Virus record (IMG/VR): IMGVR_UViG_3300025676_000021
Coordinates: 1 to 58,127 of that record
DNA length: 58,127 nucleotides
From: a virus
Lineage: Duplodnaviria > Caudoviricetes
Reading direction: 5' to 3' (one strand)
In this document: piece by piece, positions 1 to 58,127 of the stretch
Numbering within the stretch: the stretch's first letter is position 1
Layout: every line of letters starts with the position of its first letter
The notes under the pieces: model-generated
What the model saw: the letters and a program-made list of their open reading frames with translations, nothing else
The model's database searches: none
Told to the model about the DNA's origin: nothing
Program-made: the position numbers and the translations under genes

Positions 1-2
1 AT

Positions 3-1394
3 GCTAATGAAGTAGGAGCCATGATTAAACTAAATCCTATTAATAGATTAAAACCAATTGAACTTGGTGTTAACAAAGGTGCACAGGAAGCCTTTGATGT
101 AGCAGCAAAGAACGCAAGGAATACGGTAAGAGATTTACAAGTTAAATACAAAGATAATATGACTTTAAAACAATCTCTAGATGATTTGCAATACTATTTA
201 AAAGCAGATGAAGGTGTTCCAAGTAGATCAGCATTAAGAGATTTAAATGAATCATTAAAAAGTTTTACAAACTCTGGGTTAGTACCTGTAGATGAAAAGA
301 AAGCATTAAACAAAGTCATTGGTGAAATAAACAATAAAGTTGGACCAATGCAGGCTACAAAGACAAGATACGGAACTGAATCTAATTACACATTACAAGG
401 TGGCAAAGATTACAGAGAAACTATCTTTACACTTCCAGAAGATATTACAACTAACGCATCACTTAGAAATAAAGGTGGACACTTTGGAGATGAGATTGGT
501 GATGTAAATAATATTTACCACATAAGATATGATACAAGGTTCACACCTGATGGTAAAAAAGTATTTATGATTAATGAAATACAATCTGATGTAAACCAGA
601 GTATTGCAAAAAGTATGACTAAAGCCGCACAACTATCAGGAGAGAGAAGATTAAATCCATTTAATGCTGAGATAGAATTAAATTTATTGGTAGGCCAACG
701 GGGTAAGATGCTTAAAGATTTAGATGATGCACTTGCTAGAAATGAGTTTGGTAGAGTAAACGCCATTAGTGCATCTATGAAAGATATTAATACAAAATTA
801 AAAAGATTAACTACTCAAAGAAATACTTACAGCGATACAAACAAAGATTACTTTCCAATGGTTGAATCAGATTCATATGGAGATCATGCAGTAAAATATT
901 TGATGCAGAAGGCTGCACGTGAAAATGTTGATTACGTAGCCGTTGCCCCGTTTGACAAAGTAAGTTTCAGACAAGGGTACAAAGCGGGTAACGAAAGATT
1001 TTATGGTTATGCAAATGGTAAAGGTATAGGTAAAAAAGGTAAAGCTGTACTTCCAGATGTCATGGGTAAGAATGCAAGGTTCTATGGATCAAGCGCAGGT
1101 CCAACAAAAATATCTTTATCGGATCCAACTAAACCATATAAAACAATTGGTAATGATACATTTAAATATCCAAAAGATCATCCACTAAAAGGAAAAGAAA
1201 TAAAAAGCCAATATCATAGTAGCACTGGTATGAATCCTGAAAAAGGAACTAAGAATATTCCAGAAGGAGATCCACGCTTGTATTTCGATGCATATGCGAT
1301 TAAAGTGGTTCCACTAATGAGAAATACACAAAAAACTTACAAGTCCAAAGGAGGACTTGTGGTGGATATGTTTAAACCAATAAGGTACAATTAA
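3..1394 (+). CDS. Large putative virion/ejected protein, 5'-truncated, with H-x-R...E-I-Q-S-D domain
   Basis: Frame is open upstream of ATG 21 to the window edge (ANEVGAM...). Motif HIRYDTR...KVFMINEIQSD is of the kind seen in large phage polyvalent-type proteins. Ends YKSKGGLVV. Directly upstream of portal. Confidence 0.55.
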   Translation, partial: ANEVGAMIKLNPINRLKPIELGVNKGAQEAFDVAAKNARNTVRDLQVKYKDNMTLKQSLDDLQYYLKADEGVPSRSALRDLNESLKSFTNSGLVPVDEKKALNKVIGEINNKVGPMQATKTRYGTESNYTLQGGKDYRETIFTLPEDITTNASLRNKGGHFGDEIGDVNNIYHIRYDTRFTPDGKKVFMINEIQSDVNQSIAKSMTKAAQLSGERRLNPFNAEIELNLLVGQRGKMLKDLDDALARNEFGRVNAISASMKDINTKLKRLTTQRNTYSDTNKDYFPMVESDSYGDHAVKYLMQKAARENVDYVAVAPFDKVSFRQGYKAGNERFYGYANGKGIGKKGKAVLPDVMGKNARFYGSSAGPTKISLSDPTKPYKTIGNDTFKYPKDHPLKGKEIKSQYHSSTGMNPEKGTKNIPEGDPRLYFDAYAIKVVPLMRNTQKTYKSKGGLVVDMFKPIRYN

Positions 1395-1396
1395 TC

Positions 1397-3715
1397 ATGG
1401 CAGTAGAAAAAGTAACAGAGGAATTAGCAGAAGAAGTAGTTGAACAACCTGAGGGTCTTCCAGTTGACGTAGAAGTTGAGGGAGAAGAAGAGGTTGTAGA
1501 GGAAAGACCTCAAGACGATTTTAATGCAAACTTATCAGAAGACATGGACGAGCGAGAGCTTAAAGACATGGCCATGGAGCTTATTGAAGAATACAAAAAA
1601 GATAAGACATCTAGAAAAGAATGGGAAGATGCTTATATTAAAGGTTTAGATTTATTAGGAACTAAGTACCAGGAAGTAACAAAACCATTTAAAGGAGCTT
1701 CCGGTGTCACGCATCCATTGTTAGCTGAATCAGTTACACAATTCCAAGCACAAGCATATAAAGAATTAGTACCATCTGATGGTCCTGTACGGACACAGGT
1801 TATAGGTTTACAAACACCGGCTACCGAACAACAAGCAGATAGAGTTAAAGATTATATGAATTACCTGCTGATGGAGGAGATGGAAGATTACACAACTGAC
1901 ATGGATCAGATGTTATTTTATCTACCCTTATCCGGATCTACATTTAAGAAAATTTATTACGATGCATTATTAGATAGACCTGTATCTAAATTTATACCAG
2001 CAGAAGATTTAGTAGTTCCCTACTACGCATCAGATTTAAAAGACTGTGAGAGAATAACTCACGTAATTAAAATGACACAGAATGATGTCACTAAAAAAAT
2101 GGCTGCAGGTTTTTATAGAGATATAGAATTAATTGATTCAACAACAGAACCAGATTCAGTACAGAAAAAATTAAATGAACTAGAAGGTGTCAAAGGCACA
2201 GGTTCAGATTATTTAAATACAATTCTTGAAATGCACGTAGATTTAAATTTAGATGACTACGAAGATTTTGATGACAAAGCTAAAAAAATAAAAATTCCAT
2301 ATATTGTAACTATTGATGAAGGTAGTGGAGAAATTTTATCTATTTATAGAAACTACAAACCAGATGATCCCAGTTATTCAAGAGTAGAATATTTTGTACA
2401 TTACAAATTTTTACCAGGATTAGGTTTCTATGGTTTTGGTTTAACACATATGATCGGTGGTTTATCACAAGCTGCAACTCAATCTTTAAGACAATTGATT
2501 GATGCAGGTACTTTAAAAAATTTACCAGCAGGATTTAAATCACGTGGTATTAGAGTTAGAGATGATGATCAACCAATTCAACCAGGAGAGTTTAGAGATG
2601 TAGATGCACCTGGTGGAAATATAAGAGATCAGTTTTTTAATTTACCATTTACAGAACCATCACCAACTTTATACAACTTGATGGGATTTGTAGTACAAGC
2701 AGGACAGAAATTTGCAGCGATAACAGATTCAAATATTGGTAATGATGCTCAAAACAGAGCTGTTGGAACTACAATGGCGCTGATGGAAAGAGGATCACGT
2801 GTTATGAGTGGTGTTCACAAAAGATGTTACTACGCAATGAGACTAGAATTTAAAATTTTAGCTAGAATTTGCGGTGAATACTTACCACCAGAATATCCTT
2901 ACGATGTTTACGGGGGCCCAAGACAAATTAAACAAGCAGATTTTGATAACAGAGTAGATATTTTACCTGTTGCAGACCCAAATATTATGTCTATGTCACA
3001 AAGAGTGACGTTAGCACAAGCACAATTACAAATTGCACAATCAAATCCACAGATGCACAACTTACACGAAGCATATAGACGTGTTTACGAAGCACTTGGA
3101 ACAAAAACTATAGATCAAATTCTAAAACCACCTCCAAAACAACCCGAGCCTTTAGATCCTGCAAAAGAAAATGCACGTTCACTACAAATGAAGTTGCTTA
3201 CAGCGTTTGAATTCCAAGATCACGATGCTCACATCTCTGCTCACATGGCATTTATGGCATCTAGAATGGTACAGATTAATCCTCAGGTGTATGCATTATT
3301 ACAATCACACATCTCTGATCACATTTCATTTAAAGCTAAAGCACAAGTGAAACAAATAGTGATGGAAAATCCTGAAATGGCACAAATGGCTCAACAGGAT
3401 CCACAACAATTTGAAATTATGTTTGAAGCTGAAGTTGCAAAGGTTGCAGCACAGATTACACAAGAGTTAGTACAGACTGAACAAGCTAATCAAAACAAAG
3501 AAGACCCATTAATTAAAATTAAACAACAAGAAATTGATTTAAGAGCTATGGATCTTCAAAGAAAAGCTGAAGAAACTAAATTTAGAGCTGATCAAGAGAA
3601 TCAAAGAGCAGATCAAAGACTTGAATTTGATTATGATAGACTTGCACAACAAGATTCACAATCAGATGAACGTTTAGAAGTAGCGAGAGAGAAAATTGAC
3701 TCAAAGAAGAAATAA
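1397..3715 (+). CDS. Portal protein
   Basis: 772 aa; motifs PFKGASGVTHPLLAE, LFYLPLSGSTFKK, GFYGFGL, RQLIDAGTL; acidic N-terminus and Gln-rich coiled C-terminus as in P22-like portals; position in head module. Confidence 0.9.
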   Translation: MAVEKVTEELAEEVVEQPEGLPVDVEVEGEEEVVEERPQDDFNANLSEDMDERELKDMAMELIEEYKKDKTSRKEWEDAYIKGLDLLGTKYQEVTKPFKGASGVTHPLLAESVTQFQAQAYKELVPSDGPVRTQVIGLQTPATEQQADRVKDYMNYLLMEEMEDYTTDMDQMLFYLPLSGSTFKKIYYDALLDRPVSKFIPAEDLVVPYYASDLKDCERITHVIKMTQNDVTKKMAAGFYRDIELIDSTTEPDSVQKKLNELEGVKGTGSDYLNTILEMHVDLNLDDYEDFDDKAKKIKIPYIVTIDEGSGEILSIYRNYKPDDPSYSRVEYFVHYKFLPGLGFYGFGLTHMIGGLSQAATQSLRQLIDAGTLKNLPAGFKSRGIRVRDDDQPIQPGEFRDVDAPGGNIRDQFFNLPFTEPSPTLYNLMGFVVQAGQKFAAITDSNIGNDAQNRAVGTTMALMERGSRVMSGVHKRCYYAMRLEFKILARICGEYLPPEYPYDVYGGPRQIKQADFDNRVDILPVADPNIMSMSQRVTLAQAQLQIAQSNPQMHNLHEAYRRVYEALGTKTIDQILKPPPKQPEPLDPAKENARSLQMKLLTAFEFQDHDAHISAHMAFMASRMVQINPQVYALLQSHISDHISFKAKAQVKQIVMENPEMAQMAQQDPQQFEIMFEAEVAKVAAQITQELVQTEQANQNKEDPLIKIKQQEIDLRAMDLQRKAEETKFRADQENQRADQRLEFDYDRLAQQDSQSDERLEVAREKIDSKKK

Positions 3716-3851
3716 TTCATTGAGTGGAGGTGTATCTTCGGGTCCACCACCTAAGAGAGGGCCAAACCCACAAGGACTAACGCGAAAGAAGTTTAAAAGT
3801 GTCAAACAGTACACCAAAAAACTCATACGAAAGTCTTCCAGTAACATCTAA
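3696..3851 (+). CDS. Small basic protein with GPPPKRGPNPQG motif (not in ORF track)
   Basis: Hand-translated from TTG: MTQRRNNSLSGGVSSGPPPKRGPNPQGLTRKKFKSVKQYTKKLIRKSSSNI; overlaps portal stop. Confidence 0.6.
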   Translation: MTQRRNNSLSGGVSSGPPPKRGPNPQGLTRKKFKSVKQYTKKLIRKSSSNI

Positions 3852-4254
3852 ATTACTTTTTTTAGCTGGAATATTTGATGGAGAAGGTAGCTTTGGCATT
3901 TGGTCAAAGGGCATAGGAAGAAAAAAAGAATTTGCCTGCACAATAGAGATGACAGATAAGGATACACTGCAAAAATTTGTAGATATGTTTGGAGGTCAGA
4001 TGTTTCCTTGTAAAATAAGGAAACCACACCATACCCCAACCTGGAGATGGAGGCAGAATGGCTACAGGGCTTTCCAAATAATAGATAAAATGATAGAATT
4101 CATGAGTATAAGGAGACAGGATAAATATTATGTGGCTAAGCGCGATAAAATTGGCGGCACAAGCAGGTACGCACATATTCAAGAAGCGTCAAGAGACAAA
4201 GATGCTGATGGCGGATGCACAAATGATGCACGCAAGAAAGATGGCTCAAGGTGA
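3799..4254 (+). CDS. Free-standing single-motif LAGLIDADG homing endonuclease
   Basis: LLFLAGIFDGEGSF helix motif, then IEMTD..LQKF..MFGG and WRW strand typical of the LAGLIDADG fold. Confidence 0.85.
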   Translation: MSNSTPKNSYESLPVTSKLLFLAGIFDGEGSFGIWSKGIGRKKEFACTIEMTDKDTLQKFVDMFGGQMFPCKIRKPHHTPTWRWRQNGYRAFQIIDKMIEFMSIRRQDKYYVAKRDKIGGTSRYAHIQEASRDKDADGGCTNDARKKDGSR

Positions 4255-4525
4255 GGAAGCTTACCAAGGTAAACTTTTAGAATCAAGAAATTCGGACTGG
4301 AAGGACGAGGCAGTTTTGATAATTTTGTCAGCGCCAATAGCAGTCCTGAGTTGGGCTGTCATAAGTGACGACCCAGGAGCGATGGACAAGGTAAAATTGT
4401 TTTTTGACATGTTCTCGCAGCTTCCGAGCTGGTTCACAAATTTATGGATCCTTGTCGTGGCGAGCATCTATGGTATAAAGGGAACTCAAATCTTCAGGGG
4501 TGGAATGAACAAGGATAAAAAATGA
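4130..4525 (+). CDS. Membrane protein, putative holin (3TM/GTA-holin-like)
   Basis: SDWKDE motif followed by two hydrophobic helices (AVLIILSAPIAVLSWAV; WFTNLWILVVASIYG) and basic tail. Confidence 0.55.
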   Translation: MWLSAIKLAAQAGTHIFKKRQETKMLMADAQMMHARKMAQGEEAYQGKLLESRNSDWKDEAVLIILSAPIAVLSWAVISDDPGAMDKVKLFFDMFSQLPSWFTNLWILVVASIYGIKGTQIFRGGMNKDKK

Positions 4526-4629
4526 AATATTTCGTAACATTTATATATCACTGGTCGACTAAATTAACTTCATGGTCTTGGAATAAATTATATGGAAACA
4601 GAACAACAGGGTTAGGGTACAAAAAATGA
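4522..4629 (+). CDS. Small hypothetical protein (35 aa, not in ORF track)
   Basis: MKYFVTFIYHWSTKLTSWSWNKLYGNRTTGLGYKK; ATGA-coupled to both neighbours. Confidence 0.6.
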   Translation: MKYFVTFIYHWSTKLTSWSWNKLYGNRTTGLGYKK

Positions 4630-4781
4630 ATTTAGAAAGAGACTTACAAAAATTAAAAAAAGAAAGAGCATTAAAAGAATCTACTTTAGCTCAACTACGA
4701 AAAAGAAGTAAAGACTCAGTGTCTAGACCTAAAGCTAAAAAAAATATATTATCAACAGACCCAAGGATGCAAAGGATTTAA
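4626..4781 (+). CDS. Small basic hypothetical protein (51 aa, not in ORF track)
   Basis: MNLERDLQKLKKERALKES...DPRMQRI; ATGA overlap upstream; fills the gap to 4783. Confidence 0.6.
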   Translation: MNLERDLQKLKKERALKESTLAQLRKRSKDSVSRPKAKKNILSTDPRMQRI

Positions 4782-4782
4782 T

Positions 4783-5217
4783 ATGCCAGGAATAGAAAAA
4801 AAAGGAAGAAGTAAAATAGCTAGTTACAAAAAAGGAAGTGGTCCTTGTTGGAGCGGTTATGAAATGATTGGAATGAAATCTAAAGGTGGAAAAAAAGTTC
4901 CAAACTGTGTTCCTAAAAAAGCTAATAAAGGTTTGTTAGCAGAAAAAAAAACTCCTCCTAAAAAAACGCCTCCTATTGAGCAACAAGATACACCTAAAAA
5001 ATTTCAGGATACAATTGATAAAGCTAAAAAATTTAAAAATAAAAAACCTATTCCAGGTGATCCTCGTAAAAGAAGAAAACAACTAATAGATATTCAAAAC
5101 CCTGTTTCTGAATACGATAAAAAAGGTAAATTAAAATATACTGCCGCTAAGCACGGAACAATGGTTAGAGGTGGTGGTGCAGCTATCAGAGGACTAAAAT
5201 TCCAAGGAGTGAAATAA
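4783..5217 (+). CDS. Lys-rich protein with CWxGY...VPNCVP module and C-terminal RGxGAAxxG motif
   Basis: PCWSGYEMIGMKSKGGKKVPNCVP is a recurrent small phage module; ends MVRGGGAAIRGLKFQGVK. Confidence 0.7.
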   Translation: MPGIEKKGRSKIASYKKGSGPCWSGYEMIGMKSKGGKKVPNCVPKKANKGLLAEKKTPPKKTPPIEQQDTPKKFQDTIDKAKKFKNKKPIPGDPRKRRKQLIDIQNPVSEYDKKGKLKYTAAKHGTMVRGGGAAIRGLKFQGVK

Positions 5218-5351
5218 TGTGGAAATGGATAAAAAACTTATTTAAACCGAAAAGAGTATTGCCAGATATTACATCGGTAAAACCAAAGGTAGACTTAACA
5301 GGTCTTACTAAAGGTGATATAAAGAAATTAAAGAAACAAGGAAAAATATAA
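5217..5351 (+). CDS. Small hypothetical protein (44 aa, not in ORF track)
   Basis: MWKWIKNLFKPKRVLPDITSVKPKVDLTGLTKGDIKKLKKQGKI; TAATG-coupled at both ends. Confidence 0.65.
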   Translation: MWKWIKNLFKPKRVLPDITSVKPKVDLTGLTKGDIKKLKKQGKI

Positions 5352-5602
5352 TGCCATCAAGAAAAGTATCAAATAGAAAAACTGTTGCAAATAAACCAAC
5401 TAAGGATCCTGTGGATCCTAAAGATCCTAAAAAAAAGAAATACAAACCAGGTAAAATGGGAAATCCTGCAGTTGTAGAAACTTACGAAGACGCAAGAGAA
5501 AATGCAATGATCAATAGAAACGTTCCTACGATGAAAGAAGGTGGCTATTGTAGAGGTGTAGGTGCTGCAATCAAAGGCACTAAATTCGAAGGCGTTTTTT
5601 AG
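5351..5602 (+). CDS. Small basic protein with C-terminal RGxGAAxxG motif
   Basis: Ends MKEGGYCRGVGAAIKGTKFEGVF, paralogous to the tail of 4783..5217. Confidence 0.7.
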   Translation: MPSRKVSNRKTVANKPTKDPVDPKDPKKKKYKPGKMGNPAVVETYEDARENAMINRNVPTMKEGGYCRGVGAAIKGTKFEGVF

Positions 5603-5630
5603 TTTACAAAAAAGACAAAATTATTATATT
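5603..5630 (+). promoter_or_regulatory. Putative sigma70 promoter for oxygenase/methyltransferase pair
   Basis: TTTACA-16 nt-TATATT in the intergenic gap. Confidence 0.35.
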
Positions 5631-5660
5631 ATTTAATAGTTCAATTTAACTTTAAATATC

Positions 5661-6140
5661 ATGATAAAAATTCTAGACAACTTTTTAGACTATAATCTAT
5701 TAAACTATATTACTAGCGAAGTTCTAGATAAAGATTTCCCTTGGTTTTTTTCTGATGGAAAGTCTTATGAGAGAGACGGCCATATTCAGTTTCAACATAC
5801 TTTTTACATTAACAACAATATTAATAGTGTTTATTATAAAAGCATTGCTTTACCCATTCTAAAAAAATTAAATTTCAAATACGTTTTAAAAGCAAAAATT
5901 AATATTACCCCTAAAGACAAAGAAATTACTAAATATTTATTACATAATGATGTTGATATAGAATGTAATACAGCTATATTGTATCTCAATGATAATAATG
6001 GGAAAACTGTTTTTGAAAATGGAGAGGAAGTTAATAGTTTGAAAAATAGAATGGTAATTTTCCCCTCTTCCTTAAGACATGGGGGAACAACTCATACAAA
6101 TTCTAATTACAGATCTTTAATTAATTTAAATTACATATGA
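5661..6140 (+). CDS. 2OG-Fe(II) oxygenase
   Basis: HxD (LHND), TAILYLN..NGKT, NRMVIFP, distal H (RHGG) and R (YRSLIN). Confidence 0.8.
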   Translation: MIKILDNFLDYNLLNYITSEVLDKDFPWFFSDGKSYERDGHIQFQHTFYINNNINSVYYKSIALPILKKLNFKYVLKAKINITPKDKEITKYLLHNDVDIECNTAILYLNDNNGKTVFENGEEVNSLKNRMVIFPSSLRHGGTTHTNSNYRSLINLNYI

Positions 6141-6712
6141 TTCAAGGCGATAGCACTGAATACGAAATTTTAACACAAGCATGTGAAACATTAGGGAACA
6201 ACCTATTTACTGCTGAAATAGGTGTTCGTGAAGGTAAGGGTACTTCTACAATTTTGGAAGCATTGAAGGATAAAAACCATTGGCATATTGGAATAGATCC
6301 TTATGGTAATTTAGATTATCAACACTACGATGAATCAAGTTCTTACACTTGTGATTACACAAACAGTATGAAACTTCAGTTAATAAAAGATATTGATTAT
6401 GAAAATTTTACATTGTTCCCAATGGGTGATGATGAATTTATGAAAAGATTTTTTGATGGTGTCCCCATCTACAGAGAAAAGAAAGAATTAATAAATAAAT
6501 ATGATTTAGTTCATTTTGATGGACCTCATAAAACTGTTGATGTAATTAAAGAAGTAATTTTCTTTGGTGAACGATCACACGCAGGCACGGTGTTCGTTTT
6601 CGATGATTATCCTAAATTTGATATGGATACTGTTTTAAAAATTATAGTTAATCAATATGGTTTTATGTTATTAAAACAAGGTAAGAATAAAATTTCACTA
6701 AAAAGAAATTAA
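6137..6712 (+). CDS. Class I SAM-dependent methyltransferase (Methyltransf_24-like)
   Basis: AEIGVREG motif I, IGIDPY, DLVHFDGPH, VFDD. Confidence 0.85.
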   Translation: MIQGDSTEYEILTQACETLGNNLFTAEIGVREGKGTSTILEALKDKNHWHIGIDPYGNLDYQHYDESSSYTCDYTNSMKLQLIKDIDYENFTLFPMGDDEFMKRFFDGVPIYREKKELINKYDLVHFDGPHKTVDVIKEVIFFGERSHAGTVFVFDDYPKFDMDTVLKIIVNQYGFMLLKQGKNKISLKRN

Positions 6713-6930
6713 TGGACATAGATACAATATCACTCGTACAACATAAAGTTAAGAAAGCTTTAGCTAGACTCAAGTCACACGCTATATATGGTGTTGACAC
6801 CATGGAGAAACTACAATATGTTAGGGGTCAAATCAGATCTCTTGAGGATCTGCAACAGGATCTTAAAGACCTGCTGACAACAACGGAGTACGATGATGAA
6901 CAAGTCCACGGAGATACCGAAACGGACTGA
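6712..6930 (+). CDS. Conserved small head-module hypothetical protein
   Basis: Helical 72 aa (GVDTMEKLQYVRGQI) immediately before GroES. Confidence 0.6.
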   Translation: MDIDTISLVQHKVKKALARLKSHAIYGVDTMEKLQYVRGQIRSLEDLQQDLKDLLTTTEYDDEQVHGDTETD

Positions 6931-7342
6931 TGCTCTTCTAAATGCTTACAAAGCTAAAGAAGAAATAGAAACAGTCCTAGATCCTAAAAAGATCGACAAA
7001 TCAACATTAGATAGTCTACCAACACCAACTGGTTATAGAATTTTAGTTTTGCCATATGCAGGACCTAAAAAAACTAAAGGTGGTTTATGGCTTTCTGATG
7101 CAACACAAGAAACGATACAAATGACTACAGTGTGTGGTCTAGTATTAAAAATGGGAGATCTTTGTTATCATGATAAAGATAAATTCACAAACGGACCTTG
7201 GTGTACACTAAATGAATGGATTATTTTTAGTAGGTATTCAGGTTCTAGATTCAAAATAGATGGCGGTGAAGTAAGAGTGTTGAATGACGATGAAGTCATT
7301 GCAACAATTAAAGACCCAAATGATATTTTGCACCATTACTAG
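6893..7342 (+). CDS. groES: GroES/Cpn10-like co-chaperonin
   Basis: PTGYRILV...KTKGGLWL...GLVLKMG...FSRYSG...VLNDDEVIA matches the Cpn10 signature. Confidence 0.9.
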   Translation: MMNKSTEIPKRTDALLNAYKAKEEIETVLDPKKIDKSTLDSLPTPTGYRILVLPYAGPKKTKGGLWLSDATQETIQMTTVCGLVLKMGDLCYHDKDKFTNGPWCTLNEWIIFSRYSGSRFKIDGGEVRVLNDDEVIATIKDPNDILHHY

Positions 7343-7351
7343 GAGGACTAA

Positions 7352-8353
7352 ATGGCAGACATACAAGAAAAAAACCCAGAAGTTGAAATAGATACAACTG
7401 GTGTTAACGAACAAACAATAGAAGTAGACGCACCAAAAGTTTCAGATGAAGCTTTTGAAAAAAAACAAGAGGTTGATTTAGGCTATGTAGATGTTAGTGG
7501 TGGTGGTAAAACTGCCAAAGAACTTCTGCAGGAGACTAAAGAAGATGAAAAACCAAAAGTCGAAACTAAATTTGAACAAGTAGAAGAAAAAGAAGAAGAA
7601 TCAAATCTACAAGATTATTCTGACAAAGTTCAAAAAAGAATAAAGAAATTAACCTTTCAAGCGAAAGAAGCAGAACGTAGAGAAAGAGCTGCTGTTGATT
7701 ATGCTAAAGGTTTAAAAAGTAAGTATGAAAGTGCAGAAAAGAAATTTGAAGAAACTGATACTAATTACTTAAATGAATATAATGCTAGAGTTGATTCAGA
7801 AAGAGATAAGGCAAAAGCTGAATTAAGAACAGCATTAGATTCGCAAGACTCAGAATTAATTATGGAAGCTCAAGATAAGCTTACTAAATTATCTGTTGAG
7901 AAAGAAAAAGTTTCTATGACCCTTGCTGAAAAAGAGTCTAAGAAAAAAGAGATAGAGTCACAACCTGTTGAAAAAACTGAGGCCCCACAACCACAAATTA
8001 GCACTAGAGCTCAGGAATGGGCTTCAGATAATGAATGGTTTGGATCTGACAGAGTATTAACTTCTGCTGCTATGGGAATACACGAAGACCTTTTGCAGGA
8101 GGGAATTGACGCGGAGACTGATGGCTATTATAATCAAATCAACAAACGTATGAAGGAGTATTTTCCTCAGAAATTTGCCGAATCTTCTACTGAAGAAACA
8201 ACAAAAGCTACACCCGTCCAAAACGTAGCTTCTGTTAGCAGAAGATCAGGTGGACGCAAGTCTGTGAAACTCACCAAATCACAGGTAGTTATCGCTAAGA
8301 AATTAGGGGTGCCGCTAGAGGAATACGCAAAATACGTGAAGGAAGGATCTTAA
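7352..8353 (+). CDS. Capsid scaffolding protein
   Basis: Acidic coiled-coil 333 aa, C-terminal helix-turn-helix LTKSQVVIAKKLGVPLEEYAK; upstream of the capsid genes; RBS AGGAGG. Confidence 0.7.
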   Translation: MADIQEKNPEVEIDTTGVNEQTIEVDAPKVSDEAFEKKQEVDLGYVDVSGGGKTAKELLQETKEDEKPKVETKFEQVEEKEEESNLQDYSDKVQKRIKKLTFQAKEAERRERAAVDYAKGLKSKYESAEKKFEETDTNYLNEYNARVDSERDKAKAELRTALDSQDSELIMEAQDKLTKLSVEKEKVSMTLAEKESKKKEIESQPVEKTEAPQPQISTRAQEWASDNEWFGSDRVLTSAAMGIHEDLLQEGIDAETDGYYNQINKRMKEYFPQKFAESSTEETTKATPVQNVASVSRRSGGRKSVKLTKSQVVIAKKLGVPLEEYAKYVKEGS

Positions 8354-8354
8354 T

Positions 8355-8825
8355 ATGAATACTAAAGTAAAAACTTCACGCGAGTCTGAATCTAGAATAA
8401 AACTTTCTAGAAAGAAAGATTGGACTCCACCATCCAGTTTGGATGCGCCAGCTGCACCGCAAGGTTATGCACACAGATGGATAAGAACTTCTACAAATGG
8501 TTTTGAAGATCCAGGTAATGTATCTAAAAAACTTAGAGAAGGTTGGGAATTTGTTAGAGCCGAAACTGTAATAAGTGAAATCGGTGAAAATGATTATCCT
8601 GTTATCCATGAAGGAAGACATGCTGGTTTAATCGGAATTGGTGGCCTTGTGTTGGCAAGGATACCGGAGGAGATATTGAAAAGTCGTGCTGAGTATTTTA
8701 GTAAAATAACTCAAGATAGAACAGACGCGGTTGATCGAGATCTTATGAAGGAACAACACCCGGACATGCCTATCAATATTGATAGACAGTCTAGAGTTAC
8801 CTTTGGTGGTAGTCGTAAAAAATAA
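8355..8825 (+). CDS. Conserved head-module protein
   Basis: WTPPSSLDAP...HRWIR...LREGWEFV; lies between scaffold and capsid genes. Confidence 0.65.
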   Translation: MNTKVKTSRESESRIKLSRKKDWTPPSSLDAPAAPQGYAHRWIRTSTNGFEDPGNVSKKLREGWEFVRAETVISEIGENDYPVIHEGRHAGLIGIGGLVLARIPEEILKSRAEYFSKITQDRTDAVDRDLMKEQHPDMPINIDRQSRVTFGGSRKK

Positions 8826-8893
8826 TTTTTTTGCATTACCTACATAGATAGCTTGGATTAATATAAACTAACTAAGTTAAGGAGAACTGACAT

Positions 8894-9481
8894 ATGTCAA
8901 ATCAACTGGAAAAGTTTGGTCTTAGACCTTACAGAAAACTAGATGGTACGCCATTAGCAGGAGCCCAAAACAGATACACTATTAAAGCCGGATATGCGAC
9001 TGCGATATACCAAGGAGACTTGGTAGTTCCTGTTTCTACAGGAAACATCGAAAGACATACTGGTAATACTAGTTATGCATGTGTGGGCGTTTTTAACGGA
9101 GTTTTTTACAACGATCCAACTACTCAAAAGCCAACGTACAAAAATTACTACCCTGGTGGTGTTACACCAACTCAAGGCGATATTACTGCCTTTGTTGTTG
9201 ACGATCCAGACGCAGTATTTTTAATGGACGCAGACGCGGCTTTCACGAGAGCGGATTTGTTTAAAAACTACTCGGTTACTACTGCAGGTGGTGTTACACA
9301 AACTGGAATATCAAGTGTACAATTAGATGTAAGTGCCTCAGGTACTGCAACTACTTTTTCTGTACAAGCAATTGATATAACACAAGATCCTGAAAATCAG
9401 GATACTACTGTATCAAATGCTAATATTCTTGTTAGAATCAACAACCACTTCTACAAAGCCGCTACTGGCGGATTAGCTTAA
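8894..9481 (+). CDS. Capsid decoration/minor capsid protein
   Basis: FGLRP, IYQGDLV, GVFNG, VVDDP motifs; beta-rich; strong RBS; immediately before major capsid. Confidence 0.65.
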   Translation: MSNQLEKFGLRPYRKLDGTPLAGAQNRYTIKAGYATAIYQGDLVVPVSTGNIERHTGNTSYACVGVFNGVFYNDPTTQKPTYKNYYPGGVTPTQGDITAFVVDDPDAVFLMDADAAFTRADLFKNYSVTTAGGVTQTGISSVQLDVSASGTATTFSVQAIDITQDPENQDTTVSNANILVRINNHFYKAATGGLA

Positions 9482-9496
9482 TAAAGGAGAATAACT

Positions 9497-10414
9497 ATGG
9501 CAATATCACGAAGTCAACTAGTTAAAGAACTAGAGCCAGGTTTGAATGCTTTATTCGGCCTGGAATATAGTCGTTATGAAAATCAGCATGCTGAAATTTT
9601 TGCGACTGAAACATCTGACAGAGCTTTCGAAGAAGAAGTAATGTTAAGCGGTTTCGCTTCTGCACCAACTAAACAAGAAGGTGCTGGAGTAGTGTTTGAT
9701 CAAGCAGGTGAAACTTTCACAGCAAGATACAACCACGAAACAATCGCTTTAGCATTTGCTATCACTGAAGAAGCAATTGAAGATAACCTATACGATAGAC
9801 TTGCGGGCAGATACACAAGAGCCCTTGCAAGATCTATGGCAAACACGAAGCAAGTTAAAGCTGCGAACATTTTGAACAATGCGCAAGTTACAACTGCAAC
9901 TGGTGGAGATGGTGAATCCCTAATCGGAAACGCTCACCCATTAGCTACAGGCGGAACTTTCTCAAACGTTCTAACTGTTGCTGCAGATCTTAACGAAACT
10001 TCTCTCGAGCAGTCATTAATTGACATTGCTGGATTTGTCGATGAAAGAGGCTTGAAAATAGCTTCTTCAGGTAGAAAAATGATCATTCCAAAAGAACTAC
10101 AGTTCACTGCGGAAAGAATCATGAAGTCACCAATGAGAGTTGGAACTGCCGACAATGATATCAATGCAATTAACAACATGGGAATGGTTCCTGAAGGTTA
10201 CAGAGTTAATAACTTTTTAACTGACACGGATTCGTTCTTCTTGTTAACTGATGTGCCTAACGGATTAAAATATTTCGTTAGATCACCTATCAAAACTGCT
10301 ATGGAAGGAGACTTCGATACAGGTAATATGAGATTTAAAGCTAGAGAAAGATACAGCTTCGGTTGGTCAGACCCAAGATGTGTGTTTGGTAACGGAAACT
10401 TACCAACTAGTTAA
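9497..10414 (+). CDS. Major capsid protein
   Basis: MAISRSQLVKELEPGLNALFGLEY...ITEEAIEDNLY...KARERYSFGWSDPR, characteristic of an abundant marine podovirus capsid family; followed by terminator. Confidence 0.92.
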   Translation: MAISRSQLVKELEPGLNALFGLEYSRYENQHAEIFATETSDRAFEEEVMLSGFASAPTKQEGAGVVFDQAGETFTARYNHETIALAFAITEEAIEDNLYDRLAGRYTRALARSMANTKQVKAANILNNAQVTTATGGDGESLIGNAHPLATGGTFSNVLTVAADLNETSLEQSLIDIAGFVDERGLKIASSGRKMIIPKELQFTAERIMKSPMRVGTADNDINAINNMGMVPEGYRVNNFLTDTDSFFLLTDVPNGLKYFVRSPIKTAMEGDFDTGNMRFKARERYSFGWSDPRCVFGNGNLPTS

Positions 10415-10446
10415 TAGTCAATATACTTAACCCTTAAGGGTTACTT

Positions 10447-10482
10447 AAAAAGGGCGGTGCAATTTGCACTGCCCTTTTTTTT
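10447..10482 (+). terminator. Rho-independent terminator after major capsid gene
   Basis: AGGGCGGTGCA-ATT-TGCACTGCCCT followed by T8; preceded by the 16-bp palindrome TAACCCTTAAGGGTTA (10428-10443). Confidence 0.85.
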
Positions 10483-10497
10483 ATGCTAGGTAATCTT

Positions 10498-11019
10498 ATG
10501 ATTATTAATAAAGATATTCAAAAAAAAGTAGATCAAGATTATTTTTTTATTCAAGGCAGGATACAATTAGATACTGAATATTTTATAAACAAAATAAATC
10601 AATCCTGCAATTCTGAAGACAATTTAAATTATCAAACAAACGTAAAAGGAAATATGACTCCTTTTAAATTTTTTCAAAAAGACCAAAATTTTATAAGACT
10701 ATTAAATATTTTTATTGAGTATGTTGATGAAAACGTATCTTTACGAAGCTACAAACTAAGTACTGCATGGGGTTTTTCAAATAAGCCCTTGGAAACAACT
10801 AATTTTCATGATCATTTTGGTTCGGTTTGGTCTGGAGCAATTTACTTAAATTCTTGTAATCAAACTTTAGATTTTCCTCAAATAAATCAATCATTAAAAC
10901 CAGAAGAAGGTTCTTTTGCTCTTTTTAGTTCTTTCCTAAATCATGGTTGTAAGAGAAATAAAGATAATTTTGAAAAATTTGGACTAAGTTTTAATATGGA
11001 AGAAGTTAAACCATGGTAA
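10498..11019 (+). CDS. Putative 2OG-Fe(II) oxygenase (HxH type)
   Basis: FHDH..WSGAIYL...LFSSFLNHG; start at 10498 or 10483. Confidence 0.7.
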   Translation: MIINKDIQKKVDQDYFFIQGRIQLDTEYFINKINQSCNSEDNLNYQTNVKGNMTPFKFFQKDQNFIRLLNIFIEYVDENVSLRSYKLSTAWGFSNKPLETTNFHDHFGSVWSGAIYLNSCNQTLDFPQINQSLKPEEGSFALFSSFLNHGCKRNKDNFEKFGLSFNMEEVKPW

Positions 11020-11029
11020 GCATAGAGTT

Positions 11030-11674
11030 ATGAAAGATGGTTTTCACTTATTGTTTGGTCTTCCAGTTTTTAAAACCAAAATTAATCCGAATGAATATAA
11101 TAAAAAAGACATTGTAGAAATAATTGATAATAATTTTAAAAAAGAAAAAGAAAGAAACGTTTGGTCCACAGATCCTTGGGGAACAAAAATACATCAATCT
11201 CTACACGATGATAACAATAAAAATTTCCAAACTCCAGATTATACCTTTGTTGCAAAAACATATGTAAAACCTTTGCAAGATTATCTTTCTCAATTAAATT
11301 TAAAACGAGATATTAAGTTTAATCTAAAAGTTATTAATTATACTGCTTCAAATTTTCAATCTTTAATGGAACCCCATCTGCACGGTAATAGTGAATTTAG
11401 TATGATTCACTATATAAAATTTGATAAAAATGAAAATGCCCCAACAACATTTTTAAACCCTTATAATTTTTTCGGTTACAATGTCCGAATGGAGCTTTTG
11501 TCCAATAAAATGAATTTAAAAAATTTGCAAAATAGCTGGAATATGGAAGAATGGGTTTATGATACAGAAGAAGATGATTTAATTATTTTTCCTGCAGTTT
11601 TGAAGCATATGGTAAAAAATAAAGATAGTAATAAACTAAGGATTACTTTAGCTGCAAATGTTGAGATATTCTAG
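11030..11674 (+). CDS. Putative 2OG-Fe(II) oxygenase (TIGR02466-like)
   Basis: LFGLPVF N-terminus, PHLH..FSMIHYI, IIFPAVLKHMV, RITLAAN. Confidence 0.8.
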   Translation: MKDGFHLLFGLPVFKTKINPNEYNKKDIVEIIDNNFKKEKERNVWSTDPWGTKIHQSLHDDNNKNFQTPDYTFVAKTYVKPLQDYLSQLNLKRDIKFNLKVINYTASNFQSLMEPHLHGNSEFSMIHYIKFDKNENAPTTFLNPYNFFGYNVRMELLSNKMNLKNLQNSWNMEEWVYDTEEDDLIIFPAVLKHMVKNKDSNKLRITLAANVEIF

Positions 11675-11727
11675 AGGTCTTTATTAGCTCCTTATTTGAG
11701 TGTATAATATAATTTCTAGAAATTAAT

Positions 11728-11790
11728 AATTTTGTAGACTGACTAGACAGACGCTATAGAGACTACAAAATTTAACCGCTATAGAGGAGA
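11728..11790 (+). promoter_or_regulatory. Structured 5' leader (10-bp stem, internal repeat of RBS-proximal sequence)
   Basis: AATTTTGTAG/CTACAAAATT perfect stem; CGCTATAGAG at 11752 and 11777; TATAAT at 11703. Confidence 0.5.
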
Positions 11791-11796
11791 AATATT

Positions 11797-12354
11797 ATGG
11801 CAAGAACAACGTTTGACGGACCGGTCAGATCACTAAATGGTTTTTTGGGAACAGGTCCAAATATGGCAGCTTCAATAACAGGCACCGTTGATGGTGGAAC
11901 TGATATTGCAGGCATTGATGCCTATCAAGGAAAAATTATACAGGTTGGAAACGCTGACACTGTATTTAATTTACCTTCAATCATAGACACGGCTGACGGA
12001 GCTTCAGCAGGTGGAAGTGATCCAGCTAATTTAAACAGAGTAGGAATAAAGTATCACTTTATTGTAACTGCAAGTTTAACAGCTGCTAACACTTTTGTTT
12101 TAAATGCAGGAACTGCTGCTGGTAGAACAACAGCTGATGTTTTCAGAGGAATGGCAATCTACAACAATACAGCAACTGATCCAGGGGCTGTAACTGCTTT
12201 TTCAGCAGGTGGAACTGATACCCTAACTTTAACTGCAACTACTAAAGGTGGGCTAGAAGGTGCTCAAATTGAGTGTCAAGCAGTCGATGGTTTAATTTGG
12301 CAAATAAGCGCACAACTAATTGGTAATGGTGCATTTGCTCAACCGTGGAGTTAA
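11797..12354 (+). CDS. Virion structural protein (capsid fibre/spike-like)
   Basis: MARTTFDGPVRSLNGF N-terminus; Gly/Ala/Thr-rich; strong RBS; late region. Confidence 0.6.
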   Translation: MARTTFDGPVRSLNGFLGTGPNMAASITGTVDGGTDIAGIDAYQGKIIQVGNADTVFNLPSIIDTADGASAGGSDPANLNRVGIKYHFIVTASLTAANTFVLNAGTAAGRTTADVFRGMAIYNNTATDPGAVTAFSAGGTDTLTLTATTKGGLEGAQIECQAVDGLIWQISAQLIGNGAFAQPWS

Positions 12355-12364
12355 TAATTAAATA

Positions 12365-12384
12365 GTGGCTCCTTCGGGAGCCAC
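12365..12384 (+). other. cUUCGg tetraloop hairpin without U-tract
   Basis: GTGGCTCC-TTCG-GGAGCCAC followed by AAACAG and an RBS. Confidence 0.7.
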
Positions 12385-12402
12385 AAACAGTAGGAGAAAA
12401 TT

Positions 12403-12693
12403 ATGTCAGGTGGAGGAAGTTTTACATCAGATCAAGGAAGTGCCCATGCTATAGCAACAGCACAAATGGTTGTACAAAACAGAAGAGCTAGGCTTACATC
12501 TATTCAAGCTAAAGGTAATGCAAGTGGTTCAATCATTTTTAAAAGTGGTGGAGCAACTGGTACAACGATTGCAACGTACTTATTCGGAACTGAAGGTTTA
12601 GATATGTATTTACCTGGTTCAGGTATTTTATTTGTAGACGGAATACATGCAACTATTGCTGGAACTGCAGGTGTAACAATTACATTTACTTAA
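12403..12693 (+). CDS. Small virion structural protein
   Basis: 96 aa beta-rich, PGSGILFVDGIH motif, RBS AGGAG. Confidence 0.55.
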   Translation: MSGGGSFTSDQGSAHAIATAQMVVQNRRARLTSIQAKGNASGSIIFKSGGATGTTIATYLFGTEGLDMYLPGSGILFVDGIHATIAGTAGVTITFT

Positions 12694-12694
12694 G

Positions 12695-13417
12695 ATGAGC
12701 AAAATTAAATTAGCTTATACAGGCGGTAAATACGCAGGCAAAAAGTTGATTGATATTGTTAAAAGTTTAAAGAAAAATCTTAAGGCTAAAAAAGCTAAAC
12801 AAACACCTAGTAAAAGAACTCTTTCAGCAAGGAAATCTAAAGCAAATGTTGAAAGAGCTGGACGAGGAACTAAATCAATTAAAGCTTACAACATTAGAGC
12901 GGGAGCTAGAAATGACAAGATGGTTCCTATCAAAAAACAGTCACAAAAAGGTAGTTCTTTTCAAACACATAGCGTAAGAACACCTGGAGCAAATTCTGCT
13001 AGAGGCATGGGTTTGTCAAGATACGGAAGTGAAGGTTCTGCATCATCTTGGAGATCTGATATGGACAGGTTTCAAGAAATACCCTTAGCTTCTTTTTTTA
13101 AAAAAAACAAAAAAGCGCTTGGTGGTGTTGCTGGTTTTAAAAGAGGCGGAGATAATATGCCTGCTAGAAATAAAAAGAATTTTAGATCCACTAAAAGTGG
13201 TGCAGGTATGACAGCAGCAGGAGTTGCTTCATACAGAAGAAAAAATCCAGGAAGTAAATTATCAACTGCAGTAACGGAAGATAATCCAGGTAAAAAAAGA
13301 TCAGCACGTAGAAAATCGTATTGTGCAAGATCAGCAGGGCAAATGAAAAAATTCCCTAAAGCCGCAGCAGACCCCAATTCTAGGTTAAGACAAGCTAGAA
13401 GAAGATGGAAGTGCTAG
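12695..13417 (+). CDS. Very basic protein with C-terminal DUF6321-like domain
   Basis: GAGMTAAGVASYRRKNPGSKL...RRKSYCARS...DPNSRLRQARRRWKC; family name recalled, not searched. Confidence 0.6.
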   Translation: MSKIKLAYTGGKYAGKKLIDIVKSLKKNLKAKKAKQTPSKRTLSARKSKANVERAGRGTKSIKAYNIRAGARNDKMVPIKKQSQKGSSFQTHSVRTPGANSARGMGLSRYGSEGSASSWRSDMDRFQEIPLASFFKKNKKALGGVAGFKRGGDNMPARNKKNFRSTKSGAGMTAAGVASYRRKNPGSKLSTAVTEDNPGKKRSARRKSYCARSAGQMKKFPKAAADPNSRLRQARRRWKC

Positions 13418-13626
13418 TAAAAAGTTACTGGTTATTTTTAGATACCCTTCTTTATGTTACACTGTACTCATTATTTATTTTAGTAATAATAGGAATATTT
13501 TTAAAAACTATGATTGACAAATTTTTTTATTCGTTCTTTGGAGCATTAGATAATATATGGAATTTTTTTACTGCATCTAAGGATGATAGTAAAAAAAGGA
13601 GAAAAGGAGAAAAAGATGATAGATAA
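13405..13626 (+). CDS. Small membrane protein (may start at ATG 13510, MIDKFF)
   Basis: Hydrophobic N-half and charged tail. Confidence 0.5.
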   Translation: MEVLVKSYWLFLDTLLYVTLYSLFILVIIGIFLKTMIDKFFYSFFGALDNIWNFFTASKDDSKKRRKGEKDDR

Positions 13627-13717
13627 ATTAAAAAGTAAAGCTATGCATTACTGGTCAGACCACAAGATTGAATGTCTTGTAGTTGTTGTTCTTGTTGTAG
13701 CTTATATTGTTAAGTAA
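13616..13717 (+). CDS. Single-TM microprotein (33 aa, not in ORF track)
   Basis: MIDKLKSKAMHYWSDHKIECLVVVVLVVAYIVK; AGGAGA RBS; TAATG-coupled to next gene. Confidence 0.65.
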   Translation: MIDKLKSKAMHYWSDHKIECLVVVVLVVAYIVK

Positions 13718-14028
13718 TGAATTTAGTAGATTTACTTAAAAAAAATATAGTAATGGTTCCGGTTGTAGCTTCGGTTATAGTCGGAACTTTTACAGGTGTT
13801 AGATATATAGTAAATCTTACAGATACAATAAATCAAAACGAATTAAGACTTACCAACCTTGAAAGAGATGTTGGTGTATTAGAAACAAGTATTACAGATA
13901 TTAACACGAGATTATCTTCTGCTGAAGCTACTTGGCAGATGGCCGAAAATTTATACAGAACTTTAGCTGATCAAGTTAGAGAGCACACTTACGATATAAA
14001 AGATTTAAACAGAGAAATGAACTATTAA
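13717..14028 (+). CDS. N-terminal TM plus coiled-coil protein
   Basis: IVMVPVVASVIVGTF helix followed by heptads. Confidence 0.6.
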   Translation: MNLVDLLKKNIVMVPVVASVIVGTFTGVRYIVNLTDTINQNELRLTNLERDVGVLETSITDINTRLSSAEATWQMAENLYRTLADQVREHTYDIKDLNREMNY

Positions 14029-14041
14029 GGATTTATGCAAC

Positions 14042-14644
14042 ATGGAGATAGCCAGGATGGATTACAGATTTACAGCGATACTGATTGTGATGATGACTTT
14101 GTTAGCATTGTTTGGTGGACCTGCGCATAGCAGAAATGACTATCTTAATAATGGTACTAGTACCTGTAGCACTGGTGATGTTAGCGTATCAATCGAACAG
14201 AGGGACTCAGAGAATAGGTATAGACACTTTAATTCTGATAATAATTATGACAGCCCTTCTGATGATAGGTCCTTACGTCTTACTTTTAGACACTATCTAG
14301 GATCAGCCTGCACTGATGATTTTAAAAAAGTACAACAAGAGAATATGGAGTTAAAACAACAACTAGAATTAATGAAAATGTGTGGAAAAGTAAATAAAAA
14401 CCCTACTTTAAAATACAATCCAAACTTCCATTTGCTGGTCGCAAAATGCTCTGGTATATTAGTGAAGGATGAAAATCAGGAAAGACCTGAAGGTAGTGCT
14501 TGGGATGACCTAAGAGATGATTATCAAAAATTACCTGAACACAAAGATAAAAAATTTATGGGTACAAAGGATATAATGAAGAATAACACATTAAAAACAC
14601 CACCCAAAGATTATATATTACCATTACCAAAGCCTAAAAAATGA
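14042..14644 (+). CDS. Exported/periplasmic Cys-containing protein
   Basis: Signal peptide-like FTAILIVMMTLLALFGGPAHS; four Cys. Confidence 0.55.
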   Translation: MEIARMDYRFTAILIVMMTLLALFGGPAHSRNDYLNNGTSTCSTGDVSVSIEQRDSENRYRHFNSDNNYDSPSDDRSLRLTFRHYLGSACTDDFKKVQQENMELKQQLELMKMCGKVNKNPTLKYNPNFHLLVAKCSGILVKDENQERPEGSAWDDLRDDYQKLPEHKDKKFMGTKDIMKNNTLKTPPKDYILPLPKPKK

Positions 14645-15027
14645 GCCAAGATAGACAAGTTAGATTTAGTGATACAACATCAGTAGCCATGCCAATTAAA
14701 AATATGATTGGTATAGTTGTTGCAGTTGCTATGGGTGTGTTTGCCTATACTGAGGTCACTGCTAGACTAACATCGTTAGAGACATCACGTGAATTGTTTC
14801 AAGCTGATCTTCTAAAAAAAAGTGAGCAATTGCCTACGGACCAAGAACAATACATGTTAATAGAAGATTTATATAAAACAACAGAGAAGTTAGAGAAAAC
14901 TCAAGAACAAAATATGACTAACAAAGTTAATATAGAATTTTTAAAAGCACAACTAGAAAAAGCATTAGATGATGTTGAAAATTTAAAAGATAAAGTTAGG
15001 CGAAATGGAAATGGTACACACGAATGA
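14641..15027 (+). CDS. N-terminal TM plus coiled-coil protein
   Basis: MIGIVVAVAMGVFAY helix followed by coiled coil; ATGA-coupled. Confidence 0.6.
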   Translation: MSQDRQVRFSDTTSVAMPIKNMIGIVVAVAMGVFAYTEVTARLTSLETSRELFQADLLKKSEQLPTDQEQYMLIEDLYKTTEKLEKTQEQNMTNKVNIEFLKAQLEKALDDVENLKDKVRRNGNGTHE

Positions 15028-15233
15028 TTGAATCTGTTGTAGCTTTATGTATGTTTATAGCAGGAGAACTAACAGAGCATCGTATTCAACCTGCAATGAG
15101 TGATTGTTTAAAAGGTAAGCGAGTTGCAGAAAGATCTTCTAGCGATAACATAGAATATAAATGTGGTAAAGTAGAAGCAGAAATAGAAAAAAATATTGAT
15201 GGTAGCAAAGCAATAAAAAAAATAATAGAATGA
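15024..15233 (+). CDS. Small Cys-containing hypothetical protein
   Basis: 69 aa; coupled to neighbours; directly before the endolysin. Confidence 0.55.
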   Translation: MIESVVALCMFIAGELTEHRIQPAMSDCLKGKRVAERSSSDNIEYKCGKVEAEIEKNIDGSKAIKKIIE

Positions 15234-15706
15234 ACCTTTCACAAAATTTCACTCTTCAAGAGTTAATCAAATCAGACACGGCTATACGTTTAGGGATTGA
15301 TAATAATCCTAACTCTGATCAAATAGAAAAATTAAAAACATTATGTGAAAATGTATTGCAACCGGTCAGAGACCACTTCGGTAGAGTTAAAATCACATCA
15401 GGGTTCCGTACTATTCAGCTTTGCCAAGCTATAGGGAGTTCAGAAAAATCTCAACATGCAAAAGCCGAGGCGGTTGATTTCGAATGTATAGGAGTTGACA
15501 ACGCTGAAGTAGCTGATTGGGTCCATATGAACTGTGAAACAGATCAGCTGATCCTCGAGTTTTACACACCTGGAGAACCAAATTCCGGATGGATACACGC
15601 AAGTTACATACCTTATCAACCAAGAAGACAGTTTATGCATGCTTATAGAGAGAATAAAAAAGTTAAATACAAACCAATTATAGGAAAGGCGAAGGACTTA
15701 ATATAA
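15230..15706 (+). CDS. Endolysin, peptidase M15A family
   Basis: LSQNFTLQEL, ITSGFR, SQH..AEAVD, WIHAS zinc-binding motifs. Confidence 0.9.
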   Translation: MNLSQNFTLQELIKSDTAIRLGIDNNPNSDQIEKLKTLCENVLQPVRDHFGRVKITSGFRTIQLCQAIGSSEKSQHAKAEAVDFECIGVDNAEVADWVHMNCETDQLILEFYTPGEPNSGWIHASYIPYQPRRQFMHAYRENKKVKYKPIIGKAKDLI

Positions 15707-15837
15707 TGGCAATAGGAAGAGGACAAATAACTGCACAAATAAACGGTAAGTTAAGAGGGGCTAGAGGTGAAAAAAAGAAAAAACTACAATTTAAAAACAA
15801 ACTTAATCGCAAAAAAGCTAAGGTCTTCAAAGTTTAG
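15706..15837 (+). CDS. Basic microprotein with capsid-like N-terminus (not in ORF track)
   Basis: MAIGRGQITAQINGKLRGARGEKKKKLQFKNKLNRKKAKVFKV; TAATG-coupled. Confidence 0.6.
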   Translation: MAIGRGQITAQINGKLRGARGEKKKKLQFKNKLNRKKAKVFKV

Positions 15838-15916
15838 TCAAAAAGTGATACAATCCAAGAAATTGTACAACCGTAAAAAGGATAATAATGGCGACTTCAG
15901 GGACGACTACATTTGA
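15767..15916 (+). CDS. Basic microprotein, NxIAK...KKxYNRKK type (not in ORF track)
   Basis: GTG start: MKKRKNYNLKTNLIAKKLRSSKFSQKVIQSKKLYNRKKDNNGDFRDDYI. Confidence 0.5.
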   Translation: MKKRKNYNLKTNLIAKKLRSSKFSQKVIQSKKLYNRKKDNNGDFRDDYI

Positions 15917-16583
15917 TCTATCTATAGAAGAAATTATACAGGAAGCCTACGAAAGATGTGGTATGACTACAACTAGTGGTCATAGTTTAAAATCAGCTAG
16001 AACTAGTTTAAATTTATTGTTTGCAGAATGGGCCAATAGAGGTATCCACTTATGGAAAGTATCCTTACATGAAAATCAATTAGTTTCTGGACAAGCTGAA
16101 TATTCAGTAAGTTCTGGAGTAAGTGATGTTCTTGAAGCATTTGTTTCAACTACTGGTGCAGGCTCAAATACAACAGATACTCAAGATGTTGCTTTAACTA
16201 AAATTGACAGATCTGCTTATTCAGCACTTCCCAATAAATTAGCCGTAGGTCAGCCTTCTCAATACTATGTAGCTAGGCAAGATACTCCAAAAATATATTT
16301 ATACCAAGCCCCTAATTTAAATACATATACTTATTTAAAGTATTATGTAATTAAAAGAATTGAAGATGCTGGATCTTATACTAATGATGCTGATGTAGTA
16401 TTTAGATTTTTACCTTGTATGGTTGCAGGACTTGCTTATTATTTATCTATGAAAAATTCACCAACGCTTGTACAACAAAATAAATTAATTTATGAAGACC
16501 AACTTAAGAGAGCTCTTGATGAAGATGGTCAAAGAGCATCTACGTTTATTACACCTCAATCTTTTTACCCTAATGGAATATAA
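15888..16583 (+). CDS. Head-tail adaptor/connector protein
   Basis: IIQEAYERCG, SLNLLFAEWANRG, GQPSQYY, FLPCMVAGLAYYL motifs; position after capsid and lysis genes. Confidence 0.65.
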   Translation: MATSGTTTFDLSIEEIIQEAYERCGMTTTSGHSLKSARTSLNLLFAEWANRGIHLWKVSLHENQLVSGQAEYSVSSGVSDVLEAFVSTTGAGSNTTDTQDVALTKIDRSAYSALPNKLAVGQPSQYYVARQDTPKIYLYQAPNLNTYTYLKYYVIKRIEDAGSYTNDADVVFRFLPCMVAGLAYYLSMKNSPTLVQQNKLIYEDQLKRALDEDGQRASTFITPQSFYPNGI

Positions 16584-16585
16584 TA

Positions 16586-17044
16586 ATGGCAAAATGGGCA
16601 ACAGGTAAAAGAAGTTTATCAATATCAGATAGATCTGGAATGGCTTTTCCTTATACGGAAATGGTTAAAGAATGGAATGGTTCTTTAGTTCATTATTCTG
16701 AATTTGAACCAAAACACCCTCAAATAAGAAGAAGACATTTTACTGCTGATGCAATCGCATTACAAAATACAAGACCACAACGATTTCAACAGCCCACAGA
16801 TATTTCAAATATAAATCCACAGGCACCCCAAGATGATACAATAGTAAGTTCAGGTGGTTCTATGGTTGGAATAGCTAATTTATCATTACCCGGTCAATTT
16901 GCTTTTCAAACACAATACATAGAAGTAACTAGAGATGGAGTAACTTCAATTTTACATAGTATGATTCCACAAAATCCTTCTTTACAAAATAGAAGAAGAC
17001 AAGCAGATTTAACTTTAGGTAACATAACAGTGAGTATTACATAA
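16586..17044 (+). CDS. Conserved virion-module protein
   Basis: ATGKRSLSISDRSG..FPY..EWNG..EPKHPQ; between two adaptor-like genes. Confidence 0.55.
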   Translation: MAKWATGKRSLSISDRSGMAFPYTEMVKEWNGSLVHYSEFEPKHPQIRRRHFTADAIALQNTRPQRFQQPTDISNINPQAPQDDTIVSSGGSMVGIANLSLPGQFAFQTQYIEVTRDGVTSILHSMIPQNPSLQNRRRQADLTLGNITVSIT

Positions 17045-17703
17045 TGGCAGTAACATATTCTAATTTTTTGACACAAGTAAGAAACTATACCGAAGTAGAT
17101 AATAATGTTTTAACAGACGCAATACTTCAAGACTTCATAAGATCTGTTGAATTAGATATTGCTGGTAAAGTTGATTATGATGATTTGAGAAAATATTCTA
17201 CATCCAACTTTACATTAAATAACAGATATCTAAGTTTACCCTCTGATTTAACTATAATAAGATCGGTACAAGTTATCAATAGCGGCACTAGACAGTTTCT
17301 AGAAAAAAGAGATACAAGCTATATTTCTGAATATAATAGTTCTTCAGCTACAGGGGTCCCTGCCTATTGGGCTAGTTGGGATGATTTTAATTTATTAGTG
17401 GCACCTGTTCCTAATTCAGCATATGAAGTACAAATAAATTATATTACGGACCCACCTCAATTTACTTCAACTAACGAAACTTTTATATCTAAATATCAAG
17501 AATCTATGTTGTTACATGGTGTTCTAACAGAATCTTTCAGATACCTAAAAGGTCCTATGGATATGTACAATCTTTACGAAAAGAAGTACAATGAAGAAGT
17601 ACAGAATTTTGCCCTACAACAAATGGGTAGAAGAAGACGAGCGGAGTATGATGATGGTGTACCTAGAGTACAAATACCTTCACCTCCTCCAAACACAAAT
17701 TAA
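17044..17703 (+). CDS. Adaptor/tail tubular protein A-like
   Basis: TYSNFLTQVRNYTE, GVPAYW, VAPVP, LLHGVL, RRRAEY. Confidence 0.6.
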   Translation: MAVTYSNFLTQVRNYTEVDNNVLTDAILQDFIRSVELDIAGKVDYDDLRKYSTSNFTLNNRYLSLPSDLTIIRSVQVINSGTRQFLEKRDTSYISEYNSSSATGVPAYWASWDDFNLLVAPVPNSAYEVQINYITDPPQFTSTNETFISKYQESMLLHGVLTESFRYLKGPMDMYNLYEKKYNEEVQNFALQQMGRRRRAEYDDGVPRVQIPSPPPNTN

Positions 17704-17717
17704 TAAGGAGAATAATT

Positions 17718-18161
17718 ATGGCAATAACAACAAATGCAATCTGTGATTCTTTTAAAAAAGAATTACTACAAGGAAAACACGATTTTGATACATCATCTGA
17801 TACTTACAAATTAGCGATGTATACAAGTTCTGCAACTTTAGGAAAGTCAACAACAAACTATGCAACTACAAATGAAGTTACTTCATCAAACTACACAGCG
17901 GGTGGTGGAGCACTAGTCAATCAAGGTGTAAAAGTTTCATCTTCAGTAGCTATTACTGATTTTGCTGATCTTAGTTTTCAAAACGTAACTCTTACTGCAA
18001 GAGGTGCTTTGATTTATAATACAACAACTGACGGTGGTACAGGTACTACTGATGCAGTCGCTGTATTAGATTTTGGAAGTGATAAAACTGCAACTGCAGG
18101 GACATTCACTATTCAATTCCCAGCATTTACTACTTCTGCTGCTATTTTAAGAATAGCCTAA
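17718..18161 (+). CDS. Tail structural protein
   Basis: AICDSFKKELL..HDF, YTAGG, TARGALIYN, VLDFGSDKT; strong RBS. Confidence 0.65.
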   Translation: MAITTNAICDSFKKELLQGKHDFDTSSDTYKLAMYTSSATLGKSTTNYATTNEVTSSNYTAGGGALVNQGVKVSSSVAITDFADLSFQNVTLTARGALIYNTTTDGGTGTTDAVAVLDFGSDKTATAGTFTIQFPAFTTSAAILRIA

Positions 18162-18178
18162 TAAAGGAATAAGATGAT

Positions 18179-19162
18179 ATGGCTACTGGATGGGGTAAGA
18201 AAACATGGGGTGCAGAATCTTGGGGAGACCTAAGCGATACCTCCGTTAACCTTAGTAGCCTATCATTAACAACATCAATTGGAACTGAAACAACATCTGC
18301 AAACGCTATTGTTTCAGTTTCAGGTATACAATTAACTTCTACTATTGTATCAGCAACAGCAGGGACTTCTGCTTTAGTTTTAGCTACTGGAAATTTAGAG
18401 TCTATGGCTGTTGGAAGTGTTTCAACACCTATTGGACAAGATGTTGCTGTATCTGGTTCACAATTAACTTCTACTTCAGGAACTGCAACAGTAGATGACA
18501 CAACTTTGACAGGAGAAGGTTGGGGTAGAGGTGAATGGGGAGAGTTTGCTTGGGGTGATAATTTTTCAGTTCAATTAACTGGTCTACAGGCTTCAGCAAC
18601 TTTTGGTAGTGATGTTACTGCATTTACAGATGTTACCGCTTCAGTTACAGGACAACAATTAACTGCTTCTTTCTCTCATCCATCTTTTTCAATTCAAATT
18701 GACCAAGATATATTTGTATTAGCTTCGGAAGATCAATTAGATGCGTTAACTACATCCTCTACAGTAACAGCAGATGCCAATGTAAGTGTAACAGGTATTC
18801 AAGCTACAATGTCTATAGGAACTGCTGTAGGTGGTCTTAAAACTCCAGTAGATGTTACAGGTATCCAAGCTACTATGACTTTGGGTTCTATAACCCTAAT
18901 TCAATCAACTAATGAATCGGTTACCGGACAACAGTTAACAATGGCTCTTGGACAGCACGCAGATATACCAGGTCAAATTATAGGTGTAGGAGGGTTACAA
19001 TTAACAAGCTCTATAGGATCTGTAACAGCAGAGGGTGCTGCAAACATTGATGTTACAGGCATACAATTGACAGCTTCTGTTGGAAGCCTTAATATAACAG
19101 CATGGGCAGAAGTAGATCCAGACGTAAGTAATACTTGGCGAGAGGTTGATCGAGCTGCTTAA
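18179..19162 (+). CDS. Repetitive virion fibre protein
   Basis: WG-x3-WG-x3-WG modules (two copies) and about ten V(T/S)GxQxT...G repeats. Confidence 0.65.
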   Translation: MATGWGKKTWGAESWGDLSDTSVNLSSLSLTTSIGTETTSANAIVSVSGIQLTSTIVSATAGTSALVLATGNLESMAVGSVSTPIGQDVAVSGSQLTSTSGTATVDDTTLTGEGWGRGEWGEFAWGDNFSVQLTGLQASATFGSDVTAFTDVTASVTGQQLTASFSHPSFSIQIDQDIFVLASEDQLDALTTSSTVTADANVSVTGIQATMSIGTAVGGLKTPVDVTGIQATMTLGSITLIQSTNESVTGQQLTMALGQHADIPGQIIGVGGLQLTSSIGSVTAEGAANIDVTGIQLTASVGSLNITAWAEVDPDVSNTWREVDRAA

Positions 19163-19200
19163 ATAAGGTAAAATTATAATTATTTAGGAGATAAAAATTT

Positions 19201-20385
19201 ATGACATCTAGTTATTCTACAGATTTAAAACTCGAACTAATGGTGACTGGCGAAAACGCTGGTACATGGGGAGATTTAACAAATACAAACTTAAATGTAA
19301 TTCAACAAGCAATCGCTGGTTTCGAACAAGTAACCTTATCAAGTGGTGGTACACTAGCACTTGTGATGTCAGACGGTGCGTTGTCAAACGCAAGAAACAT
19401 GGTAATTAAATTTGCTACAGCTTCAATTGCTGCTAGCACAATTTGTACAATTCCAGATTCAATAGAAAAATTTTATATTTTTGATGCAACGGGTTTGACT
19501 AATCCAACTAACCTTACAATTAAAACTGCATCAGGTACTGGATTTACTTTAGACCAAGCAAAAATTTACGCAGCATATTCTGATGGTACAAATTTAAATG
19601 AAATTTCATTAGACTCTTTAGGTGGCACTGTTGCTGCTGCAAATATTTCGGGCACGATTGCAACTTCGCAAATTGCAGATGATGCTGTGACTTCAGCAAA
19701 AATTGCTGACGATGCAATTACATCTGCCCTTATAGCAGATGATGCTGTTGGTGCGGATCAACTTGCTAACACTGCAGTAACTGCAGCATCTTATACTACA
19801 GCTAACATAACTGTAGATGCACAGGGAAGACTTACTGCTGCATCTAGTGGAGCAGGCGGAGACGGAAGTTATGTTCCAAGATTAATTGCAAATGGACCTG
19901 CTTCAGGTAACTTAACTACACCAGGTAATGCATCAAAATTTTACGCTTACGTTTTTTCAGGTGGTGGAGGAGGTGGCTCACCATCCAATAGTAGATCAGC
20001 TGGCAGTGGAGGAGCGGGTGTTACTGGATTTTTTTCAGGAAATGCAGCAGCTTCCACAACTTATGCTTACTCCGTAGGAGGAGCAGGAGCAGGGGGAAAT
20101 AGAAATCCTGTACCCTCAGGACAGTATGGAAACCCTGGAAGTGCTGGTGGTGCCTCGTCAATTACTGGTTTAGTTCCTGCAGTAGCTGGTGGTAACGGAG
20201 GCCAAGGAGCACCGGATGCCCACGGACCGGCTATGTCCCCTGGAAACCCTGGTGCGGCAAATCCCGCAGCGGATTTTACATTACCGTTTGGTTATTTAGC
20301 TGGAAACTCTATTGCGAACGCTGGTGGTAACTCAGCCTCTGGTGGTGCGGGTCATATAACATTTTTTGATGATGGGGGTCAATAA
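19201..20385 (+). CDS. Tail fibre / receptor-binding protein
   Basis: LELMVTGENAGTWG N-terminus, IADDAVTSAK repeats, ITVDAQGRLTAAS knot, Gly-rich C-terminal domain. Confidence 0.8.
   Translation: MTSSYSTDLKLELMVTGENAGTWGDLTNTNLNVIQQAIAGFEQVTLSSGGTLALVMSDGALSNARNMVIKFATASIAASTICTIPDSIEKFYIFDATGLTNPTNLTIKTASGTGFTLDQAKIYAAYSDGTNLNEISLDSLGGTVAAANISGTIATSQIADDAVTSAKIADDAITSALIADDAVGADQLANTAVTAASYTTANITVDAQGRLTAASSGAGGDGSYVPRLIANGPASGNLTTPGNASKFYAYVFSGGGGGGSPSNSRSAGSGGAGVTGFFSGNAAASTTYAYSVGGAGAGGNRNPVPSGQYGNPGSAGGASSITGLVPAVAGGNGGQGAPDAHGPAMSPGNPGAANPAADFTLPFGYLAGNSIANAGGNSASGGAGHITFFDDGGQ
19672..19788 (+). repeat. 30-nt (10-aa) degenerate tandem repeats in tail fibre
   Basis: IADDAVTSAK IADDAITSAL IADDAVGADQ LANTAVTAA. 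Confidence 0.8.
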
Positions 20386-20828
20386 TGGCTTACGTAATTG
20401 AATTAAACAACGAAGTAGTTAATTTTGCAGAAAACGAAACACAGAAAAATGATTTAATTCATTTTTTTCCACCCGCTGTATCTCATGAAATAAGTGATGA
20501 AAATTTTACTAAAATTAAAAAAAATTTAGCAGTAGTATCTGTTTCTGGGGGAGTTATATCAATAACAGAAAACGCTCAATACGCTACTGATGAGTTTGCG
20601 CCTGACGAAACTTCATTAAAACAATATCATAACGTATTAAAGGGACTACTAAAAGTTTATTTAAATGCTCATAACACTAGCCATTCAATTTATTCTGACG
20701 CACAGAGTTATTATAATACTTTAAATACTTTAGATTATTCAACATTAACTTTTCCTTTTATCGGGACTTGGGAAAAATATTGTGAAGATAACTCAATAAC
20801 TTATATACATACTTTACAAATACCTTAA
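20385..20828 (+). CDS. Hypothetical protein, possible tail fibre chaperone
   Basis: TAATG-coupled to the fibre gene; acidic 147 aa. Confidence 0.45.
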   Translation: MAYVIELNNEVVNFAENETQKNDLIHFFPPAVSHEISDENFTKIKKNLAVVSVSGGVISITENAQYATDEFAPDETSLKQYHNVLKGLLKVYLNAHNTSHSIYSDAQSYYNTLNTLDYSTLTFPFIGTWEKYCEDNSITYIHTLQIP

Positions 20829-20847
20829 TTAGTATACAAAATACTTA

Positions 20848-21597
20848 ATGTTTGAAAACGTTATTAAATTTAAGGCGTGTAAAGAATATGTTGAAAACAA
20901 CAAAGATATTTTTCCTGTACCGACAAAAACTAATATTCCGGAGTGGTTTAAAAAATTAGAGCACTCGGCTACAAATCAAACAATTAAGGGATGTATACCC
21001 TTTTTAGAAACTCTAACTTCAGGCTATCTACTAAAGATGCCAATAGATTATCTAATAGAACATAATGTGGATTTTAAGGATAAAAAACAAGCTGGTTTTA
21101 TGACTGGAATTTATCCAGATAATAATTTATCTAATAAGATAAATATTAACTATACTGATAGACCATCTTCACATCCAATTAAGCAATTAGGGGGTAGTCC
21201 TTTAGTTGATAAAAATAAAAAACTTCCTTTTCATAAAATATTAAATCCTTGGCAAATAGAAACCCCTCCTGGGTATTCAACTCTTTTTGTACCTCCTTTA
21301 AATAATTCAGATGATAGATTTTCTATAATTCCAGGTATTGTAGATACTGATTCTTTTGTTAACACTCATGAAATTAATTTTCCAATCGTAATAAATGGGG
21401 ACAAATACGAAACACTATGTTCAACAATTAAAAGAGGTACTCCTTATGTTCAATTAATTCCTTTCAAAAGAGATGATTGGAAGATGAAAATAGAAAACAC
21501 CGAGGATAATAAAATAAGTGTGAATAAATTTTTTCAAGTTAAACATGTTGTTCATAATTATAAAAAAGTTTTTTGGCGAAAAAAATCATGGAAATAA
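20848..21597 (+). CDS. DUF6065-like protein
   Basis: IPEWFK, TIKGCIPF..SGY, PWQIETPPGYSTLF, GIVDTD, IKRGTPYVQLIPFKR; family name recalled. Confidence 0.55.
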   Translation: MFENVIKFKACKEYVENNKDIFPVPTKTNIPEWFKKLEHSATNQTIKGCIPFLETLTSGYLLKMPIDYLIEHNVDFKDKKQAGFMTGIYPDNNLSNKININYTDRPSSHPIKQLGGSPLVDKNKKLPFHKILNPWQIETPPGYSTLFVPPLNNSDDRFSIIPGIVDTDSFVNTHEINFPIVINGDKYETLCSTIKRGTPYVQLIPFKRDDWKMKIENTEDNKISVNKFFQVKHVVHNYKKVFWRKKSWK

Positions 21598-22181
21598 GAG
21601 AAAGTGTATCAAACTACATAGTAACATTTGATAATGTAGTTCCAAATAAAGTATTAAATAGTTTTTATAAGTATTGTAAATATAATACTGATTTTACCAA
21701 GGCACAAATTATTGGCGAAAAAAAAGATAGATCCTCTGAAATAATTAATGAAAACGTTAGAAATGTTAGTAGTTTAAGATTAGATAAATATACTAATAGT
21801 CTTACTCAAATACATTGGGCTAATTTACTTAATTTTACTTTCTCTTATTTTATAAAAGAATACCAAATTATTTTAAATATGAACAATATTAGTTTTAAAA
21901 TTACAAATATAGATCTTTTAAAATACCAAAAAGAGGGACATTACAGTTTTCATGTTGATGATTGTGAAGGTTATCATAGAACTTTTAGTTGTATTCTACT
22001 TATTAATGATGAGTATGAAGGTGGTGATTTATTTTTTAAAAATGTAGTAACAAAAGAAATAACTAAAATTAATAAAGTTAAAAACAGAATTATTATATGG
22101 CCAAGTAATTTTTTATTTCCACATAAAATTTCACCAGTAACAAAAGGAGAAAGGTTTTCGGTGGTAGCATGGGCAGTATAG
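21573..22181 (+). CDS. Prolyl 4-hydroxylase-like 2OG-Fe(II) oxygenase
   Basis: FHVD, SCILLINDEYEGG, WPSNFLFPH..PVTKGERFS; start may be 21588. Confidence 0.88.
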   Translation: MAKKIMEIRESVSNYIVTFDNVVPNKVLNSFYKYCKYNTDFTKAQIIGEKKDRSSEIINENVRNVSSLRLDKYTNSLTQIHWANLLNFTFSYFIKEYQIILNMNNISFKITNIDLLKYQKEGHYSFHVDDCEGYHRTFSCILLINDEYEGGDLFFKNVVTKEITKINKVKNRIIIWPSNFLFPHKISPVTKGERFSVVAWAV

Positions 22182-22714
22182 GAAAAGACTTTAAATATAA
22201 AATAATAAAAAACTTTTTATCGAAAGACGAAAGGGATATATTAACAATATATTGTGAAATTAAACACAGAAATAACTTTAGTAGTTTTGATTTTGACCAA
22301 AGTAACAACGCAGACACTAGATACTATGGAGATGCTGTAATAGATTCATTATTAGTAAAAAAGAAAAAACTAATAGAAAGAGAATGTGGAAAAAACCTTT
22401 TAGGAACTTATTCTTTTTGGAGAGCTTATACTAGATTTGCTGATTTACCAAAGCACACAGATAGACCAGCTTGTGAAATAAGTGTAACAGTTAGTATTGG
22501 TGGGGATGATGTAAAGTGGCCTATTTTTATGGACGGTACTTCTATCAGCTTAGAAAAAGGAGATGCCGCACTTTATCTGGGTTGTGAAGTTTCTCATTGG
22601 AGAGAAGAATTTGAAGGTGATTGTCAGTTTCAATGTTTCCTACATTACGTAGATGCAGATGGTGAAAATAAACAACAGTATTTAGATAAAAGAAACAATT
22701 GGGGGCAGTCGTGA
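22169..22714 (+). CDS. 2OG-Fe(II) oxygenase-like protein
   Basis: LPKHTDRPACEISVT, GDAALYLG, HWRE, FLHY. Confidence 0.8.
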   Translation: MGSIGKDFKYKIIKNFLSKDERDILTIYCEIKHRNNFSSFDFDQSNNADTRYYGDAVIDSLLVKKKKLIERECGKNLLGTYSFWRAYTRFADLPKHTDRPACEISVTVSIGGDDVKWPIFMDGTSISLEKGDAALYLGCEVSHWREEFEGDCQFQCFLHYVDADGENKQQYLDKRNNWGQS

Positions 22715-22947
22715 AAATAACCCAAAACAAGGACGGTAGTGGAGAAATTAGTTTTACAGATCAAGAAATTGATATTTTACAAAAAAAGAAAAAACTTATT
22801 TTACCTCTTCCTTTTTTAAAGGATTTTATAAACCTATTTATGGGCTTATTTTTTGAAATGCATAAAAAAATGGATAAAGATTTAGTAAGGTCTACTACAC
22901 AAAAAGACAAAAATATAGATATAAACGAACCTAATAGTAAGGTTTAA
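22711..22947 (+). CDS. Hypothetical protein
   Basis: GTG start overlapping previous stop; MKITQNKDGSGEISF. Confidence 0.55.
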   Translation: MKITQNKDGSGEISFTDQEIDILQKKKKLILPLPFLKDFINLFMGLFFEMHKKMDKDLVRSTTQKDKNIDINEPNSKV

Positions 22948-22965
22948 TTGTTGATTGCATTGAGG

Positions 22966-22971
22966 TATAAT
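22966..22971 (+). promoter_or_regulatory. -10 box 5 nt upstream of ATG (possible leaderless transcript)
   Basis: TATAAT-AGCCT-ATG. Confidence 0.4.
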
Positions 22972-22976
22972 AGCCT

Positions 22977-25130
22977 ATGCCTTTAACAAAAGTACAAATA
23001 GCACCCGGATTCAACAAACAAGTAACTGAAACAGGCGCAGAAGGTCAATGGACTGATGGCGACTTTGTGAGGTTTCGATATGGGCTACCTGAAAAAATAG
23101 GTGGTTGGGAACAGCTTGTTAACGCATCTTTAGTAGGTGCAGCAAGAGAACAATTTATTTGGGCTGATTTAGACGGCAGAAGATATGCTGCAATAGGTAC
23201 AAATAAAGTTTTAATAATTTATTACGAGAGTTCCTTTTATGATATTACACCACTAGGGACAGCTATAACTGGATGCACATTTGATACTGTAAATACTTCA
23301 GCAACAGTTACCGTCAATAAGGCCGCACACACACTTCAACCAGGAGATTTATTTACATTTACTTCAGTAACTCCTCCAACAGGAGCAGGTTACAGTGCAT
23401 CAGATTTTGAAACAAATACTTTTCAAGTGGTCACTGTTCCAAATAGTGATACATTCACTATTACAATGGCTAGCGCAGCAGGGACCACGGTCAACGGAAG
23501 TGGATCTGCAACAGTCAATCCGTACATTAGTGCAGGTGCTTTAGGGTTTACTTATGGATTTGGTTGGGGAACAGGATTGTGGGGCGGAGGCCAACAAGTA
23601 TTTGGAACTCTTAACGGAGCTTTACTAGATGATACCGCAGGTACTGGAGGATCTGGGACTTCCATTACACTTGCATCAACAACTGGATTTCCAACTTCTG
23701 GAACAATAAAGGTTGGCGCTGAATTTATTTCTTATACTGGTATATCTACGAATGATCTTACAGGGATTACTAGAGCAACTGGAGGCACTAGATCTGCTCA
23801 TGCGTCTGGATCTGGTGTTGAATACTACACTGGTTGGGGACAAGCTTCTTTATCTTCTACATTAACAATAGATGCTGCCTCATGGTCTTTAGATAATTTT
23901 GGAGAAAAATTAATTGCTACTATTAAAAACGGTAAAACTTTTGAATGGAATCCTATTAACTCTAACCCAAATGCATTGACCACAAGAGCAACGGTTGTAA
24001 GTGGTGCACCAACAGCATCTGTTATGTCTTTAGTTTCAGATAGAGATAGACATTTACTTATGCTTGGAACTGAAACCACTATTGGAAGTAGTGGTACTCA
24101 AGATAAAATGTTTATAAGATTTTCTGATCAAGAAGATATAAGTGATTATACACCAACTTCAGTAAACACTGCTGGTACTTTTAGAATAGATGCTGGTACT
24201 AAAATAGTAGGAGCAGTAAAAGGAAAAGATTATACTTTAGTGCTTACGGATAATTCAGCATATGTAATTCAATTTGTTGGTCCCCCTTTTACTTTTTCAA
24301 TTAGACAAGTAGGTTCTAACTGTGGAGCGATAGGTCAACACTCTATTAAATACGTTAATGGTGCTGTCTATTGGATGGGAGAGTCTGGCGGCCTCTTTGT
24401 TTATGATGGTACTGTTAAATCTTTACCATGCAAAGTTGAAGATTTTGTGTTTACAAATAAAGGGGACAATCTTGGTATTAATTATGCTAATGGTGAATCA
24501 GTATACGTAGGCTTAAATCATTTATATGAAGAGCTTACTTGGTTTTATCCTAAAGCTGGATCCGATTTTAATGATAGATGCGTAACGTATAATTACCAAA
24601 GCGGAACTTGGACAACAGGTTCTTTAGCAAGGACTACATGGATAGATGCAAATTTATACGATGTTCCTTATGCAACTGAATTCACTTCAACAACCACACC
24701 AACTTTTCCTTTAATTCAGGGAGTAACAAGCATAAATGGTGGAACTATTTACTACGCTCATGAAACAGGAATTAATCAAGTTGATACCGCTGGGAATAAA
24801 ACAGCGATACTTGCCTTTATTGAATCAGGTGACTTTAGTTTAAACGTTGAGGGTGATGCTCAAGTATTTATGAGTATGAAAAGATTTGTCCCTGATTTTA
24901 AATTAATTGAAGGTAATGCACAAATTACAATACAGTTAAGAGACTTTCCTAGCGACAGCCAAGCTTCTTCACCTCTAGGACCATTTACAGTAACCTCAAC
25001 CACTGATAAGGTAGACACAAGAGCTAGAGCAAGATTTGCTAGTTTAAAAATTGCAAATACATCTACCGATCAAAATTGGAGATTTGGAACTTTTAGAGCT
25101 GATGTACAACCCGATGGTATGAGAGGATAA
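22977..25130 (+). CDS. Tail nozzle / packaged-DNA stabilisation protein (P22 gp10-like)
   Basis: VRFRYGLPEKIGGW, WSLDNFGE, FIRFSDQE, propeller-like repeats, RFVPDF, WRFG..R.D.PDG.R C-terminus. Confidence 0.75.
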   Translation: MPLTKVQIAPGFNKQVTETGAEGQWTDGDFVRFRYGLPEKIGGWEQLVNASLVGAAREQFIWADLDGRRYAAIGTNKVLIIYYESSFYDITPLGTAITGCTFDTVNTSATVTVNKAAHTLQPGDLFTFTSVTPPTGAGYSASDFETNTFQVVTVPNSDTFTITMASAAGTTVNGSGSATVNPYISAGALGFTYGFGWGTGLWGGGQQVFGTLNGALLDDTAGTGGSGTSITLASTTGFPTSGTIKVGAEFISYTGISTNDLTGITRATGGTRSAHASGSGVEYYTGWGQASLSSTLTIDAASWSLDNFGEKLIATIKNGKTFEWNPINSNPNALTTRATVVSGAPTASVMSLVSDRDRHLLMLGTETTIGSSGTQDKMFIRFSDQEDISDYTPTSVNTAGTFRIDAGTKIVGAVKGKDYTLVLTDNSAYVIQFVGPPFTFSIRQVGSNCGAIGQHSIKYVNGAVYWMGESGGLFVYDGTVKSLPCKVEDFVFTNKGDNLGINYANGESVYVGLNHLYEELTWFYPKAGSDFNDRCVTYNYQSGTWTTGSLARTTWIDANLYDVPYATEFTSTTTPTFPLIQGVTSINGGTIYYAHETGINQVDTAGNKTAILAFIESGDFSLNVEGDAQVFMSMKRFVPDFKLIEGNAQITIQLRDFPSDSQASSPLGPFTVTSTTDKVDTRARARFASLKIANTSTDQNWRFGTFRADVQPDGMRG

Positions 25131-25714
25131 TGGACGAAATATTTTTACAAGATTATGCTAACAATGTAGCACAAGCTCAAGATCCTTTTGGTATTGCGGC
25201 AGTACAATCACAACCAGGATTTGAAAACTATCAACCTAGTTTTGCAAACCAAGAGTTAGCTCCTATGGGCTTAACTGAACCTCAAGGAACACAACTACCA
25301 GACTTTAAGGAAATGGCAAAAAACGTAGCTGAAAATCAAGCTAAAAATTTTTTAATTAAAAAAATTGGTTTAGAGGGTATTCAAGGAAATATATTAAGCT
25401 CAGTCTTAGGGGCTAACCCTTACGTTCAAGGTATAGCAACTATAGGATCTGCCCTTACTGGCAATTCTTTGAATATGTCAAATATTTTAGCGCAAAAAAG
25501 AGCTGAAAAGAATTACGAAATGAATCAGAGAAGAATGCAAAATGAATTAAATAAACAACAAACACAAGAAATACAAAAAAGATTAGACGCACAACCTGTA
25601 TCAGATCAAGACAGAGGAAGAGGACAAACACGTTCGTCTCCAACACCTTCTGCTAGACAATCTAGACAATCTAGACAAACATCAGGGTCAGGTGGCTTAC
25701 ATAGTGGGTATTAA
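25130..25714 (+). CDS. Gln-rich hypothetical virion-module protein
   Basis: Coupled to nozzle gene; low-complexity tail ending SGSGGLHSGY. Confidence 0.55.
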   Translation: MDEIFLQDYANNVAQAQDPFGIAAVQSQPGFENYQPSFANQELAPMGLTEPQGTQLPDFKEMAKNVAENQAKNFLIKKIGLEGIQGNILSSVLGANPYVQGIATIGSALTGNSLNMSNILAQKRAEKNYEMNQRRMQNELNKQQTQEIQKRLDAQPVSDQDRGRGQTRSSPTPSARQSRQSRQTSGSGGLHSGY

Positions 25715-25878
25715 TGGCTAGAGTAGATATAGTAATTCCAGAGCCAAGCTCTACTTATTCACAAGAAAATCAAAGACAGGTAAGTCAGTCTTTACGAACG
25801 ATGCAAGATAAGTTAAATACTTCTTATCAACAAGAATTAAAAAATGAACAAGATGCATTTAATTATTTTTTATTATGA
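25714..25878 (+). CDS. Small coiled-coil tail protein, needle/plug-like (not in ORF track)
   Basis: MARVDIVIPEPSSTYSQENQRQVSQSLRTMQDKLNTSYQQELKNEQDAFNYFLL; coupled at both ends. Confidence 0.6.
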   Translation: MARVDIVIPEPSSTYSQENQRQVSQSLRTMQDKLNTSYQQELKNEQDAFNYFLL

Positions 25879-26210
25879 CAATTAGATACAAAAGCGATAC
25901 ATTTAGTTTGACTACAACAAACGTTACTACAGTTTTAACGTGCCCAGCAGATGCAACGGTGCTTGTTAAAAACTTACAAGCAGTTCATGATACAGCTAGC
26001 AATGTGGATACTTATGCCTTGCTGACAAAGTCCGGTGGTTCCGCTGTTAAAATAGCTTACAAAGAACTTAATAAAACTCAAGCTAACATGATAGAAGAAA
26101 CTTTATCTATGGAAGCAAGTGATGTTTTATCAATGCAAGCAGGAACAGCTAACGAAATAACAGGTGTTGTAAGTTATGCTCTTATAGACAGATCACAAGA
26201 AAATGGCTAG
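25875..26210 (+). CDS. Small beta-rich tail protein
   Basis: LTTTNVTTVLTCP...MEASDVL; tail module. Confidence 0.55.
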   Translation: MTIRYKSDTFSLTTTNVTTVLTCPADATVLVKNLQAVHDTASNVDTYALLTKSGGSAVKIAYKELNKTQANMIEETLSMEASDVLSMQAGTANEITGVVSYALIDRSQENG

Positions 26211-26340
26211 AAAATTTAAAGACTTTCGGGAAAGAGATAAGCCCAGTAAAAGACCTAGAAGACACTGTAAGTCACCAAATAAAAAAAAGAAATTGCAAAA
26301 TAATAAGAAGTATAATAGACAAGGGCGTAGACAAAAATAA
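26203..26340 (+). CDS. Basic microprotein, KKYxxQG type (not in ORF track)
   Basis: MARKFKDFRERDKPSKRPRRHCKSPNKKKKLQNNKKYNRQGRRQK. Confidence 0.65.
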   Translation: MARKFKDFRERDKPSKRPRRHCKSPNKKKKLQNNKKYNRQGRRQK

Positions 26341-26352
26341 CAGGAGAATTAA

Positions 26353-26550
26353 ATGAATGATTTACCTAAAATCCCTGCAGAAGCAAAAGAAATTATAAAA
26401 CATAAAAGAACAGGCAAAGTATATGTTAGTAAAACTGATTTTGATAATGATGTTGCTGATCCCAATACTGATACTACTGTGGATGACTTTAGACAAGACC
26501 TTGAAATCAAAGTTACTAAAGTTTCTATGGGTGCGCTAACAAAAAAATAA
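26353..26550 (+). CDS. Hypothetical protein
   Basis: AGGAG RBS; HKRTGKVY..DVADPNTDT. Confidence 0.65.
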   Translation: MNDLPKIPAEAKEIIKHKRTGKVYVSKTDFDNDVADPNTDTTVDDFRQDLEIKVTKVSMGALTKK

Positions 26551-27143
26551 TGATTAATATAATTGACGGTTTTTATGAACCTAACCATTTAGGATTAATA
26601 GTTTTAAATTTTGTAAATCTACATTTTGAAAGCAAACACCAACCTTTTGAAAGATACTTTGGTGGTGATAGAAAATTAGGCTATCCAGTTTACGAGACAG
26701 CTAAACTAGTTAAAGGTGGGGATTTAGCTCCCTATAATATATTTGCAGAAACATGGGAAAAAAAGTCTAAAATAAAACCCTTATATATAAATACATTTTT
26801 TAGAAAAACTAAATTATCTGAACTCAAAGAGTCACCTTCATGGAAGCAATATAAACCACATTGTGATCAAGAATATTTTGATATAGCTGGTTTATTATAT
26901 TTCAATTCATCCTTTCTTAAAGATGGAACTTATATTTTTAATGCTAAGCATGATTATGAACCAACTGTGATTGTGGGTTCAAAATATAATAGATGTGTTT
27001 GGTATAATCCTTCACTTCCTCACTCACCAACTATGGAACAAAAAGTAGAAGAAAGGTGGGTCCAACCTTTTTTTATAATACATAAGGAAGAAACATTAAA
27101 AAAATATCTAAACGAAGTAGGTATTAAAAAATATGAATCCTAG
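26550..27143 (+). CDS. 2OG-Fe(II) oxygenase-like protein
   Basis: IIDGFY, PHCD, AGLLYFN..GT, KYNRCVWY..PHS, ERWVQ. Confidence 0.7.
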   Translation: MINIIDGFYEPNHLGLIVLNFVNLHFESKHQPFERYFGGDRKLGYPVYETAKLVKGGDLAPYNIFAETWEKKSKIKPLYINTFFRKTKLSELKESPSWKQYKPHCDQEYFDIAGLLYFNSSFLKDGTYIFNAKHDYEPTVIVGSKYNRCVWYNPSLPHSPTMEQKVEERWVQPFFIIHKEETLKKYLNEVGIKKYES

Positions 27144-28068
27144 AGGCGCAACCGAAATACAAATGGAGATGCTGAATAAGTATGTCTCAAAGGATTTATT
27201 AGATCAAGTACAGATTTGTACTTCTATTCCTGGTAAAGTTCCCTTAGCTCCGGATAAACTTAATATTCTCTGGCAAAAAAATTCTTGGGACCAACCTAAC
27301 CTACAAAAGTTTTTTACCAATAAATCAAGAAATAAAGAATATGATTGGTACGTATTCAATAGTCATTGGAATTATGAGAAGTTTAGATATGCTTTCGATA
27401 TACCCACAGAAAAATCTGTAGTAATAAAAAATGGTATAGACAGTTTTCCAATTAGGAAGATATATAAAAGAGGAACTCCTATAAAATTAATACATCACTG
27501 CACTCCTTGGAGAGGTTTAAATGTTTTATTGCGTGCAATGCAAGAAGTTGAAAACCCTAATATAATGTTAGATGTGTACAGTTCTTGTAAAGTATATGGA
27601 TCTGAGTTTTCAGACACTACAGAAAAAGATTTTGAAGAGTTGTATGAACAAGCTAAACAATTACCTAACGTTAATTATATTGGTTACAAACCACATGAAT
27701 ATATAAAAGAAATGATGCCTAATTATGATATGTTTGTATACCCATCTATATTTGAAGAAACATCTTGTGCATCAGCACTAGAAGCTTTAGCATCAGGAGT
27801 ACATGTAATCACTAATAATTTTGGAGCTTTGTATGAAACTTGTGCAGAGTGGCCCGTATACATTAATTACTCAAAAAATTACGAACAGATGGCGGAGGAT
27901 ACAGGAGCAGCTATTAATGTAGCAGCATCTTATTTACATGAAAATTTTATGCAAGAACATCTGCAAGAACAACAAAACTTTTACAAAAGATTTTATAGCT
28001 GGGAAAAAAAGGGTATAGAGTGGACAAACTTTTTGAAAGGAGCTTTAAATGAAAGAAACAGTAAATGA
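27133..28068 (+). CDS. Glycosyltransferase, GT-B fold (GT4-like)
   Basis: PRGATE, TPWRGL, YPSIFEETSCASALEALASG (E-x7-E) motif. Confidence 0.88.
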   Translation: MNPRGATEIQMEMLNKYVSKDLLDQVQICTSIPGKVPLAPDKLNILWQKNSWDQPNLQKFFTNKSRNKEYDWYVFNSHWNYEKFRYAFDIPTEKSVVIKNGIDSFPIRKIYKRGTPIKLIHHCTPWRGLNVLLRAMQEVENPNIMLDVYSSCKVYGSEFSDTTEKDFEELYEQAKQLPNVNYIGYKPHEYIKEMMPNYDMFVYPSIFEETSCASALEALASGVHVITNNFGALYETCAEWPVYINYSKNYEQMAEDTGAAINVAASYLHENFMQEHLQEQQNFYKRFYSWEKKGIEWTNFLKGALNERNSK

Positions 28069-28930
28069 AGACACTTACCAAACTTTAAAAGAAGTTGCGG
28101 TAACATCATACGAAAAAGCAACTCTTCCTATGTGGAAACCGGACACCGGACAAAAAGAAGAAAAGAAAATAACTAAGTCACCCTATAACATTATGATTTG
28201 TACACCTTGCCATAGTGATGTGACTATGCATTACACGCAAGCTCTTTTAGAATTACAACAACTTTGTATTAAAAAAGGAATAAGAATAACATTTACTTTG
28301 TTAAAATCCTCTTTGGTGACTCAAGGAAGAAATTTATGTGTTTCAGCTTTTTTAGATTCTAATTGTACACATATGTTATTTGTAGATTCAGACATATATT
28401 TTAGAGCAGAATCTATTATTAAAATGTTAGATCTAGACAAAGAATTAATATCTATTCCTTACCCACTTAAAACTATGATGTGGGATAAACTTTATAAAAA
28501 GTGGAATGATGGTGAAGTTAAAAACGCTGGAGATATACATAGATGGTTAAATACATACCCAATGAAAGTAGCAGATGTTAATAACATAACTTTAGATAGT
28601 GGTGTTATGGAAGTTACACATAGTCCTACAGGATGTATGCTAATTAAAAGAGCAGTGTTTGACAAGATGATAAAAAAATATCCAGATAAAAACATAGTTC
28701 AAAAGACAGTTATAAATGGTGAGTATGTAGATAGACCTCATTTATGGAACTTTTTTGATTGTATACATGACCCTGAGACTAAGACATATTTAGGTGAAGA
28801 TTTTTCTTTTTGTAAGCTTTGGAAAGATATCGGGGGTAAATGTTATGTCTTTGTTAATGACCCAATCATCCATGTAGGCGAACATCAGTACGAAGGATGT
28901 TTTAGAGACGAGTTGAAACTAGCCGACTAA
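28049..28930 (+). CDS. Glycosyltransferase, GT-A fold
   Basis: ICTPC, SLVTQGRN, HMLFVDSD (DxD), TGCMLIKR, GEDFSFC, HVG. Confidence 0.8.
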   Translation: MKETVNEDTYQTLKEVAVTSYEKATLPMWKPDTGQKEEKKITKSPYNIMICTPCHSDVTMHYTQALLELQQLCIKKGIRITFTLLKSSLVTQGRNLCVSAFLDSNCTHMLFVDSDIYFRAESIIKMLDLDKELISIPYPLKTMMWDKLYKKWNDGEVKNAGDIHRWLNTYPMKVADVNNITLDSGVMEVTHSPTGCMLIKRAVFDKMIKKYPDKNIVQKTVINGEYVDRPHLWNFFDCIHDPETKTYLGEDFSFCKLWKDIGGKCYVFVNDPIIHVGEHQYEGCFRDELKLAD

Positions 28931-28978
28931 AATGGTATTATTTCATACTTAAGATCTTAATTAGGAGAATTTATATTA

Positions 28979-29998
28979 ATGTTACAATTTTTACCCTACG
29001 CATTAGCAGCCTACGGAGGTTATAAAGGATACAAGGGCGCCAAAGATTCAGGTGCTTCTGGATTACAAAGAATACTTGGAGGTGCCTTAGGTGCTTACAG
29101 TGGTTACAATTTAGGACAAGTAGGTGGTTTTGCAAAGGGTGCTGGGTTTGGAAACGCAGCTTCAGCTAATTTTGTACCTACCTTTAGTAGCCTTCCTGGA
29201 GTAAGTGGCCTGCCTGGAATGGGTGGTGCTCAAGATCCTAGTACTATGTCTAAATTCTTAGGTGTAGACAGAGACGGAAGTATGATTCCAAATCCAAATT
29301 ATATTGAACAAGGAACTAGTGGTGGAAATCTTTTAGATATTTTGAAAAGACAAAAAGCTGATGGAACAGGAATGGAATACAGCCCAGGAAAAGTTTCAGC
29401 TGCAATTGCTGCAGGAACTTATTTAAGTGGTGCGTTTGATCCACAACCAACAGATGTTTATATGCCTGGATACAATATGAATTATTTAAACATGAAAGAA
29501 AAGAGACCTCAATATACATACATAGACCCGGACACCGGACAAGAAAAAGCATACGAAAAAATTTATTCTCCTGAAGAAGCAGGACGAGGTGATCCAAGAA
29601 TGGGTCCTTACTCAGTAAATGTTCAAAGATTTAATACCGGAGGACTATCAAGTATTCAAAAATTTAATGAAGGTGGTATTAACTATCTTCCATCAAAAGT
29701 TTCACATGACGAAAATGATGCTAACAACTATGTTAGAGCATCCGGTTATGTAGAGGACGGAGAAGGCGTAGGAGACAAAGACGAGGATACAATGTTAGCT
29801 CAATTAGCAGACGGAGAGTTTGTAACAAGAGCAGATGGAGTATTAGGTGCTGGAATCATAGCTGGAGGAAATCCAAATAGTATGAAAGATATGAGAGAAA
29901 AAGGTGCCCAATATTTCTATGAACAACAAAAAAGATACAAGCGTGTATTTGATTTATTACAGGATAGAAATGGCAACAGCAAACAAAAAACAAATTAA
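28979..29998 (+). CDS. Internal virion protein with tape-measure-like FxxGG...D..LADGEFV domain
   Basis: Gly/Ala-rich hydrophobic N-terminus; FNTGG, FNEGG, DTMLAQLADGEFVTRADGV. Confidence 0.6.
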   Translation: MLQFLPYALAAYGGYKGYKGAKDSGASGLQRILGGALGAYSGYNLGQVGGFAKGAGFGNAASANFVPTFSSLPGVSGLPGMGGAQDPSTMSKFLGVDRDGSMIPNPNYIEQGTSGGNLLDILKRQKADGTGMEYSPGKVSAAIAAGTYLSGAFDPQPTDVYMPGYNMNYLNMKEKRPQYTYIDPDTGQEKAYEKIYSPEEAGRGDPRMGPYSVNVQRFNTGGLSSIQKFNEGGINYLPSKVSHDENDANNYVRASGYVEDGEGVGDKDEDTMLAQLADGEFVTRADGVLGAGIIAGGNPNSMKDMREKGAQYFYEQQKRYKRVFDLLQDRNGNSKQKTN

Positions 29999-30431
29999 AC
30001 CTTTAGTAAGTATTCTTCCCTTAGAACCTAAGGATATAGAAAGATTTTGGCCTTTAGCTGAATTTATGGTTTCTGAGTCTTTAGCTTTTTCTGGTAAATA
30101 CGCAGACTCTACTTGGGTTATGGATGAACTAAAAAAAGATACTATGCAATGTTGGATTATGTTTGGTTCAGACGAATTTGAAGAAAATAAAGTATTTGGT
30201 ATTTGTGTTGGTAGAATTGGTGTTATGCCAAATTATAATCAATATGAAATTGTAATATGCACAGGAAAAAGAAGAGAATTATGGGAAGATAATTTAATAA
30301 AATCAGTTACTGATTTTGCTACTTCTAACAAATGTAAAAGATTAAGTATAATGGCCAGACCCGGTTGGGAAAAAGTTTCCAAAAAATGGGGATGGAAAAA
30401 GAAACACGTACAACTAGAGAAATGGATATAA
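29969..30431 (+). CDS. GNAT-like protein in ejection module
   Basis: Probable start MATANKK; W...FA..NKCKRL..ARPGWEK pattern; precedes ejection genes. Confidence 0.5.
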
Positions 30432-30432
30432 T

Positions 30433-31287
30433 ATGAGTTTTTTTGGAGGAGGAAGATCACAAGCACCAGCAACACCAAGTTCGCAAACATCTTTTGTTAG
30501 AGAAGCACCGGGTATTGAAGAAAGAAAAATAGAATTAATGGACATTGCGCGTCAAGTAGCACAAAGCCCAATAAATCTTCCAGACTATAAAGTAGCAGGA
30601 CTAGGTGCGTTAGAACAACAAGGAATGACTGCAGCGGGTACTACAGGTATTGGAGCCCCTACTGTTCAACAAGGTATAAATCAAGTAACAGGAGCAGCGT
30701 CTCCAATTGGAGCATCACAGATATCCCAATATTTAAATCCATATCAATCTTACGTAACAGGTGAGATCGGAAGACAATCTCAAATAATGCAAAACCAATT
30801 AGCTAATCAAGCAGTTAAATCAGGAGCTTTTGGTGGAGGAAGAGAAGGTGTTCAACAAGCAGAACTACAAGGCAGAGCTTTATCAGCAATGGGACAAGCT
30901 CAAGCACAAGGTTTTAACACAGCATTAGGTGCAGCGCAAAGACAACAACAAGTTGGCTTACAAGCAGGTCAGCAGTTAGGTCAATTAGGTTTAGGCCAAC
31001 AACAAATGGCTCAAGGGGATATTAATCAATTAATGGCTTCGGGTGGGGTTCAAAGACAACTTGCACAACAAGCACTTGATGCACAAAGACAATCTACATT
31101 ACAACAACAATACGAACCATACCAAAGAGCTGAGTTCTTGTCTAACTTGTATGCTGCAGGACCTAAGTCTTCTTCTCAAGTTACAATGGGTACACAACCA
31201 TCTACTAGTCCATTAGCACAAGCTGTTGGAACTGGTATAGGAGCATTTACAGCATTTCAGGGCGTGAAACCAACCGGAACGGCTTAG
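30433..31287 (+). CDS. DNA ejection/pilot protein
   Basis: Gln/Gly/Ala-rich; YLNPYQ, SGAFGGGR motifs; hydrophobic C-terminal helix. Confidence 0.7.
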   Translation: MSFFGGGRSQAPATPSSQTSFVREAPGIEERKIELMDIARQVAQSPINLPDYKVAGLGALEQQGMTAAGTTGIGAPTVQQGINQVTGAASPIGASQISQYLNPYQSYVTGEIGRQSQIMQNQLANQAVKSGAFGGGREGVQQAELQGRALSAMGQAQAQGFNTALGAAQRQQQVGLQAGQQLGQLGLGQQQMAQGDINQLMASGGVQRQLAQQALDAQRQSTLQQQYEPYQRAEFLSNLYAAGPKSSSQVTMGTQPSTSPLAQAVGTGIGAFTAFQGVKPTGTA

Positions 31288-31295
31288 GAGGTTCG

Positions 31296-33542
31296 ATGTC
31301 GCTTAACAAAGTTTTAAACAGACCTATGTTTCGTAAAGAAGCTCTTAGAAAAGGTGTGCTTAAAACTATTAATGCAAATACAGGTATCATGGTAGGACAA
31401 CCGTACACTGAGGCACCAGTCCCAGCCCTAAGAAAACCACCAACATTTATGGAAAGAATGAAAGTGAGTGGCCCAGTAAGAATGGGAGGAAATTTAATTA
31501 GAAGCGCAGCTAACATACCAGCATATTATGGTTTTACTGGAGGTATGAAAGTAGGAGAAGCTATGGGTATAAATGATCCTGTAGGACAAACACTTTCAGG
31601 TTTAGGAGGAGCTTATGGTGCTTCAAGAGCATTGCCTGCTTTAGCAAGTATAGGTTTTCTTCCAAGTGCAGTTGGTTTAGCCACTATAGCTGGAGTAAAA
31701 AATAGAGTTGAAGCAGGTATTAAAGAGAGAGCAAGAATTAACGCAATGTCTCCTAAGGAACGAGCTGAATTTGAAAGACAAAACAGATTAAAATCTACTG
31801 ATTACATGAGCCAAGGTGTATCAGACCAAGATTTATTTGGAAAGTTTGTACCAAAAGCACCAGAAGATATTATAACAAGATCTTCAGCAGCACCTAAAGA
31901 AGGACCAGGTTCTGGAAGAGTTACAGGAAATAAATCAAAAGAATTAAAAGCTGAAGGCGATCCACTGCTACAGGACAACGTAGCTGATTCAAATGACATA
32001 GCTAATTTAGATAGTATACAAGAAAACACATTAACAGGTGGAACTCCACCGCCTCCAGGCGAAGATGGAATTACAAATTACACAAGCACTTTATCTGAGG
32101 ATAGAGAGAGAAGAGAAGCGGAAGCTTTATTAACTGCTCCAGAAAAAAAGAAAATTAAAAAAAACAACGAAGCTGCAGGAAACAATGAAATAGCATTAGG
32201 TGGACCTTCTGATGATAAAGAATTTAATAAAACAATAGCCCTTGCTAAAAAATATCAAGAAGAAGTATTTAAAGGTGAAGGATCACAGGCTGGTTTAGTA
32301 TTTTTAGCTAACCTTGCATCAGGATTATTGACAGGAACTACAGCAAGAGCGGGATTGGGAGGAGCCATGGAAGTATTTGGTCAAGCAATAGGCCCTGCTG
32401 TAAATAATTATGCAACAATAAAACTAAAAGAAGGTGAACTTAGAGCTCAAAACAGAGAAGCATCACTAAATGCTGCAGTAGATCATATGAAATTTTTAAA
32501 TGATGCAGCTATAGCAGAAGCTGAAGGTAGAAAACCCGCTGAAATTGATCAATATGGAATTGTTCAAGTAAGAGGTACTGACGGAAAATTAAGAAATTAC
32601 AGAGGTGTTACTTTTAAAAATGGTACTGTAGGTATGCCTGCAGGGTTAGATGCTAATGGTAAAGAGCAATATGTTCCTATTCCTCAGGGTGCTCCAGTTA
32701 TGAATAGTGAGGGTGTTGCTGTAGGTCAATTTGAAGATTTTAAAGAACAAAAAGCAATAGGCACAAGACTTACTGAATTACATGATATTTTAGGAAATAG
32801 GTACGATGCACTAGCTACTGCAAGAGAAGTATTACGTATAACCGGCCAACCAGAGGCAAAAGCAGGTGCTGGATTAACAGTAGACCAATTTACAAGAAGA
32901 ATACTTGGTGTAGGAAAAGAATTATTTAAAGGTGATACTTCATTAGATTACAATGCTGATTTAACAAAATTATATCAATTAGAAAAAGATGAAATTGCAG
33001 CACTTGATAGAGCTCTAGCTGCAGGGGAAATAACTCAATCTGAATATGATAGAGATAAAAAAGGAATTACAATTGGAGAATTAGATAAGGGTGGTTTATT
33101 AGCAGAAACAAGAAAAAGAATTTTAGATAATTCTGGTTCAAAAGGTTTTTATTCAAATTTAAGTAGAGATGATCAAGAGGCACTTGCAGTTTATGAAACT
33201 AAACTTGTTTATGCACTTGCAAACACATTTAAAGATCAAGATAGATTAACACAAAGAGATATTAATGCTGCGAAAGAAATTGTAAACATATTCTCATTAG
33301 GAAGAGCTTCTGCTGATGTAGAATCTTCTATAAGAGCTATTGCTAGAGGTCTTGAGTCTGACATCAGAAGACAAGAAAGTTTATTTACTGCTGCAGGAGG
33401 ATTAGAAAAAACATTAGAAGATCTTAGAAAATTGAAAGATTTTGCTCCTTTCAGTAATCAAAGTGATTTAGCCTCTACATTAGCTGGTGATTTAGGAGAA
33501 GAAGAAATTAAAAAACGATTAGAAGAAATGGAATTAAAATAA
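31296..33542 (+). CDS. Internal virion / ejection protein
   Basis: 748 aa; VLNRPMFR N-terminus; helical; position in module. Confidence 0.6.
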   Translation: MSLNKVLNRPMFRKEALRKGVLKTINANTGIMVGQPYTEAPVPALRKPPTFMERMKVSGPVRMGGNLIRSAANIPAYYGFTGGMKVGEAMGINDPVGQTLSGLGGAYGASRALPALASIGFLPSAVGLATIAGVKNRVEAGIKERARINAMSPKERAEFERQNRLKSTDYMSQGVSDQDLFGKFVPKAPEDIITRSSAAPKEGPGSGRVTGNKSKELKAEGDPLLQDNVADSNDIANLDSIQENTLTGGTPPPPGEDGITNYTSTLSEDRERREAEALLTAPEKKKIKKNNEAAGNNEIALGGPSDDKEFNKTIALAKKYQEEVFKGEGSQAGLVFLANLASGLLTGTTARAGLGGAMEVFGQAIGPAVNNYATIKLKEGELRAQNREASLNAAVDHMKFLNDAAIAEAEGRKPAEIDQYGIVQVRGTDGKLRNYRGVTFKNGTVGMPAGLDANGKEQYVPIPQGAPVMNSEGVAVGQFEDFKEQKAIGTRLTELHDILGNRYDALATAREVLRITGQPEAKAGAGLTVDQFTRRILGVGKELFKGDTSLDYNADLTKLYQLEKDEIAALDRALAAGEITQSEYDRDKKGITIGELDKGGLLAETRKRILDNSGSKGFYSNLSRDDQEALAVYETKLVYALANTFKDQDRLTQRDINAAKEIVNIFSLGRASADVESSIRAIARGLESDIRRQESLFTAAGGLEKTLEDLRKLKDFAPFSNQSDLASTLAGDLGEEEIKKRLEEMELK

Positions 33543-36500
33543 TGGCTAGTTTAAAAGATATTCAAAATCAACTAGATAATAATACTTTTGATCCAAGTAA
33601 GTATAGCAGACAGGAAAGAGATCTAATTGATGCTGCAATTAAAAAAGGATTAATTACAGGTCCTTCAATGTCAGAATTACAATCACAAAGAGCAGGTGCT
33701 GCAAAAGATGTAGCTACTATTGACGAGGCAGTAAAGAATCCAATTGGTGTAAGATTACAGCAAACAGGAAGCTCGTTGGATGGTAGATCAGAAGCAGTTC
33801 TTGCTGGAGATCTTATAGGATCTATTACACCCTATGTTGCAATGAGAAAAAAAATATTTAGTGCAGCTAAATCAAAAGTACCAGGAGATAAATCAACAGG
33901 TTTATTTGCTAGAACTAAAATGTTTAGCAACTTTTCAGATAAATTAACTGCAAGACTACCAGGACGATTTAAATTATTAGGTGGCCTTACAAAATTACTT
34001 GCAAAAGTAGCAGATCCAACTATTGGAAGAGTATTAGCTAGTCCACTTGGAAGAGCAGAAGTATACTCTGTATTAGGTGGTACTGCAGGAGCAGGAGCAG
34101 GTTCAGTTACTTATGACATGTTGAATGAAACTGTTGGAGTTGCTGCTATGGATGCAATAGCTTCTGACATGGAAAACATGAGTCCACAAGAAGTTAAGAC
34201 AGATATGTTTGCTAATGCAGCAGACTCTATGTTTACAGCTTTAGCATGGAACGCTGGTGCTGCAACATTAACACCATTTATTACAAAAGGTTTAGGTAAA
34301 GTTGGAAGATTGATGATTGGTGCCAAATCAAAAAACGCGAAAGAATTAGTAAACATAGCAAGAGAAAGAGGTGGTTTACCTATTCCTATGGTAATGACTG
34401 CACAAGAAGGTACAGGTCTTCTTGGTGGTTTTGCTTCTAAATTTTTTAAAGTTCTTGGTATAATGCCTTTTATTAATGGTATAGGTAAGGAAGCTTTACA
34501 AGGAGCAGAACAAGCAGCTGGTAAAAATTATTTAAACAATGATGTTCTTAAATACGGGCCACTGGTCAAAACAGGAATGTTATCAGCCACTGTTTGGAAA
34601 CAAGCAGAACAAGCCTTTATACAAAATAGTAATTTGATTAATTCAAGTTACAAAGCTTTTGATACGTTAGCAGATACAATCGGAAACCCAAAAGTTATTC
34701 CTACAAGCCATGTTAAATTTATGGCTAAAAACTACACTGATGAACTTTTTATGAAATTCCCAGGATTAAGAAGTTACGCAGAAGACGCTGGAGGTAGAAT
34801 TGATATGAAAGCCTTAGAAAAATTACAAGGTACAGGAGATCCGTTAGCATTATTTTTTAGACACATGAATCAAATTGAAGACTTTGTAACACCAAAACAA
34901 TACAAAGGGATGATGGAAGAATTAAATAGAGCTATAGGACAAACAGGCTATGAAAATATAAGACCGACCTTATGGTCTATAAGAGAAGCTTTAGAAAATG
35001 ATCTTAATTCATTTGGTTCAGCTATAACAAAAGAAACTTTTTTAAAAGATGACACAGTAAAAGCAGCTTATGAAACATTAAAGAAAACAAATCCTGCTGC
35101 AGCAGAAGCAGATATGGCTCTTAAAATATCAGAATCAGAAAAATTGAAGGATAAACTATATGGTGCAAATGATACATTTTCTACATTAATGAACTTTTAT
35201 CAAAATGCTAATTTGACAAGAGTATTTAGAGATTACAACGCAACAACATTTACAAACAAAGCATTAGCTGGAATTGGTGGGATGCAAAAGAAAAAAGCTC
35301 AAAGATTTTTTAATGACTTAGCTAATGATGTTTTTACACGTGGAGACACAGACGCAGTTTTACAATTTAAACAATTGTTAGGAGCTTCAAAAATAGCATC
35401 AAGAAAAGACAAAACAAAGGGTATAGGAATTACAAAAGGCGGTGGAGAAGCATTATTCAATGCTTCAAAAGCAAGATGGATGTTTAACTCATTTATAAAA
35501 AGTTTTGATTCAGCATCTTCTCCTGCAGGTAGATCAATGCTAGATGAAATTATGGAAGAATCTACGGTTAGGGCGGGTATAAATGGAACAGTAGATGTTA
35601 TGGAATCTATGGTTCAAAAAGGAACAGGCATAGATCAAACATTAGATTTTAGTATTAATAAAGTAAAAACAGGAACTAACATATTTGATGCAACTAAAAT
35701 AAAATTTAGTCCAAAAGACACATCTAGTTTTAATATAAATAAATTTATGAGAAATTTAGGAATAAGCGATATTACTGATGATGTAGCAAAAGAAAAAATG
35801 ACTACGATTTTAGGAGGACCAGCACAAGCAAAACAATTTGAAAAGTTTTTAACTTACATGAAAGCAATATCTGATACACCAATTGCTGATACTTCTACTT
35901 TTATGCAAAGAAGATTACAATTAGGTGGACTTAATTCATTTACAGGAGCTTTAGTTCTTGGAGGTTCTGCAGCTGTTAATCCATTTGCACCAGCATTATT
36001 TATTTTACTTGGTAGACGTGCAGGTCAAATACTTTCAGACCCTGTAGCTATGAGAGCTTTTAATGATGCACTAAACCCTGATGAACAAATTAAATTATTA
36101 ATGGGTCAAAAGGTAGGTAACGGTGTACCAGGAGTGCTTGGTATTGGAAGAAGATACTTTAAAGGAAGAGACATTCAAACAGCAGCTAACGTTTTAAAAT
36201 CACCAGGCGTTGTTGGTAGACTTGGCCTTACACAAAAAAGAGAAGCATTTGCAAGACTTGTTAACTATTTAAATGAAAGTGACGCTGATGTTCCGAGAGT
36301 AGATCCTAAAACTGTAACACCAGAAGAAATTACTGAAAGAATGGGACAATTAGAAGCTTCAGTTCCATCACCAAATTACAATCAAGAAACACTTCCTAAA
36401 AATAATTTTGAAGTAATGTTTGCACAAGACTACTCAGGAAGCTCGGGTAACTTAGAAACAGATACAAATGCTGTAGCTATGTTAACTACTGCTACACAAA

Positions 36501-36715
36501 ACGAAGCTATGGTTGATGCTGAAGAAGCGCCAGTTGAAGCAGAAGAAAAGTCTATGATTATGGCTGACCTACAACTTGAAGATCCAGTAGCTCAAGCGCC
36601 TACAGCACCAGTACCACCGGCTACCGGACAAGTAGATGCTAATCAATTTCAAGCACTATTTCCTAATGATCCAACAGGAGCTGCAATAGCACAAAGAGGA
36701 GTTAGACGTGGCTAG
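33542..36715 (+). CDS. Large internal virion / ejection protein
   Basis: 1057 aa; helical with Gly/Ala hydrophobic segments; ends FQALFPNDPTGAAI; last gene of virion module. Confidence 0.6.
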   Translation: MASLKDIQNQLDNNTFDPSKYSRQERDLIDAAIKKGLITGPSMSELQSQRAGAAKDVATIDEAVKNPIGVRLQQTGSSLDGRSEAVLAGDLIGSITPYVAMRKKIFSAAKSKVPGDKSTGLFARTKMFSNFSDKLTARLPGRFKLLGGLTKLLAKVADPTIGRVLASPLGRAEVYSVLGGTAGAGAGSVTYDMLNETVGVAAMDAIASDMENMSPQEVKTDMFANAADSMFTALAWNAGAATLTPFITKGLGKVGRLMIGAKSKNAKELVNIARERGGLPIPMVMTAQEGTGLLGGFASKFFKVLGIMPFINGIGKEALQGAEQAAGKNYLNNDVLKYGPLVKTGMLSATVWKQAEQAFIQNSNLINSSYKAFDTLADTIGNPKVIPTSHVKFMAKNYTDELFMKFPGLRSYAEDAGGRIDMKALEKLQGTGDPLALFFRHMNQIEDFVTPKQYKGMMEELNRAIGQTGYENIRPTLWSIREALENDLNSFGSAITKETFLKDDTVKAAYETLKKTNPAAAEADMALKISESEKLKDKLYGANDTFSTLMNFYQNANLTRVFRDYNATTFTNKALAGIGGMQKKKAQRFFNDLANDVFTRGDTDAVLQFKQLLGASKIASRKDKTKGIGITKGGGEALFNASKARWMFNSFIKSFDSASSPAGRSMLDEIMEESTVRAGINGTVDVMESMVQKGTGIDQTLDFSINKVKTGTNIFDATKIKFSPKDTSSFNINKFMRNLGISDITDDVAKEKMTTILGGPAQAKQFEKFLTYMKAISDTPIADTSTFMQRRLQLGGLNSFTGALVLGGSAAVNPFAPALFILLGRRAGQILSDPVAMRAFNDALNPDEQIKLLMGQKVGNGVPGVLGIGRRYFKGRDIQTAANVLKSPGVVGRLGLTQKREAFARLVNYLNESDADVPRVDPKTVTPEEITERMGQLEASVPSPNYNQETLPKNNFEVMFAQDYSGSSGNLETDTNAVAMLTTATQNEAMVDAEEAPVEAEEKSMIMADLQLEDPVAQAPTAPVPPATGQVDANQFQALFPNDPTGAAIAQRGVRRG

Positions 36716-36884
36716 AAGATCTGCATTAGATAGAATAGATAATCACGAAAAAATTTGTAAGCTGATGCAAAAACAGACCTTTGAAAAGATGGATAAGATG
36801 GAAGCACGTATTAATAGAATAGAAAAGATTATTGTAGGTGGAATGTTTGCAATATTTATGGCTGTACTTTCTAATCATTTGTAG
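36708..36884 (+). CDS. Coiled-coil plus C-terminal TM microprotein, XhlA/holin-like (not in ORF track)
   Basis: MARRSALDRIDNHEKICKLMQKQTFEKMDKMEARINRIEKIIVGGMFAIFMAVLSNHL; GAGGAG RBS. Confidence 0.6.
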   Translation: MARRSALDRIDNHEKICKLMQKQTFEKMDKMEARINRIEKIIVGGMFAIFMAVLSNHL

Positions 36885-36896
36885 TATTAACTACTA

Positions 36897-37565
36897 ATGA
36901 AGTTACTTAAAAAGTATCCTTACAAACACTACAATAGATTCTCAGACACAACAGGGCGTAAATATTTGGTAGATAATATAAAAGTACCAAGCGTCACAAC
37001 TATATTAGGTGCCACTAAAGACAAACGTTTTTTAGACAATTGGAGACGTAAGGTTGGAAATGCAGAAGCTGATAGAATTATGCAACAAGCATCAGCAATT
37101 GGAACTGAGATGCACCAGGTACTTGAATATCATTTAACAGGACAAGGTTATTACAATGCCATGGAAGAAGGATCAAAACCTAGGATGATGGCTAAGACTA
37201 TTTTAAATAATATTAAAATAGACGAGGTGTGGGGAAATGAAATAAGTTTAGAGTATGAAAATAAATACGCAGGTACAGCAGATTTGTCTTGTGTTGCTTA
37301 CGGAAAACCAAGCATAGTAGACTGGAAACAATCTAATAGACCTAAGAGAGAAGAATGGGTAGAAGATTATAAATATCAACTAGGAGCTTACTATCTAGCC
37401 CATACAAAAAACTATGGTCCTATAGAACAAGGTGTAATATCAATTTGCACTAGAGATTTGATGTATCAAGAATTCCGACTAAATGAGTCTGAATTAAAAG
37501 AGTATGGAGATAAATTTCTGGAAAGAGTAGAACAATACAATAAACTTATAGCAGCCAACTCTTAA
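36897..37565 (+). CDS. PD-(D/E)XK exonuclease
   Basis: PSVTTIL, GTEMH, YAGTAD, IVDWK, QLGAY. Confidence 0.85.
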   Translation: MKLLKKYPYKHYNRFSDTTGRKYLVDNIKVPSVTTILGATKDKRFLDNWRRKVGNAEADRIMQQASAIGTEMHQVLEYHLTGQGYYNAMEEGSKPRMMAKTILNNIKIDEVWGNEISLEYENKYAGTADLSCVAYGKPSIVDWKQSNRPKREEWVEDYKYQLGAYYLAHTKNYGPIEQGVISICTRDLMYQEFRLNESELKEYGDKFLERVEQYNKLIAANS

Positions 37566-38973
37566 GATCTTCTTCACCTAAAGTTTTAGCAGCTAACTTA
37601 CCTTTACTGGTAAGAGACTTCATGATAGCTTCATCTAATGTACCACGTGCAACAATATCAATATAAACTACAGTTCCTTTTTGGCCCATTCTATGAGCAC
37701 GGTCTTCTGATTGCATACGCACTTCTAGGTTATAGCTATTACTGTAATAGATAACAGTATTGCATGCAGTAAGAGTAAGACCAAAACCCCCGGTAGTGGG
37801 ATTACCAACCAAAAAACGACATTTATCATCTTTTTGAATACGATCGACAGCAGTTTTTCTATCTTCAACACTTACTTCTCCGTAAATACTAACAGTAGAT
37901 TCGGGTCCATACTTATTTATTAAAAAATCTTTTATTTCATGTATATTATACAAATAATTAGCCCAAATAATTACTTTACCATCCGTTTCTTCAAGAGTCT
38001 CTTCGAGTGCGTTTAGTTTTGATTTATGTAGTTGAAGTATTTTTCCATCATCATCTTTGGTAAAACCATTACAAACCTGGTGAAGTTTAATAATTTCAGT
38101 AAGTTTATTAGAAAAAGATATTGTACTATCTTCTACAATAGCAAGGGCATGAGTTCGAAGTCTTTCATATATTTTTTTACCCTCACCTTCTAATTCTATA
38201 TATCTCTTAGACCTAACCTTAGGCTTAAGATCTAAACACTGATCCTTACGTATTCTAGTAGCAAAACTCTTCATTTTTTCTTCTAATTCTTCTAGCTTTT
38301 TGTAATACTTTGGTACACTTATAAACCTCCCAGAACCAACAGGGATATCTGTCATTTCAGCATATCTGTTTCTAAAAGCAAGATAACTGTTAAAACCTAA
38401 TAATTCTGGACTTAAGAACGCACATTGTGTAAATAGATCTAATGGAGATTTTGTTATTGGGGATCCTGTTAGTATACGCTTTATATGGGATACTTTGGAT
38501 AGTGATAAAATGTTTTTTGTTCTTTTTGCTGATCGGTTTTTTATTGTGGTTGATTCATCCAGTGTTACAAAATTTAATTTATTTTTAAATAAATATTCTA
38601 CACAAGCTTGGTAGCCTCTTTTAGTAGACAAAGCTTCCACATTAATTAAAAATATTTTAAGATCTTTTGATTCTTCTAGTTTAAAATAATCCCTTGGTTT
38701 GTCTAGGTTCCATTTATAAATTTTATATTTAAGAACGTCAGGCATGTGGATTTCGATTTCAGTTTCCCAATTAGTGTATACAGATTTTGGAGCTATTATT
38801 AAAACCGAATCAATTTTTCTTTGTAAATATAAATAAGCAATATTATCTATAGTTACTTTAGTTTTGCCTGTACCCATTTCCATAAAATACGCCCATTCAG
38901 TTTTTTGAGCTGACTGAGATAAAGCATTTCTTTGGTGTTCATACGGCTTAGTCTTATACGGGTATTTCCACAT
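37546..38973 (-). CDS. SNF2-family helicase/ATPase
   Basis: MEMGTGKT, LDES, LTGSP, GFGLTLT, QSEDRAHRMGQ. Confidence 0.92.
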   Translation of the reverse strand: MWKYPYKTKPYEHQRNALSQSAQKTEWAYFMEMGTGKTKVTIDNIAYLYLQRKIDSVLIIAPKSVYTNWETEIEIHMPDVLKYKIYKWNLDKPRDYFKLEESKDLKIFLINVEALSTKRGYQACVEYLFKNKLNFVTLDESTTIKNRSAKRTKNILSLSKVSHIKRILTGSPITKSPLDLFTQCAFLSPELLGFNSYLAFRNRYAEMTDIPVGSGRFISVPKYYKKLEELEEKMKSFATRIRKDQCLDLKPKVRSKRYIELEGEGKKIYERLRTHALAIVEDSTISFSNKLTEIIKLHQVCNGFTKDDDGKILQLHKSKLNALEETLEETDGKVIIWANYLYNIHEIKDFLINKYGPESTVSIYGEVSVEDRKTAVDRIQKDDKCRFLVGNPTTGGFGLTLTACNTVIYYSNSYNLEVRMQSEDRAHRMGQKGTVVYIDIVARGTLDEAIMKSLTSKGKLAAKTLGEEDLKSWLL

Positions 38974-38997
38974 CTAAAAACTTTTTATATTTTTTTC

Positions 38998-39026
38998 TTG
39001 CAAAGATCAAATGAATAATTTAAGAA
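38998..39026 (+). promoter_or_regulatory. Putative sigma70 promoter of replication operon
   Basis: TTGCAA-17 nt-TAAGAA in the divergent intergenic gap. Confidence 0.4.
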
Positions 39027-39044
39027 CCCCAACAGGAGGAAAAT

Positions 39045-39593
39045 ATGGAAAAACTAGATATTGAAAAGATGTCTAATATAGATCTTAGCCAAGACAGTGT
39101 TAAGTCTATCTCAGATAAATGTAACCAATTAAATACATTAAAAAAACAAATAGAAAAAGATGAAGAAAATCTTTCTGTTATAAAAAATAAAGCTAGAGAT
39201 ATGGAAGAGAGAATAATTCCAGAGATGATGCAGGAAGCAGGTGTATCTTTGTTGAAATTAAGCGATGGTTCTACTGTAGAAGTAAAACCGTTCTATGCAG
39301 CAAAAATTCCTGAATCACGCGTTGAGGAAGCCTTCAGTTGGTTAAGAGGTAAGGGGTTCGAAGATATTATTAAGAACACTGTAACCGCTTCATTCAACAG
39401 AGGACAAGACAACCAAGTCTCTGAATTAATAAAAGTCTGTGAAGATCACGGATTCAACTACAATAAAAAAGAAAAAGTTGAACCTATGACACTTAAGGCT
39501 TTTGTTAAAGAGCAAGTCGAAGGCGGTAAAGAACTTCCTTTTGATTTGTTCGGTGTATACATCGCAAATAAAACGAAAATAACTAACAAATAA
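39045..39593 (+). CDS. Conserved replication-module protein
   Basis: IPEMM, AFSWLR..G..DIIKN, VEPMTLKAFVKE; AGGAGG RBS. Confidence 0.6.
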   Translation: MEKLDIEKMSNIDLSQDSVKSISDKCNQLNTLKKQIEKDEENLSVIKNKARDMEERIIPEMMQEAGVSLLKLSDGSTVEVKPFYAAKIPESRVEEAFSWLRGKGFEDIIKNTVTASFNRGQDNQVSELIKVCEDHGFNYNKKEKVEPMTLKAFVKEQVEGGKELPFDLFGVYIANKTKITNK

Positions 39594-39604
39594 TAGGTAA
39601 TAAT

Positions 39605-40396
39605 ATGAAACTAAAAGAAGAACAATCGAATGAAGTTTCGATTAAAAAAGAAGCCGGTGCAGTTGCTAACATTGATTTAGAGCAATTTGCCGATGAAGGA
39701 TTTGATAACGTAGACTCAAATAGTTTAGCGTTACCCTTTCTTAAAGTGTTAGGTCAACTATCCCCTCAAGTTACTCAAGGCGATAGTCAATTCAATCCAG
39801 ATGCTAGGCCTGGAATGATTTTTAACACTGTTACTAATGAGTTATATAATGGCGCAGAAGGTATGGATGTTATACCTTGTTTTTATAAACTTGAGTACAT
39901 TGAATGGAAAGACAGAGATAAAGGTGCTGTTGCTCCAGTAAATGTTTATCCAGCTGATTCAGATATTCTGTCAAAAACGACAAGAGATGAAAAAGGCAAG
40001 GATAGGCTTGAGAACGGTAACTATGTAGAAGAAACTGCTTCACACTACGTAACGGTGGTGGAGCCCGATAAATCATCTACAGCCTTAATAACTATGAAAT
40101 CTACTCAGAGAAAAAAATCTAAGAAGTGGAATTCAATGATGATGTCCTTAAGGCAAAAGAAAAAAGATGGTAAAGGTTTCTTTAGACCTGCACCATTTAC
40201 TCAACAATACAAACTTAAGACCGTTCTAGAAAAGAATAACTTAGGTTCTTGGTATGGTTGGGAGATTGAGCATACAGGACAAGTGGGGAGCGAAGAAACA
40301 ATAAAATCAGCCTATGACTTTTATGAGTCATGCAAAAAAGGTGCTATAAGAGCAACTCACAAAAAAGAAGATCAAGCAGAAAAAAATCCATTCTAG
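39605..40396 (+). CDS. Putative ssDNA-binding/annealing protein
   Basis: LPFLKVL..LSPQ, YIEW, MKSTQ.KKSKKWN; C-terminal ...NPF; position before primase. Confidence 0.5.
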   Translation: MKLKEEQSNEVSIKKEAGAVANIDLEQFADEGFDNVDSNSLALPFLKVLGQLSPQVTQGDSQFNPDARPGMIFNTVTNELYNGAEGMDVIPCFYKLEYIEWKDRDKGAVAPVNVYPADSDILSKTTRDEKGKDRLENGNYVEETASHYVTVVEPDKSSTALITMKSTQRKKSKKWNSMMMSLRQKKKDGKGFFRPAPFTQQYKLKTVLEKNNLGSWYGWEIEHTGQVGSEETIKSAYDFYESCKKGAIRATHKKEDQAEKNPF

Positions 40397-40397
40397 T

Positions 40398-41972
40398 ATG
40401 GAGATACTTGACAACACCCTGGAGGAGTTTATAGAACTCTTCCAGGGGTCTTCTACATATTTTGGTGCTTCTAAACCATTAGGACAAACAAGGGGTCGTG
40501 ATGGAAAGCAAGAATTCAAACATTGGGTCGAACCAAAACCAATAACCAGAGAAAACTGGTTGCAACATTTGAAAGGCGAAGCGTACTATGGATCAGTTCC
40601 CATTAGAGATGATAATACATGCAGTTGGGGGGTCATTGATGTTGATCGTTATAATATACAGCATAAGGAAGTTATATCGGTTATACGGAAAAGGAAATAC
40701 CCACTCATCCCATTTAGATCAAAATCCAACGGACTCCATTTAATTTTATTTATTGATGGTGTAGTTCCTGCATCCTCGATGCGTAAGAAATTAATTGAAC
40801 TTGCATCAGATCTTGGTGTTAATGATACAACGACAGATATTTATCCTGCACAGGATGAAGTAGATCTAACACCCGAAGATTGGAATAAAAAAAGAAAAGG
40901 TAACTTTGTTAATCTACCTTACCAAAAGGCTAAGATGACAACTAGAGTTGCTATGGATAATGATGGTAACTCTATAAAAATAGAGAACTTATATAAGTTT
41001 GTATCTGATTATAGATTAAACCCTAAAGAGTTTAAAAAACTAAAAATATTTCAAGACGATGAAACAAAAGATTACCCTCCTTGTGTAGTAAACTTTATGA
41101 AAAACAAAGTTCAAAAAGGTGAAGGTCGTAATGATGCAATGTTTAACGTTGCAGTGTTAGCAAAAAAAATAAATACAGATCCTGTTATGTATGAAGATTG
41201 GACAAGAAATTTAATGCCCAAAGTATGTTCTGAACCTTTGCACCCGCAGGAGTTAAACAATATTTTTAAAGGTGTTGAGAACAAAGAGTACGCTTATAAA
41301 TGTAAAACTTCAATTGCAAGAATGCATTGTTCATCAAGCACATGTTTAAGACGTAAGCACGGTATAGGATCAAACGAAGCTTTACCTGAGGTGGGTAAAC
41401 TTTTAAAAGTAAATTCTTATCCAGAACCTTATTGGATTTTACCTATTCAAGGTAAATCAATTAGATTGAGTACAAAACAATTATACCAACAGCAGTTGTT
41501 AGGGGAACAATTATTAAATTACGATATTGTTTGGAGAGCTTTAAAACCTAGTAAAAGAGATCCAGATCCATACAGAGATTGGTTAGATGAATTAATAACT
41601 AACAAGCAAGACATGGAAGGATTTGATGCAGGAGAAGAGCAACAAGATGTATTTAATTCTAGAATGACAAAATTTATCGAAGAAATAGAAGATACTACAG
41701 ACTTTGATCAAATAGATTCTGGGAATATATGGAAAGATGAAGTTGAAATGAGATTTAAGCTAGAGACGTTTAGGTCTTTTATGAAAAAAATGGGTTATAA
41801 TTGGAATGAAAAAGAATGCACCAGATTCTTAGAACAAGGTAAAGCACTTCCTAAAGCTAAGTTTAAAGGAATTCAAACTAGACATTGGGTTGTAGCTCTA
41901 CCAAAACAAATGGAACACAAAAATAAAGATGTCAAATTTACTAAAACAAAAGCTGCGTGGGAAGACAATTAA
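40398..41972 (+). CDS. AEP-type primase with PriCT-like domain
   Basis: WGVIDVD, RSKSNGLH, GNFVNLPY, PPC, GEGRNDAMF. Confidence 0.8.
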   Translation: MEILDNTLEEFIELFQGSSTYFGASKPLGQTRGRDGKQEFKHWVEPKPITRENWLQHLKGEAYYGSVPIRDDNTCSWGVIDVDRYNIQHKEVISVIRKRKYPLIPFRSKSNGLHLILFIDGVVPASSMRKKLIELASDLGVNDTTTDIYPAQDEVDLTPEDWNKKRKGNFVNLPYQKAKMTTRVAMDNDGNSIKIENLYKFVSDYRLNPKEFKKLKIFQDDETKDYPPCVVNFMKNKVQKGEGRNDAMFNVAVLAKKINTDPVMYEDWTRNLMPKVCSEPLHPQELNNIFKGVENKEYAYKCKTSIARMHCSSSTCLRRKHGIGSNEALPEVGKLLKVNSYPEPYWILPIQGKSIRLSTKQLYQQQLLGEQLLNYDIVWRALKPSKRDPDPYRDWLDELITNKQDMEGFDAGEEQQDVFNSRMTKFIEEIEDTTDFDQIDSGNIWKDEVEMRFKLETFRSFMKKMGYNWNEKECTRFLEQGKALPKAKFKGIQTRHWVVALPKQMEHKNKDVKFTKTKAAWEDN

Positions 41973-43542
41973 AATATTTGGCCCACCTGGTACAGGTAAA
42001 ACAGAAAACTTACTCAAAAGAGTTAAGAGGTATCTTGAAAAAGGTTACTCTCCAGACGAAATTTGTTACGTATCATTTACTAACAAAGCTGTAGATGAAT
42101 GTGTTGCAAGGGTTAGACAAAAGTTTAAAGGTTATGATGAAGATGCTTTCTCATATTTTAGAACACTACATTCTTTGGCCAGACAACAGTTTGCTGAAAT
42201 TCCCGTATTAGACCCAAAGGCAGACCTGCTGATGTTTCATACACAATATGGCACTGTCAAGGTAGGTTACAAAGACACTTGGGATGATCAAAAAGTATAT
42301 AATAATTGGTCGCTTCAAATATATGACAGGGCAAGAAACATGAAGGTAGACCCTGTGTGGTTGTACAAACAACAACCAAGAAAAGTGGTAAGACTTCAAC
42401 AGTTTAAATCAATCATCGCAGGTTACGAAGAATTTAAAACATTGGAAATGGAGAACGGACACCGGACACCGGATAGATTAGATTTTACAGATATGGTGCA
42501 GAAGTTTATTGATGATGGTCTTGTGGTACCTTTTAAAGTTTTAATGGTAGATGAAGCTCAGGATTTAACACCTTTACAATGGGACATGGTGGTTAAAATG
42601 GCTGAAGTAGTAGAGAGAGTTTATATTGCAGGTGACGATGACCAAGCTATTTATGAATGGAATGGCGCTGATGTTAATTTGTTTCAAACCTTTCCAGGTA
42701 AATCATTAGTATTAAAAAGAAGTGTAAGATTAAATAAAGACATACATTTTTTTTCTAAGGGTTTATTAAATTCTATGGGTAATAATCGTATACCTAAAGA
42801 GTTTTATTCTAATGGTAAAGAGGGCTGTATTTACAGATGGAATGGATTGAAGAAAGTTCCTTGGACTATGGAAGGAAGTTGGATGGTATTGGCTAGGATT
42901 AATGATGTAAAAAGAGAACTCCAACAGGAGGCAAGGAACCTTGGTTTATATTATCAGGACCAAAAAAATAATAAATCATTTGACCCTAATCAGTTTTCTG
43001 CAATTAATTATTGGGAGAAAATTTGTGAGGGTGGTAGCATCACTAGAGAAGAAGCTGTAACAATGTATGAGTATTTATTAAACATAGATCACGGATACCG
43101 GTCAGCGGAAAGTAAAAAATGGAGTTTTGCACATCCAAATCAAGTCTTTACATTTGATGAATTACATTTAAGGTGTGGTATGAGAGATCAAAAAGGTCTA
43201 TGGAATCAAGTATTTAAGAGAAAATTTAAAGATAAAGATAAACAATATTTTAAAAAACTTATGAACGAAGGTGTTGATCTATCACAACCACCGAAAATAA
43301 TTATAGATACAATACACCAGGTTAAAGGTGGTGAAGCAGATAATGTTGTCCTGGCGAGCAAATGTAACTTTCCATCACACTTTGATAAAAAAAATTTAGC
43401 AGATAAAGTAAAAGAACTTAGAGTTTGGTATACAGGTGCCACCAGATCTAAAAGCACACTCCATCTGTTGGGCACTTACCATCAATATAATTTTCCATTA
43501 GGAAAATATTATAAACAATATGAGGCTAACTATGTCAGATAA
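41929..43542 (+). CDS. UvrD/Rep-family (SF1) helicase
   Basis: GPPGTGKT, SFTNKA, TLHS, VDEAQD, GDDDQAIY, TIHQVKGGE, YTGATR. Confidence 0.92.
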   Translation: MSNLLKQKLRGKTIKIFGPPGTGKTENLLKRVKRYLEKGYSPDEICYVSFTNKAVDECVARVRQKFKGYDEDAFSYFRTLHSLARQQFAEIPVLDPKADLLMFHTQYGTVKVGYKDTWDDQKVYNNWSLQIYDRARNMKVDPVWLYKQQPRKVVRLQQFKSIIAGYEEFKTLEMENGHRTPDRLDFTDMVQKFIDDGLVVPFKVLMVDEAQDLTPLQWDMVVKMAEVVERVYIAGDDDQAIYEWNGADVNLFQTFPGKSLVLKRSVRLNKDIHFFSKGLLNSMGNNRIPKEFYSNGKEGCIYRWNGLKKVPWTMEGSWMVLARINDVKRELQQEARNLGLYYQDQKNNKSFDPNQFSAINYWEKICEGGSITREEAVTMYEYLLNIDHGYRSAESKKWSFAHPNQVFTFDELHLRCGMRDQKGLWNQVFKRKFKDKDKQYFKKLMNEGVDLSQPPKIIIDTIHQVKGGEADNVVLASKCNFPSHFDKKNLADKVKELRVWYTGATRSKSTLHLLGTYHQYNFPLGKYYKQYEANYVR

Positions 43543-43780
43543 AAATATGTTCGATGAAGCATTCCCACAAGACAAACAAGTCGGAGGAAATCATTATCAA
43601 CATTATTTAATACAACCCTATGAATTTATTTCTAAAAACGAACTTACTTTTTTTCAAGGTAATGTTATAAAATATGTTTTGAGATACCCTTATAAAAATG
43701 GTATTGAAGATTTACAAAAAATTAAACATTATTGTGATTTAGAAATTAAAAAAATGCAGGATGACAAAAAGAAAAAATAA
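43532..43780 (+). CDS. DUF3310 (SaV-like / T7 gp1.7-like) protein
   Basis: QVGGNHY, FFQGNVIKYVLRY, KNGIEDLQK. Confidence 0.8.
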   Translation: MSDKNMFDEAFPQDKQVGGNHYQHYLIQPYEFISKNELTFFQGNVIKYVLRYPYKNGIEDLQKIKHYCDLEIKKMQDDKKKK

Positions 43781-43934
43781 ATTAGTTATGTGTGAGCGTT
43801 GTGATGAAGTAGTTGCAGTAATTGTTCACAAATATAATTATTACTGTGCGGAATGCGCTTTATTTTCACTTAACATACCGTATAAAAAAGCAATATCCAT
43901 TGAAGACGCAAATTTAAGTAGAAAGAAACAATGA
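43761..43934 (+). CDS. Small zinc-finger protein (not in ORF track)
   Basis: MTKRKNKLVMCERCDE...YYCAECALF...; two CxxC pairs; ATGA-coupled to the polymerase. Confidence 0.65.
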   Translation: MTKRKNKLVMCERCDEVVAVIVHKYNYYCAECALFSLNIPYKKAISIEDANLSRKKQ

Positions 43935-45799
43935 CTCATCAATTAAATTTTATTTACAATGATAGTGATTGGGTTTGTCCTGCAGAGTATCCCGATTTAT
44001 CAAAAGCAACGGAGATTGCAATTGACTTAGAAACTAAAGATCCAAACATAAAAACTAAAGGACCAGGATGGGCTACCTTTGATGGACATATTGTAGGTTT
44101 TGCAGTAGCTGCGCTTGGTCAACAATGGTACTTTCCAATTGCTCATGATGCTGGTGGGAATATGGATCTGTCAATTACCTGCGCATGGATGCAAGATGTT
44201 TTAAAGTTACCCGCAACTAAAATATTTCATAATGCAAGTTACGATGTTGGTTGGTTATTAGTAAATGGCTTTGAGATCAGAGGTAAAATAGTTGATACTA
44301 TGATTGCCGCTGCAATCATCAATGAAAACAGATTTAGTTTTAGTTTGAATGCCTGTGCTAAAGATTATTTAGGTGAAATCAAAAATGAGACGTTTTTGAA
44401 TGAAAAAGCCAAAGAATGGGGAATTAACCCAAAAGCTGACATGTGGAAGCTACCTGCGGGCTACGTAGGCTTCTATGCGGAACAAGATGCAGGGCTAACC
44501 TTACGTTTATGGGACCGGCTTAAAACAGAGATAGCTAGGCAGTCCTTACACGATGTCTGGGAAATGGAAATGGAATTGTTGCCTATTTTGATAGATACTA
44601 GACGTAGAGGAATAAGAGTTGACGAGGAGAAGGCATCTCTGCTAAAAAAAGAATTCAAAAAAAAAGAGTCTGAGGTTTTATCAAGTATAAAATCTCAGAC
44701 CACACTTGATGTAGATATCTGGGCTGCTCGATCTGTTGCAAAAGTTTTTGATCGAATAGGTGTTGAGTACCCACGAACAGCGAAGACTGATGAGCCTAGC
44801 TTTACCCAAAACTGGTTAGTGAACTGTGATAACCCGATAGCGCAACTAATAAGAGAAGCAAGAGAAATAAATAAATTCCATTCAACATTTATAGACTCCA
44901 TTCAACGTTATGTTCACAAAGGTAGAATTCATTCTGAAATAAATCAGTTGAGATCTGACCAAGGTGGAACTGTATCTGGACGTTTATCATATTCAAATCC
45001 AAACTTACAACAAATTCCTGCTAGGAACAAAGAGTTTGGTGACAAAATTAGAAGTTTGTTTCTACCTGAAGAAGGTAGACAATGGGGTAGTTTCGATTAC
45101 TCACAACAGGAGCCTAGGCTTGTTGCTCACTACGCTGCATCTGTCAATGACCATTTTGAAGGTGCAGCGGAGTTTATTGAAGCTTACAAAAATGAATCTG
45201 CTGACTTCCACCAGATCGTAGCTGATATGGCTGGTATCACTAGAACACAGGCTAAAACAATTAATTTAGGTTTATTCTATGGTATGGGAAAGGCTAAACT
45301 AGGTAAAGAATTAGGTATCAATAAAGATAGAGCTGAAGCTCTTTTAAGACAATATGGAGAAAGAGTTCCTTTTGTTAAGAGATTAGCAACAGAAGTAACT
45401 AACAGTGCCTCAAAATATGGCTTTATAAGGACCATAGGAGGACGTAGATGCAGATTTGATATGTGGGAGCCTGCTACCTTCGGAATGAATAAGGCCATGC
45501 AATATGAAGAGGCTAAGGCGATATATGGAAATAACATCAGGAGGGCTTTTACTTACAAAGCATTGAATAGATTAATTCAAGGATCTGCTGCTGATCAAAC
45601 TAAACAAGCCATGATTGATTGTTATAAGGCAGGATTCAAACCTTTACTTCAAATTCATGATGAATTATGCTTTTCTATAAACGAAGAAAAAGATATTAAA
45701 AACGTTAAGGAGATAATGGAAAATGCAATCGAAAGTCTTAAAGTTCCTTCCAAGGTTGATATCGCACTTGGACGATCCTGGGGAGATGCCAAGGAATAA
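43931..45799 (+). CDS. polA: DNA polymerase family A with 3'-5' exonuclease
   Basis: DLET, HNASYD, YAEQD exonuclease motifs; GRLS..NPNLQQIP, DYSQQEPR, RTQAKTINLGLFYG, IQGSAAD, QIHDEL. Confidence 0.96.
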   Translation: MTHQLNFIYNDSDWVCPAEYPDLSKATEIAIDLETKDPNIKTKGPGWATFDGHIVGFAVAALGQQWYFPIAHDAGGNMDLSITCAWMQDVLKLPATKIFHNASYDVGWLLVNGFEIRGKIVDTMIAAAIINENRFSFSLNACAKDYLGEIKNETFLNEKAKEWGINPKADMWKLPAGYVGFYAEQDAGLTLRLWDRLKTEIARQSLHDVWEMEMELLPILIDTRRRGIRVDEEKASLLKKEFKKKESEVLSSIKSQTTLDVDIWAARSVAKVFDRIGVEYPRTAKTDEPSFTQNWLVNCDNPIAQLIREAREINKFHSTFIDSIQRYVHKGRIHSEINQLRSDQGGTVSGRLSYSNPNLQQIPARNKEFGDKIRSLFLPEEGRQWGSFDYSQQEPRLVAHYAASVNDHFEGAAEFIEAYKNESADFHQIVADMAGITRTQAKTINLGLFYGMGKAKLGKELGINKDRAEALLRQYGERVPFVKRLATEVTNSASKYGFIRTIGGRRCRFDMWEPATFGMNKAMQYEEAKAIYGNNIRRAFTYKALNRLIQGSAADQTKQAMIDCYKAGFKPLLQIHDELCFSINEEKDIKNVKEIMENAIESLKVPSKVDIALGRSWGDAKE

Positions 45800-45929
45800 T
45801 TTGCCCTGCAAAGAGTGCAACGGTTTAAAAGTTATTCTTGAGATTGAGGGTCTTGAGGTCGTTCAGAAGACTCCTTGTCCTGTTTGCTCTCCTCCTCCTT
45901 CTTTTTTTCGATTTCACGGATTTTTTTAA
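45786..45929 (+). CDS. Possible small zinc-finger protein
   Basis: MPRNNLPCKECNG...PCPVC; overlaps polA stop; mostly antisense to 45832..45960. Confidence 0.4.
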   Translation: MPRNNLPCKECNGLKVILEIEGLEVVQKTPCPVCSPPPSFFRFHGFF

Positions 45930-45960
45930 GTTCTTTATAATAGTTTGGGTGATACCACAT
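45832..45960 (-). CDS. Small charged protein (42 aa, not in ORF track)
   Basis: MWYHPNYYKELKKIREIEKKKEEESKQDKESSERPQDPQSQE with AAGGAG RBS at canonical spacing. Confidence 0.6.
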   Translation of the reverse strand: MWYHPNYYKELKKIREIEKKKEEESKQDKESSERPQDPQSQE

Positions 45961-46087
45961 TTTGCTCTCCTTATTTTTTTTATATCTATTATACCATACC
46001 TGTTTTTTGTTAATTTTTTTTTATTGAATACTAGAGCACCCACAGTAACAGGGGTTCTATTCTAGATGCGACAACGAATGCTTTTTG

Positions 46088-46573
46088 TTAAATTTCAACT
46101 GAACTGTTAAATGAAATTATTATCTTATCTTTTTCGTAAATATTTTTTTTAGATTCATGTTTATAAAATCCTGGAAAAGTAATTAAATGACCTTCACCTG
46201 AAGTAAATTTTTGATTCTCAATACTTGTCGTAGAGTCTGGTCCTGGTAATTGTAAATAAAAAACATTTGTAAAATTAGTTTTTGCATGAGTGTGTAATTG
46301 ATGAAAATTATTTTTTTTATAAATTTGATACCAACTGTGATCACATTGAAATTGTGTGGCTTTGTAATATTCTAAAAACCATTTAGAAAATTCTTTTAAA
46401 ACTTGTTCTTTAAATAATTCAAACCATTCACCTTTGGCTTTAGAAAAATAGTCTGTCTTATAAATATTTTCGAAAGGTTTGCCGAGGTCGTCATTATAAA
46501 TTAACCCAATAAGTTCTTTATTAAATTTTTTAAAATTTTTAATATTATATGAAGTAATATAATTTTGAGACAT
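46088..46573 (-). CDS. Putative 2OG-Fe(II) oxygenase (HxH type)
   Basis: WYQIY..NFHQLHTH..FTNVFYL, ITFPGFYKHES, KIIISFN. Confidence 0.75.
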   Translation of the reverse strand: MSQNYITSYNIKNFKKFNKELIGLIYNDDLGKPFENIYKTDYFSKAKGEWFELFKEQVLKEFSKWFLEYYKATQFQCDHSWYQIYKKNNFHQLHTHAKTNFTNVFYLQLPGPDSTTSIENQKFTSGEGHLITFPGFYKHESKKNIYEKDKIIISFNSSVEI

Positions 46574-46618
46574 GGGTAGCCTACAGATTTATATGAAAAA
46601 TAAAAAAATACTAGTTTT

Positions 46619-46807
46619 TTAACTAGCTATATCTAGAAGACCTAATCTTGCGTCTTCAACACTTTGATCATTAATCTTTTTTTTAAGATCTTTGATCTTT
46701 ATATCAATCCACTTCATGTCAGTTGTAACTCTACCCTGTTCCAACGCTTGCGTTGCCCACTTGGACTCCAACTGAAGTTTCTCCGATATTAACTTTTGTA
46801 GGGCCAT
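46619..46807 (-). CDS. Hypothetical protein
   Basis: 62 aa helical ORF in the short leftward operon. Confidence 0.6.
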   Translation of the reverse strand: MALQKLISEKLQLESKWATQALEQGRVTTDMKWIDIKIKDLKKKINDQSVEDARLGLLDIAS

Positions 46808-46997
46808 CTCGGTTTACCTCTTCGAAGGTTAAGAAGAAAATATCAGGATTTTCAAATCCTGCACCTTCATTCTCTTTTACTTCTCCTGAATCAACCTTCT
46901 TTACAAAACATTCAAGAGCGGTCTTATCATTATCAGCGCTAACGATCTCATCGACATACACATTTTTGTATTTTACTTGGATGCGATAGTGCTTCAT
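46731..46997 (-). CDS. Hypothetical protein
   Basis: 88 aa; overlaps the downstream leftward gene. Confidence 0.6.
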   Translation of the reverse strand: MKHYRIQVKYKNVYVDEIVSADNDKTALECFVKKVDSGEVKENEGAGFENPDIFFLTFEEVNRDGPTKVNIGETSVGVQVGNASVGTG

Positions 46998-47041
46998 AAG
47001 GTATTATATAGCAAAATGTGATGTTATTGCAATAGTGTGGT

Positions 47042-47254
47042 TTATGTTGAACTAACTTGCTTGCATTCAAATTTAATGGCTAGTTTTTTGATTTCCGCTA
47101 TGTCTTTATTGACTTTTTTGAAGGTTTCACCGGCTATTTGATATCCTGCAGTAGCACAATCAACCCAGCTATTATAAATTTGTTTAGGATACATCATATT
47201 TGGACAGGTTTGTGTAACTATACTACATAGATGTAAAATTAATAAATACTTCAT
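47042..47254 (-). CDS. Small Cys-containing hypothetical protein
   Basis: MKYLLILHLCS..C..W.DC..GY...KFEC. Confidence 0.6.
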   Translation of the reverse strand: MKYLLILHLCSIVTQTCPNMMYPKQIYNSWVDCATAGYQIAGETFKKVNKDIAEIKKLAIKFECKQVSST

Positions 47255-47284
47255 TATCCTATATTATCCTACCTTATTATTTAC

Positions 47285-47312
47285 TTGCATATCCCATTAA
47301 AATCTTTATATA
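47285..47312 (+). promoter_or_regulatory. Sigma70-like promoter with ATCCCAT box
   Basis: TTGCAT-ATCCCATTAAAATCTT-TATATA; upstream TATCCTA repeats at 47255 and 47265. Confidence 0.55.
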
Positions 47313-47346
47313 TAAACTATTACAATACTAACAAAGAGGATATCAA

Positions 47347-47601
47347 ATGGCAACACAAGAGAACCAACCATTAGTTTTAAGAAACGAGTGGGAAGTAAAA
47401 GAAAAAGATAAGTTTACATCAAGTGCACAAAACTTGACTGTAACTTTTAACAAAGCAACAGACGAGATTACTTTATTAGTGAACAACGAAGTTTACAAAA
47501 AACTTAAAGTAAAAGATGCACTTAACGGCAGTATAAAGTTTCATGATGCTGTTGGTACTATAATTCAAAAATTTACAATGTGGGGTTTTGATGCCAAATA
47601 A
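47347..47601 (+). CDS. Hypothetical protein
   Basis: AACAAAGAGGA RBS; 84 aa. Confidence 0.65.
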   Translation: MATQENQPLVLRNEWEVKEKDKFTSSAQNLTVTFNKATDEITLLVNNEVYKKLKVKDALNGSIKFHDAVGTIIQKFTMWGFDAK

Positions 47602-47848
47602 ATCAGACTCACAAGTATTCAAGGATTGGAGTACAAAAGTAGATGATATTTTATCACGGCTACCGAAAACTGATATCAGTGGTGAGCCGTTAGAGTATCA
47701 AGACGATGCTTACCAAGAAGTTATGAGGATGTTACAGCAGTGTTCAATGAACTTTGAAGACATGCCAATTTATCCAATTAACGAAACTATTGCTAGTAAA
47801 CTTATACAAGATCAACAGATGGGGGCCAATGAAAGACCTGATATTTAG
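47591..47848 (+). CDS. Hypothetical protein
   Basis: Acidic 85 aa; overlaps previous gene end. Confidence 0.6.
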   Translation: MPNKSDSQVFKDWSTKVDDILSRLPKTDISGEPLEYQDDAYQEVMRMLQQCSMNFEDMPIYPINETIASKLIQDQQMGANERPDI

Positions 47849-47936
47849 TATGATGTTTATTGCATTACTAACCATTATCCCTGCAAAAGTATTATTATTT
47901 ATTTTTGCATCACTGGGATATTTAATGTTCTATTAA
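47829..47936 (+). CDS. Hydrophobic microprotein
   Basis: MKDLIFSMMFIALLTIIPAKVLLFIFASLGYLMFY. Confidence 0.5.
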   Translation: MKDLIFSMMFIALLTIIPAKVLLFIFASLGYLMFY

Positions 47937-47949
47937 CCAAGGAGGAAAA

Positions 47950-48738
47950 ATGAACAAAGCGATACATAATAAATTTTTTGAAACTACTGATTACAGTAAA
48001 TTCAAAAAGACTAGAGGTAACCGACCTGTAGATGAAGCACACGTGCAACAACTTAAAAAGTTGATTGAAGAAAAAGATTTATACGATCCAATTCGTGTAA
48101 ATAAAAATATGGAAGTCATTGATGGCCAACATACATTAGAAGCTAGAAAACAATTAGATCTTAAGATTCCATTTATTATTATGGACTCTGATGATCCATT
48201 GGATGTGGCTAGACTAAACACAGGTCGTAAGAACTGGTCTATGGAAAATTATTTAGATCAACACTGTGCAAGAAATAAAATGGACTACCGTATTTGTAGA
48301 AACAAAATGCAACAATACGGAATTAATGTTGCAGAGATGGTGGTGCTTTTGTTAAAGCAAACTTCCTTGTGGACAAGAATCAGTAATGATTTTAAAACAG
48401 GACGATTTGTAATTCCTGCAGGAGGTATTGAACATACTGATCGTATTGGATCACAATTAATGCAACTTAAAAAATATTTCTATGGTATGGAATCCACAAA
48501 GAATAAAAGATTCAAACGTTCCATGGTGGTGTCTTATATTGTTGCTGACAAACATCCTAAATTTGATCCTAAAAGATTTAAAACTGCTTGTAAGAGTAAA
48601 TCTTCATGGTTTTTAACGGGTACGTCTACTGCTGATTATATTGCGATTATTGAACGTATCTATAACGCAGGGTTGGTACATAGAAATAAAATAAATTTAG
48701 TTGAGTTTTATAAAACTAAAGAGTATCAAGAGAAATAG
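47950..48738 (+). CDS. ParB/Srx N-terminal domain protein
   Basis: GNRPVD..HV..L, PIRVN...VIDGQH.LEA, LNT..KNW; AGGAGG RBS. Confidence 0.8.
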   Translation: MNKAIHNKFFETTDYSKFKKTRGNRPVDEAHVQQLKKLIEEKDLYDPIRVNKNMEVIDGQHTLEARKQLDLKIPFIIMDSDDPLDVARLNTGRKNWSMENYLDQHCARNKMDYRICRNKMQQYGINVAEMVVLLLKQTSLWTRISNDFKTGRFVIPAGGIEHTDRIGSQLMQLKKYFYGMESTKNKRFKRSMVVSYIVADKHPKFDPKRFKTACKSKSSWFLTGTSTADYIAIIERIYNAGLVHRNKINLVEFYKTKEYQEK

Positions 48739-48746
48739 GAGAAATA

Positions 48747-48956
48747 ATGGACGTAAACAAATGGAAATCAATTGCTGTTGATATCGAATCATACACAATT
48801 ATTAGGGCTATGGGGGAGAATGGCCTTAGAAACCCAGGCAACATGATAAAAAAAATGGTTAGTGATTCTATTAAAAAGATAGCTAAGAAAGAAAATGTTG
48901 CTGAACCTAAGATGAAAGAAAATTTATTGAATCAAGGAAAGAAACTCTTGAAGTAA
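48747..48956 (+). CDS. Small putative DNA-binding protein (ribbon-helix-helix-like)
   Basis: KWKSIAV strand followed by two helices; AGGAG RBS. Confidence 0.45.
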   Translation: MDVNKWKSIAVDIESYTIIRAMGENGLRNPGNMIKKMVSDSIKKIAKKENVAEPKMKENLLNQGKKLLK

Positions 48957-48991
48957 TAATAAACACTTAACAGTATACGAGGTGTTGGATT

Positions 48992-49017
48992 AGGGCCGCG
49001 AGAGTGGCCCTTTTTTT
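48992..49017 (+). terminator. Rho-independent terminator
   Basis: AGGGCCGC-GAGA-GTGGCCCT followed by T tract. Confidence 0.85.
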
Positions 49018-49019
49018 AT

Positions 49020-49047
49020 TTGACTTAAATCAATAAATAGTTATTAA
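49020..49047 (+). promoter_or_regulatory. Putative sigma70 promoter
   Basis: TTGACT-16 nt-TATTAA directly after the terminator. Confidence 0.5.
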
Positions 49048-49153
49048 TTAAATAGTATTCCTAAGCCTAAATGAAATAAGTGGGGCTTTCAAAACACTTT
49101 ATTTTCACTTAACAATTAACACTCAAATTTAACTTTAATAAAAGGATATTTTT

Positions 49154-49405
49154 GTGGGTAAAGCTATGAAGAAAAGTAGTGAAGAAGCATTGAACCATGC
49201 GTTGGACAAGCTAGTGATGGTGTGTCCAAACAAGAAAACTTATGATGAGTTAACAAGTTTAATGTTTCAGTTGTATTGTGGAAATGACTTTGGTTTAGGA
49301 AATTTCAGTCTTTCTTTTCTCGACAAAATCGAGGATAGATGGCGATCAGGACGTAAAGCTGCAGCGAAAGCTAAAGGCATTAGCCTGGTTGTTAAAAATG
49401 CTTAA
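49154..49405 (+). CDS. Hypothetical protein
   Basis: GTG start with AAGGA RBS; 83 aa. Confidence 0.6.
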   Translation: MGKAMKKSSEEALNHALDKLVMVCPNKKTYDELTSLMFQLYCGNDFGLGNFSLSFLDKIEDRWRSGRKAAAKAKGISLVVKNA

Positions 49406-49444
49406 CCACGATGTCATTACTACATCCATATCTTTTCCCGCATC

Positions 49445-49684
49445 GTGGTTATGCAAATGGATACTACTCAAAAAAGATTAATTAAAGAATCTATAATACT
49501 GATGGAAATTATGTCTGGTGAACACCGGATGGATTATCTTGGACGTATGTGGCATTTGTATTTCAAAGTGTACGAGAAGAGATCTATTAGGGTTTCAAGA
49601 AATAAAAAATCTAAAACGTTTTTAATGGATAAGAAGAAAGCCTATGACTTGTGCTCCGAGCTTACTAAAATATTTGGGCATTAA
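49445..49684 (+). CDS. Hypothetical protein
   Basis: About 75-79 aa; start uncertain. Confidence 0.5.
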   Translation: MVMQMDTTQKRLIKESIILMEIMSGEHRMDYLGRMWHLYFKVYEKRSIRVSRNKKSKTFLMDKKKAYDLCSELTKIFGH

Positions 49685-50069
49685 ATTGTCTTTGGAAATT
49701 GTAAAACCCAAAGCCTATGCAGAACAACGATTGTTTCAGGCTATCCTGGTGCAGGCACTAGAAGATGCTGTTAACCCATCTGGATTTAAAAGAGAAACGT
49801 ACTATAAGCATGATTCTCATAAATGGTTTGTAAGTAATAGTATAGAATTTCAAGATATTTGTTGGGGTGCTGACATGGACCCTGATTTTGTAAGAAGTGA
49901 GTACATGAAAATGGTAGATACAGGTAAAATACATTTTACGAAGCTGCAGGTATCCTGGATCCGTTATCGAGATTTATATAAGAGGTATCGAGAATGTGGG
50001 AGTAAAGAGGAGAGAAGAATTATTAAAAAACTTATTTTAAAAGAGAATTTAAAAAGATTAGAGGACTAG
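49644..50069 (+). CDS. Conserved phage hypothetical protein
   Basis: EQRLFQAILVQALEDA...WF...F.DIC..A..DPDFVR; start uncertain. Confidence 0.6.
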   Translation: MTCAPSLLKYLGIKLSLEIVKPKAYAEQRLFQAILVQALEDAVNPSGFKRETYYKHDSHKWFVSNSIEFQDICWGADMDPDFVRSEYMKMVDTGKIHFTKLQVSWIRYRDLYKRYRECGSKEERRIIKKLILKENLKRLED

Positions 50070-50217
50070 TCATGGGGGACGAATGAATCTAACTCCTGGG
50101 GGGAAAAACCAGAGAGCAATTAATGTTAAACCCCCCGAAGTCATTAACCAAAGTTTATAAGTGTTAAATAACACAGGTCAACTGTAACATAATACCGGCC
50201 ACCGGGCAAATGTAAAA

Positions 50218-50453
50218 TTTCTACTATATAGATTATCTAGAGTGATTGAAAAAGAAAAGTGCTCAGGGGGTAAAAGAGGTGTATCTGGTGTATCTAATGT
50301 TCTATTAATCAATTGTATCAATGGTTTTAATCAATTTTAGTGGTGTATCTATGGTGTATCTATGGTGTATCTTGGATACACCACTCTTGCTGGAACGCAA
50401 ACAGTTGATTGTAGGGTTGTAGTCATTACTCTGAAATATCTATATAGTAGAAA
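50218..50453. repeat. Iteron-like array flanked by 16-bp inverted repeat (candidate origin or packaging site)
   Basis: GGTGTATCT at 50278, 50287, 50342, 50353, 50364; inverted GATACACC at 50375; TTTCTACTATATAGAT (50218) / ATCTATATAGTAGAAA (50438). Confidence 0.75.
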
Positions 50454-50456
50454 ATT

Positions 50457-50924
50457 ATGTATAAAAAATTATTACTGCTTAAATATGGTGTTAATGTGCT
50501 TAGAGGCACAAGTAAAAAAAAAGACTTTGCATCTGATGTAAATAATAAACTTAATAAAAAATACCAGGGAAGATATTTCTTTGAAAGAGCTAAGACAAAA
50601 AAGGCAGATAAATTAAGGGTTGAAGCTGCTAAAAGTTTTGCTAAATCAAACACAGACCCAACTGCAACCTGGGGAGTTAAAACTGTTCCTAAGAAAGATA
50701 GATTAATGTTAAGAGGTAAACTAACAGCTAGAGAAACTGCTGTTGGTAGAAGATTGTTTGAAAAATTTGCGCCTAAAAGAAATCCGTTTTCATCTCCATC
50801 CCAAAGGCAGGGAAGACTCGGTAGAATTATTGTACCCAAGAGTGCATTAAAAAGGTTGAAAGTGGATAGAAAATTAACTAGAGAAGTAAGAAAAGAAAAT
50901 AAGGGAGGATCTATAAATGTATAA
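50457..50924 (+). CDS. Very basic hypothetical protein
   Basis: 155 aa, Lys/Arg-rich. Confidence 0.55.
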   Translation: MYKKLLLLKYGVNVLRGTSKKKDFASDVNNKLNKKYQGRYFFERAKTKKADKLRVEAAKSFAKSNTDPTATWGVKTVPKKDRLMLRGKLTARETAVGRRLFEKFAPKRNPFSSPSQRQGRLGRIIVPKSALKRLKVDRKLTREVRKENKGGSINV

Positions 50925-51141
50925 AAGATTTAAAGCTTTAGGAATGTTGGGTTCTCATTTGTTTACTACTGGTAAAAACTATTTTAAAGCTGGTGGGAAA
51001 AAAACTAAAGATATTATGAGAGAATCAAGCGTATCTAGAGATACAGCTAAAGCTGATATAAAATGGGAGATTAAGAGAAAAGCCTTTCCAAGAGGTGGTA
51101 AAAAACCATCTGATTTTTATAACAAACCTAAAGGAAGATAA
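50917..51141 (+). CDS. Basic hypothetical protein
   Basis: GGAGG RBS; TAATG-coupled to terS. Confidence 0.6.
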   Translation: MYKRFKALGMLGSHLFTTGKNYFKAGGKKTKDIMRESSVSRDTAKADIKWEIKRKAFPRGGKKPSDFYNKPKGR

Positions 51142-51671
51142 TGCCTGGTGGACTTAAAAAAAAATCATTAAGAACTGAATTAGATTTAACTCCCAAACAA
51201 AAAATGTTTGTGGAAATATACGTTAAAGATTGGGGTTCTATTACACAAGCTGAAGCTCTAAAACGTGCAGGCTATGTGTGTACTAACGAAAAAGATTATG
51301 GATCTGTTGCATCTAGAATGTTGTCTAGAAAACACAGCCCCCATATTGCAAATTATTTTGATAAATTATTTGATCTTGAAAAAAAGAAATATGAAAGTGA
51401 CAACCTTAGAAGATATAAAAGGTTAGAAAGAATTGCTGACAAAGCAGAGAAAGAAAAACAATTCGCTGCTGCTATCAATGCTGAATATAGATCTGGTCAA
51501 TTGGCTGGAGCATATGTTGATCGTAAAGAAGTAACTGTTAGTGGTCTGGAGGGTATGTCACGTGAGCAACTTGAGAAAAAGTTACAGGAACTATCAAACA
51601 AAATCGATGGCTTCAATGCCAAAACGATTGAAGTTGAGTCCGAAGACGTTACAGCAATTGAAAAAGGCTAG
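51141..51671 (+). CDS. terS: Terminase small subunit
   Basis: LTPKQKMFVEIY...TQAEALKRAGY...ASRML helix-turn-helix; AAINAE..G.LAGAYVDRKE oligomerisation region. Confidence 0.8.
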   Translation: MPGGLKKKSLRTELDLTPKQKMFVEIYVKDWGSITQAEALKRAGYVCTNEKDYGSVASRMLSRKHSPHIANYFDKLFDLEKKKYESDNLRRYKRLERIADKAEKEKQFAAAINAEYRSGQLAGAYVDRKEVTVSGLEGMSREQLEKKLQELSNKIDGFNAKTIEVESEDVTAIEKG

Positions 51672-51754
51672 TTGGACTGAATGGTTAGATGCTTTTAACC
51701 AAGTACATAACTCCACCATCACCACTTCAATTGGTAAAATTAAGGTAGAGATTG

Positions 51755-52078
51755 ATGACTAGAAAGAAACGACAACAATCAAAAATACTTAACTTTGATT
51801 TTAAAAATCTCGGAAATGTTATTGACGACTATCCATTTGTAGAAATTGAGTGGTGTGATATCGAAGGTGATGCCGGCTGGTCTAACACAAAGGATTTAAA
51901 CAAAGAACAACTACCTGTATGTGTCTCAAAAGGTTATTTGTTAAGTCAAAAAAATGGTATTACAAGGATATTTAGTGACTACATTAAGTCTAAAGATAAA
52001 CCAACGTTTGACAATATTGGTGCAACAACTATTATTCCAACAGCAGTGATTAAATCAATTAGGAAAATTAAACTATAA
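51755..52078 (+). CDS. Conserved phage hypothetical protein
   Basis: VEIEWCDI..DAGW...CVSKGYLL...IIP..VI. Confidence 0.6.
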   Translation: MTRKKRQQSKILNFDFKNLGNVIDDYPFVEIEWCDIEGDAGWSNTKDLNKEQLPVCVSKGYLLSQKNGITRIFSDYIKSKDKPTFDNIGATTIIPTAVIKSIRKIKL

Positions 52079-52093
52079 ATAACTTACTCAATC

Positions 52094-52501
52094 ATGTCTA
52101 ATAAAAACGGGGAATCTAGACTATGGCAAAAGGTAAAAAAAGGACTTACTGATTGCTTCTTAACGCGCATAGAATCCAGTACAATCAACGGTATTCCAGA
52201 TATTCACGCAGTCATGGGCAATGAAGTTTTTTGGATGGAATTAAAATCAGATTCATTAAGTTATCCGAAGCTTAATAAGTGGCAAGTTGTTTGGATCAAT
52301 AAATATATAATGGCTGGTGGTAAAGTTATTATCTTGGATGAGACACTCTTGCAGAAGTCTCTTAAACTCTACAGACCGGTGTCCGTTTTCACTGATCCTC
52401 GTTCCCTCGTGCCGTTTGCCTCGTTCTCGTTCCCGTTACAATGGCCACTGGTCCAGCGCAGGATGCTGCAGGAGCTGGGACGGCAGCCTGATGCAGCGTG
52501 A
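52094..52501 (+). CDS. Holliday junction resolvase / VRR-NUC-like nuclease
   Basis: E..LW, RIES...GIPD, FWMELK, Q..W PD-(D/E)XK pattern. Confidence 0.75.
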   Translation: MSNKNGESRLWQKVKKGLTDCFLTRIESSTINGIPDIHAVMGNEVFWMELKSDSLSYPKLNKWQVVWINKYIMAGGKVIILDETLLQKSLKLYRPVSVFTDPRSLVPFASFSFPLQWPLVQRRMLQELGRQPDAA

Positions 52502-52731
52502 TCCTCGTTCTCGTGCCCTGGCCACTGATCTTTTCCCTCTTTGTTTGATCAGTGGCCTGGGGACCAGCAGCAGGTGGTACAGCTCAGGTCTCGTTTCTCG
52601 TTGACAAACCTCGCTCGTTCTCGTTAAACTTAACTACACTGGTCCCGCCAGAGCAGCTGGTACGCATCCTTCAGGATCCAGGTGAAGCTCTCGTTTCTCG
52701 TTCTCGGTAATGGATAAACCTCGTTCTCGTT
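52398..52731 (+). repeat. Strand-biased CTCGTT short-repeat array
   Basis: About 12 CTCGTT copies (counted by eye) plus CTCG variants, often as tandem pairs, all on the + strand. Confidence 0.8.
52516..52561. ncRNA. Candidate hairpin sRNA with anti-Shine-Dalgarno loop
   Basis: GGCCACTGATC/GATCAGTGGCC perfect 11-bp stem; loop TTTTCCCTCTTTGTTT complementary to phage early RBSs. Confidence 0.45.
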
Positions 52732-52804
52732 TACTGGCCAACGGTGACGTCCCTGCAGGGTGAGCTTCAGGGGGGTGCAGACTGGAATCAGGAGAAACTT
52801 TTGC

Positions 52805-52833
52805 TTGACGAGTATCCCATGATGTCGTATGGT
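52805..52833 (+). promoter_or_regulatory. Early sigma70 promoter with TATCCCAT box
   Basis: TTGACG-17 nt (AGTATCCCATGATGTCG)-TATGGT. Confidence 0.65.
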
Positions 52834-52856
52834 CAGACTAAACAAAGGATGAAAAG

Positions 52857-53015
52857 ATGTTTCGAAAGATAAGATCAAATAATTTAGATAAAATAAATAG
52901 ACTTCAATCAATGAAGACCTATCCTATAGGAGCAAGGGGTAAAAGAGATGTTCGTATAAATAAATTAATAAATAAATTATATAATAGAAAGGAAGGATAT
53001 GGCAATAGATTTTGA
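52857..53015 (+). CDS. Basic early microprotein (52 aa, not in ORF track)
   Basis: MFRKIRSNNLDKINRLQSMKTYPIGARGKRDVRINKLINKLYNRKEGYGNRF; AAAGGA RBS; first ORF after promoter. Confidence 0.5.
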   Translation: MFRKIRSNNLDKINRLQSMKTYPIGARGKRDVRINKLINKLYNRKEGYGNRF

Positions 53016-53193
53016 TGCCCTCGATCTCGTTCGAGGAGAGAACAAAGCTCGTTTATATAACACTAAGTTAGACGGACTCCAGCAGCAGGTGACTGAGCTC
53101 ACCAAGCTGGTAACCGATGTGGTAAAAGAACTTCCAAAGGAAAAGGTATGGTCGTTTGAAGAAAGATTAAAAAAAATAAAAGAAAGGGGTTGA
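52999..53193 (+). CDS. Early hypothetical protein
   Basis: AGGAAGGA RBS; coiled coil. Confidence 0.6.
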   Translation: MAIDFDALDLVRGENKARLYNTKLDGLQQQVTELTKLVTDVVKELPKEKVWSFEERLKKIKERG

Positions 53194-53218
53194 CAGGTAT
53201 CCCATCGTGTCTTATATA
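53190..53218 (+). promoter_or_regulatory. Early sigma70 promoter with TATCCCAT box
   Basis: TTGACA-17 nt (GGTATCCCATCGTGTCT)-TATATA. Confidence 0.75.
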
Positions 53219-53224
53219 TACATC

Positions 53225-53286
53225 GCACCTTCAGGTGAGACTGTTATGCCATGGCCGCGCAAGTGTCTTGTTCCACCTGATGGTGT
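53225..53286 (+). other. Long 5'-leader stem-loop
   Basis: GCACC-T-TCAGGTG pairs with CACCTGA-T-GGTGT; inner AGAC/GTCT; starts at the predicted transcription start and ends just before the RBS. Confidence 0.55.
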
Positions 53287-53305
53287 TTAACCAAAGGAGA
53301 ACTAC

Positions 53306-53491
53306 ATGATAAGTAAAAAACTAATACAGCAGATGAACAATTATTATGATCAAGAGTATATCAAAGATGAGTCAAAGCCCAAGGAAGACAAACCTGAAGA
53401 AGGCAAAGTATACGCACTGACCGGTGACCGGGGCACGCGCTGCATTGCAAACGGTAACACGTGGAAAGACTCGGAGGTGAAGGATGACTGA
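53306..53491 (+). CDS. Early hypothetical protein
   Basis: AAGGAG RBS; 61 aa. Confidence 0.6.
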   Translation: MISKKLIQQMNNYYDQEYIKDESKPKEDKPEEGKVYALTGDRGTRCIANGNTWKDSEVKDD

Positions 53492-53846
53492 TGAGCTGAA
53501 GGAATGGTATCTGATGCCAAGCATCACCGAATGCCTCGTGGAGTACGAGAAGCAGGACATAGGTTTGATTGCAGACATTGCTAAACACGGCTGCTCAGGA
53601 GGAGTCGCTGGTATCGTATACTACGATGAAACAACTTCGTTTCATGATCACCATCAAGAGGAGATCTGGCAATTGGTCCAGGACCACGCGGATGCAGCTG
53701 GACTGAAGAACGGTGAGTTTCTACAGCACATAACCAAAGATCCAAGCTCGTTGAAGCATTTAGTTAATGATCTCGTCTGGTGGGCGGTCGAAGTTAGGGC
53801 TCAGGAGCTGCATGAACTGGTACCTGCAGCTGGAGCGTCCACATGA
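53484..53846 (+). CDS. Acidic early protein
   Basis: DIAKHGCSGG..G.VYY.ET..F...N.LVWWAVE; GGAGG RBS. Confidence 0.65.
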   Translation: MTDELKEWYLMPSITECLVEYEKQDIGLIADIAKHGCSGGVAGIVYYDETTSFHDHHQEEIWQLVQDHADAAGLKNGEFLQHITKDPSSLKHLVNDLVWWAVEVRAQELHELVPAAGAST

Positions 53847-53944
53847 GTTTAGTCCTCGTTTGGCTGTGCCTTTTGTTTATGTTCCCAACATTCACATTAG
53901 CGGGCACTGGGATCCTGATGCTCTCGCTCGTTGGAATACTATGA
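53843..53944 (+). CDS. Hydrophobic microprotein (33 aa, not in ORF track)
   Basis: MSLVLVWLCLLFMFPTFTLAGTGILMLSLVGIL; ATGA-coupled. Confidence 0.5.
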   Translation: MSLVLVWLCLLFMFPTFTLAGTGILMLSLVGIL

Positions 53945-54165
53945 TACCCATACCTCGTCTCGTTTCTAGAGTTGCATGCACCTGCGCAGAGATTACTGAT
54001 GGAGTAAGGACTGGCGCTGGGAAGCTGATGGAAAAGCTCGGCCTCGTTTGAAGTAATGGATAATGTGGTACATAGATTACTATGGAGCTGAGCCCCCTGC
54101 TGGTAACTGCTGTGGTAAGAAGAATGGTTAGGTTTCTACTTTAGAATGATTCTAAAAGATAATAC

Positions 54166-54194
54166 TTGCACTAGTGCATAGGATACGATAAGAC
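54166..54194 (+). promoter_or_regulatory. Early sigma70-like promoter with inverted ATCCTAT box
   Basis: TTGCAC-17 nt (TAGTGCATAGGATACGA)-TAAGAC. Confidence 0.5.
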
Positions 54195-54224
54195 ATTAGG
54201 ATTAATCAACAAAGGAGAAAAGTT

Positions 54225-54653
54225 ATGGGATTAGATCAACACGCACACCTTCGAGGTCAAGAGGTAGATTGGGAACAATACTACTCTGATGATGATTACG
54301 GAGATAAGGCAAAAGTTTTTGTGTGGAGAAAACACGCAAGACTTCAACAGTTCATGGCGAAGAAGTGGGACGAACAAAACACAACTCATAAACATGAGGG
54401 AATGCTTTCAAGTTTAGGTTTTAATGGCGATTGTGAAGCACCTTGCTATATGACTGAAGACGTTGTCAAAGAATTAGCCGAACAGATACAGAAAGATTTT
54501 TCTGACTATCACGCAACAGACGGATATTTCTGGGGTCAACAATCACAAGAGGAAAGTGTCAAGCACTACAAGGAACAAGATATCAAGTTCCTCAAATTCT
54601 GTGAACAAGCGATCAATGAAAAAAAGGTCGTTGAATATTGGTGTAGTTGGTAA
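54225..54653 (+). CDS. Conserved early protein (MGLD...WRK family)
   Basis: MGLDQ, WRKHARLQ.FM, GFNG, GYFWG, V.Y.CSW; strong RBS. Confidence 0.7.
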   Translation: MGLDQHAHLRGQEVDWEQYYSDDDYGDKAKVFVWRKHARLQQFMAKKWDEQNTTHKHEGMLSSLGFNGDCEAPCYMTEDVVKELAEQIQKDFSDYHATDGYFWGQQSQEESVKHYKEQDIKFLKFCEQAINEKKVVEYWCSW

Positions 54654-54853
54654 TGGCTAAAGATAAAATTAACGAGGCGACTACTGTCGCCTCGTCTCGT
54701 TCTCGTGGTGGAAATAAGAAAGATAATAAAACTAAACAACAACTGGGGACGGCACGGGAACTTTTATTCACCCAAAAAATAAAAAGACTATTTAATATGT
54801 TAGAGGATAATAATGCTAGTTATACTATTGCTAGACCTAATAAACTTAATTAA
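54653..54853 (+). CDS. Possible hypothetical protein
   Basis: TAATG-coupled ORF containing CTCGT repeats; weak support. Confidence 0.35.
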   Translation: MAKDKINEATTVASSRSRGGNKKDNKTKQQLGTARELLFTQKIKRLFNMLEDNNASYTIARPNKLN

Positions 54854-54872
54854 AAAAAAGATAAATAACTTG

Positions 54873-54900
54873 TTGCATAAGATTTCATAAGATGTATTAA
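54873..54900 (+). promoter_or_regulatory. Early sigma70-like promoter with two ATAAGAT boxes
   Basis: TTGCAT-AAGATTTCATAAGATG-TATTAA. Confidence 0.5.
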
Positions 54901-54944
54901 TTAGAGGTATTTATAAAAATACATAACTTAACAAAGAGGTAAAA

Positions 54945-55271
54945 ATGCAAACAGCAAAAAAGCTAAAGCAAGACGAAAAAAAAGTTGTCCTAGCTTATGC
55001 AACACTAAAGCTAAAAGCAAATAGACTTAACAAAGAGTTAGATAGCATGAAAGAGCATGTTGTTAATCTATTTGATAGAACAAACCAAAACTTAATTATT
55101 GTTCAAGATGAGCATGGAAATAGTTTTGGATTGCAAAAGATTAACAGAGTTAGAAAATCTTTTGATAAAGATAAATTTAAATTATCACATTTAGATTTAT
55201 ACAATGCTCACCAAAAGCAAATTGCTTATTGTGAGTATAAGGCTATTGGCGAGGTATCAAATGCCCAATAA
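54945..55271 (+). CDS. Early hypothetical protein
   Basis: AACAAAGAGG RBS; coiled coil then RKSFDKDKFK..H.DLY. Confidence 0.65.
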   Translation: MQTAKKLKQDEKKVVLAYATLKLKANRLNKELDSMKEHVVNLFDRTNQNLIIVQDEHGNSFGLQKINRVRKSFDKDKFKLSHLDLYNAHQKQIAYCEYKAIGEVSNAQ

Positions 55272-55521
55272 TGATTTGATTAACATAGCTAATGTATTGA
55301 GTGAGAAGTTAAACTCTAATGCACCTACTTCACTTGCTGACATGGTGGTGGACAATGGACAGAAAAAACAACTCAACTATGAGATCATGTTCCAATTGTT
55401 AATGGGCGAATGTGAAAAACACATACTTGAGAATGTTGGCAACCCATTGGTTGACGAGTTCAAGGACAATATCTTGAAAAAGTTTAGTACACTTGTTCAA
55501 GCGATACACAACACAGAATAA
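55261..55521 (+). CDS. Early hypothetical protein
   Basis: Likely start MPNNDL with GAGGT RBS. Confidence 0.6.
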   Translation: MPNNDLINIANVLSEKLNSNAPTSLADMVVDNGQKKQLNYEIMFQLLMGECEKHILENVGNPLVDEFKDNILKKFSTLVQAIHNTE

Positions 55522-55534
55522 TAATTAAACCATA

Positions 55535-55564
55535 ACCAATGGCGTCTTAACTGACGCCATTGGT
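55535..55564 (+). other. 12-bp perfect hairpin at end of early operon
   Basis: ACCAATGGCGTC-TTAACT-GACGCCATTGGT; no U-tract; overlaps a GGTGTATCT copy. Confidence 0.65.
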
Positions 55565-55673
55565 GTATCTAGTCTGTACCTATTACAAGGCTCTTATCAT
55601 ATACAAAAATCGTTTTTAAAATTGCAGGTTACAGGTTTCGCGTTCTAGGGCTAGGTTTTGTAAGGTGAAAGGG

Positions 55674-55701
55674 TTTACAAAGTAGGTTATATAGATACAC
55701 T
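55674..55701 (+). promoter_or_regulatory. Putative promoter for terL/late operon
   Basis: TTTACA-16 nt-TACACT, 15 nt before terL ATG. Confidence 0.4.
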
Positions 55702-55716
55702 AGGGTCCCAAACGAG

Positions 55717-57195
55717 ATGAAAATAGAAAACTTAACTGAAGATGAATTAAAAGATATTATTCTAAAAAAACAGTTGGAGTGGATCAAGCTGTGCCAGGAT
55801 AATTTTTTAATTTTTGCCGAGTCTGTCTGGCAAGATTTTATCTATCGTAAAACAAAGGACCCAAAGAAATACGGGCACCATCAAATTATTGCTGAGTCTT
55901 TCCAAGAAATTGCTGATGGAGATGCAAAGAGGCTCATAATCAATATGCCACCCCGTCATACTAAATCTGAATTCGCATCTTATTTATTCCCTGCTTGGTA
56001 TATTGGAAAGTATCCAAAGAAAAAAATTATGCAAGTTTCCCACAACGCTGAACTTGCTTCAAGGTTCGGTAGCAAAGTTCGTAACTTAATGAATACCAGA
56101 GAGTATAAAGAAATTTTTGGAAGTGTTACACTTCGAGAAGATAGTAAAGCAAAAGGCAGGTGGGAAACCAATCATGGTGGTGAATACTTTGCAGCGGGTG
56201 TTGGCGGATCTATTACAGGTCGAGGGGCCGATTTGCTTATTATTGATGATCCACATACGGAACAAGATTCCTTATCGGATACAGCAATGGAACGTGCTTA
56301 TGAATGGTACAGTTCAGGACCCAGACAGCGTTTACAACCGGGAGGAAGAATCTTAGTTGTCATGACTCGTTGGGCTACCGATGATCTTACAGGAAGGTTG
56401 GTGAAGGCACAGAGTGAAACTAAAGCTGATCAATGGGAGGTAATTTCTTTTCCTGCGATCATGCCTGATGATAAACCGGTGTGGCCTGAGTATTGGGGTA
56501 AAGATGATTTAGATTCTGTGAAAGCCTCAATCTCTACAAAAAATTGGAATGCACAATATATGCAGGACCCAACCTCAGAAGAGGGTGCAATTATAAAAAG
56601 GGATTGGTGGCAAAATTACGATAAAGAAAATTTACCAAAGTTATTACACGTAATTCAAAGTTATGATACTGCATTTTCTAAAAAAGAAACTGCAGATTAC
56701 TCTGCTATTACCACCTGGGGGGTATTTGAACCTGTAGAAGGTTATGAAAAAGCAATTATATTATTAGATGCTCAAAAGGGACGTTATGATTTTCCAGATT
56801 TAAAAAATGTTGCGTTAGAACAGTATCATTACTGGGAACCGGAAACTGTGATCATTGAAGCTAAAGCTAGTGGTACACCATTAATTCATGAACTTAGACG
56901 TGCAGGAATTCCTGTAATTGATTATGTACCAGCTAGAGGACGAGACAAGCATACTAGAATAAATAGCTGTGCACCTGTATTTGAGTCTGGTATGGTGTGG
57001 GCACCTTTAGAAGAACACTGGGCACAGGAAGTAATTGAGGAATGTGCAGCGTTCCCTAATGGACAATACGATGACTATGTTGATTCTATGACCCAAGCTG
57101 TGTTAAGATATCGACAAGGTGGATTTGTTTCAACATATTCTGATGATTGGGATGATGACAACATTAAAGTAGAAAAAGATTATAAATATTATTAG
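55717..57195 (+). CDS. terL: Terminase large subunit
   Basis: NMPPRHTKS Walker A, GRGADLLIIDDP Walker B, MTRW, SYDTA..ADYSA, IEAKASG, FPNGQYDDYVDS nuclease. Confidence 0.96.
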   Translation: MKIENLTEDELKDIILKKQLEWIKLCQDNFLIFAESVWQDFIYRKTKDPKKYGHHQIIAESFQEIADGDAKRLIINMPPRHTKSEFASYLFPAWYIGKYPKKKIMQVSHNAELASRFGSKVRNLMNTREYKEIFGSVTLREDSKAKGRWETNHGGEYFAAGVGGSITGRGADLLIIDDPHTEQDSLSDTAMERAYEWYSSGPRQRLQPGGRILVVMTRWATDDLTGRLVKAQSETKADQWEVISFPAIMPDDKPVWPEYWGKDDLDSVKASISTKNWNAQYMQDPTSEEGAIIKRDWWQNYDKENLPKLLHVIQSYDTAFSKKETADYSAITTWGVFEPVEGYEKAIILLDAQKGRYDFPDLKNVALEQYHYWEPETVIIEAKASGTPLIHELRRAGIPVIDYVPARGRDKHTRINSCAPVFESGMVWAPLEEHWAQEVIEECAAFPNGQYDDYVDSMTQAVLRYRQGGFVSTYSDDWDDDNIKVEKDYKYY

Positions 57196-57203
57196 GAGTA
57201 ATT

Positions 57204-58127
57204 ATGTCTGAGAAAAAAAGAAATTTTTTAAAATTTATAAAATCAGGAACATATACTGACAAGAGCGGTAATAGAACTAACACAGACAGAGCAGCTTCAA
57301 GAGTAAAAAAAATTGATTTAGATTTAGAAACAATGAAACCAGCATCTACTAAAAAAATGCTTACAGGTGGCCAAGCAAAAATTGCAGCCAAAGCTCCACC
57401 ACCAAATAAAATTGACGCAAAAGATTTCGCTGTGCTAAAAGCTGAAAAAGCAAAAGGTAGAGGCATGGGTCTTCAAGATGAAAAAGTTAAACCAGGTAAA
57501 ATTTATAAAGCAAAAACAGGAAGTGGTTTAGATCTTCCTGTAATTAATTCAGTCAAACCTACAGTTAATAAAACTAAAAGAGCTCAGAATCTTTCTAGAA
57601 TGAAAATACAGTTTACTAAGCAAAAAAATAGAGCTGGTATTAATTCAGATACTTTAGATAAAATTTTAAGTAAAACTAAAAATCCTTATTCAGATTTAAA
57701 AGCAACTACAGCTAAAGGTCCTAAAAATTATATGAAAACTATTGGTGTATTTCCAAAAGTATCAGGATCTAAATTTACCGAACGAAGAATGAAATTAAAA
57801 GGTCCTTTTTCCTCTATGGCAGAGATGAGAACAGCAAAAGGTTTTAAAACGATAAATGGTAAACAAGAAACTGCATCTGAATTTAACAAAAGAAGAATGA
57901 AACTAGCAGGTGCTGCACGTAAAGCATTAAAAGCAACAAGAATCGGTAAAATAGCTTTAGGTGTCGGTGCTGCGGGAGTCGCTGCACAACAATATTTAAA
58001 ATCTAAAATGAATAAGAAAAAAGATATTAAAAAAGCTAGCTCATTAGTTAAAGGTGACTTAGAAGGTTCAATCGCTCCATACAAAACTAAGAAAAAAATG
58101 GGTGGTGGCATGATGCAAAAACCTATG
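57204..58127 (+). CDS. Lys-rich protein, 3'-truncated (not in ORF track)
   Basis: AGGAG RBS; 308 open codons to the window end: MSEKKRNFLK...MLTGGQAKIAAKAPPPNKIDAKDFAVLK...KKMGGGMMQKPM. Confidence 0.75.
   Translation, partial: MSEKKRNFLKFIKSGTYTDKSGNRTNTDRAASRVKKIDLDLETMKPASTKKMLTGGQAKIAAKAPPPNKIDAKDFAVLKAEKAKGRGMGLQDEKVKPGKIYKAKTGSGLDLPVINSVKPTVNKTKRAQNLSRMKIQFTKQKNRAGINSDTLDKILSKTKNPYSDLKATTAKGPKNYMKTIGVFPKVSGSKFTERRMKLKGPFSSMAEMRTAKGFKTINGKQETASEFNKRRMKLAGAARKALKATRIGKIALGVGAAGVAAQQYLKSKMNKKKDIKKASSLVKGDLEGSIAPYKTKKKMGGGMMQKPM

Follow-up and report, generated by a model that had tools for sequence, protein, structure and literature searches.

The window analysed here, the whole 58,127-nt stretch of an HTVC023P-type pelagiphage genome that is 95% complete, carries a dispersed element of two to four tandem head-to-tail 7-bp units, each starting with CGG (consensus 5'-CGG NN A CCGG R CA A-3'), at about 12 sites spread through all modules. 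The frequency of these CGG heptad sites is far above what codon usage and protein sequence permit, and comparison with 54–94 relatives indicates that purifying selection maintains several of them, at synonymous sites and in non-coding DNA. We propose, with slightly less than even confidence, that they are dispersed binding sites for a candidate phage-encoded protein that would read adjacent heptads with a clade-specific specificity. The sites in the window are:

1817..1830, plus strand: decayed pair CCGGCTA CCGAACA in the portal gene, listed at first pass as a near-copy at 1818; its orthologue in the sister-clade genome G007 is a perfect CCGGCTACCGGACAA
11990..11999, plus strand: weak pair CGGCTGA CGG, without the ACCGG centre, in gene 11797-12354
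18918..18931, plus strand: full 14-mer CGGTTACCGGACAA in gene 18179-19162, lineage-specific
23488..23497, plus strand: pair CGGTCAA CGG in the virion structural gene 22977-25130
28139..28153, plus strand: CCGGACA CCGGACA A in gene 28049-28930 (peptide PDTGQ), conserved
29528..29542, plus strand: CCGGACA CCGGACA A in gene 28979-29998, a 15-mer identical to the 28139 site
36617..36631, plus strand: CCGGCTA CCGGACA A in the 3'-end region of the 1057-aa gene 33542-36715, conserved
42456..42476, plus strand: triple CGGACA CCGGACA CCGGATA in the UvrD-like helicase gene
43092..43112, plus strand: triple CGGATA CCGGTCA GCGGAAA in the UvrD-like helicase gene, with the strongest conservation among the coding sites
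50195..50209, plus strand: intergenic CCGGCCA CCGGGCA A, lying ~80 bp upstream of the GGTGTATCT iterons
52376..52386, minus strand: CGGACACCGGT, the sole purely minus-strand site, within the plus-strand gene 52094-52501
53421..53431, no strand assigned: palindromic CCGGTGACCGG in the small ORF 53306-53491, window-specific

The sequences that the first-pass annotation had given for its CGG repeats were present at every coordinate it listed, while two minus-strand matches (52376 and 53421) and the plus-strand site 11990 had been omitted. Eleven of the 12 loci lie within ORFs, 91–3076 nt from the start codon, and the site positions were unrelated to gene starts. T7-type phage-RNA-polymerase promoters were rejected on this lack of relation and on the absence of an RNA polymerase family from 85 ORFs (Pfam) and from 52 ORFs compared with PHROGs. 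The units are contiguous at a spacing of exactly 7, only two loci in the window carry three units and the others two, and the site is an asymmetric direct repeat, not a palindrome of ~16 bp of the parS type.

The pattern CGGNNANCGG was found 13 times in the window (11 plus, 2 minus), compared with a mean of 0.36 and a maximum of 3 in 100 dinucleotide shuffles, which bears out the enrichment claimed at first pass; likewise, CGGNNNNCGG occurred 20 times vs. 1.03 expected, and CCGGNNNCCGG 6 times vs. 0.01 expected. An unbiased scan for pairs of every 3-mer and 4-mer, with a maximum spacing of 24, ranked CCGG at spacing 7 first among the signals whose spacing is not divisible by 3 (6 pairs vs. 0.038 expected), and the pairs within 40 bp among the 47 CCGG sites comprised 6 at spacing 7, 1 at spacing 15, and no others. 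Three codon-preserving nulls (synonymous shuffling within each gene, synonymous shuffling across the genome, and permutation of codons; 400 shuffles each), the comparison on which the first-pass annotation had staked its claim, gave plus-strand means of 1.26–1.47 for CGGNNANCGG, of which 1.0 comes from the intergenic site that was left unshuffled, vs. 11 observed, and 0/400 shuffles reached 11 in each of them. For CGGNNACCGG, 9 plus-strand and 2 minus-strand matches were observed vs. 1.21 and 0.21, respectively, in 1000 codon-preserving shuffles, with 0/1000 reaching the observed counts. Across 160 loci of relatives (1.50 Mb), CCGGNNNCCGG occurred 96 times, while its variants with a 2-nt and a 4-nt spacer occurred 0 times and once, respectively.

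Conservation, whether in the intergenic footprint or at synonymous sites, was confined to the motif-defining bases (54–94 relatives). At the intergenic site 50195, CGG was 0.95–0.98, A 1.00, and CCGG 0.97–1.00 identical in 60 relatives, compared with 0.35 and 0.50 at the two N positions, and the flanks were variable with indels. Motif-critical third positions, whose conservation had been proposed at first pass as a check, were held at several coding sites, namely 28139, 36617, and 43092. Across 80 relatives, those of the 28139 site showed identities of 0.99 and 1.00, a level matched by just 10% of the third positions in gene 28049-28930; all five at 36617 were 0.89–1.00 identical in 18 relatives, with identity dropping to 0.10 directly downstream; and all five at 43092 were at least 0.98 identical in 80 relatives, while its N positions were 0.60, 0.16, and 0.22 and the mean third-position identity of the helicase gene was 0.73. 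At the minus-strand site, the third positions 52375, 52378, 52381, and 52384, in or abutting it, had identities of 0.94–0.96 across 54 relatives; a value of 0.95 is reached by 25% of the third positions in gene 52094-52501. An invariant core with a variable spacer, as at the intergenic and helicase sites, is what a repeat contacted by a protein would be expected to show. Relatives carry 2–4 units at the 42456 site, and CGG-N4-CGG was often retained there when CCGG had changed to ACGG or GCGG, so that the direct repeat, not a hairpin, is the constant feature; the unit number of 2–4 and a repeat that outlives the lost hairpin complementarity favour the binding reading.

Not every copy is required, because the coding sites 18918, 23488, and 29528 are free to drift among close relatives, with 53421 likewise unconserved, a point that weighs against the binding reading. 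The 18918 site was gone via synonymous differences in 8/8 aligned relatives; the 23488 site was retained in 17/35, with third-codon-position conservation not above background; the 29528 site was found in only 2/49 close relatives, yet also in the sister-clade genome G006; and at 53421 the spacer A was 0.00 and the second CCGG 0.26–0.65 identical in 23 relatives. Some window sites are lineage-specific gains, and new CGG heptad sites were gained independently elsewhere in the relatives' genomes. These gains, the codon nulls, and the synonymous and intergenic conservation together uphold the first-pass view of a DNA-level signal overlaid on genes. A functionless by-product of sequence-biased mutation or short-patch conversion in the lineage would account for the several young, unconserved copies and for a 15-mer that is identical at two sites, but we consider it highly improbable, given that the flanks around the identical 15-mers (28139 and 29528) are unrelated, that the intergenic and synonymous conservation is limited to motif-defining bases, and that a sister clade carries a parallel motif with a different core.

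Enrichment of the CGG motif is restricted to the clade of the window and one sister clade, and the motif-rich genomes are the window, G006, and G007. HTVC023P and 80 relatives share the same tandem-heptad architecture with a different core, CACG-N3-CACG, which occurred 9 times in HTVC023P vs. 0.13 expected, and 185 times on the plus and 97 times on the minus strand in the 80 relatives vs. 9 and 2 for the control; again, the cores are fixed and the spacers vary. In the hosts, taken as SAR11 on the assumption that cultured HTVC023P-type phages are a guide, CGGNNACCGG was found 0–3 times per strand in 149/151 Pelagibacteraceae genomes, no more than the control pattern, and in the two outliers (7+9 and 3+7) the control counts were equal or higher. 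Because the motif is absent from these 151 genomes, which stand at control level or below, a host-type version of the Chi/KOPS-like site suggested at first pass was rejected for Pelagibacteraceae.

Compared with the 151 host genomes, the phage carries the motif at a ~100-fold higher density, and a phage-private Chi-like polar signal, at which the phage UvrD-like helicase/Cas4-like nuclease or the terminase would spare or pause on phage DNA, draws on this difference and on the strand bias. Like Chi and KOPS, the motif is over-represented, lies within coding sequence, and is strand-biased; moreover, the phage encodes both a UvrD-like helicase and a Cas4-like PD-(D/E)XK nuclease, which are 82–87% identical in the motif-sharing sister clade and 30–53% in motif-poor genomes. 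However, Chi and KOPS are contiguous 5–8-mers that occur genome-wide in the host, while tandem units of variable number with free spacers are found here, one conserved site is inverted, and no excess of mosaic junctions was found at the sites (7 sites vs. 665 control positions; Mann-Whitney p = 0.84), which leaves this explanation quite unlikely. Recognition sites of a phage nickase, which would leave site-specific single-strand interruptions in the virion DNA like those of T5, tf, and phiKMV, would fit about a dozen dispersed, clade-specific sites that mostly occupy one strand, are placed independently of genes, and are missing from host genomes. Nothing argues directly against this explanation, but nick consensus sequences are not known to contain tandem units of variable number, and a conserved site lies on the opposite strand; we give it a very low probability. 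Priming by the AEP primase-polymerase is extremely improbable: the primase is 81–84% identical in the motif-sharing sister clade and 25–36% in motif-poor genomes, and priming would suit a strand bias, but known primase recognition sites are trinucleotides, 12 sites per 58 kb are sparse for lagging-strand priming, and some copies are freely lost.

The polarity of the CGG heptad sites is real but modest. With the anchored pattern, 7 loci were plus only, 1 minus only, and 1 palindromic, while the null was strand-symmetric; with the extended consensus, all nine loci of the long plus-strand (structural and replication) operons were sense-oriented. The single polarity claimed at first pass thus survives as a plus-strand bias, and was overstated in view of the conserved, oppositely oriented 52376 site and of the CACG counterpart. 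The A at spacer position 3, cited there in its favour, belongs to the definition of the pattern and is therefore not independent evidence of polarity. The C of CGG falls at codon position 2 (7 loci) or 3 (3 loci), so that the different frames noted earlier amount to two of the three.

This bias also bears on a reader of single strands, that is, an oligomeric protein that would read 4-nt-spaced CGG triplets in mRNA or in one DNA strand (non-template or lagging) and act on elongation, termination, or mRNA fate, in the manner of HutP on XAG triplets or of RfaH on ops in the non-template strand. The uniformly sense loci of the long operons speak for it, as does the constancy of the triplet, the 7-nt period, and the 2–4 copies without a palindrome; HutP recognises three XAG motifs spaced by 4 nt (PMC2425495). 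Its sites on hut mRNA share with the CGG sites, notably the triples at 42456 and 43092, a triplet plus a 4-nt spacer, a 7-nt period, up to three triplets, and free spacers. HutP works at the RNA level, however, at a single terminator that has two sets of three triplets, while in the phage a conserved site (52376) is antisense to its gene, another is intergenic, and only two loci have three units. Moreover, the HTVC023P-clade counterpart is just 2:1 strand-biased, HutP, TRAP, and NusG-like families were absent among 85 ORFs (Pfam), and no Rfam family was found. We regard such a reader as unlikely, though deserving weight.

Under the binding reading, a sequence-specific DNA-binding protein of the phage would bind adjacent heptads cooperatively, much as contiguous 7-bp repeats are read by ribbon-helix-helix proteins, omega of pSM19035 among them, and its specificity would have diverged between clades in step with its sites. 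The mostly sense orientation in long operons may then be the orientation tolerated by transcription. A strand bias (7 loci plus vs. 1 minus, and every locus of the structural and replication operons plus by the extended consensus) is not predicted by a double-strand binder alone and weighs against this reading; a conserved site in the opposite orientation and a CACG counterpart that occupies both strands weigh for it, as do the enrichment over codon-preserving nulls, the strict 7-bp register, the independent gains in relatives, and the rejection of a host motif. Since the sites are ~100-fold denser than in the host and spread across all modules, the protein may, more speculatively, mark or organise the whole phage DNA instead of controlling one promoter. 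If so, it could serve to time transcription, to compact or package the DNA, or to distinguish phage from host DNA.

Omega (ParB-pSM, ribbon-helix-helix) cooperatively reads gapless contiguous 7-bp units, and its heptad operators/parS share with the CGG sites gapless 7-bp units, variable unit number, and a possible direct unit orientation (PMC9499535). The omega sites are arrays of 7–10 units at few promoters, with at least 4 units needed for ParA activation, compared with 2–4 units at about 12 places here. The phage system further differs in its core, in the absence of ParA, in a candidate whose ribbon-helix-helix fold is putative, and in sites that are mostly intragenic and promoter-distant, not promoter- or centromere-located arrays. 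Known heptad operators are promoter-proximal and most CGG sites intragenic, an observation that goes against the binding reading.

Two neighbouring genes could encode the reader:

48747..48956, plus strand: 69-aa basic protein with an RHH-like sequence pattern, present family-wide; candidate reader
47950..48738, plus strand: ParB-like protein with a DGQHT motif (phrog_12305, E 7e-25); weaker candidate reader

The 69-aa protein shows a ribbon-helix-helix-like pattern by eye, and its language-model neighbours include RHH_1, ParG, and RHH_5 clusters at 0.90–0.91. Its N-terminal segment differs by clade, being S[IC]AVDIES in the CGG-motif clades, SVAVKKET in the G001 type, and SVAIKRTD in HTVC023P. 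The AF2 monomer model was all-helical with three helices and had no significant match to the PDB (best Foldseek E-value, 1.4), a profile search against the PDB gave Arc only at E 1.2, and a Pfam scan of the 85 ORFs yielded neither an HTH nor an RHH family. Fold prediction and PDB searches thus do not confirm the RHH-like candidate, which counts against the binding reading.

A ParB-like loading site had also been suggested at first pass, which here would be one for the ParB-like (DGQHT) protein. Noc NBS, N15 SopB centromeres, and KorB operators are replicon-scattered sites for one protein, some of them intragenic, and the CGG sites resemble them in being a dozen or more, scattered, and accompanied by a ParB-like gene, which was present in 3/3 motif-rich and 0/5 motif-poor genomes and missing from 67/67 loci of two motif-poor clades. 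This co-occurrence stands, but it may be one evolutionary event; HTVC023P and its clade bear the parallel CACG motif without the gene, and the G001-type clade retains a conserved CCGGCCACCGGCCAC site without it. The Noc, SopB, and KorB sites are palindromes of 13–16 bp, while the CGG site is a direct repeat. Further, ParA, CbiA, and AAA_31 families were absent among the 85 ORFs (Pfam), and the protein matched a PHROG only, with no Pfam, NCBIfam, or PADLOC family, so we judge it very unlikely that these are its loading or binding sites.

A short, GC-rich, intragenic, hyper-abundant motif is also known from cyanobacteria, where HIP1 (GCGATCGC) is maintained by selection (PMC5861425). HIP1 is a single palindromic octamer found about once per gene in cellular genomes, while the element described here consists of tandem heptads in about 12 copies in a phage.

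The first-pass annotation had described CGG repeated at a 7-bp period between 18918 and 53431, and this observation was borne out and sharpened by shuffling and by an unbiased scan. In the window, 13 copies of CGGNNANCGG (11 on the + strand and 2 on the − strand) were found vs. 0.36 expected from dinucleotide shuffles, while CGGNNNNCGG and CCGGNNNCCGG occurred 20 and 6 times vs. 1.03 and 0.01 expected, respectively. As a guard against post-hoc selection, all 3- and 4-mers were self-paired at spacings up to 24, and CCGG at spacing 7 (6 pairs vs. 0.038 expected) topped all spacings that are not a multiple of three. Among the 47 CCGG sites, pairs within 40 bp were spaced by 7 in six cases and by 15 in one, and every other spacing was empty.

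The same annotation had claimed a DNA-level signal laid over genes, and had named a codon-preserving null as the test that could refute it. When three such nulls were run (400 shuffles each), the + strand mean was 1.26–1.47 copies, 1.0 of which is an intergenic copy left unshuffled, vs. 11 observed, and no shuffle reached 11. With the tighter pattern CGGNNACCGG, 9 copies were observed vs. 1.21 in 1000 further synonymous shuffles. Since the motif exceeds the codon-preserving nulls, codon choice at the sites is constrained and the signal lies at the nucleotide level; these nulls, along with a conserved non-coding site, support the claim. A peptide-level cause (five sites encode x-T/N-G, and two encode PDTGQ) was rejected, because protein-preserving synonymous shuffles abolish the motif and one conserved site is non-coding. 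A structured RNA or tRNA reading was also rejected, as no Rfam family and no tRNA were found in the window.

Read in context, the element consists of 7-bp units repeated head-to-tail, as follows:

28139 and 29528, + strand: CCGGACA-CCGGACA
36617, + strand: CCGGCTA-CCGGACA
18918, + strand: CGGTTA-CCGGACA
42456, + strand: CGGACA-CCGGACA-CCGGATA
43092, + strand: CGGATA-CCGGTCA-GCGGAAA
50195, + strand: CCGGCCA-CCGGGCA, intergenic

With one representative per + strand locus cluster in the motif-rich genomes (n = 16), the consensus was A-[C/A]-CGG-N-N-A-CCGG-A-C-A-A. The heptamer CCGGACA occurred 8 times on the + strand and 0 times on the − strand of the window, and because 7 of the 8 copies lie in tandem pairs, it is the pair that is enriched and not the lone unit. 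The first C of CGG fell at codon position 2 at seven loci and at position 3 at three; outside this frame count are one intergenic locus, one purely − strand locus (52376), and one palindrome (53421). In the helicase gene of relatives, sites have 2 to 4 units, and CGG-N4-CGG is often retained after a change of CCGG to ACGG or GCGG. Since CGG-N4-CGG outlives the loss of CCGG, the constant feature is a direct 7-nt CGG repeat rather than a small CCGG/CCGG hairpin, and a CCGG-NNN-CCGG hairpin as the functional unit was rejected, the repeat being kept where complementarity is gone. A sigma-70-like promoter at the intergenic site was also rejected: a 10-of-12 match spans the site on the − strand, but its hexamers are unconserved in relatives.

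Loci of close relatives were fetched via two motif-bearing genes (160 loci, 1.50 Mb) and via the ParB-like gene (75 more). The 160 loci held CGGNNANCGG 322 times on the + strand and 5 times on the − strand, and CCGGNNNCCGG 96 times, vs. 0 with a spacer of 2 and 1 with a spacer of 4. At 43092 in the helicase gene, the five motif-defining third codon positions were all at least 0.98 identical among 80 relatives, the N positions were 0.60, 0.16, and 0.22 identical, and the third-position mean across the gene was 0.73; a similar pattern was found at 28139 and 36617. The intergenic 50195 appeared as a footprint in 60 relatives, with CGG, A, and CCGG at 0.95–1.00, the two N positions at 0.35 and 0.50, and substitutions and indels in the flanks. 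The − strand site 52376 was conserved in 54 relatives. Sites 18918, 23488, 29528, and 53421 are missing from most relatives, mainly by synonymous differences, and relatives carry extra sites, none of them in the window, at window-equivalent 25281, 31401, 44780, 42449, and 50175. The site set looks like one in which some sites are fixed and others are gained and lost. At 29528–29555, the site and ~28 nt around it are identical at 33547 of G006, a record of the motif-sharing sister clade, with a protein identity of only 57% for the gene, and the site is missing from most relatives closer than G006; this is either an old site often lost or a recombinational exchange. A recombination-junction hotspot was rejected, as the identity change at the 7 testable sites (three with too few relatives were excluded) was no larger than at 665 control positions (p = 0.84).

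The synonymous-shuffle null for CGGNNACCGG is strand-symmetric (0.21 coding copies expected per strand), while the observed loci were seven + only, one − only, and one palindrome (one-sided binomial ~0.035). With the extended consensus, 9 of 9 loci within the long operons for structure and replication are on the + strand, and the sites of the TerS–TerL region are one +, one −, and one palindromic. The strand bias is genuine yet not absolute: the single polarity claimed earlier stands as a + bias and fails as an exclusive orientation. The A at spacer position 3, once offered as evidence of polarity, was discounted, because it is built into the search pattern and adds no separate evidence. The main rival explanation for the sites is a strand-specific reader acting on RNA or single-stranded DNA, which we consider unlikely. 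Primase, packaging, and nick readings are further candidate mechanisms.

The 58,127-base window, a whole IMG/VR virus record, has an estimated completeness of 95%. Its sole near-DNA match among cultured phages was Pelagibacter phage HTVC023P (73.5% identity over 742 bases), and its large terminase shares 70% identity with the HTVC023P protein and 59–62% with those of 023Pt_psg01, HTVC027P, and DSL-LC04. The density-versus-divergence table is biased, as its loci were fetched through genes holding conserved sites, so the distribution rests instead on whole records and polymerase-centered loci. The sister clade, with replication proteins 81–88% identical, was enriched: G006 had 4+3 vs. 0+0 for the control, and 25 kb of G007 held five loci, among which window sites 1817, 43092, and 50195 were present in perfect form. 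No enrichment for CGGNNNNCGG was found in the whole genomes of cultured relatives (HTVC023P 3+3, 023Pt_psg01 2+0, and HTVC027P 1+0, about the control pattern). Uncultured records at a greater distance (G001, G002, G003, and G005) were unenriched, as were 67 polymerase-centered loci of two other clades (0.55–0.88 loci per 10 kb vs. 1.3–1.6 for the control). Across 151 Pelagibacteraceae genomes, CGGNNACCGG occurred 0–3 times per strand per genome, not above control, vs. 11 in 58 kb of phage. Therefore, the motif is the phage's own and not a copied host Chi, KOPS, or uptake signal; the Chi/KOPS possibility raised earlier was rejected in its host-type form, as was a host genome-wide motif for Pelagibacteraceae.

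When other genomes were scanned in the same unbiased way, one result matched the strength of the window, namely CACG at spacing 7 in HTVC023P, with pairs at six separate + strand places vs. 0.065 expected. On both strands, CACG-N3-CACG matched 9 times (7 +, 2 −, one triple included) vs. 0.13 expected. The tandem heptads of family members are located as follows:

HTVC023P, 1468, 9649, 11604, 14890, 14957 (−), 16301 (−), 18241, and 49643–49660: CACG-N3-CACG heptads
HTVC027P, 16507–17737: GCTTGNN arrays of 3–7 tandem heptads, adjoining terminase genes
DSL-LC04, 14568–14619 and 50997–51020: CGGNCCA arrays of 3–7 tandem heptads, the first adjoining terminase genes

Relatives of HTVC023P (80 loci, 0.96 Mb) carried CACGNNNCACG 185 times on the + strand and 97 times on the − strand, vs. 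9 and 2 for the control, and the alignments showed fixed cores and free spacers, as in the window's clade. The G001-type clade, otherwise unenriched, carries within its DNA polymerase gene a conserved CCGGCCACCGGCCAC (a GGCCAC heptad pair; L283:11705 and orthologues). It thus seems that tandem heptads are a trait of the family, with a core sequence differing by clade; the window's clade has spread its version genome-wide. Six of the eight HTVC023P CACG loci lie inside 9.6–18.3 kb, around TerS and TerL, and an intergenic 12-bp stem-loop is flanked by + site 14890 and − site 14957. In HTVC027P, AGAG at spacing 7 was found at nine + loci vs. 1.8 expected, a weak signal.

The likeliest explanation, which we hold tentatively, is that the heptads are dispersed putative binding sites, read by a heptad-recognizing protein that the phage itself encodes. 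Nearly all window genes are on the + strand, including structural and packaging genes (portal, major head protein, tail and ejection proteins, TerS, and TerL) and replication and repair genes (Cas4-like PD-(D/E)XK nuclease, AEP primase-polymerase, UvrD-like helicase, and family A DNA polymerase), while the SNF2 helicase gene is on the − strand. A ParB-like protein is encoded; no RNA polymerase or ParA was found in the window. Several window genes, among them the ParB-like gene and a group of small ORFs within 45.8–55.3 kb, had no tblastn match in 5 of 5 motif-poor genomes. The ParB-like protein has a DGQHT motif and matches only a PHROG family. Its gene follows the CGG motif in distribution, which favors the ParB-like loading site of the first-pass annotation, but it is missing from HTVC023P, the bearer of the CACG counterpart; it cannot therefore be the general reader, and that reading is weakened.

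Directly downstream, the 69-residue ORF 48747–48956 was found family-wide and has a clade-dependent N-terminal segment. Its language-model neighbors are the RHH_1, ParG, and RHH_5 clusters (0.90–0.91), which, with its sequence pattern, suggest a candidate ribbon-helix-helix protein, a lead rather than a finding; contiguous 7-bp units are described in PMC9499535 as a target of this class. The AlphaFold monomer model was all-helical with moderate confidence (pLDDT 77), and Foldseek and a PDB profile search gave no significant match. Elsewhere, the window has five ORFs for 2OG-Fe(II) oxygenase-domain proteins (5661–6140, 10483–11674, 21573–22181, and 46088–46573 (−)), a class I methyltransferase-like ORF (6137–6712), and a glycosyltransferase ORF (27133–28068).

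We know of no account of how HTVC023P-type phages organize and regulate an almost wholly unidirectional ~58-kb genome without their own RNA polymerase. A nucleotide-level signal that prevails over codon choice, shows turnover among close relatives, and changes its core by clade points to an unrecognized DNA-protein recognition system, and since HTVC023P, with its CACG version, is cultured, this is directly testable. A broader and rather improbable proposal is that HTVC023P-type phages, which count among the ocean's most abundant viruses, have a "heptad code" over genes, read by a co-evolving phage protein with clade-reset specificity. The code would comprise phage-private dispersed tandem 7-bp sites, virtually absent from SAR11 chromosomes; the specificity would be re-set between clades (CGG/CCGG in the window's clade, CACG in HTVC023P), and the sites would serve to tell phage and host DNA apart for protection, replication, or packaging. 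If true, this would be genome marking by sequence and not by base modification. The motifs are also usable as a lineage marker for metagenomic contigs. They further call for caution when codon usage or selection is analyzed in these phages, which published abstracts place among the most abundant pelagiphages. In a narrow, non-exhaustive search, such motifs were undescribed in the mSystems 2022 paper on the group and in the literature searched on over-represented strand-biased phage motifs.

Two other kinds of repeat were found in the window. Tandem CTCGTT hexamers (CCTCGTTCTCGTT and variants), unrelated to the heptads, occur in at least 8 places, all +, at 52395–54710, in a GC-rich (0.44) stretch from TerS to TerL (CTCG at spacing 6 in the window, 8 pairs vs. 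0.045 expected). Such arrays are also present in G007, G001, and G002 and not in HTVC023P, HTVC027P, or 023Pt_psg01, and the stretch may serve as a pac site, an origin, or a regulatory region. Iterons GGTGTATCT lie at 50278–50390, with five direct copies (two at 9-bp and three at 11-bp period) and one inverted, intergenic, upstream of ORF 50457 and ~80 bp downstream of heptad site 50195. Finally, a 23-kb contig (L350) binned with a Pelagibacter MAG carries a GroES-like gene that shares 52% identity with the window's Cpn10-like ORF 6893–7342, and may be phage DNA binned together with its host.

Follow-up and report, generated by a model that had tools for sequence, protein, structure and literature searches.

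Genomic Context of the Hairpin

The window analyzed here, which is the whole stretch of 58,127 nucleotides, derives from a phage related to the Pelagibacter phages HTVC023P and HTVC027P. This phage group has no RNA polymerase of its own and relies on that of the host, and the function of all early genes of HTVC027P is unknown (PMC12753301). No isolate of the hairpin-bearing lineage was found.

The hairpin follows a run of genes on the + strand. Here, the gene of the terminase small subunit (terS, 51141–51671; phrog_51 at 6.4e-11, Terminase_2 at 29 bits) lies 850 nt upstream of the hairpin, and the last ORF before it (52094–52501, +) encodes a protein of 135 aa with a weak nuclease/Hjc-like similarity (phrog_2165 and phrog_93; Hjc at 16.5 bits, below the cut-off). 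The stop codon of this ORF, kept as TGA, TAA, or TAG in the relatives, is located 14 nt before the outer helix, which places the hairpin in the 3′ untranslated region. Read-through of the stop was rejected, since only eight further codons follow. On the − strand, a small ORF of 29 codons has its GTG start within the stem; it runs antisense to a coding 3′ end that is conserved, and is opposed by the strand evidence given below.

The hairpin is embedded in a GC-rich island (52380–52800, not assigned to a strand), the most GC-rich stretch of the genome with a GC content of up to 0.595 (0.348 genome-wide). The island begins within the 3′ end of the ORF, continues as noncoding DNA and contains arrays of the hexamer CTCGTT in four modules, with nine matches to CTCGTTCTCGTT compared to 2.6 ± 1.7 in shuffled sequences. 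The number of repeat modules differs among the relatives, and comparable heptamer arrays are present in the same genome region of HTVC027P. Furthermore, the arm motif TGGCCACTG occurs again at 52441 without a partner, and a variant of it, TGGCCAAC, at 52736. Downstream of the hairpin, a conserved sigma-70-like promoter is predicted (52805–52833, +; TTGACG-17-TATGGT), whose spacer TATCCCATGATGTCG is invariant.

Assembled contigs of the RNA runs X1–X3, which carry no ends, strand, or level, cover approximately 53.0–55.5 kb and not 50.5–53.0 kb. In the X5 RNA contigs, equally without ends, strand, and level, the bin of the hairpin is low and the flanking bins are high. Neither pattern speaks for or against an RNA at the hairpin. 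An apparent 233-nt "skip" in the X5 contigs was discarded as an effect of the repeat modules.

Structure of the Hairpin

The hairpin spans positions 52516–52561 of the + strand, exactly as originally predicted, with an 11-bp stem, a 16-nt loop and an outer helix of 3 bp present in the sequence. In the fold, CCC (52516–52518) pairs with GGG (52559–52561, also supported by covariation) to form the outer helix, which is followed by a 1 × 1 mismatch of T at 52519 opposite T at 52558. The main stem is built by the arms GGCCACTGATC (52520–52530), in which GGCC is invariant, and GATCAGTGGCC (52547–52557), both of them supported by sequence, fold and covariation. Enclosed is the loop TTTTCCCTCTTTGTTT (52531–52546), the proposed seed, which is conserved and has an unpaired probability of at least 0.8 at each position in the ensemble. 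Across the relatives the loop comprises 16–18 nt and the stem 10–11 bp. Immediately 5′ of the hairpin lies the invariant CGTTCTCG, and 3′ of the stem the sequence is TGGGGACCAGC.

An 81-nt piece of the + strand folds with −36.3 kcal/mol compared to −23.5 ± 3.0 kcal/mol for 200 shuffled sequences (z −4.3), none of which was as good; the corresponding piece of the − strand reached a z of −5.1. In Rfam no match at the gathering score was obtained for the whole window. At E-values of up to 10 the hairpin region gave only six weak matches, at 13–24 bits, to models of microRNAs, snoRNAs, and sRNAs with gathering scores of 45–90. Inspection by eye of an alignment of 11 sequences revealed no clearly supported further helix across the whole GC-rich island.

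Conservation and Folding Strand

In total 348 relatives were seen and 118 sequence contexts were examined; since related contigs share ancestry, the counts over contexts given here carry this kinship and do not represent independent events. When loci were located via the neighboring protein, the hairpin was present in 79 of 80 related contigs, and the 80th ends at the contig edge. A search with the wide pattern TGGCCAC..GTGGCCTGG returned mostly unrelated contigs, with about 11 of 95 new loci being real among the matches listed. A covariance model, R1, was built for the hairpin and has no match in HTVC023P or HTVC027P. A crude hairpin scan of 15 kb of each of these two phages also yielded no analogue; one hairpin of HTVC023P resembles a bidirectional terminator.

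The hairpin is a conserved and covarying structure of the + strand, retained across a widespread group of marine phages infecting SAR11 bacteria. Among 46 distinct sequences 93.9% of the cells are paired, compared to 27–52% with slid partners, and double changes occur at 8 of 15 pairs. The covariation score was 0.245 vs. 0.130 and was reached by none of 500 shuffles. In the outer helix, CG pairs change to TA and also to T.G (outer pair 3: CG in 45, TG in 5 and TA in 3 hairpins), and the pairs of the inner stem covary as well (inner pair 6: CG in 23, GC in 15, TA in 15); the inner arms use at least six different complementary sequences among the relatives. The mismatch is part of this architecture, being T.T in 46 of 53 distinct hairpins, of which just one has a Watson-Crick pair there.

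These data also reveal the folding strand. An alignment-free count of 13 positions in the 53 distinct hairpins (689 pair cells) contained 621 Watson-Crick pairs, 44 T.G, no A.C and 24 other cells, while an earlier strand count had given 41 vs. 2. Because T.G wobbles occur 44 times and A.C never, the + strand is the one that folds, and the folded + strand would most simply be RNA.

The original prediction had offered, as an alternative, a decoy on the − strand for a repressor binding to ribosome-binding sites. This falls away, since the 44 wobble cells are pairs on the + strand but not on the − strand. A − strand decoy for CsrA/Rsm was rejected likewise: these cells would be C.A mismatches there, CsrA (PF02599) was not found in any of three Pelagibacter genomes, with control genomes being positive, and none was found in the phage itself. 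A stem that is kept while the loop changes had been named as the outcome speaking against the prediction; the relatives display the reverse, a conserved loop on a variable stem.

Loop Sequence and Candidate Target Sites

The loop core reads CCTCTT(T/A)GTT in 118 of 118 contexts, which were found partly by patterns requiring this very core, and varies only at the one T/A position and at the base 5′ of CCTC. The core CCCUCUUU equals the 3′ tail of the host 16S rRNA, CCUCCUUU, minus one C, and CCCUCUUUGUU is the exact antisense of AACAAAGAGG. The latter consists of a leader and the non-canonical Shine-Dalgarno sequence AAAGAGG, which is used by few phage genes and pairs imperfectly with the host 16S tail. 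On the + strand AACAAAGAGG occurs exactly at 47330 and 54930, i.e., in front of two genes termed here gene A and gene B.

The best proposed target is the initiation region of gene B, TAACAAAGAGGTAAAAATG (54929–54947, +), 2.4 kb downstream of the hairpin. Gene B (54945–55271, +) encodes 108 aa without a PHROG or Pfam family. Positions 54929–54944 differ from the complement of the 16-nt loop by two mismatches. In each of the 74 contexts compared, 13–17 of the 18 positions of the site match the loop complement. Homologs of gene B, collected by tblastn and not by the motif (protein identity 55–98%), carry AACAAAGAGG in 45 of 46 distinct upstream regions. In one lineage, representing one loop class, the loop is a perfect 17-nt complement of the gene B site, TTAACAAAGAGGTAAAA. 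In the two loop classes seen most often, the base 5′ of CCTC is mismatched to gene B. The A-class loops gain one pair, to the T of the gene B GAGGT, at 15 of 16 downstream sites, but this T is also present with other loop classes.

The second proposed target is the initiation region of gene A, TAACAAAGAGGATATCAAATG (47328–47349, +), which contains the exact 10-mer. Gene A (47347–47601, +; 84 aa, no known family) is the first + strand gene after the divergent intergenic region and lies 5.2 kb upstream of the hairpin. In the ESM Atlas genes A and B retrieve only hypothetical proteins, which for gene B are clusters of hypothetical viral proteins. Among the relatives, the site of the gene A homolog holds at least 10 nt of loop complement in 15 of 15 contexts with at least 5.3 kb of upstream sequence. 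An mRNA beginning with gene A and ending with the hairpin was considered and dropped, as a good terminator-like site (48992–49011) separates the two.

Weaker candidates are the initiation region of the ParB-like gene (47935–47952, +) and that of the next downstream gene, AAACAAAGGATGAAAAGATG (52840–52859, +), each with three mismatches to the 16-nt loop complement. The leader at 52840 is of the AACAAAGGAG type, as is that at 54208, which is another weak candidate. In three relatives (L106, L123, and L135) the site of the ParB-like gene reads AACAAAGAGGAAAA and complements the loop of the respective phage over 14 nt. After subtraction of the cost of opening the target, the net energies are −11.9 kcal/mol for gene B, −9.7 for gene A, −9.8 for the ParB-like gene, −9.7 for 52857 and −8.7 for 54225. 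Seven other sites (the five unrelated genes 52999, terL, terS, major capsid, and portal, as well as 47588 and 53306) range from −0.4 to −5.7 kcal/mol, with 53306, one of the six sites originally proposed, at −2.9 kcal/mol.

Specificity of the Loop-Target Match

The exact 10-mer AACAAAGAGG occurs four times in 58 kb on both strands, the loop included, compared to 0.47 ± 0.67 in shuffled sequences, none of which reached four copies in 100 trials. For the 16-mer with up to three mismatches seven matches stand against 3.8 ± 2.1, and 11 of 100 shuffles reach seven. Shuffled loops of equal composition are no worse than the real one at pairing with initiation regions, in a comparison whose query was offset by 3 nt from the loop. 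With the correct loop slice, several purine-rich coding windows surpass the ribosome-binding sites in duplex energy, and these sites rank approximately 14th and 18th among the + strand windows. Thus, within a single genome the pairing to ribosome-binding sites is weakly supported, and the match becomes clearly non-random only once relatives are compared.

In such a comparison, 50 contexts had enough sequence, and in 49 of them a complement of at least 10 nt to the own loop is present at an initiation region located 1.4–3.2 kb downstream. As controls, the same-sense loop reached 10 nt in 0 of 50 and shuffled complements in 30 of 250 cases. The covariation between loop and target is mixed. Loops with CTTAGTT were present in 17 contexts, and 11 of their 12 candidate sites keep an uncompensated A. 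The remaining one, in relative L386 at −4197, is compensated and is the only AACTAAGAGG among the 98 exact AAC(A/T)AAGAGG sites counted.

The three Pelagibacter genomes of approximately 1.4 Mb contain two, four, and six copies of the 10-mer, in line with the reversed-pattern control. Host targets were rejected, as the 10-mer and a related 11-mer reach only control level there. HTVC023P and HTVC027P, both lacking the hairpin, have no copy of the exact 10-mer. On these counts, the 10-mer is a motif of the phage. A ACTAACAAAG-type leader is also found in HTVC023P. Since this phage has no hairpin, part of the motif conservation may serve the start of translation or transcription rather than pairing.

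The original reading of the hairpin as an RNA directed against Shine-Dalgarno sequences is thereby kept in part. The + strand structure, the loop and the conserved complementarity stand: the quoted matches were exact 10-mers at 47330 and 54930 and sites with three differences at 52840 and 47935, and the two top-ranked ribosome-binding sites retain their complementarity in the relatives. The postulated preference for early ribosome-binding sites does not stand out by energy in the single genome. With regard to the covariation of loop and ribosome-binding site, the one compensated site speaks for the prediction and the 11 uncompensated ones against it.

Proposed Mechanism and Alternative Explanations

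We give about even chances to the reading that the hairpin is a new, so far unnamed phage RNA element of the antisense type. It probably switches off a few phage genes via their ribosome landing sites; the pairing, the repression and the timing of action we infer from sequence. At the end of the terS-nuclease gene run, as part of its 3′ untranslated region, the element would form a structured + strand RNA, in which the outer helix, the 1 × 1 mismatch and the stem of 10–11 bp display a pyrimidine-rich loop of 16–18 nt. Its targets would be gene B above all and gene A, in some relatives also both the gene after A and the ParB-like gene. Pairing of the loop with the mRNA over 10–17 bp would mask the Shine-Dalgarno sequence, and also the AUG in certain lineages, by which the 30S subunit would be excluded from the paired initiation regions. 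Transcription past the hairpin would then lead to a translational shut-down of the target genes, with the hairpin acting in trans or on read-through transcripts and independently of Hfq. Hfq was not found in three of three Pelagibacter genomes, which fits a seed that is displayed in a loop. A pairing of 10–17 bp within a closed 16-nt loop would presumably be topologically strained.

A further, doubtful idea is a private Shine-Dalgarno code. Here, a few operon-leading genes would use the off-consensus AACAAAGAGG, which pairs poorly with the 16S tail, and the loop, as a copy of this tail with one base deleted, would outcompete the ribosome there.

It is less likely that the hairpin is a protein-binding RNA site, for example for an antiterminator, a translational repressor, a factor of processing or stability, or ribosomal protein S1, that this protein recognizes the conserved loop, and that the likeness to an antisense of ribosome-binding sites is a by-product of pyrimidine-richness; we regard this as unlikely. 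A kept loop on a covarying stem is reminiscent of operator hairpins recognized by proteins, the invariant CGTTCTCG in front and the surrounding CTCGTT arrays could belong to such a site, and the weak covariation of loop and target would be in line with it. Furthermore, the dependence of the phage group on the host polymerase makes a transcription control borne by RNA plausible. Such a site leaves both the gene B match throughout all 74 contexts and the lineage with the perfect 17-mer unexplained, and no candidate RNA-binding protein was found among the neighboring genes. In addition, the candidate host boxA, TTAGCTTTTTTAAATTGTAAAT, a repeated element of the rRNA leader and spacer of Pelagibacter, is unlike the loop; a boxA mimic or nut site was rejected on this ground and because of the loop size of 16–18 nt.

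Action in cis only is rather improbable. Here, the loop would pair with the ribosome-binding site of the next gene (52840, about 300 nt downstream) on read-through transcripts of the terS run, and translation would occur only from the transcript of the promoter at 52805. The complementarity of 16 of 19 nt between 52528–52546 and 52840–52858, the net energy of −9.7 kcal/mol, the lack of a terminator-like site between the hairpin and the next gene and the conservation of the promoter and the AAACAAAGGAG leader in the relatives would fit this arrangement. Against this, the match of the relatives to the next-gene leader amounts to only 8–9 contiguous nt and does not covary with the loop: a clade with a GAGGAAAAAGGAGG leader has the same loop, and a clade with an altered loop has the AAACAAAGGAG leader. 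The gene B site is the better match in 74 of 74 contexts.

A similarly small probability is given to an element acting as DNA, whether as an inverted repeat bound by protein, as a cruciform or as a hairpin of single-stranded DNA, which would make the CTCGTT island next to terS a region controlling packaging, replication or transcription. The extreme GC content of the island, its short direct repeats in a variable number of modules, terS at a distance of 850 nt, the unpaired copies of the arm motif at 52441 and 52736 and the heptamer arrays in HTVC027P would suit such a function. A site in duplex DNA should deviate from symmetry equally on both strands, which is not the pattern observed (44 T.G vs. 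0 A.C), a conserved 1 × 1 mismatch within the helix would make no sense, and the arms covary instead of keeping a single fixed recognition sequence. A protein-bound palindrome, such as a cos or pac site or an operator, was rejected on account of the wobble counts and the at least six inner-arm sequences. By its sequence the element would be compatible with a single-stranded form of + strand DNA.

An ordinary hairpin at the end of an operon, i.e., a terminator or 3′ stabilizer without a sequence-specific role, would suit the position 14 nt past the stop codon at the end of the gene run, and is most improbable, since no T run but TGGGGACCAGC follows the stem, a terminator scan of 51500–53500 returned no site, the host has canonical hairpin-plus-T terminators (upstream of its rRNA leader) and an invariant 16-nt loop on a changing stem would not be expected; an intrinsic terminator was rejected.

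If the private Shine-Dalgarno code exists, a single RNA in a 3′ untranslated region would act as a timer that turns off a regulon in what is, as far as known, the ocean's most abundant phage group, and no pelagiphage would have had a regulatory RNA described before. No prior description of the element was found in Rfam or in the full-text literature on pelagiphages and HTVC023P, a search covering few of the subscription journals, and PMC9599517 does not mention promoter, noncoding or intergenic. An RNA element supported by covariation, together with named candidate targets, represents a concrete and cheaply testable hypothesis of post-transcriptional control. Furthermore, the covariance model R1 provides a defined motif by which this phage lineage can be followed through metagenomic and metatranscriptomic data.

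Comparison with Known Systems

The nut site of phage lambda consists of boxA and the boxB hairpin, whose loop has 5 nt. Both systems share a sense-strand hairpin with a conserved loop just past a gene, a conserved single-stranded motif in front of it and the use of the host polymerase. In contrast to the nut site, the loop described here has 16–18 nt and no likeness to the candidate host boxA, and no N-like protein was identified in the phage.

The staphylococcal and Bacillus RNAs RNAIII, the Rsa RNAs and RoxS use C-rich UCCC loops to bind the Shine-Dalgarno sites of several mRNAs, largely without Hfq. These RNAs belong to the host and contain several hairpins plus a terminator. The hairpin of the pelagiphage resembles them in its pyrimidine-rich motif, similar to an anti-Shine-Dalgarno sequence, within a hairpin loop. 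It differs in being a phage element with a longer putative seed of 10–17 nt, which appears to be tuned to the non-canonical AAAGAGG of the phage, and in its setting in a Pelagibacter host that, judged from three genomes, has no Hfq at all.

The c4 RNA of the phages P1 and P7 pairs at the ribosome-binding site of icd and is processed from the same transcript. By analogy, the hairpin would resemble this antisense RNA of the immI region as a phage-encoded structured RNA with exposed sequences that match sites in the phage's own mRNAs and would help to keep downstream genes silent. For P1/P7, ant is fully repressed only with the C4 antisense RNA, and a binding site for C4 is mentioned (PMC8198154). 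There is no relation to c4 in sequence or in Rfam, and in contrast to P1 and P7 the phage group of the present hairpin is lytic. The element also differs from c4 in its layout, as it comprises just one hairpin, with a single long loop, and lies in a 3′ untranslated region, and its candidate targets belong to other transcription units, located 2.4 kb downstream and 5.2 kb upstream.

Genome organization

The record of 58,127 bases, with an estimated completeness of 95%, belongs to a virus whose large terminase shares 70% identity with that of HTVC023P and 62% with that of HTVC027P, both Pelagibacter phages. Nearly all genes lie on the + strand. Here, terL (55717-57195, +) is followed by portal, head, lysis and tail genes and then by the replication genes (primase, helicase and DNA polymerase), which end at 45799. 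After three minus-strand genes, a + strand run opens at 47347 with gene A (47347-47601, 84 aa); it includes a ParB-like gene and terS (51141-51671) and ends with a small nuclease-like ORF at 52094-52501. PMC12753301 describes this phage group as lacking an RNA polymerase of its own and using the host enzyme.

By PHROG family label, four 2OG-Fe(II) oxygenase-like genes and one ferrochelatase-like gene of auxiliary type are present (10483-11674, 21573-22714, 46088-46573), as well as a GroES-like gene (6893-7342). A 12-bp palindromic hairpin lies at 55535-55564, between 55521 and terL.

The hairpin and its surroundings

The hairpin under study starts 14 nt 3' of the stop codon of ORF 52094-52501. 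Reading of the sequence confirmed the original prediction in its description: a 5' arm GGCCACTGATC (52520-52530) and a 3' arm GATCAGTGGCC (52547-52557) enclose the loop TTTTCCCTCTTTGTTT (52531-52546), and a T.T mismatch separates this main stem from an outer helix CCC/GGG (52516-52518/52559-52561). The fold is far more stable than shuffles on both strands (z -4.3 and -5.1). No T run follows 3' of the hairpin, and a scan of 51500-53500 found no terminator-like site. In membership tests, the hairpin did not qualify as a terminator, nut site, CsrA decoy or DNA palindrome.

The location has the highest GC content in the genome (as much as 59.5% vs 34.8% overall) and is crowded by CTCGTT hexamer arrays. 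Here, CTCGTTCTCGTT with at most two mismatches has nine matches in comparison to 2.6 +/- 1.7 in shuffles, six of them within 52420-52731. The island (52380-52800) comprises four modules, each of tandem CTCGTT hexamers and then a TGGCCAC/ACTGGTCC-type motif, and relatives differ in module number by steps of about 85-110 nt. TTGACA-18-TAAACT (52601-52630) occurs in one of the modules. The island may hold promoters in tandem, sites for a regulator or packaging sites.

The last ~30 codons of ORF 52094-52501 (52400-52450) are almost invariant on the nucleotide level across 11 aligned relatives, third positions included, so the coding region overlaps a signal on the nucleic-acid level. This invariant 3' end includes a CTCGTT module and TACAAT, and the signal is possibly a promoter for the hairpin. 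The promoter before the next gene downstream, 52857, (52805-52845) is kept in relatives including its spacer TTGACnnGTATCCCATGATGTCGTATGGT. A box TATCCCAT right behind the -35 hexamer is common to this promoter and that of gene A (TTGCATATCCCAT, 47270-47300), and may mark a phage-specific promoter class.

In the equivalent terS-terL region of HTVC027P, GCTTGNN heptamer arrays are found at 2920-3060, 3810-3850 and 4140-4165, two of them directly 5' of the TTGACA promoters, on the minus strand, of gp33 and gp34. In a published transcriptome (PMC12753301), expression of both genes is reported to be high from the early to the middle phase of infection. The gp32 annotation falls within an array of 7-nt repeats and is possibly not a true gene.

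Conservation and folding strand

A neighbouring-protein search of IMG/VR gave 348 related stretches, the best 80 of which were fetched; with further contigs from pattern searches, 118 distinct sequence contexts with 53 distinct hairpins were examined. The hairpin is present in 79 of the best 80 relatives, the 80th being interrupted by the contig end. The four outer GGCC pairs are unchanged throughout, and the inner pairs occur in complementary forms (CTGAT/ATCAG, CTGAA/TTCAG, CCGT/ACGG, CCGAC/GTCGG, CCAAT/GTTGG, CGTTA/TAACG, ATG/CAT and others). For 46 distinct sequences, 93.9% of the cells are paired vs 27-52% with partners slid by 1-3 columns, two-sided changes occur at 8 of 15 pairs, and the covariation score of 0.245 (0.130 in shuffles) was reached by 0/500 shuffles. 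The outer helix covaries too, from CCC/GGG to CTC/GAG or CCT/AGG, and the 1x1 mismatch between the two helices stays mismatched in 52 of 53 hairpins.

Counting without an alignment, with the GGCC ends as anchors (13 pair positions, 53 hairpins), yielded 621 Watson-Crick, 44 T.G, 0 A.C or C.A and 24 other cells; an earlier alignment-based count gave 41 vs 2. Since each T.G of the + strand would read as a C.A mismatch in its complement, neither a minus-strand RNA nor a protein site on duplex DNA would be expected to produce this asymmetry, so it is the + strand that folds, in single-stranded form. We infer that this strand is RNA, because all flanking genes have + as their sense strand and the gene run holds no terminator ahead of the hairpin.

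The asymmetry also rejects the second proposal of the original prediction, a minus-strand decoy for an RBS-binding repressor, as does the absence of CsrA (PF02599) in three of three Pelagibacter genomes of ~1.3-1.4 Mb (G001-G003, behind contigs L214, L223 and L251). Hfq (PF17209) had no match in these genomes either; control genomes were positive. Their rRNA leader and spacer have TTAGCTTTTTTAAATTGTAAAT in common, likely a boxA.

The loop core CCTCTT(T/A)GTT was found in all 118 contexts, part of which were retrieved by patterns that demand this core. Four loop classes result from the base preceding CCTC and the T-or-A position, with 61 contexts in C/T, 24 in T/T, 17 in A/A and 16 in A/T. Compared with the host 16S rRNA 3' end (...GGATCACCTCCTTTCTAAGGA), the loop core CCCUCUUU equals the anti-Shine-Dalgarno tail CCUCCUUU minus one C.

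Proposed pairing with ribosome-binding sites

Within the window, the proposed matches to ribosome-binding sites are correct in sequence, but their statistics in a single genome are weak. The 16-mer with at most three mismatches has seven matches vs 3.8 +/- 2.1, as many being seen in 11/100 shuffles. The real loop paired no better than shuffled loops with the 85 initiation regions of the window, and by duplex energy purine-rich coding windows outranked ribosome-binding sites. The only over-represented match is the exact 10-mer AACAAAGAGG (four copies vs 0.47; four reached by 0/100 shuffles), and both + strand copies fall exactly at the initiation regions of gene A and of gene B (54945-55271, 108 aa). 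After target opening, five of the six proposed sites have net energies of -8.7 to -11.9 kcal/mol. Seven other sites tested, including the sixth proposed site, 53306, at -2.9, range from -0.4 to -5.7 kcal/mol; the unrelated genes in this comparison were terL, terS, major capsid, portal and 52999.

The case for pairing, made by sequence comparison, rests on relatives and not on the single genome. Fifty contexts extend at least 2.7 kb downstream of the hairpin; in 49 of them, an initiation region 1.4-3.2 kb beyond it contains at least 10 nt perfectly complementary to the loop of that same phage. A second such site, at about -4 to -5 kb, occurs in all 15 contexts that reach at least 5.3 kb upstream; these counts are of contigs sharing ancestry, hence not of independent events. 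Controls at 10 nt gave 0/50 for the same-sense loop and 30/250 trials for shuffled complements.

The downstream site is the initiation region of gene B homologues. Here, 45 of 46 distinct upstream regions, with homologues identified by tblastn and not by motif, contain AACAAAGAGG and one AATAAAGAGG, the 10-mer being kept while protein identity falls to 55%. With AAGAGG as the alignment anchor, 13-17 of 18 positions are identical between loop complement and gene B site in 74/74 contexts, and in the A/T loop class complementarity is perfect over 17 nt (TTAACAAAGAGGTAAAA). Upstream, the site is that of gene A homologues (TAACAAAGAGGAGGCC...ATGGCAAC); in some relatives the gene after A (TCAACAAAGAGGTGCCGATG) and the ParB-like gene (AACAAAGAGGAAAAG) match the loop too. 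The 10-mer occurs at control level in the three host genomes, and HTVC023P and HTVC027P have neither an exact copy nor the hairpin.

Immediately 5' of the gene B site, a 5'-UTR hairpin GTATTT-ATAA-AAATAC (54906-54921) changes in relatives by compensatory substitutions (GTATTC/GAATAT, GCAATC/GATTGT, GCAAAC/GTTTGT). Marine metatranscriptome contigs from three runs of two studies span the small genes of 53000-55500, between island and terL, at 99-100% identity, and none of those listed covers 50500-53000. Since contigs cannot rank expression, good expression of these small genes is only a lead.

Covariation of loop and ribosome-binding site is mixed in relatives: one site, in contig L386, has a compensating T, but 11 of 12 candidate sites of CTTAGTT loops retain an uncompensated A. 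The L386 site is the sole AACTAAGAGG among 98 exact AAC(A/T)AAGAGG sites counted. Furthermore, the base after GAGG in gene B is mismatched by the commonest loop classes, and the leader at 52840, of the gene directly 3' of the hairpin, did not track loop changes in two natural experiments. Leaders of the ACTAACAAAG type are present in HTVC023P, a phage without the hairpin, so part of the motif conservation may have another cause.

Mechanistic interpretation

An antisense-type regulatory RNA appears to be the most likely reading, of which we are about half convinced. In this reading, the hairpin would expose a seed for pairing with the leaders and Shine-Dalgarno sequences of genes B and A, with weaker pairing to related leaders, and thereby block 30S binding. 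It would act either in trans, as a fragment processed from the 3' UTR, or on transcripts that read through. A host without Hfq fits a seed presented by structure. The target AAAGAGG is an imperfect partner of the host tail and a perfect partner of the loop, so the RNA would out-compete the ribosome. Given a strong terminator-like structure, hairpin plus T run (48992-49011, 3' of gene 48747-48956), gene A and the hairpin under study are probably on separate transcripts.

An RNA bound by a protein is the next reading, which we consider unlikely; it would not account for the loop complement kept at the gene B site. An insulator acting only in cis on the next gene is more doubtful still; the hairpin precedes gene 52857, whose leader does not follow the loop. 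Just as doubtful is a role of the hairpin at the DNA level, as part of the repeat island, given the T.G asymmetry. An unspecific 3' hairpin, close behind a stop codon, is highly improbable with a loop core this constant.

Comparison with known systems

The phage group carrying the hairpin is ecologically dominant, and the full-text literature that was searched yielded no description of a regulatory RNA in it. The hairpin matches no family in Rfam and belongs to none of these curated RNA families. Its proposed working principle can be likened to that of Gram-positive small RNAs with UCCC loops. In the same respect, the proposed action of the hairpin would resemble that of the c4 antisense RNA of P1/P7 (PMC8198154). 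We rate the hairpin as a candidate new RNA family on a known principle.
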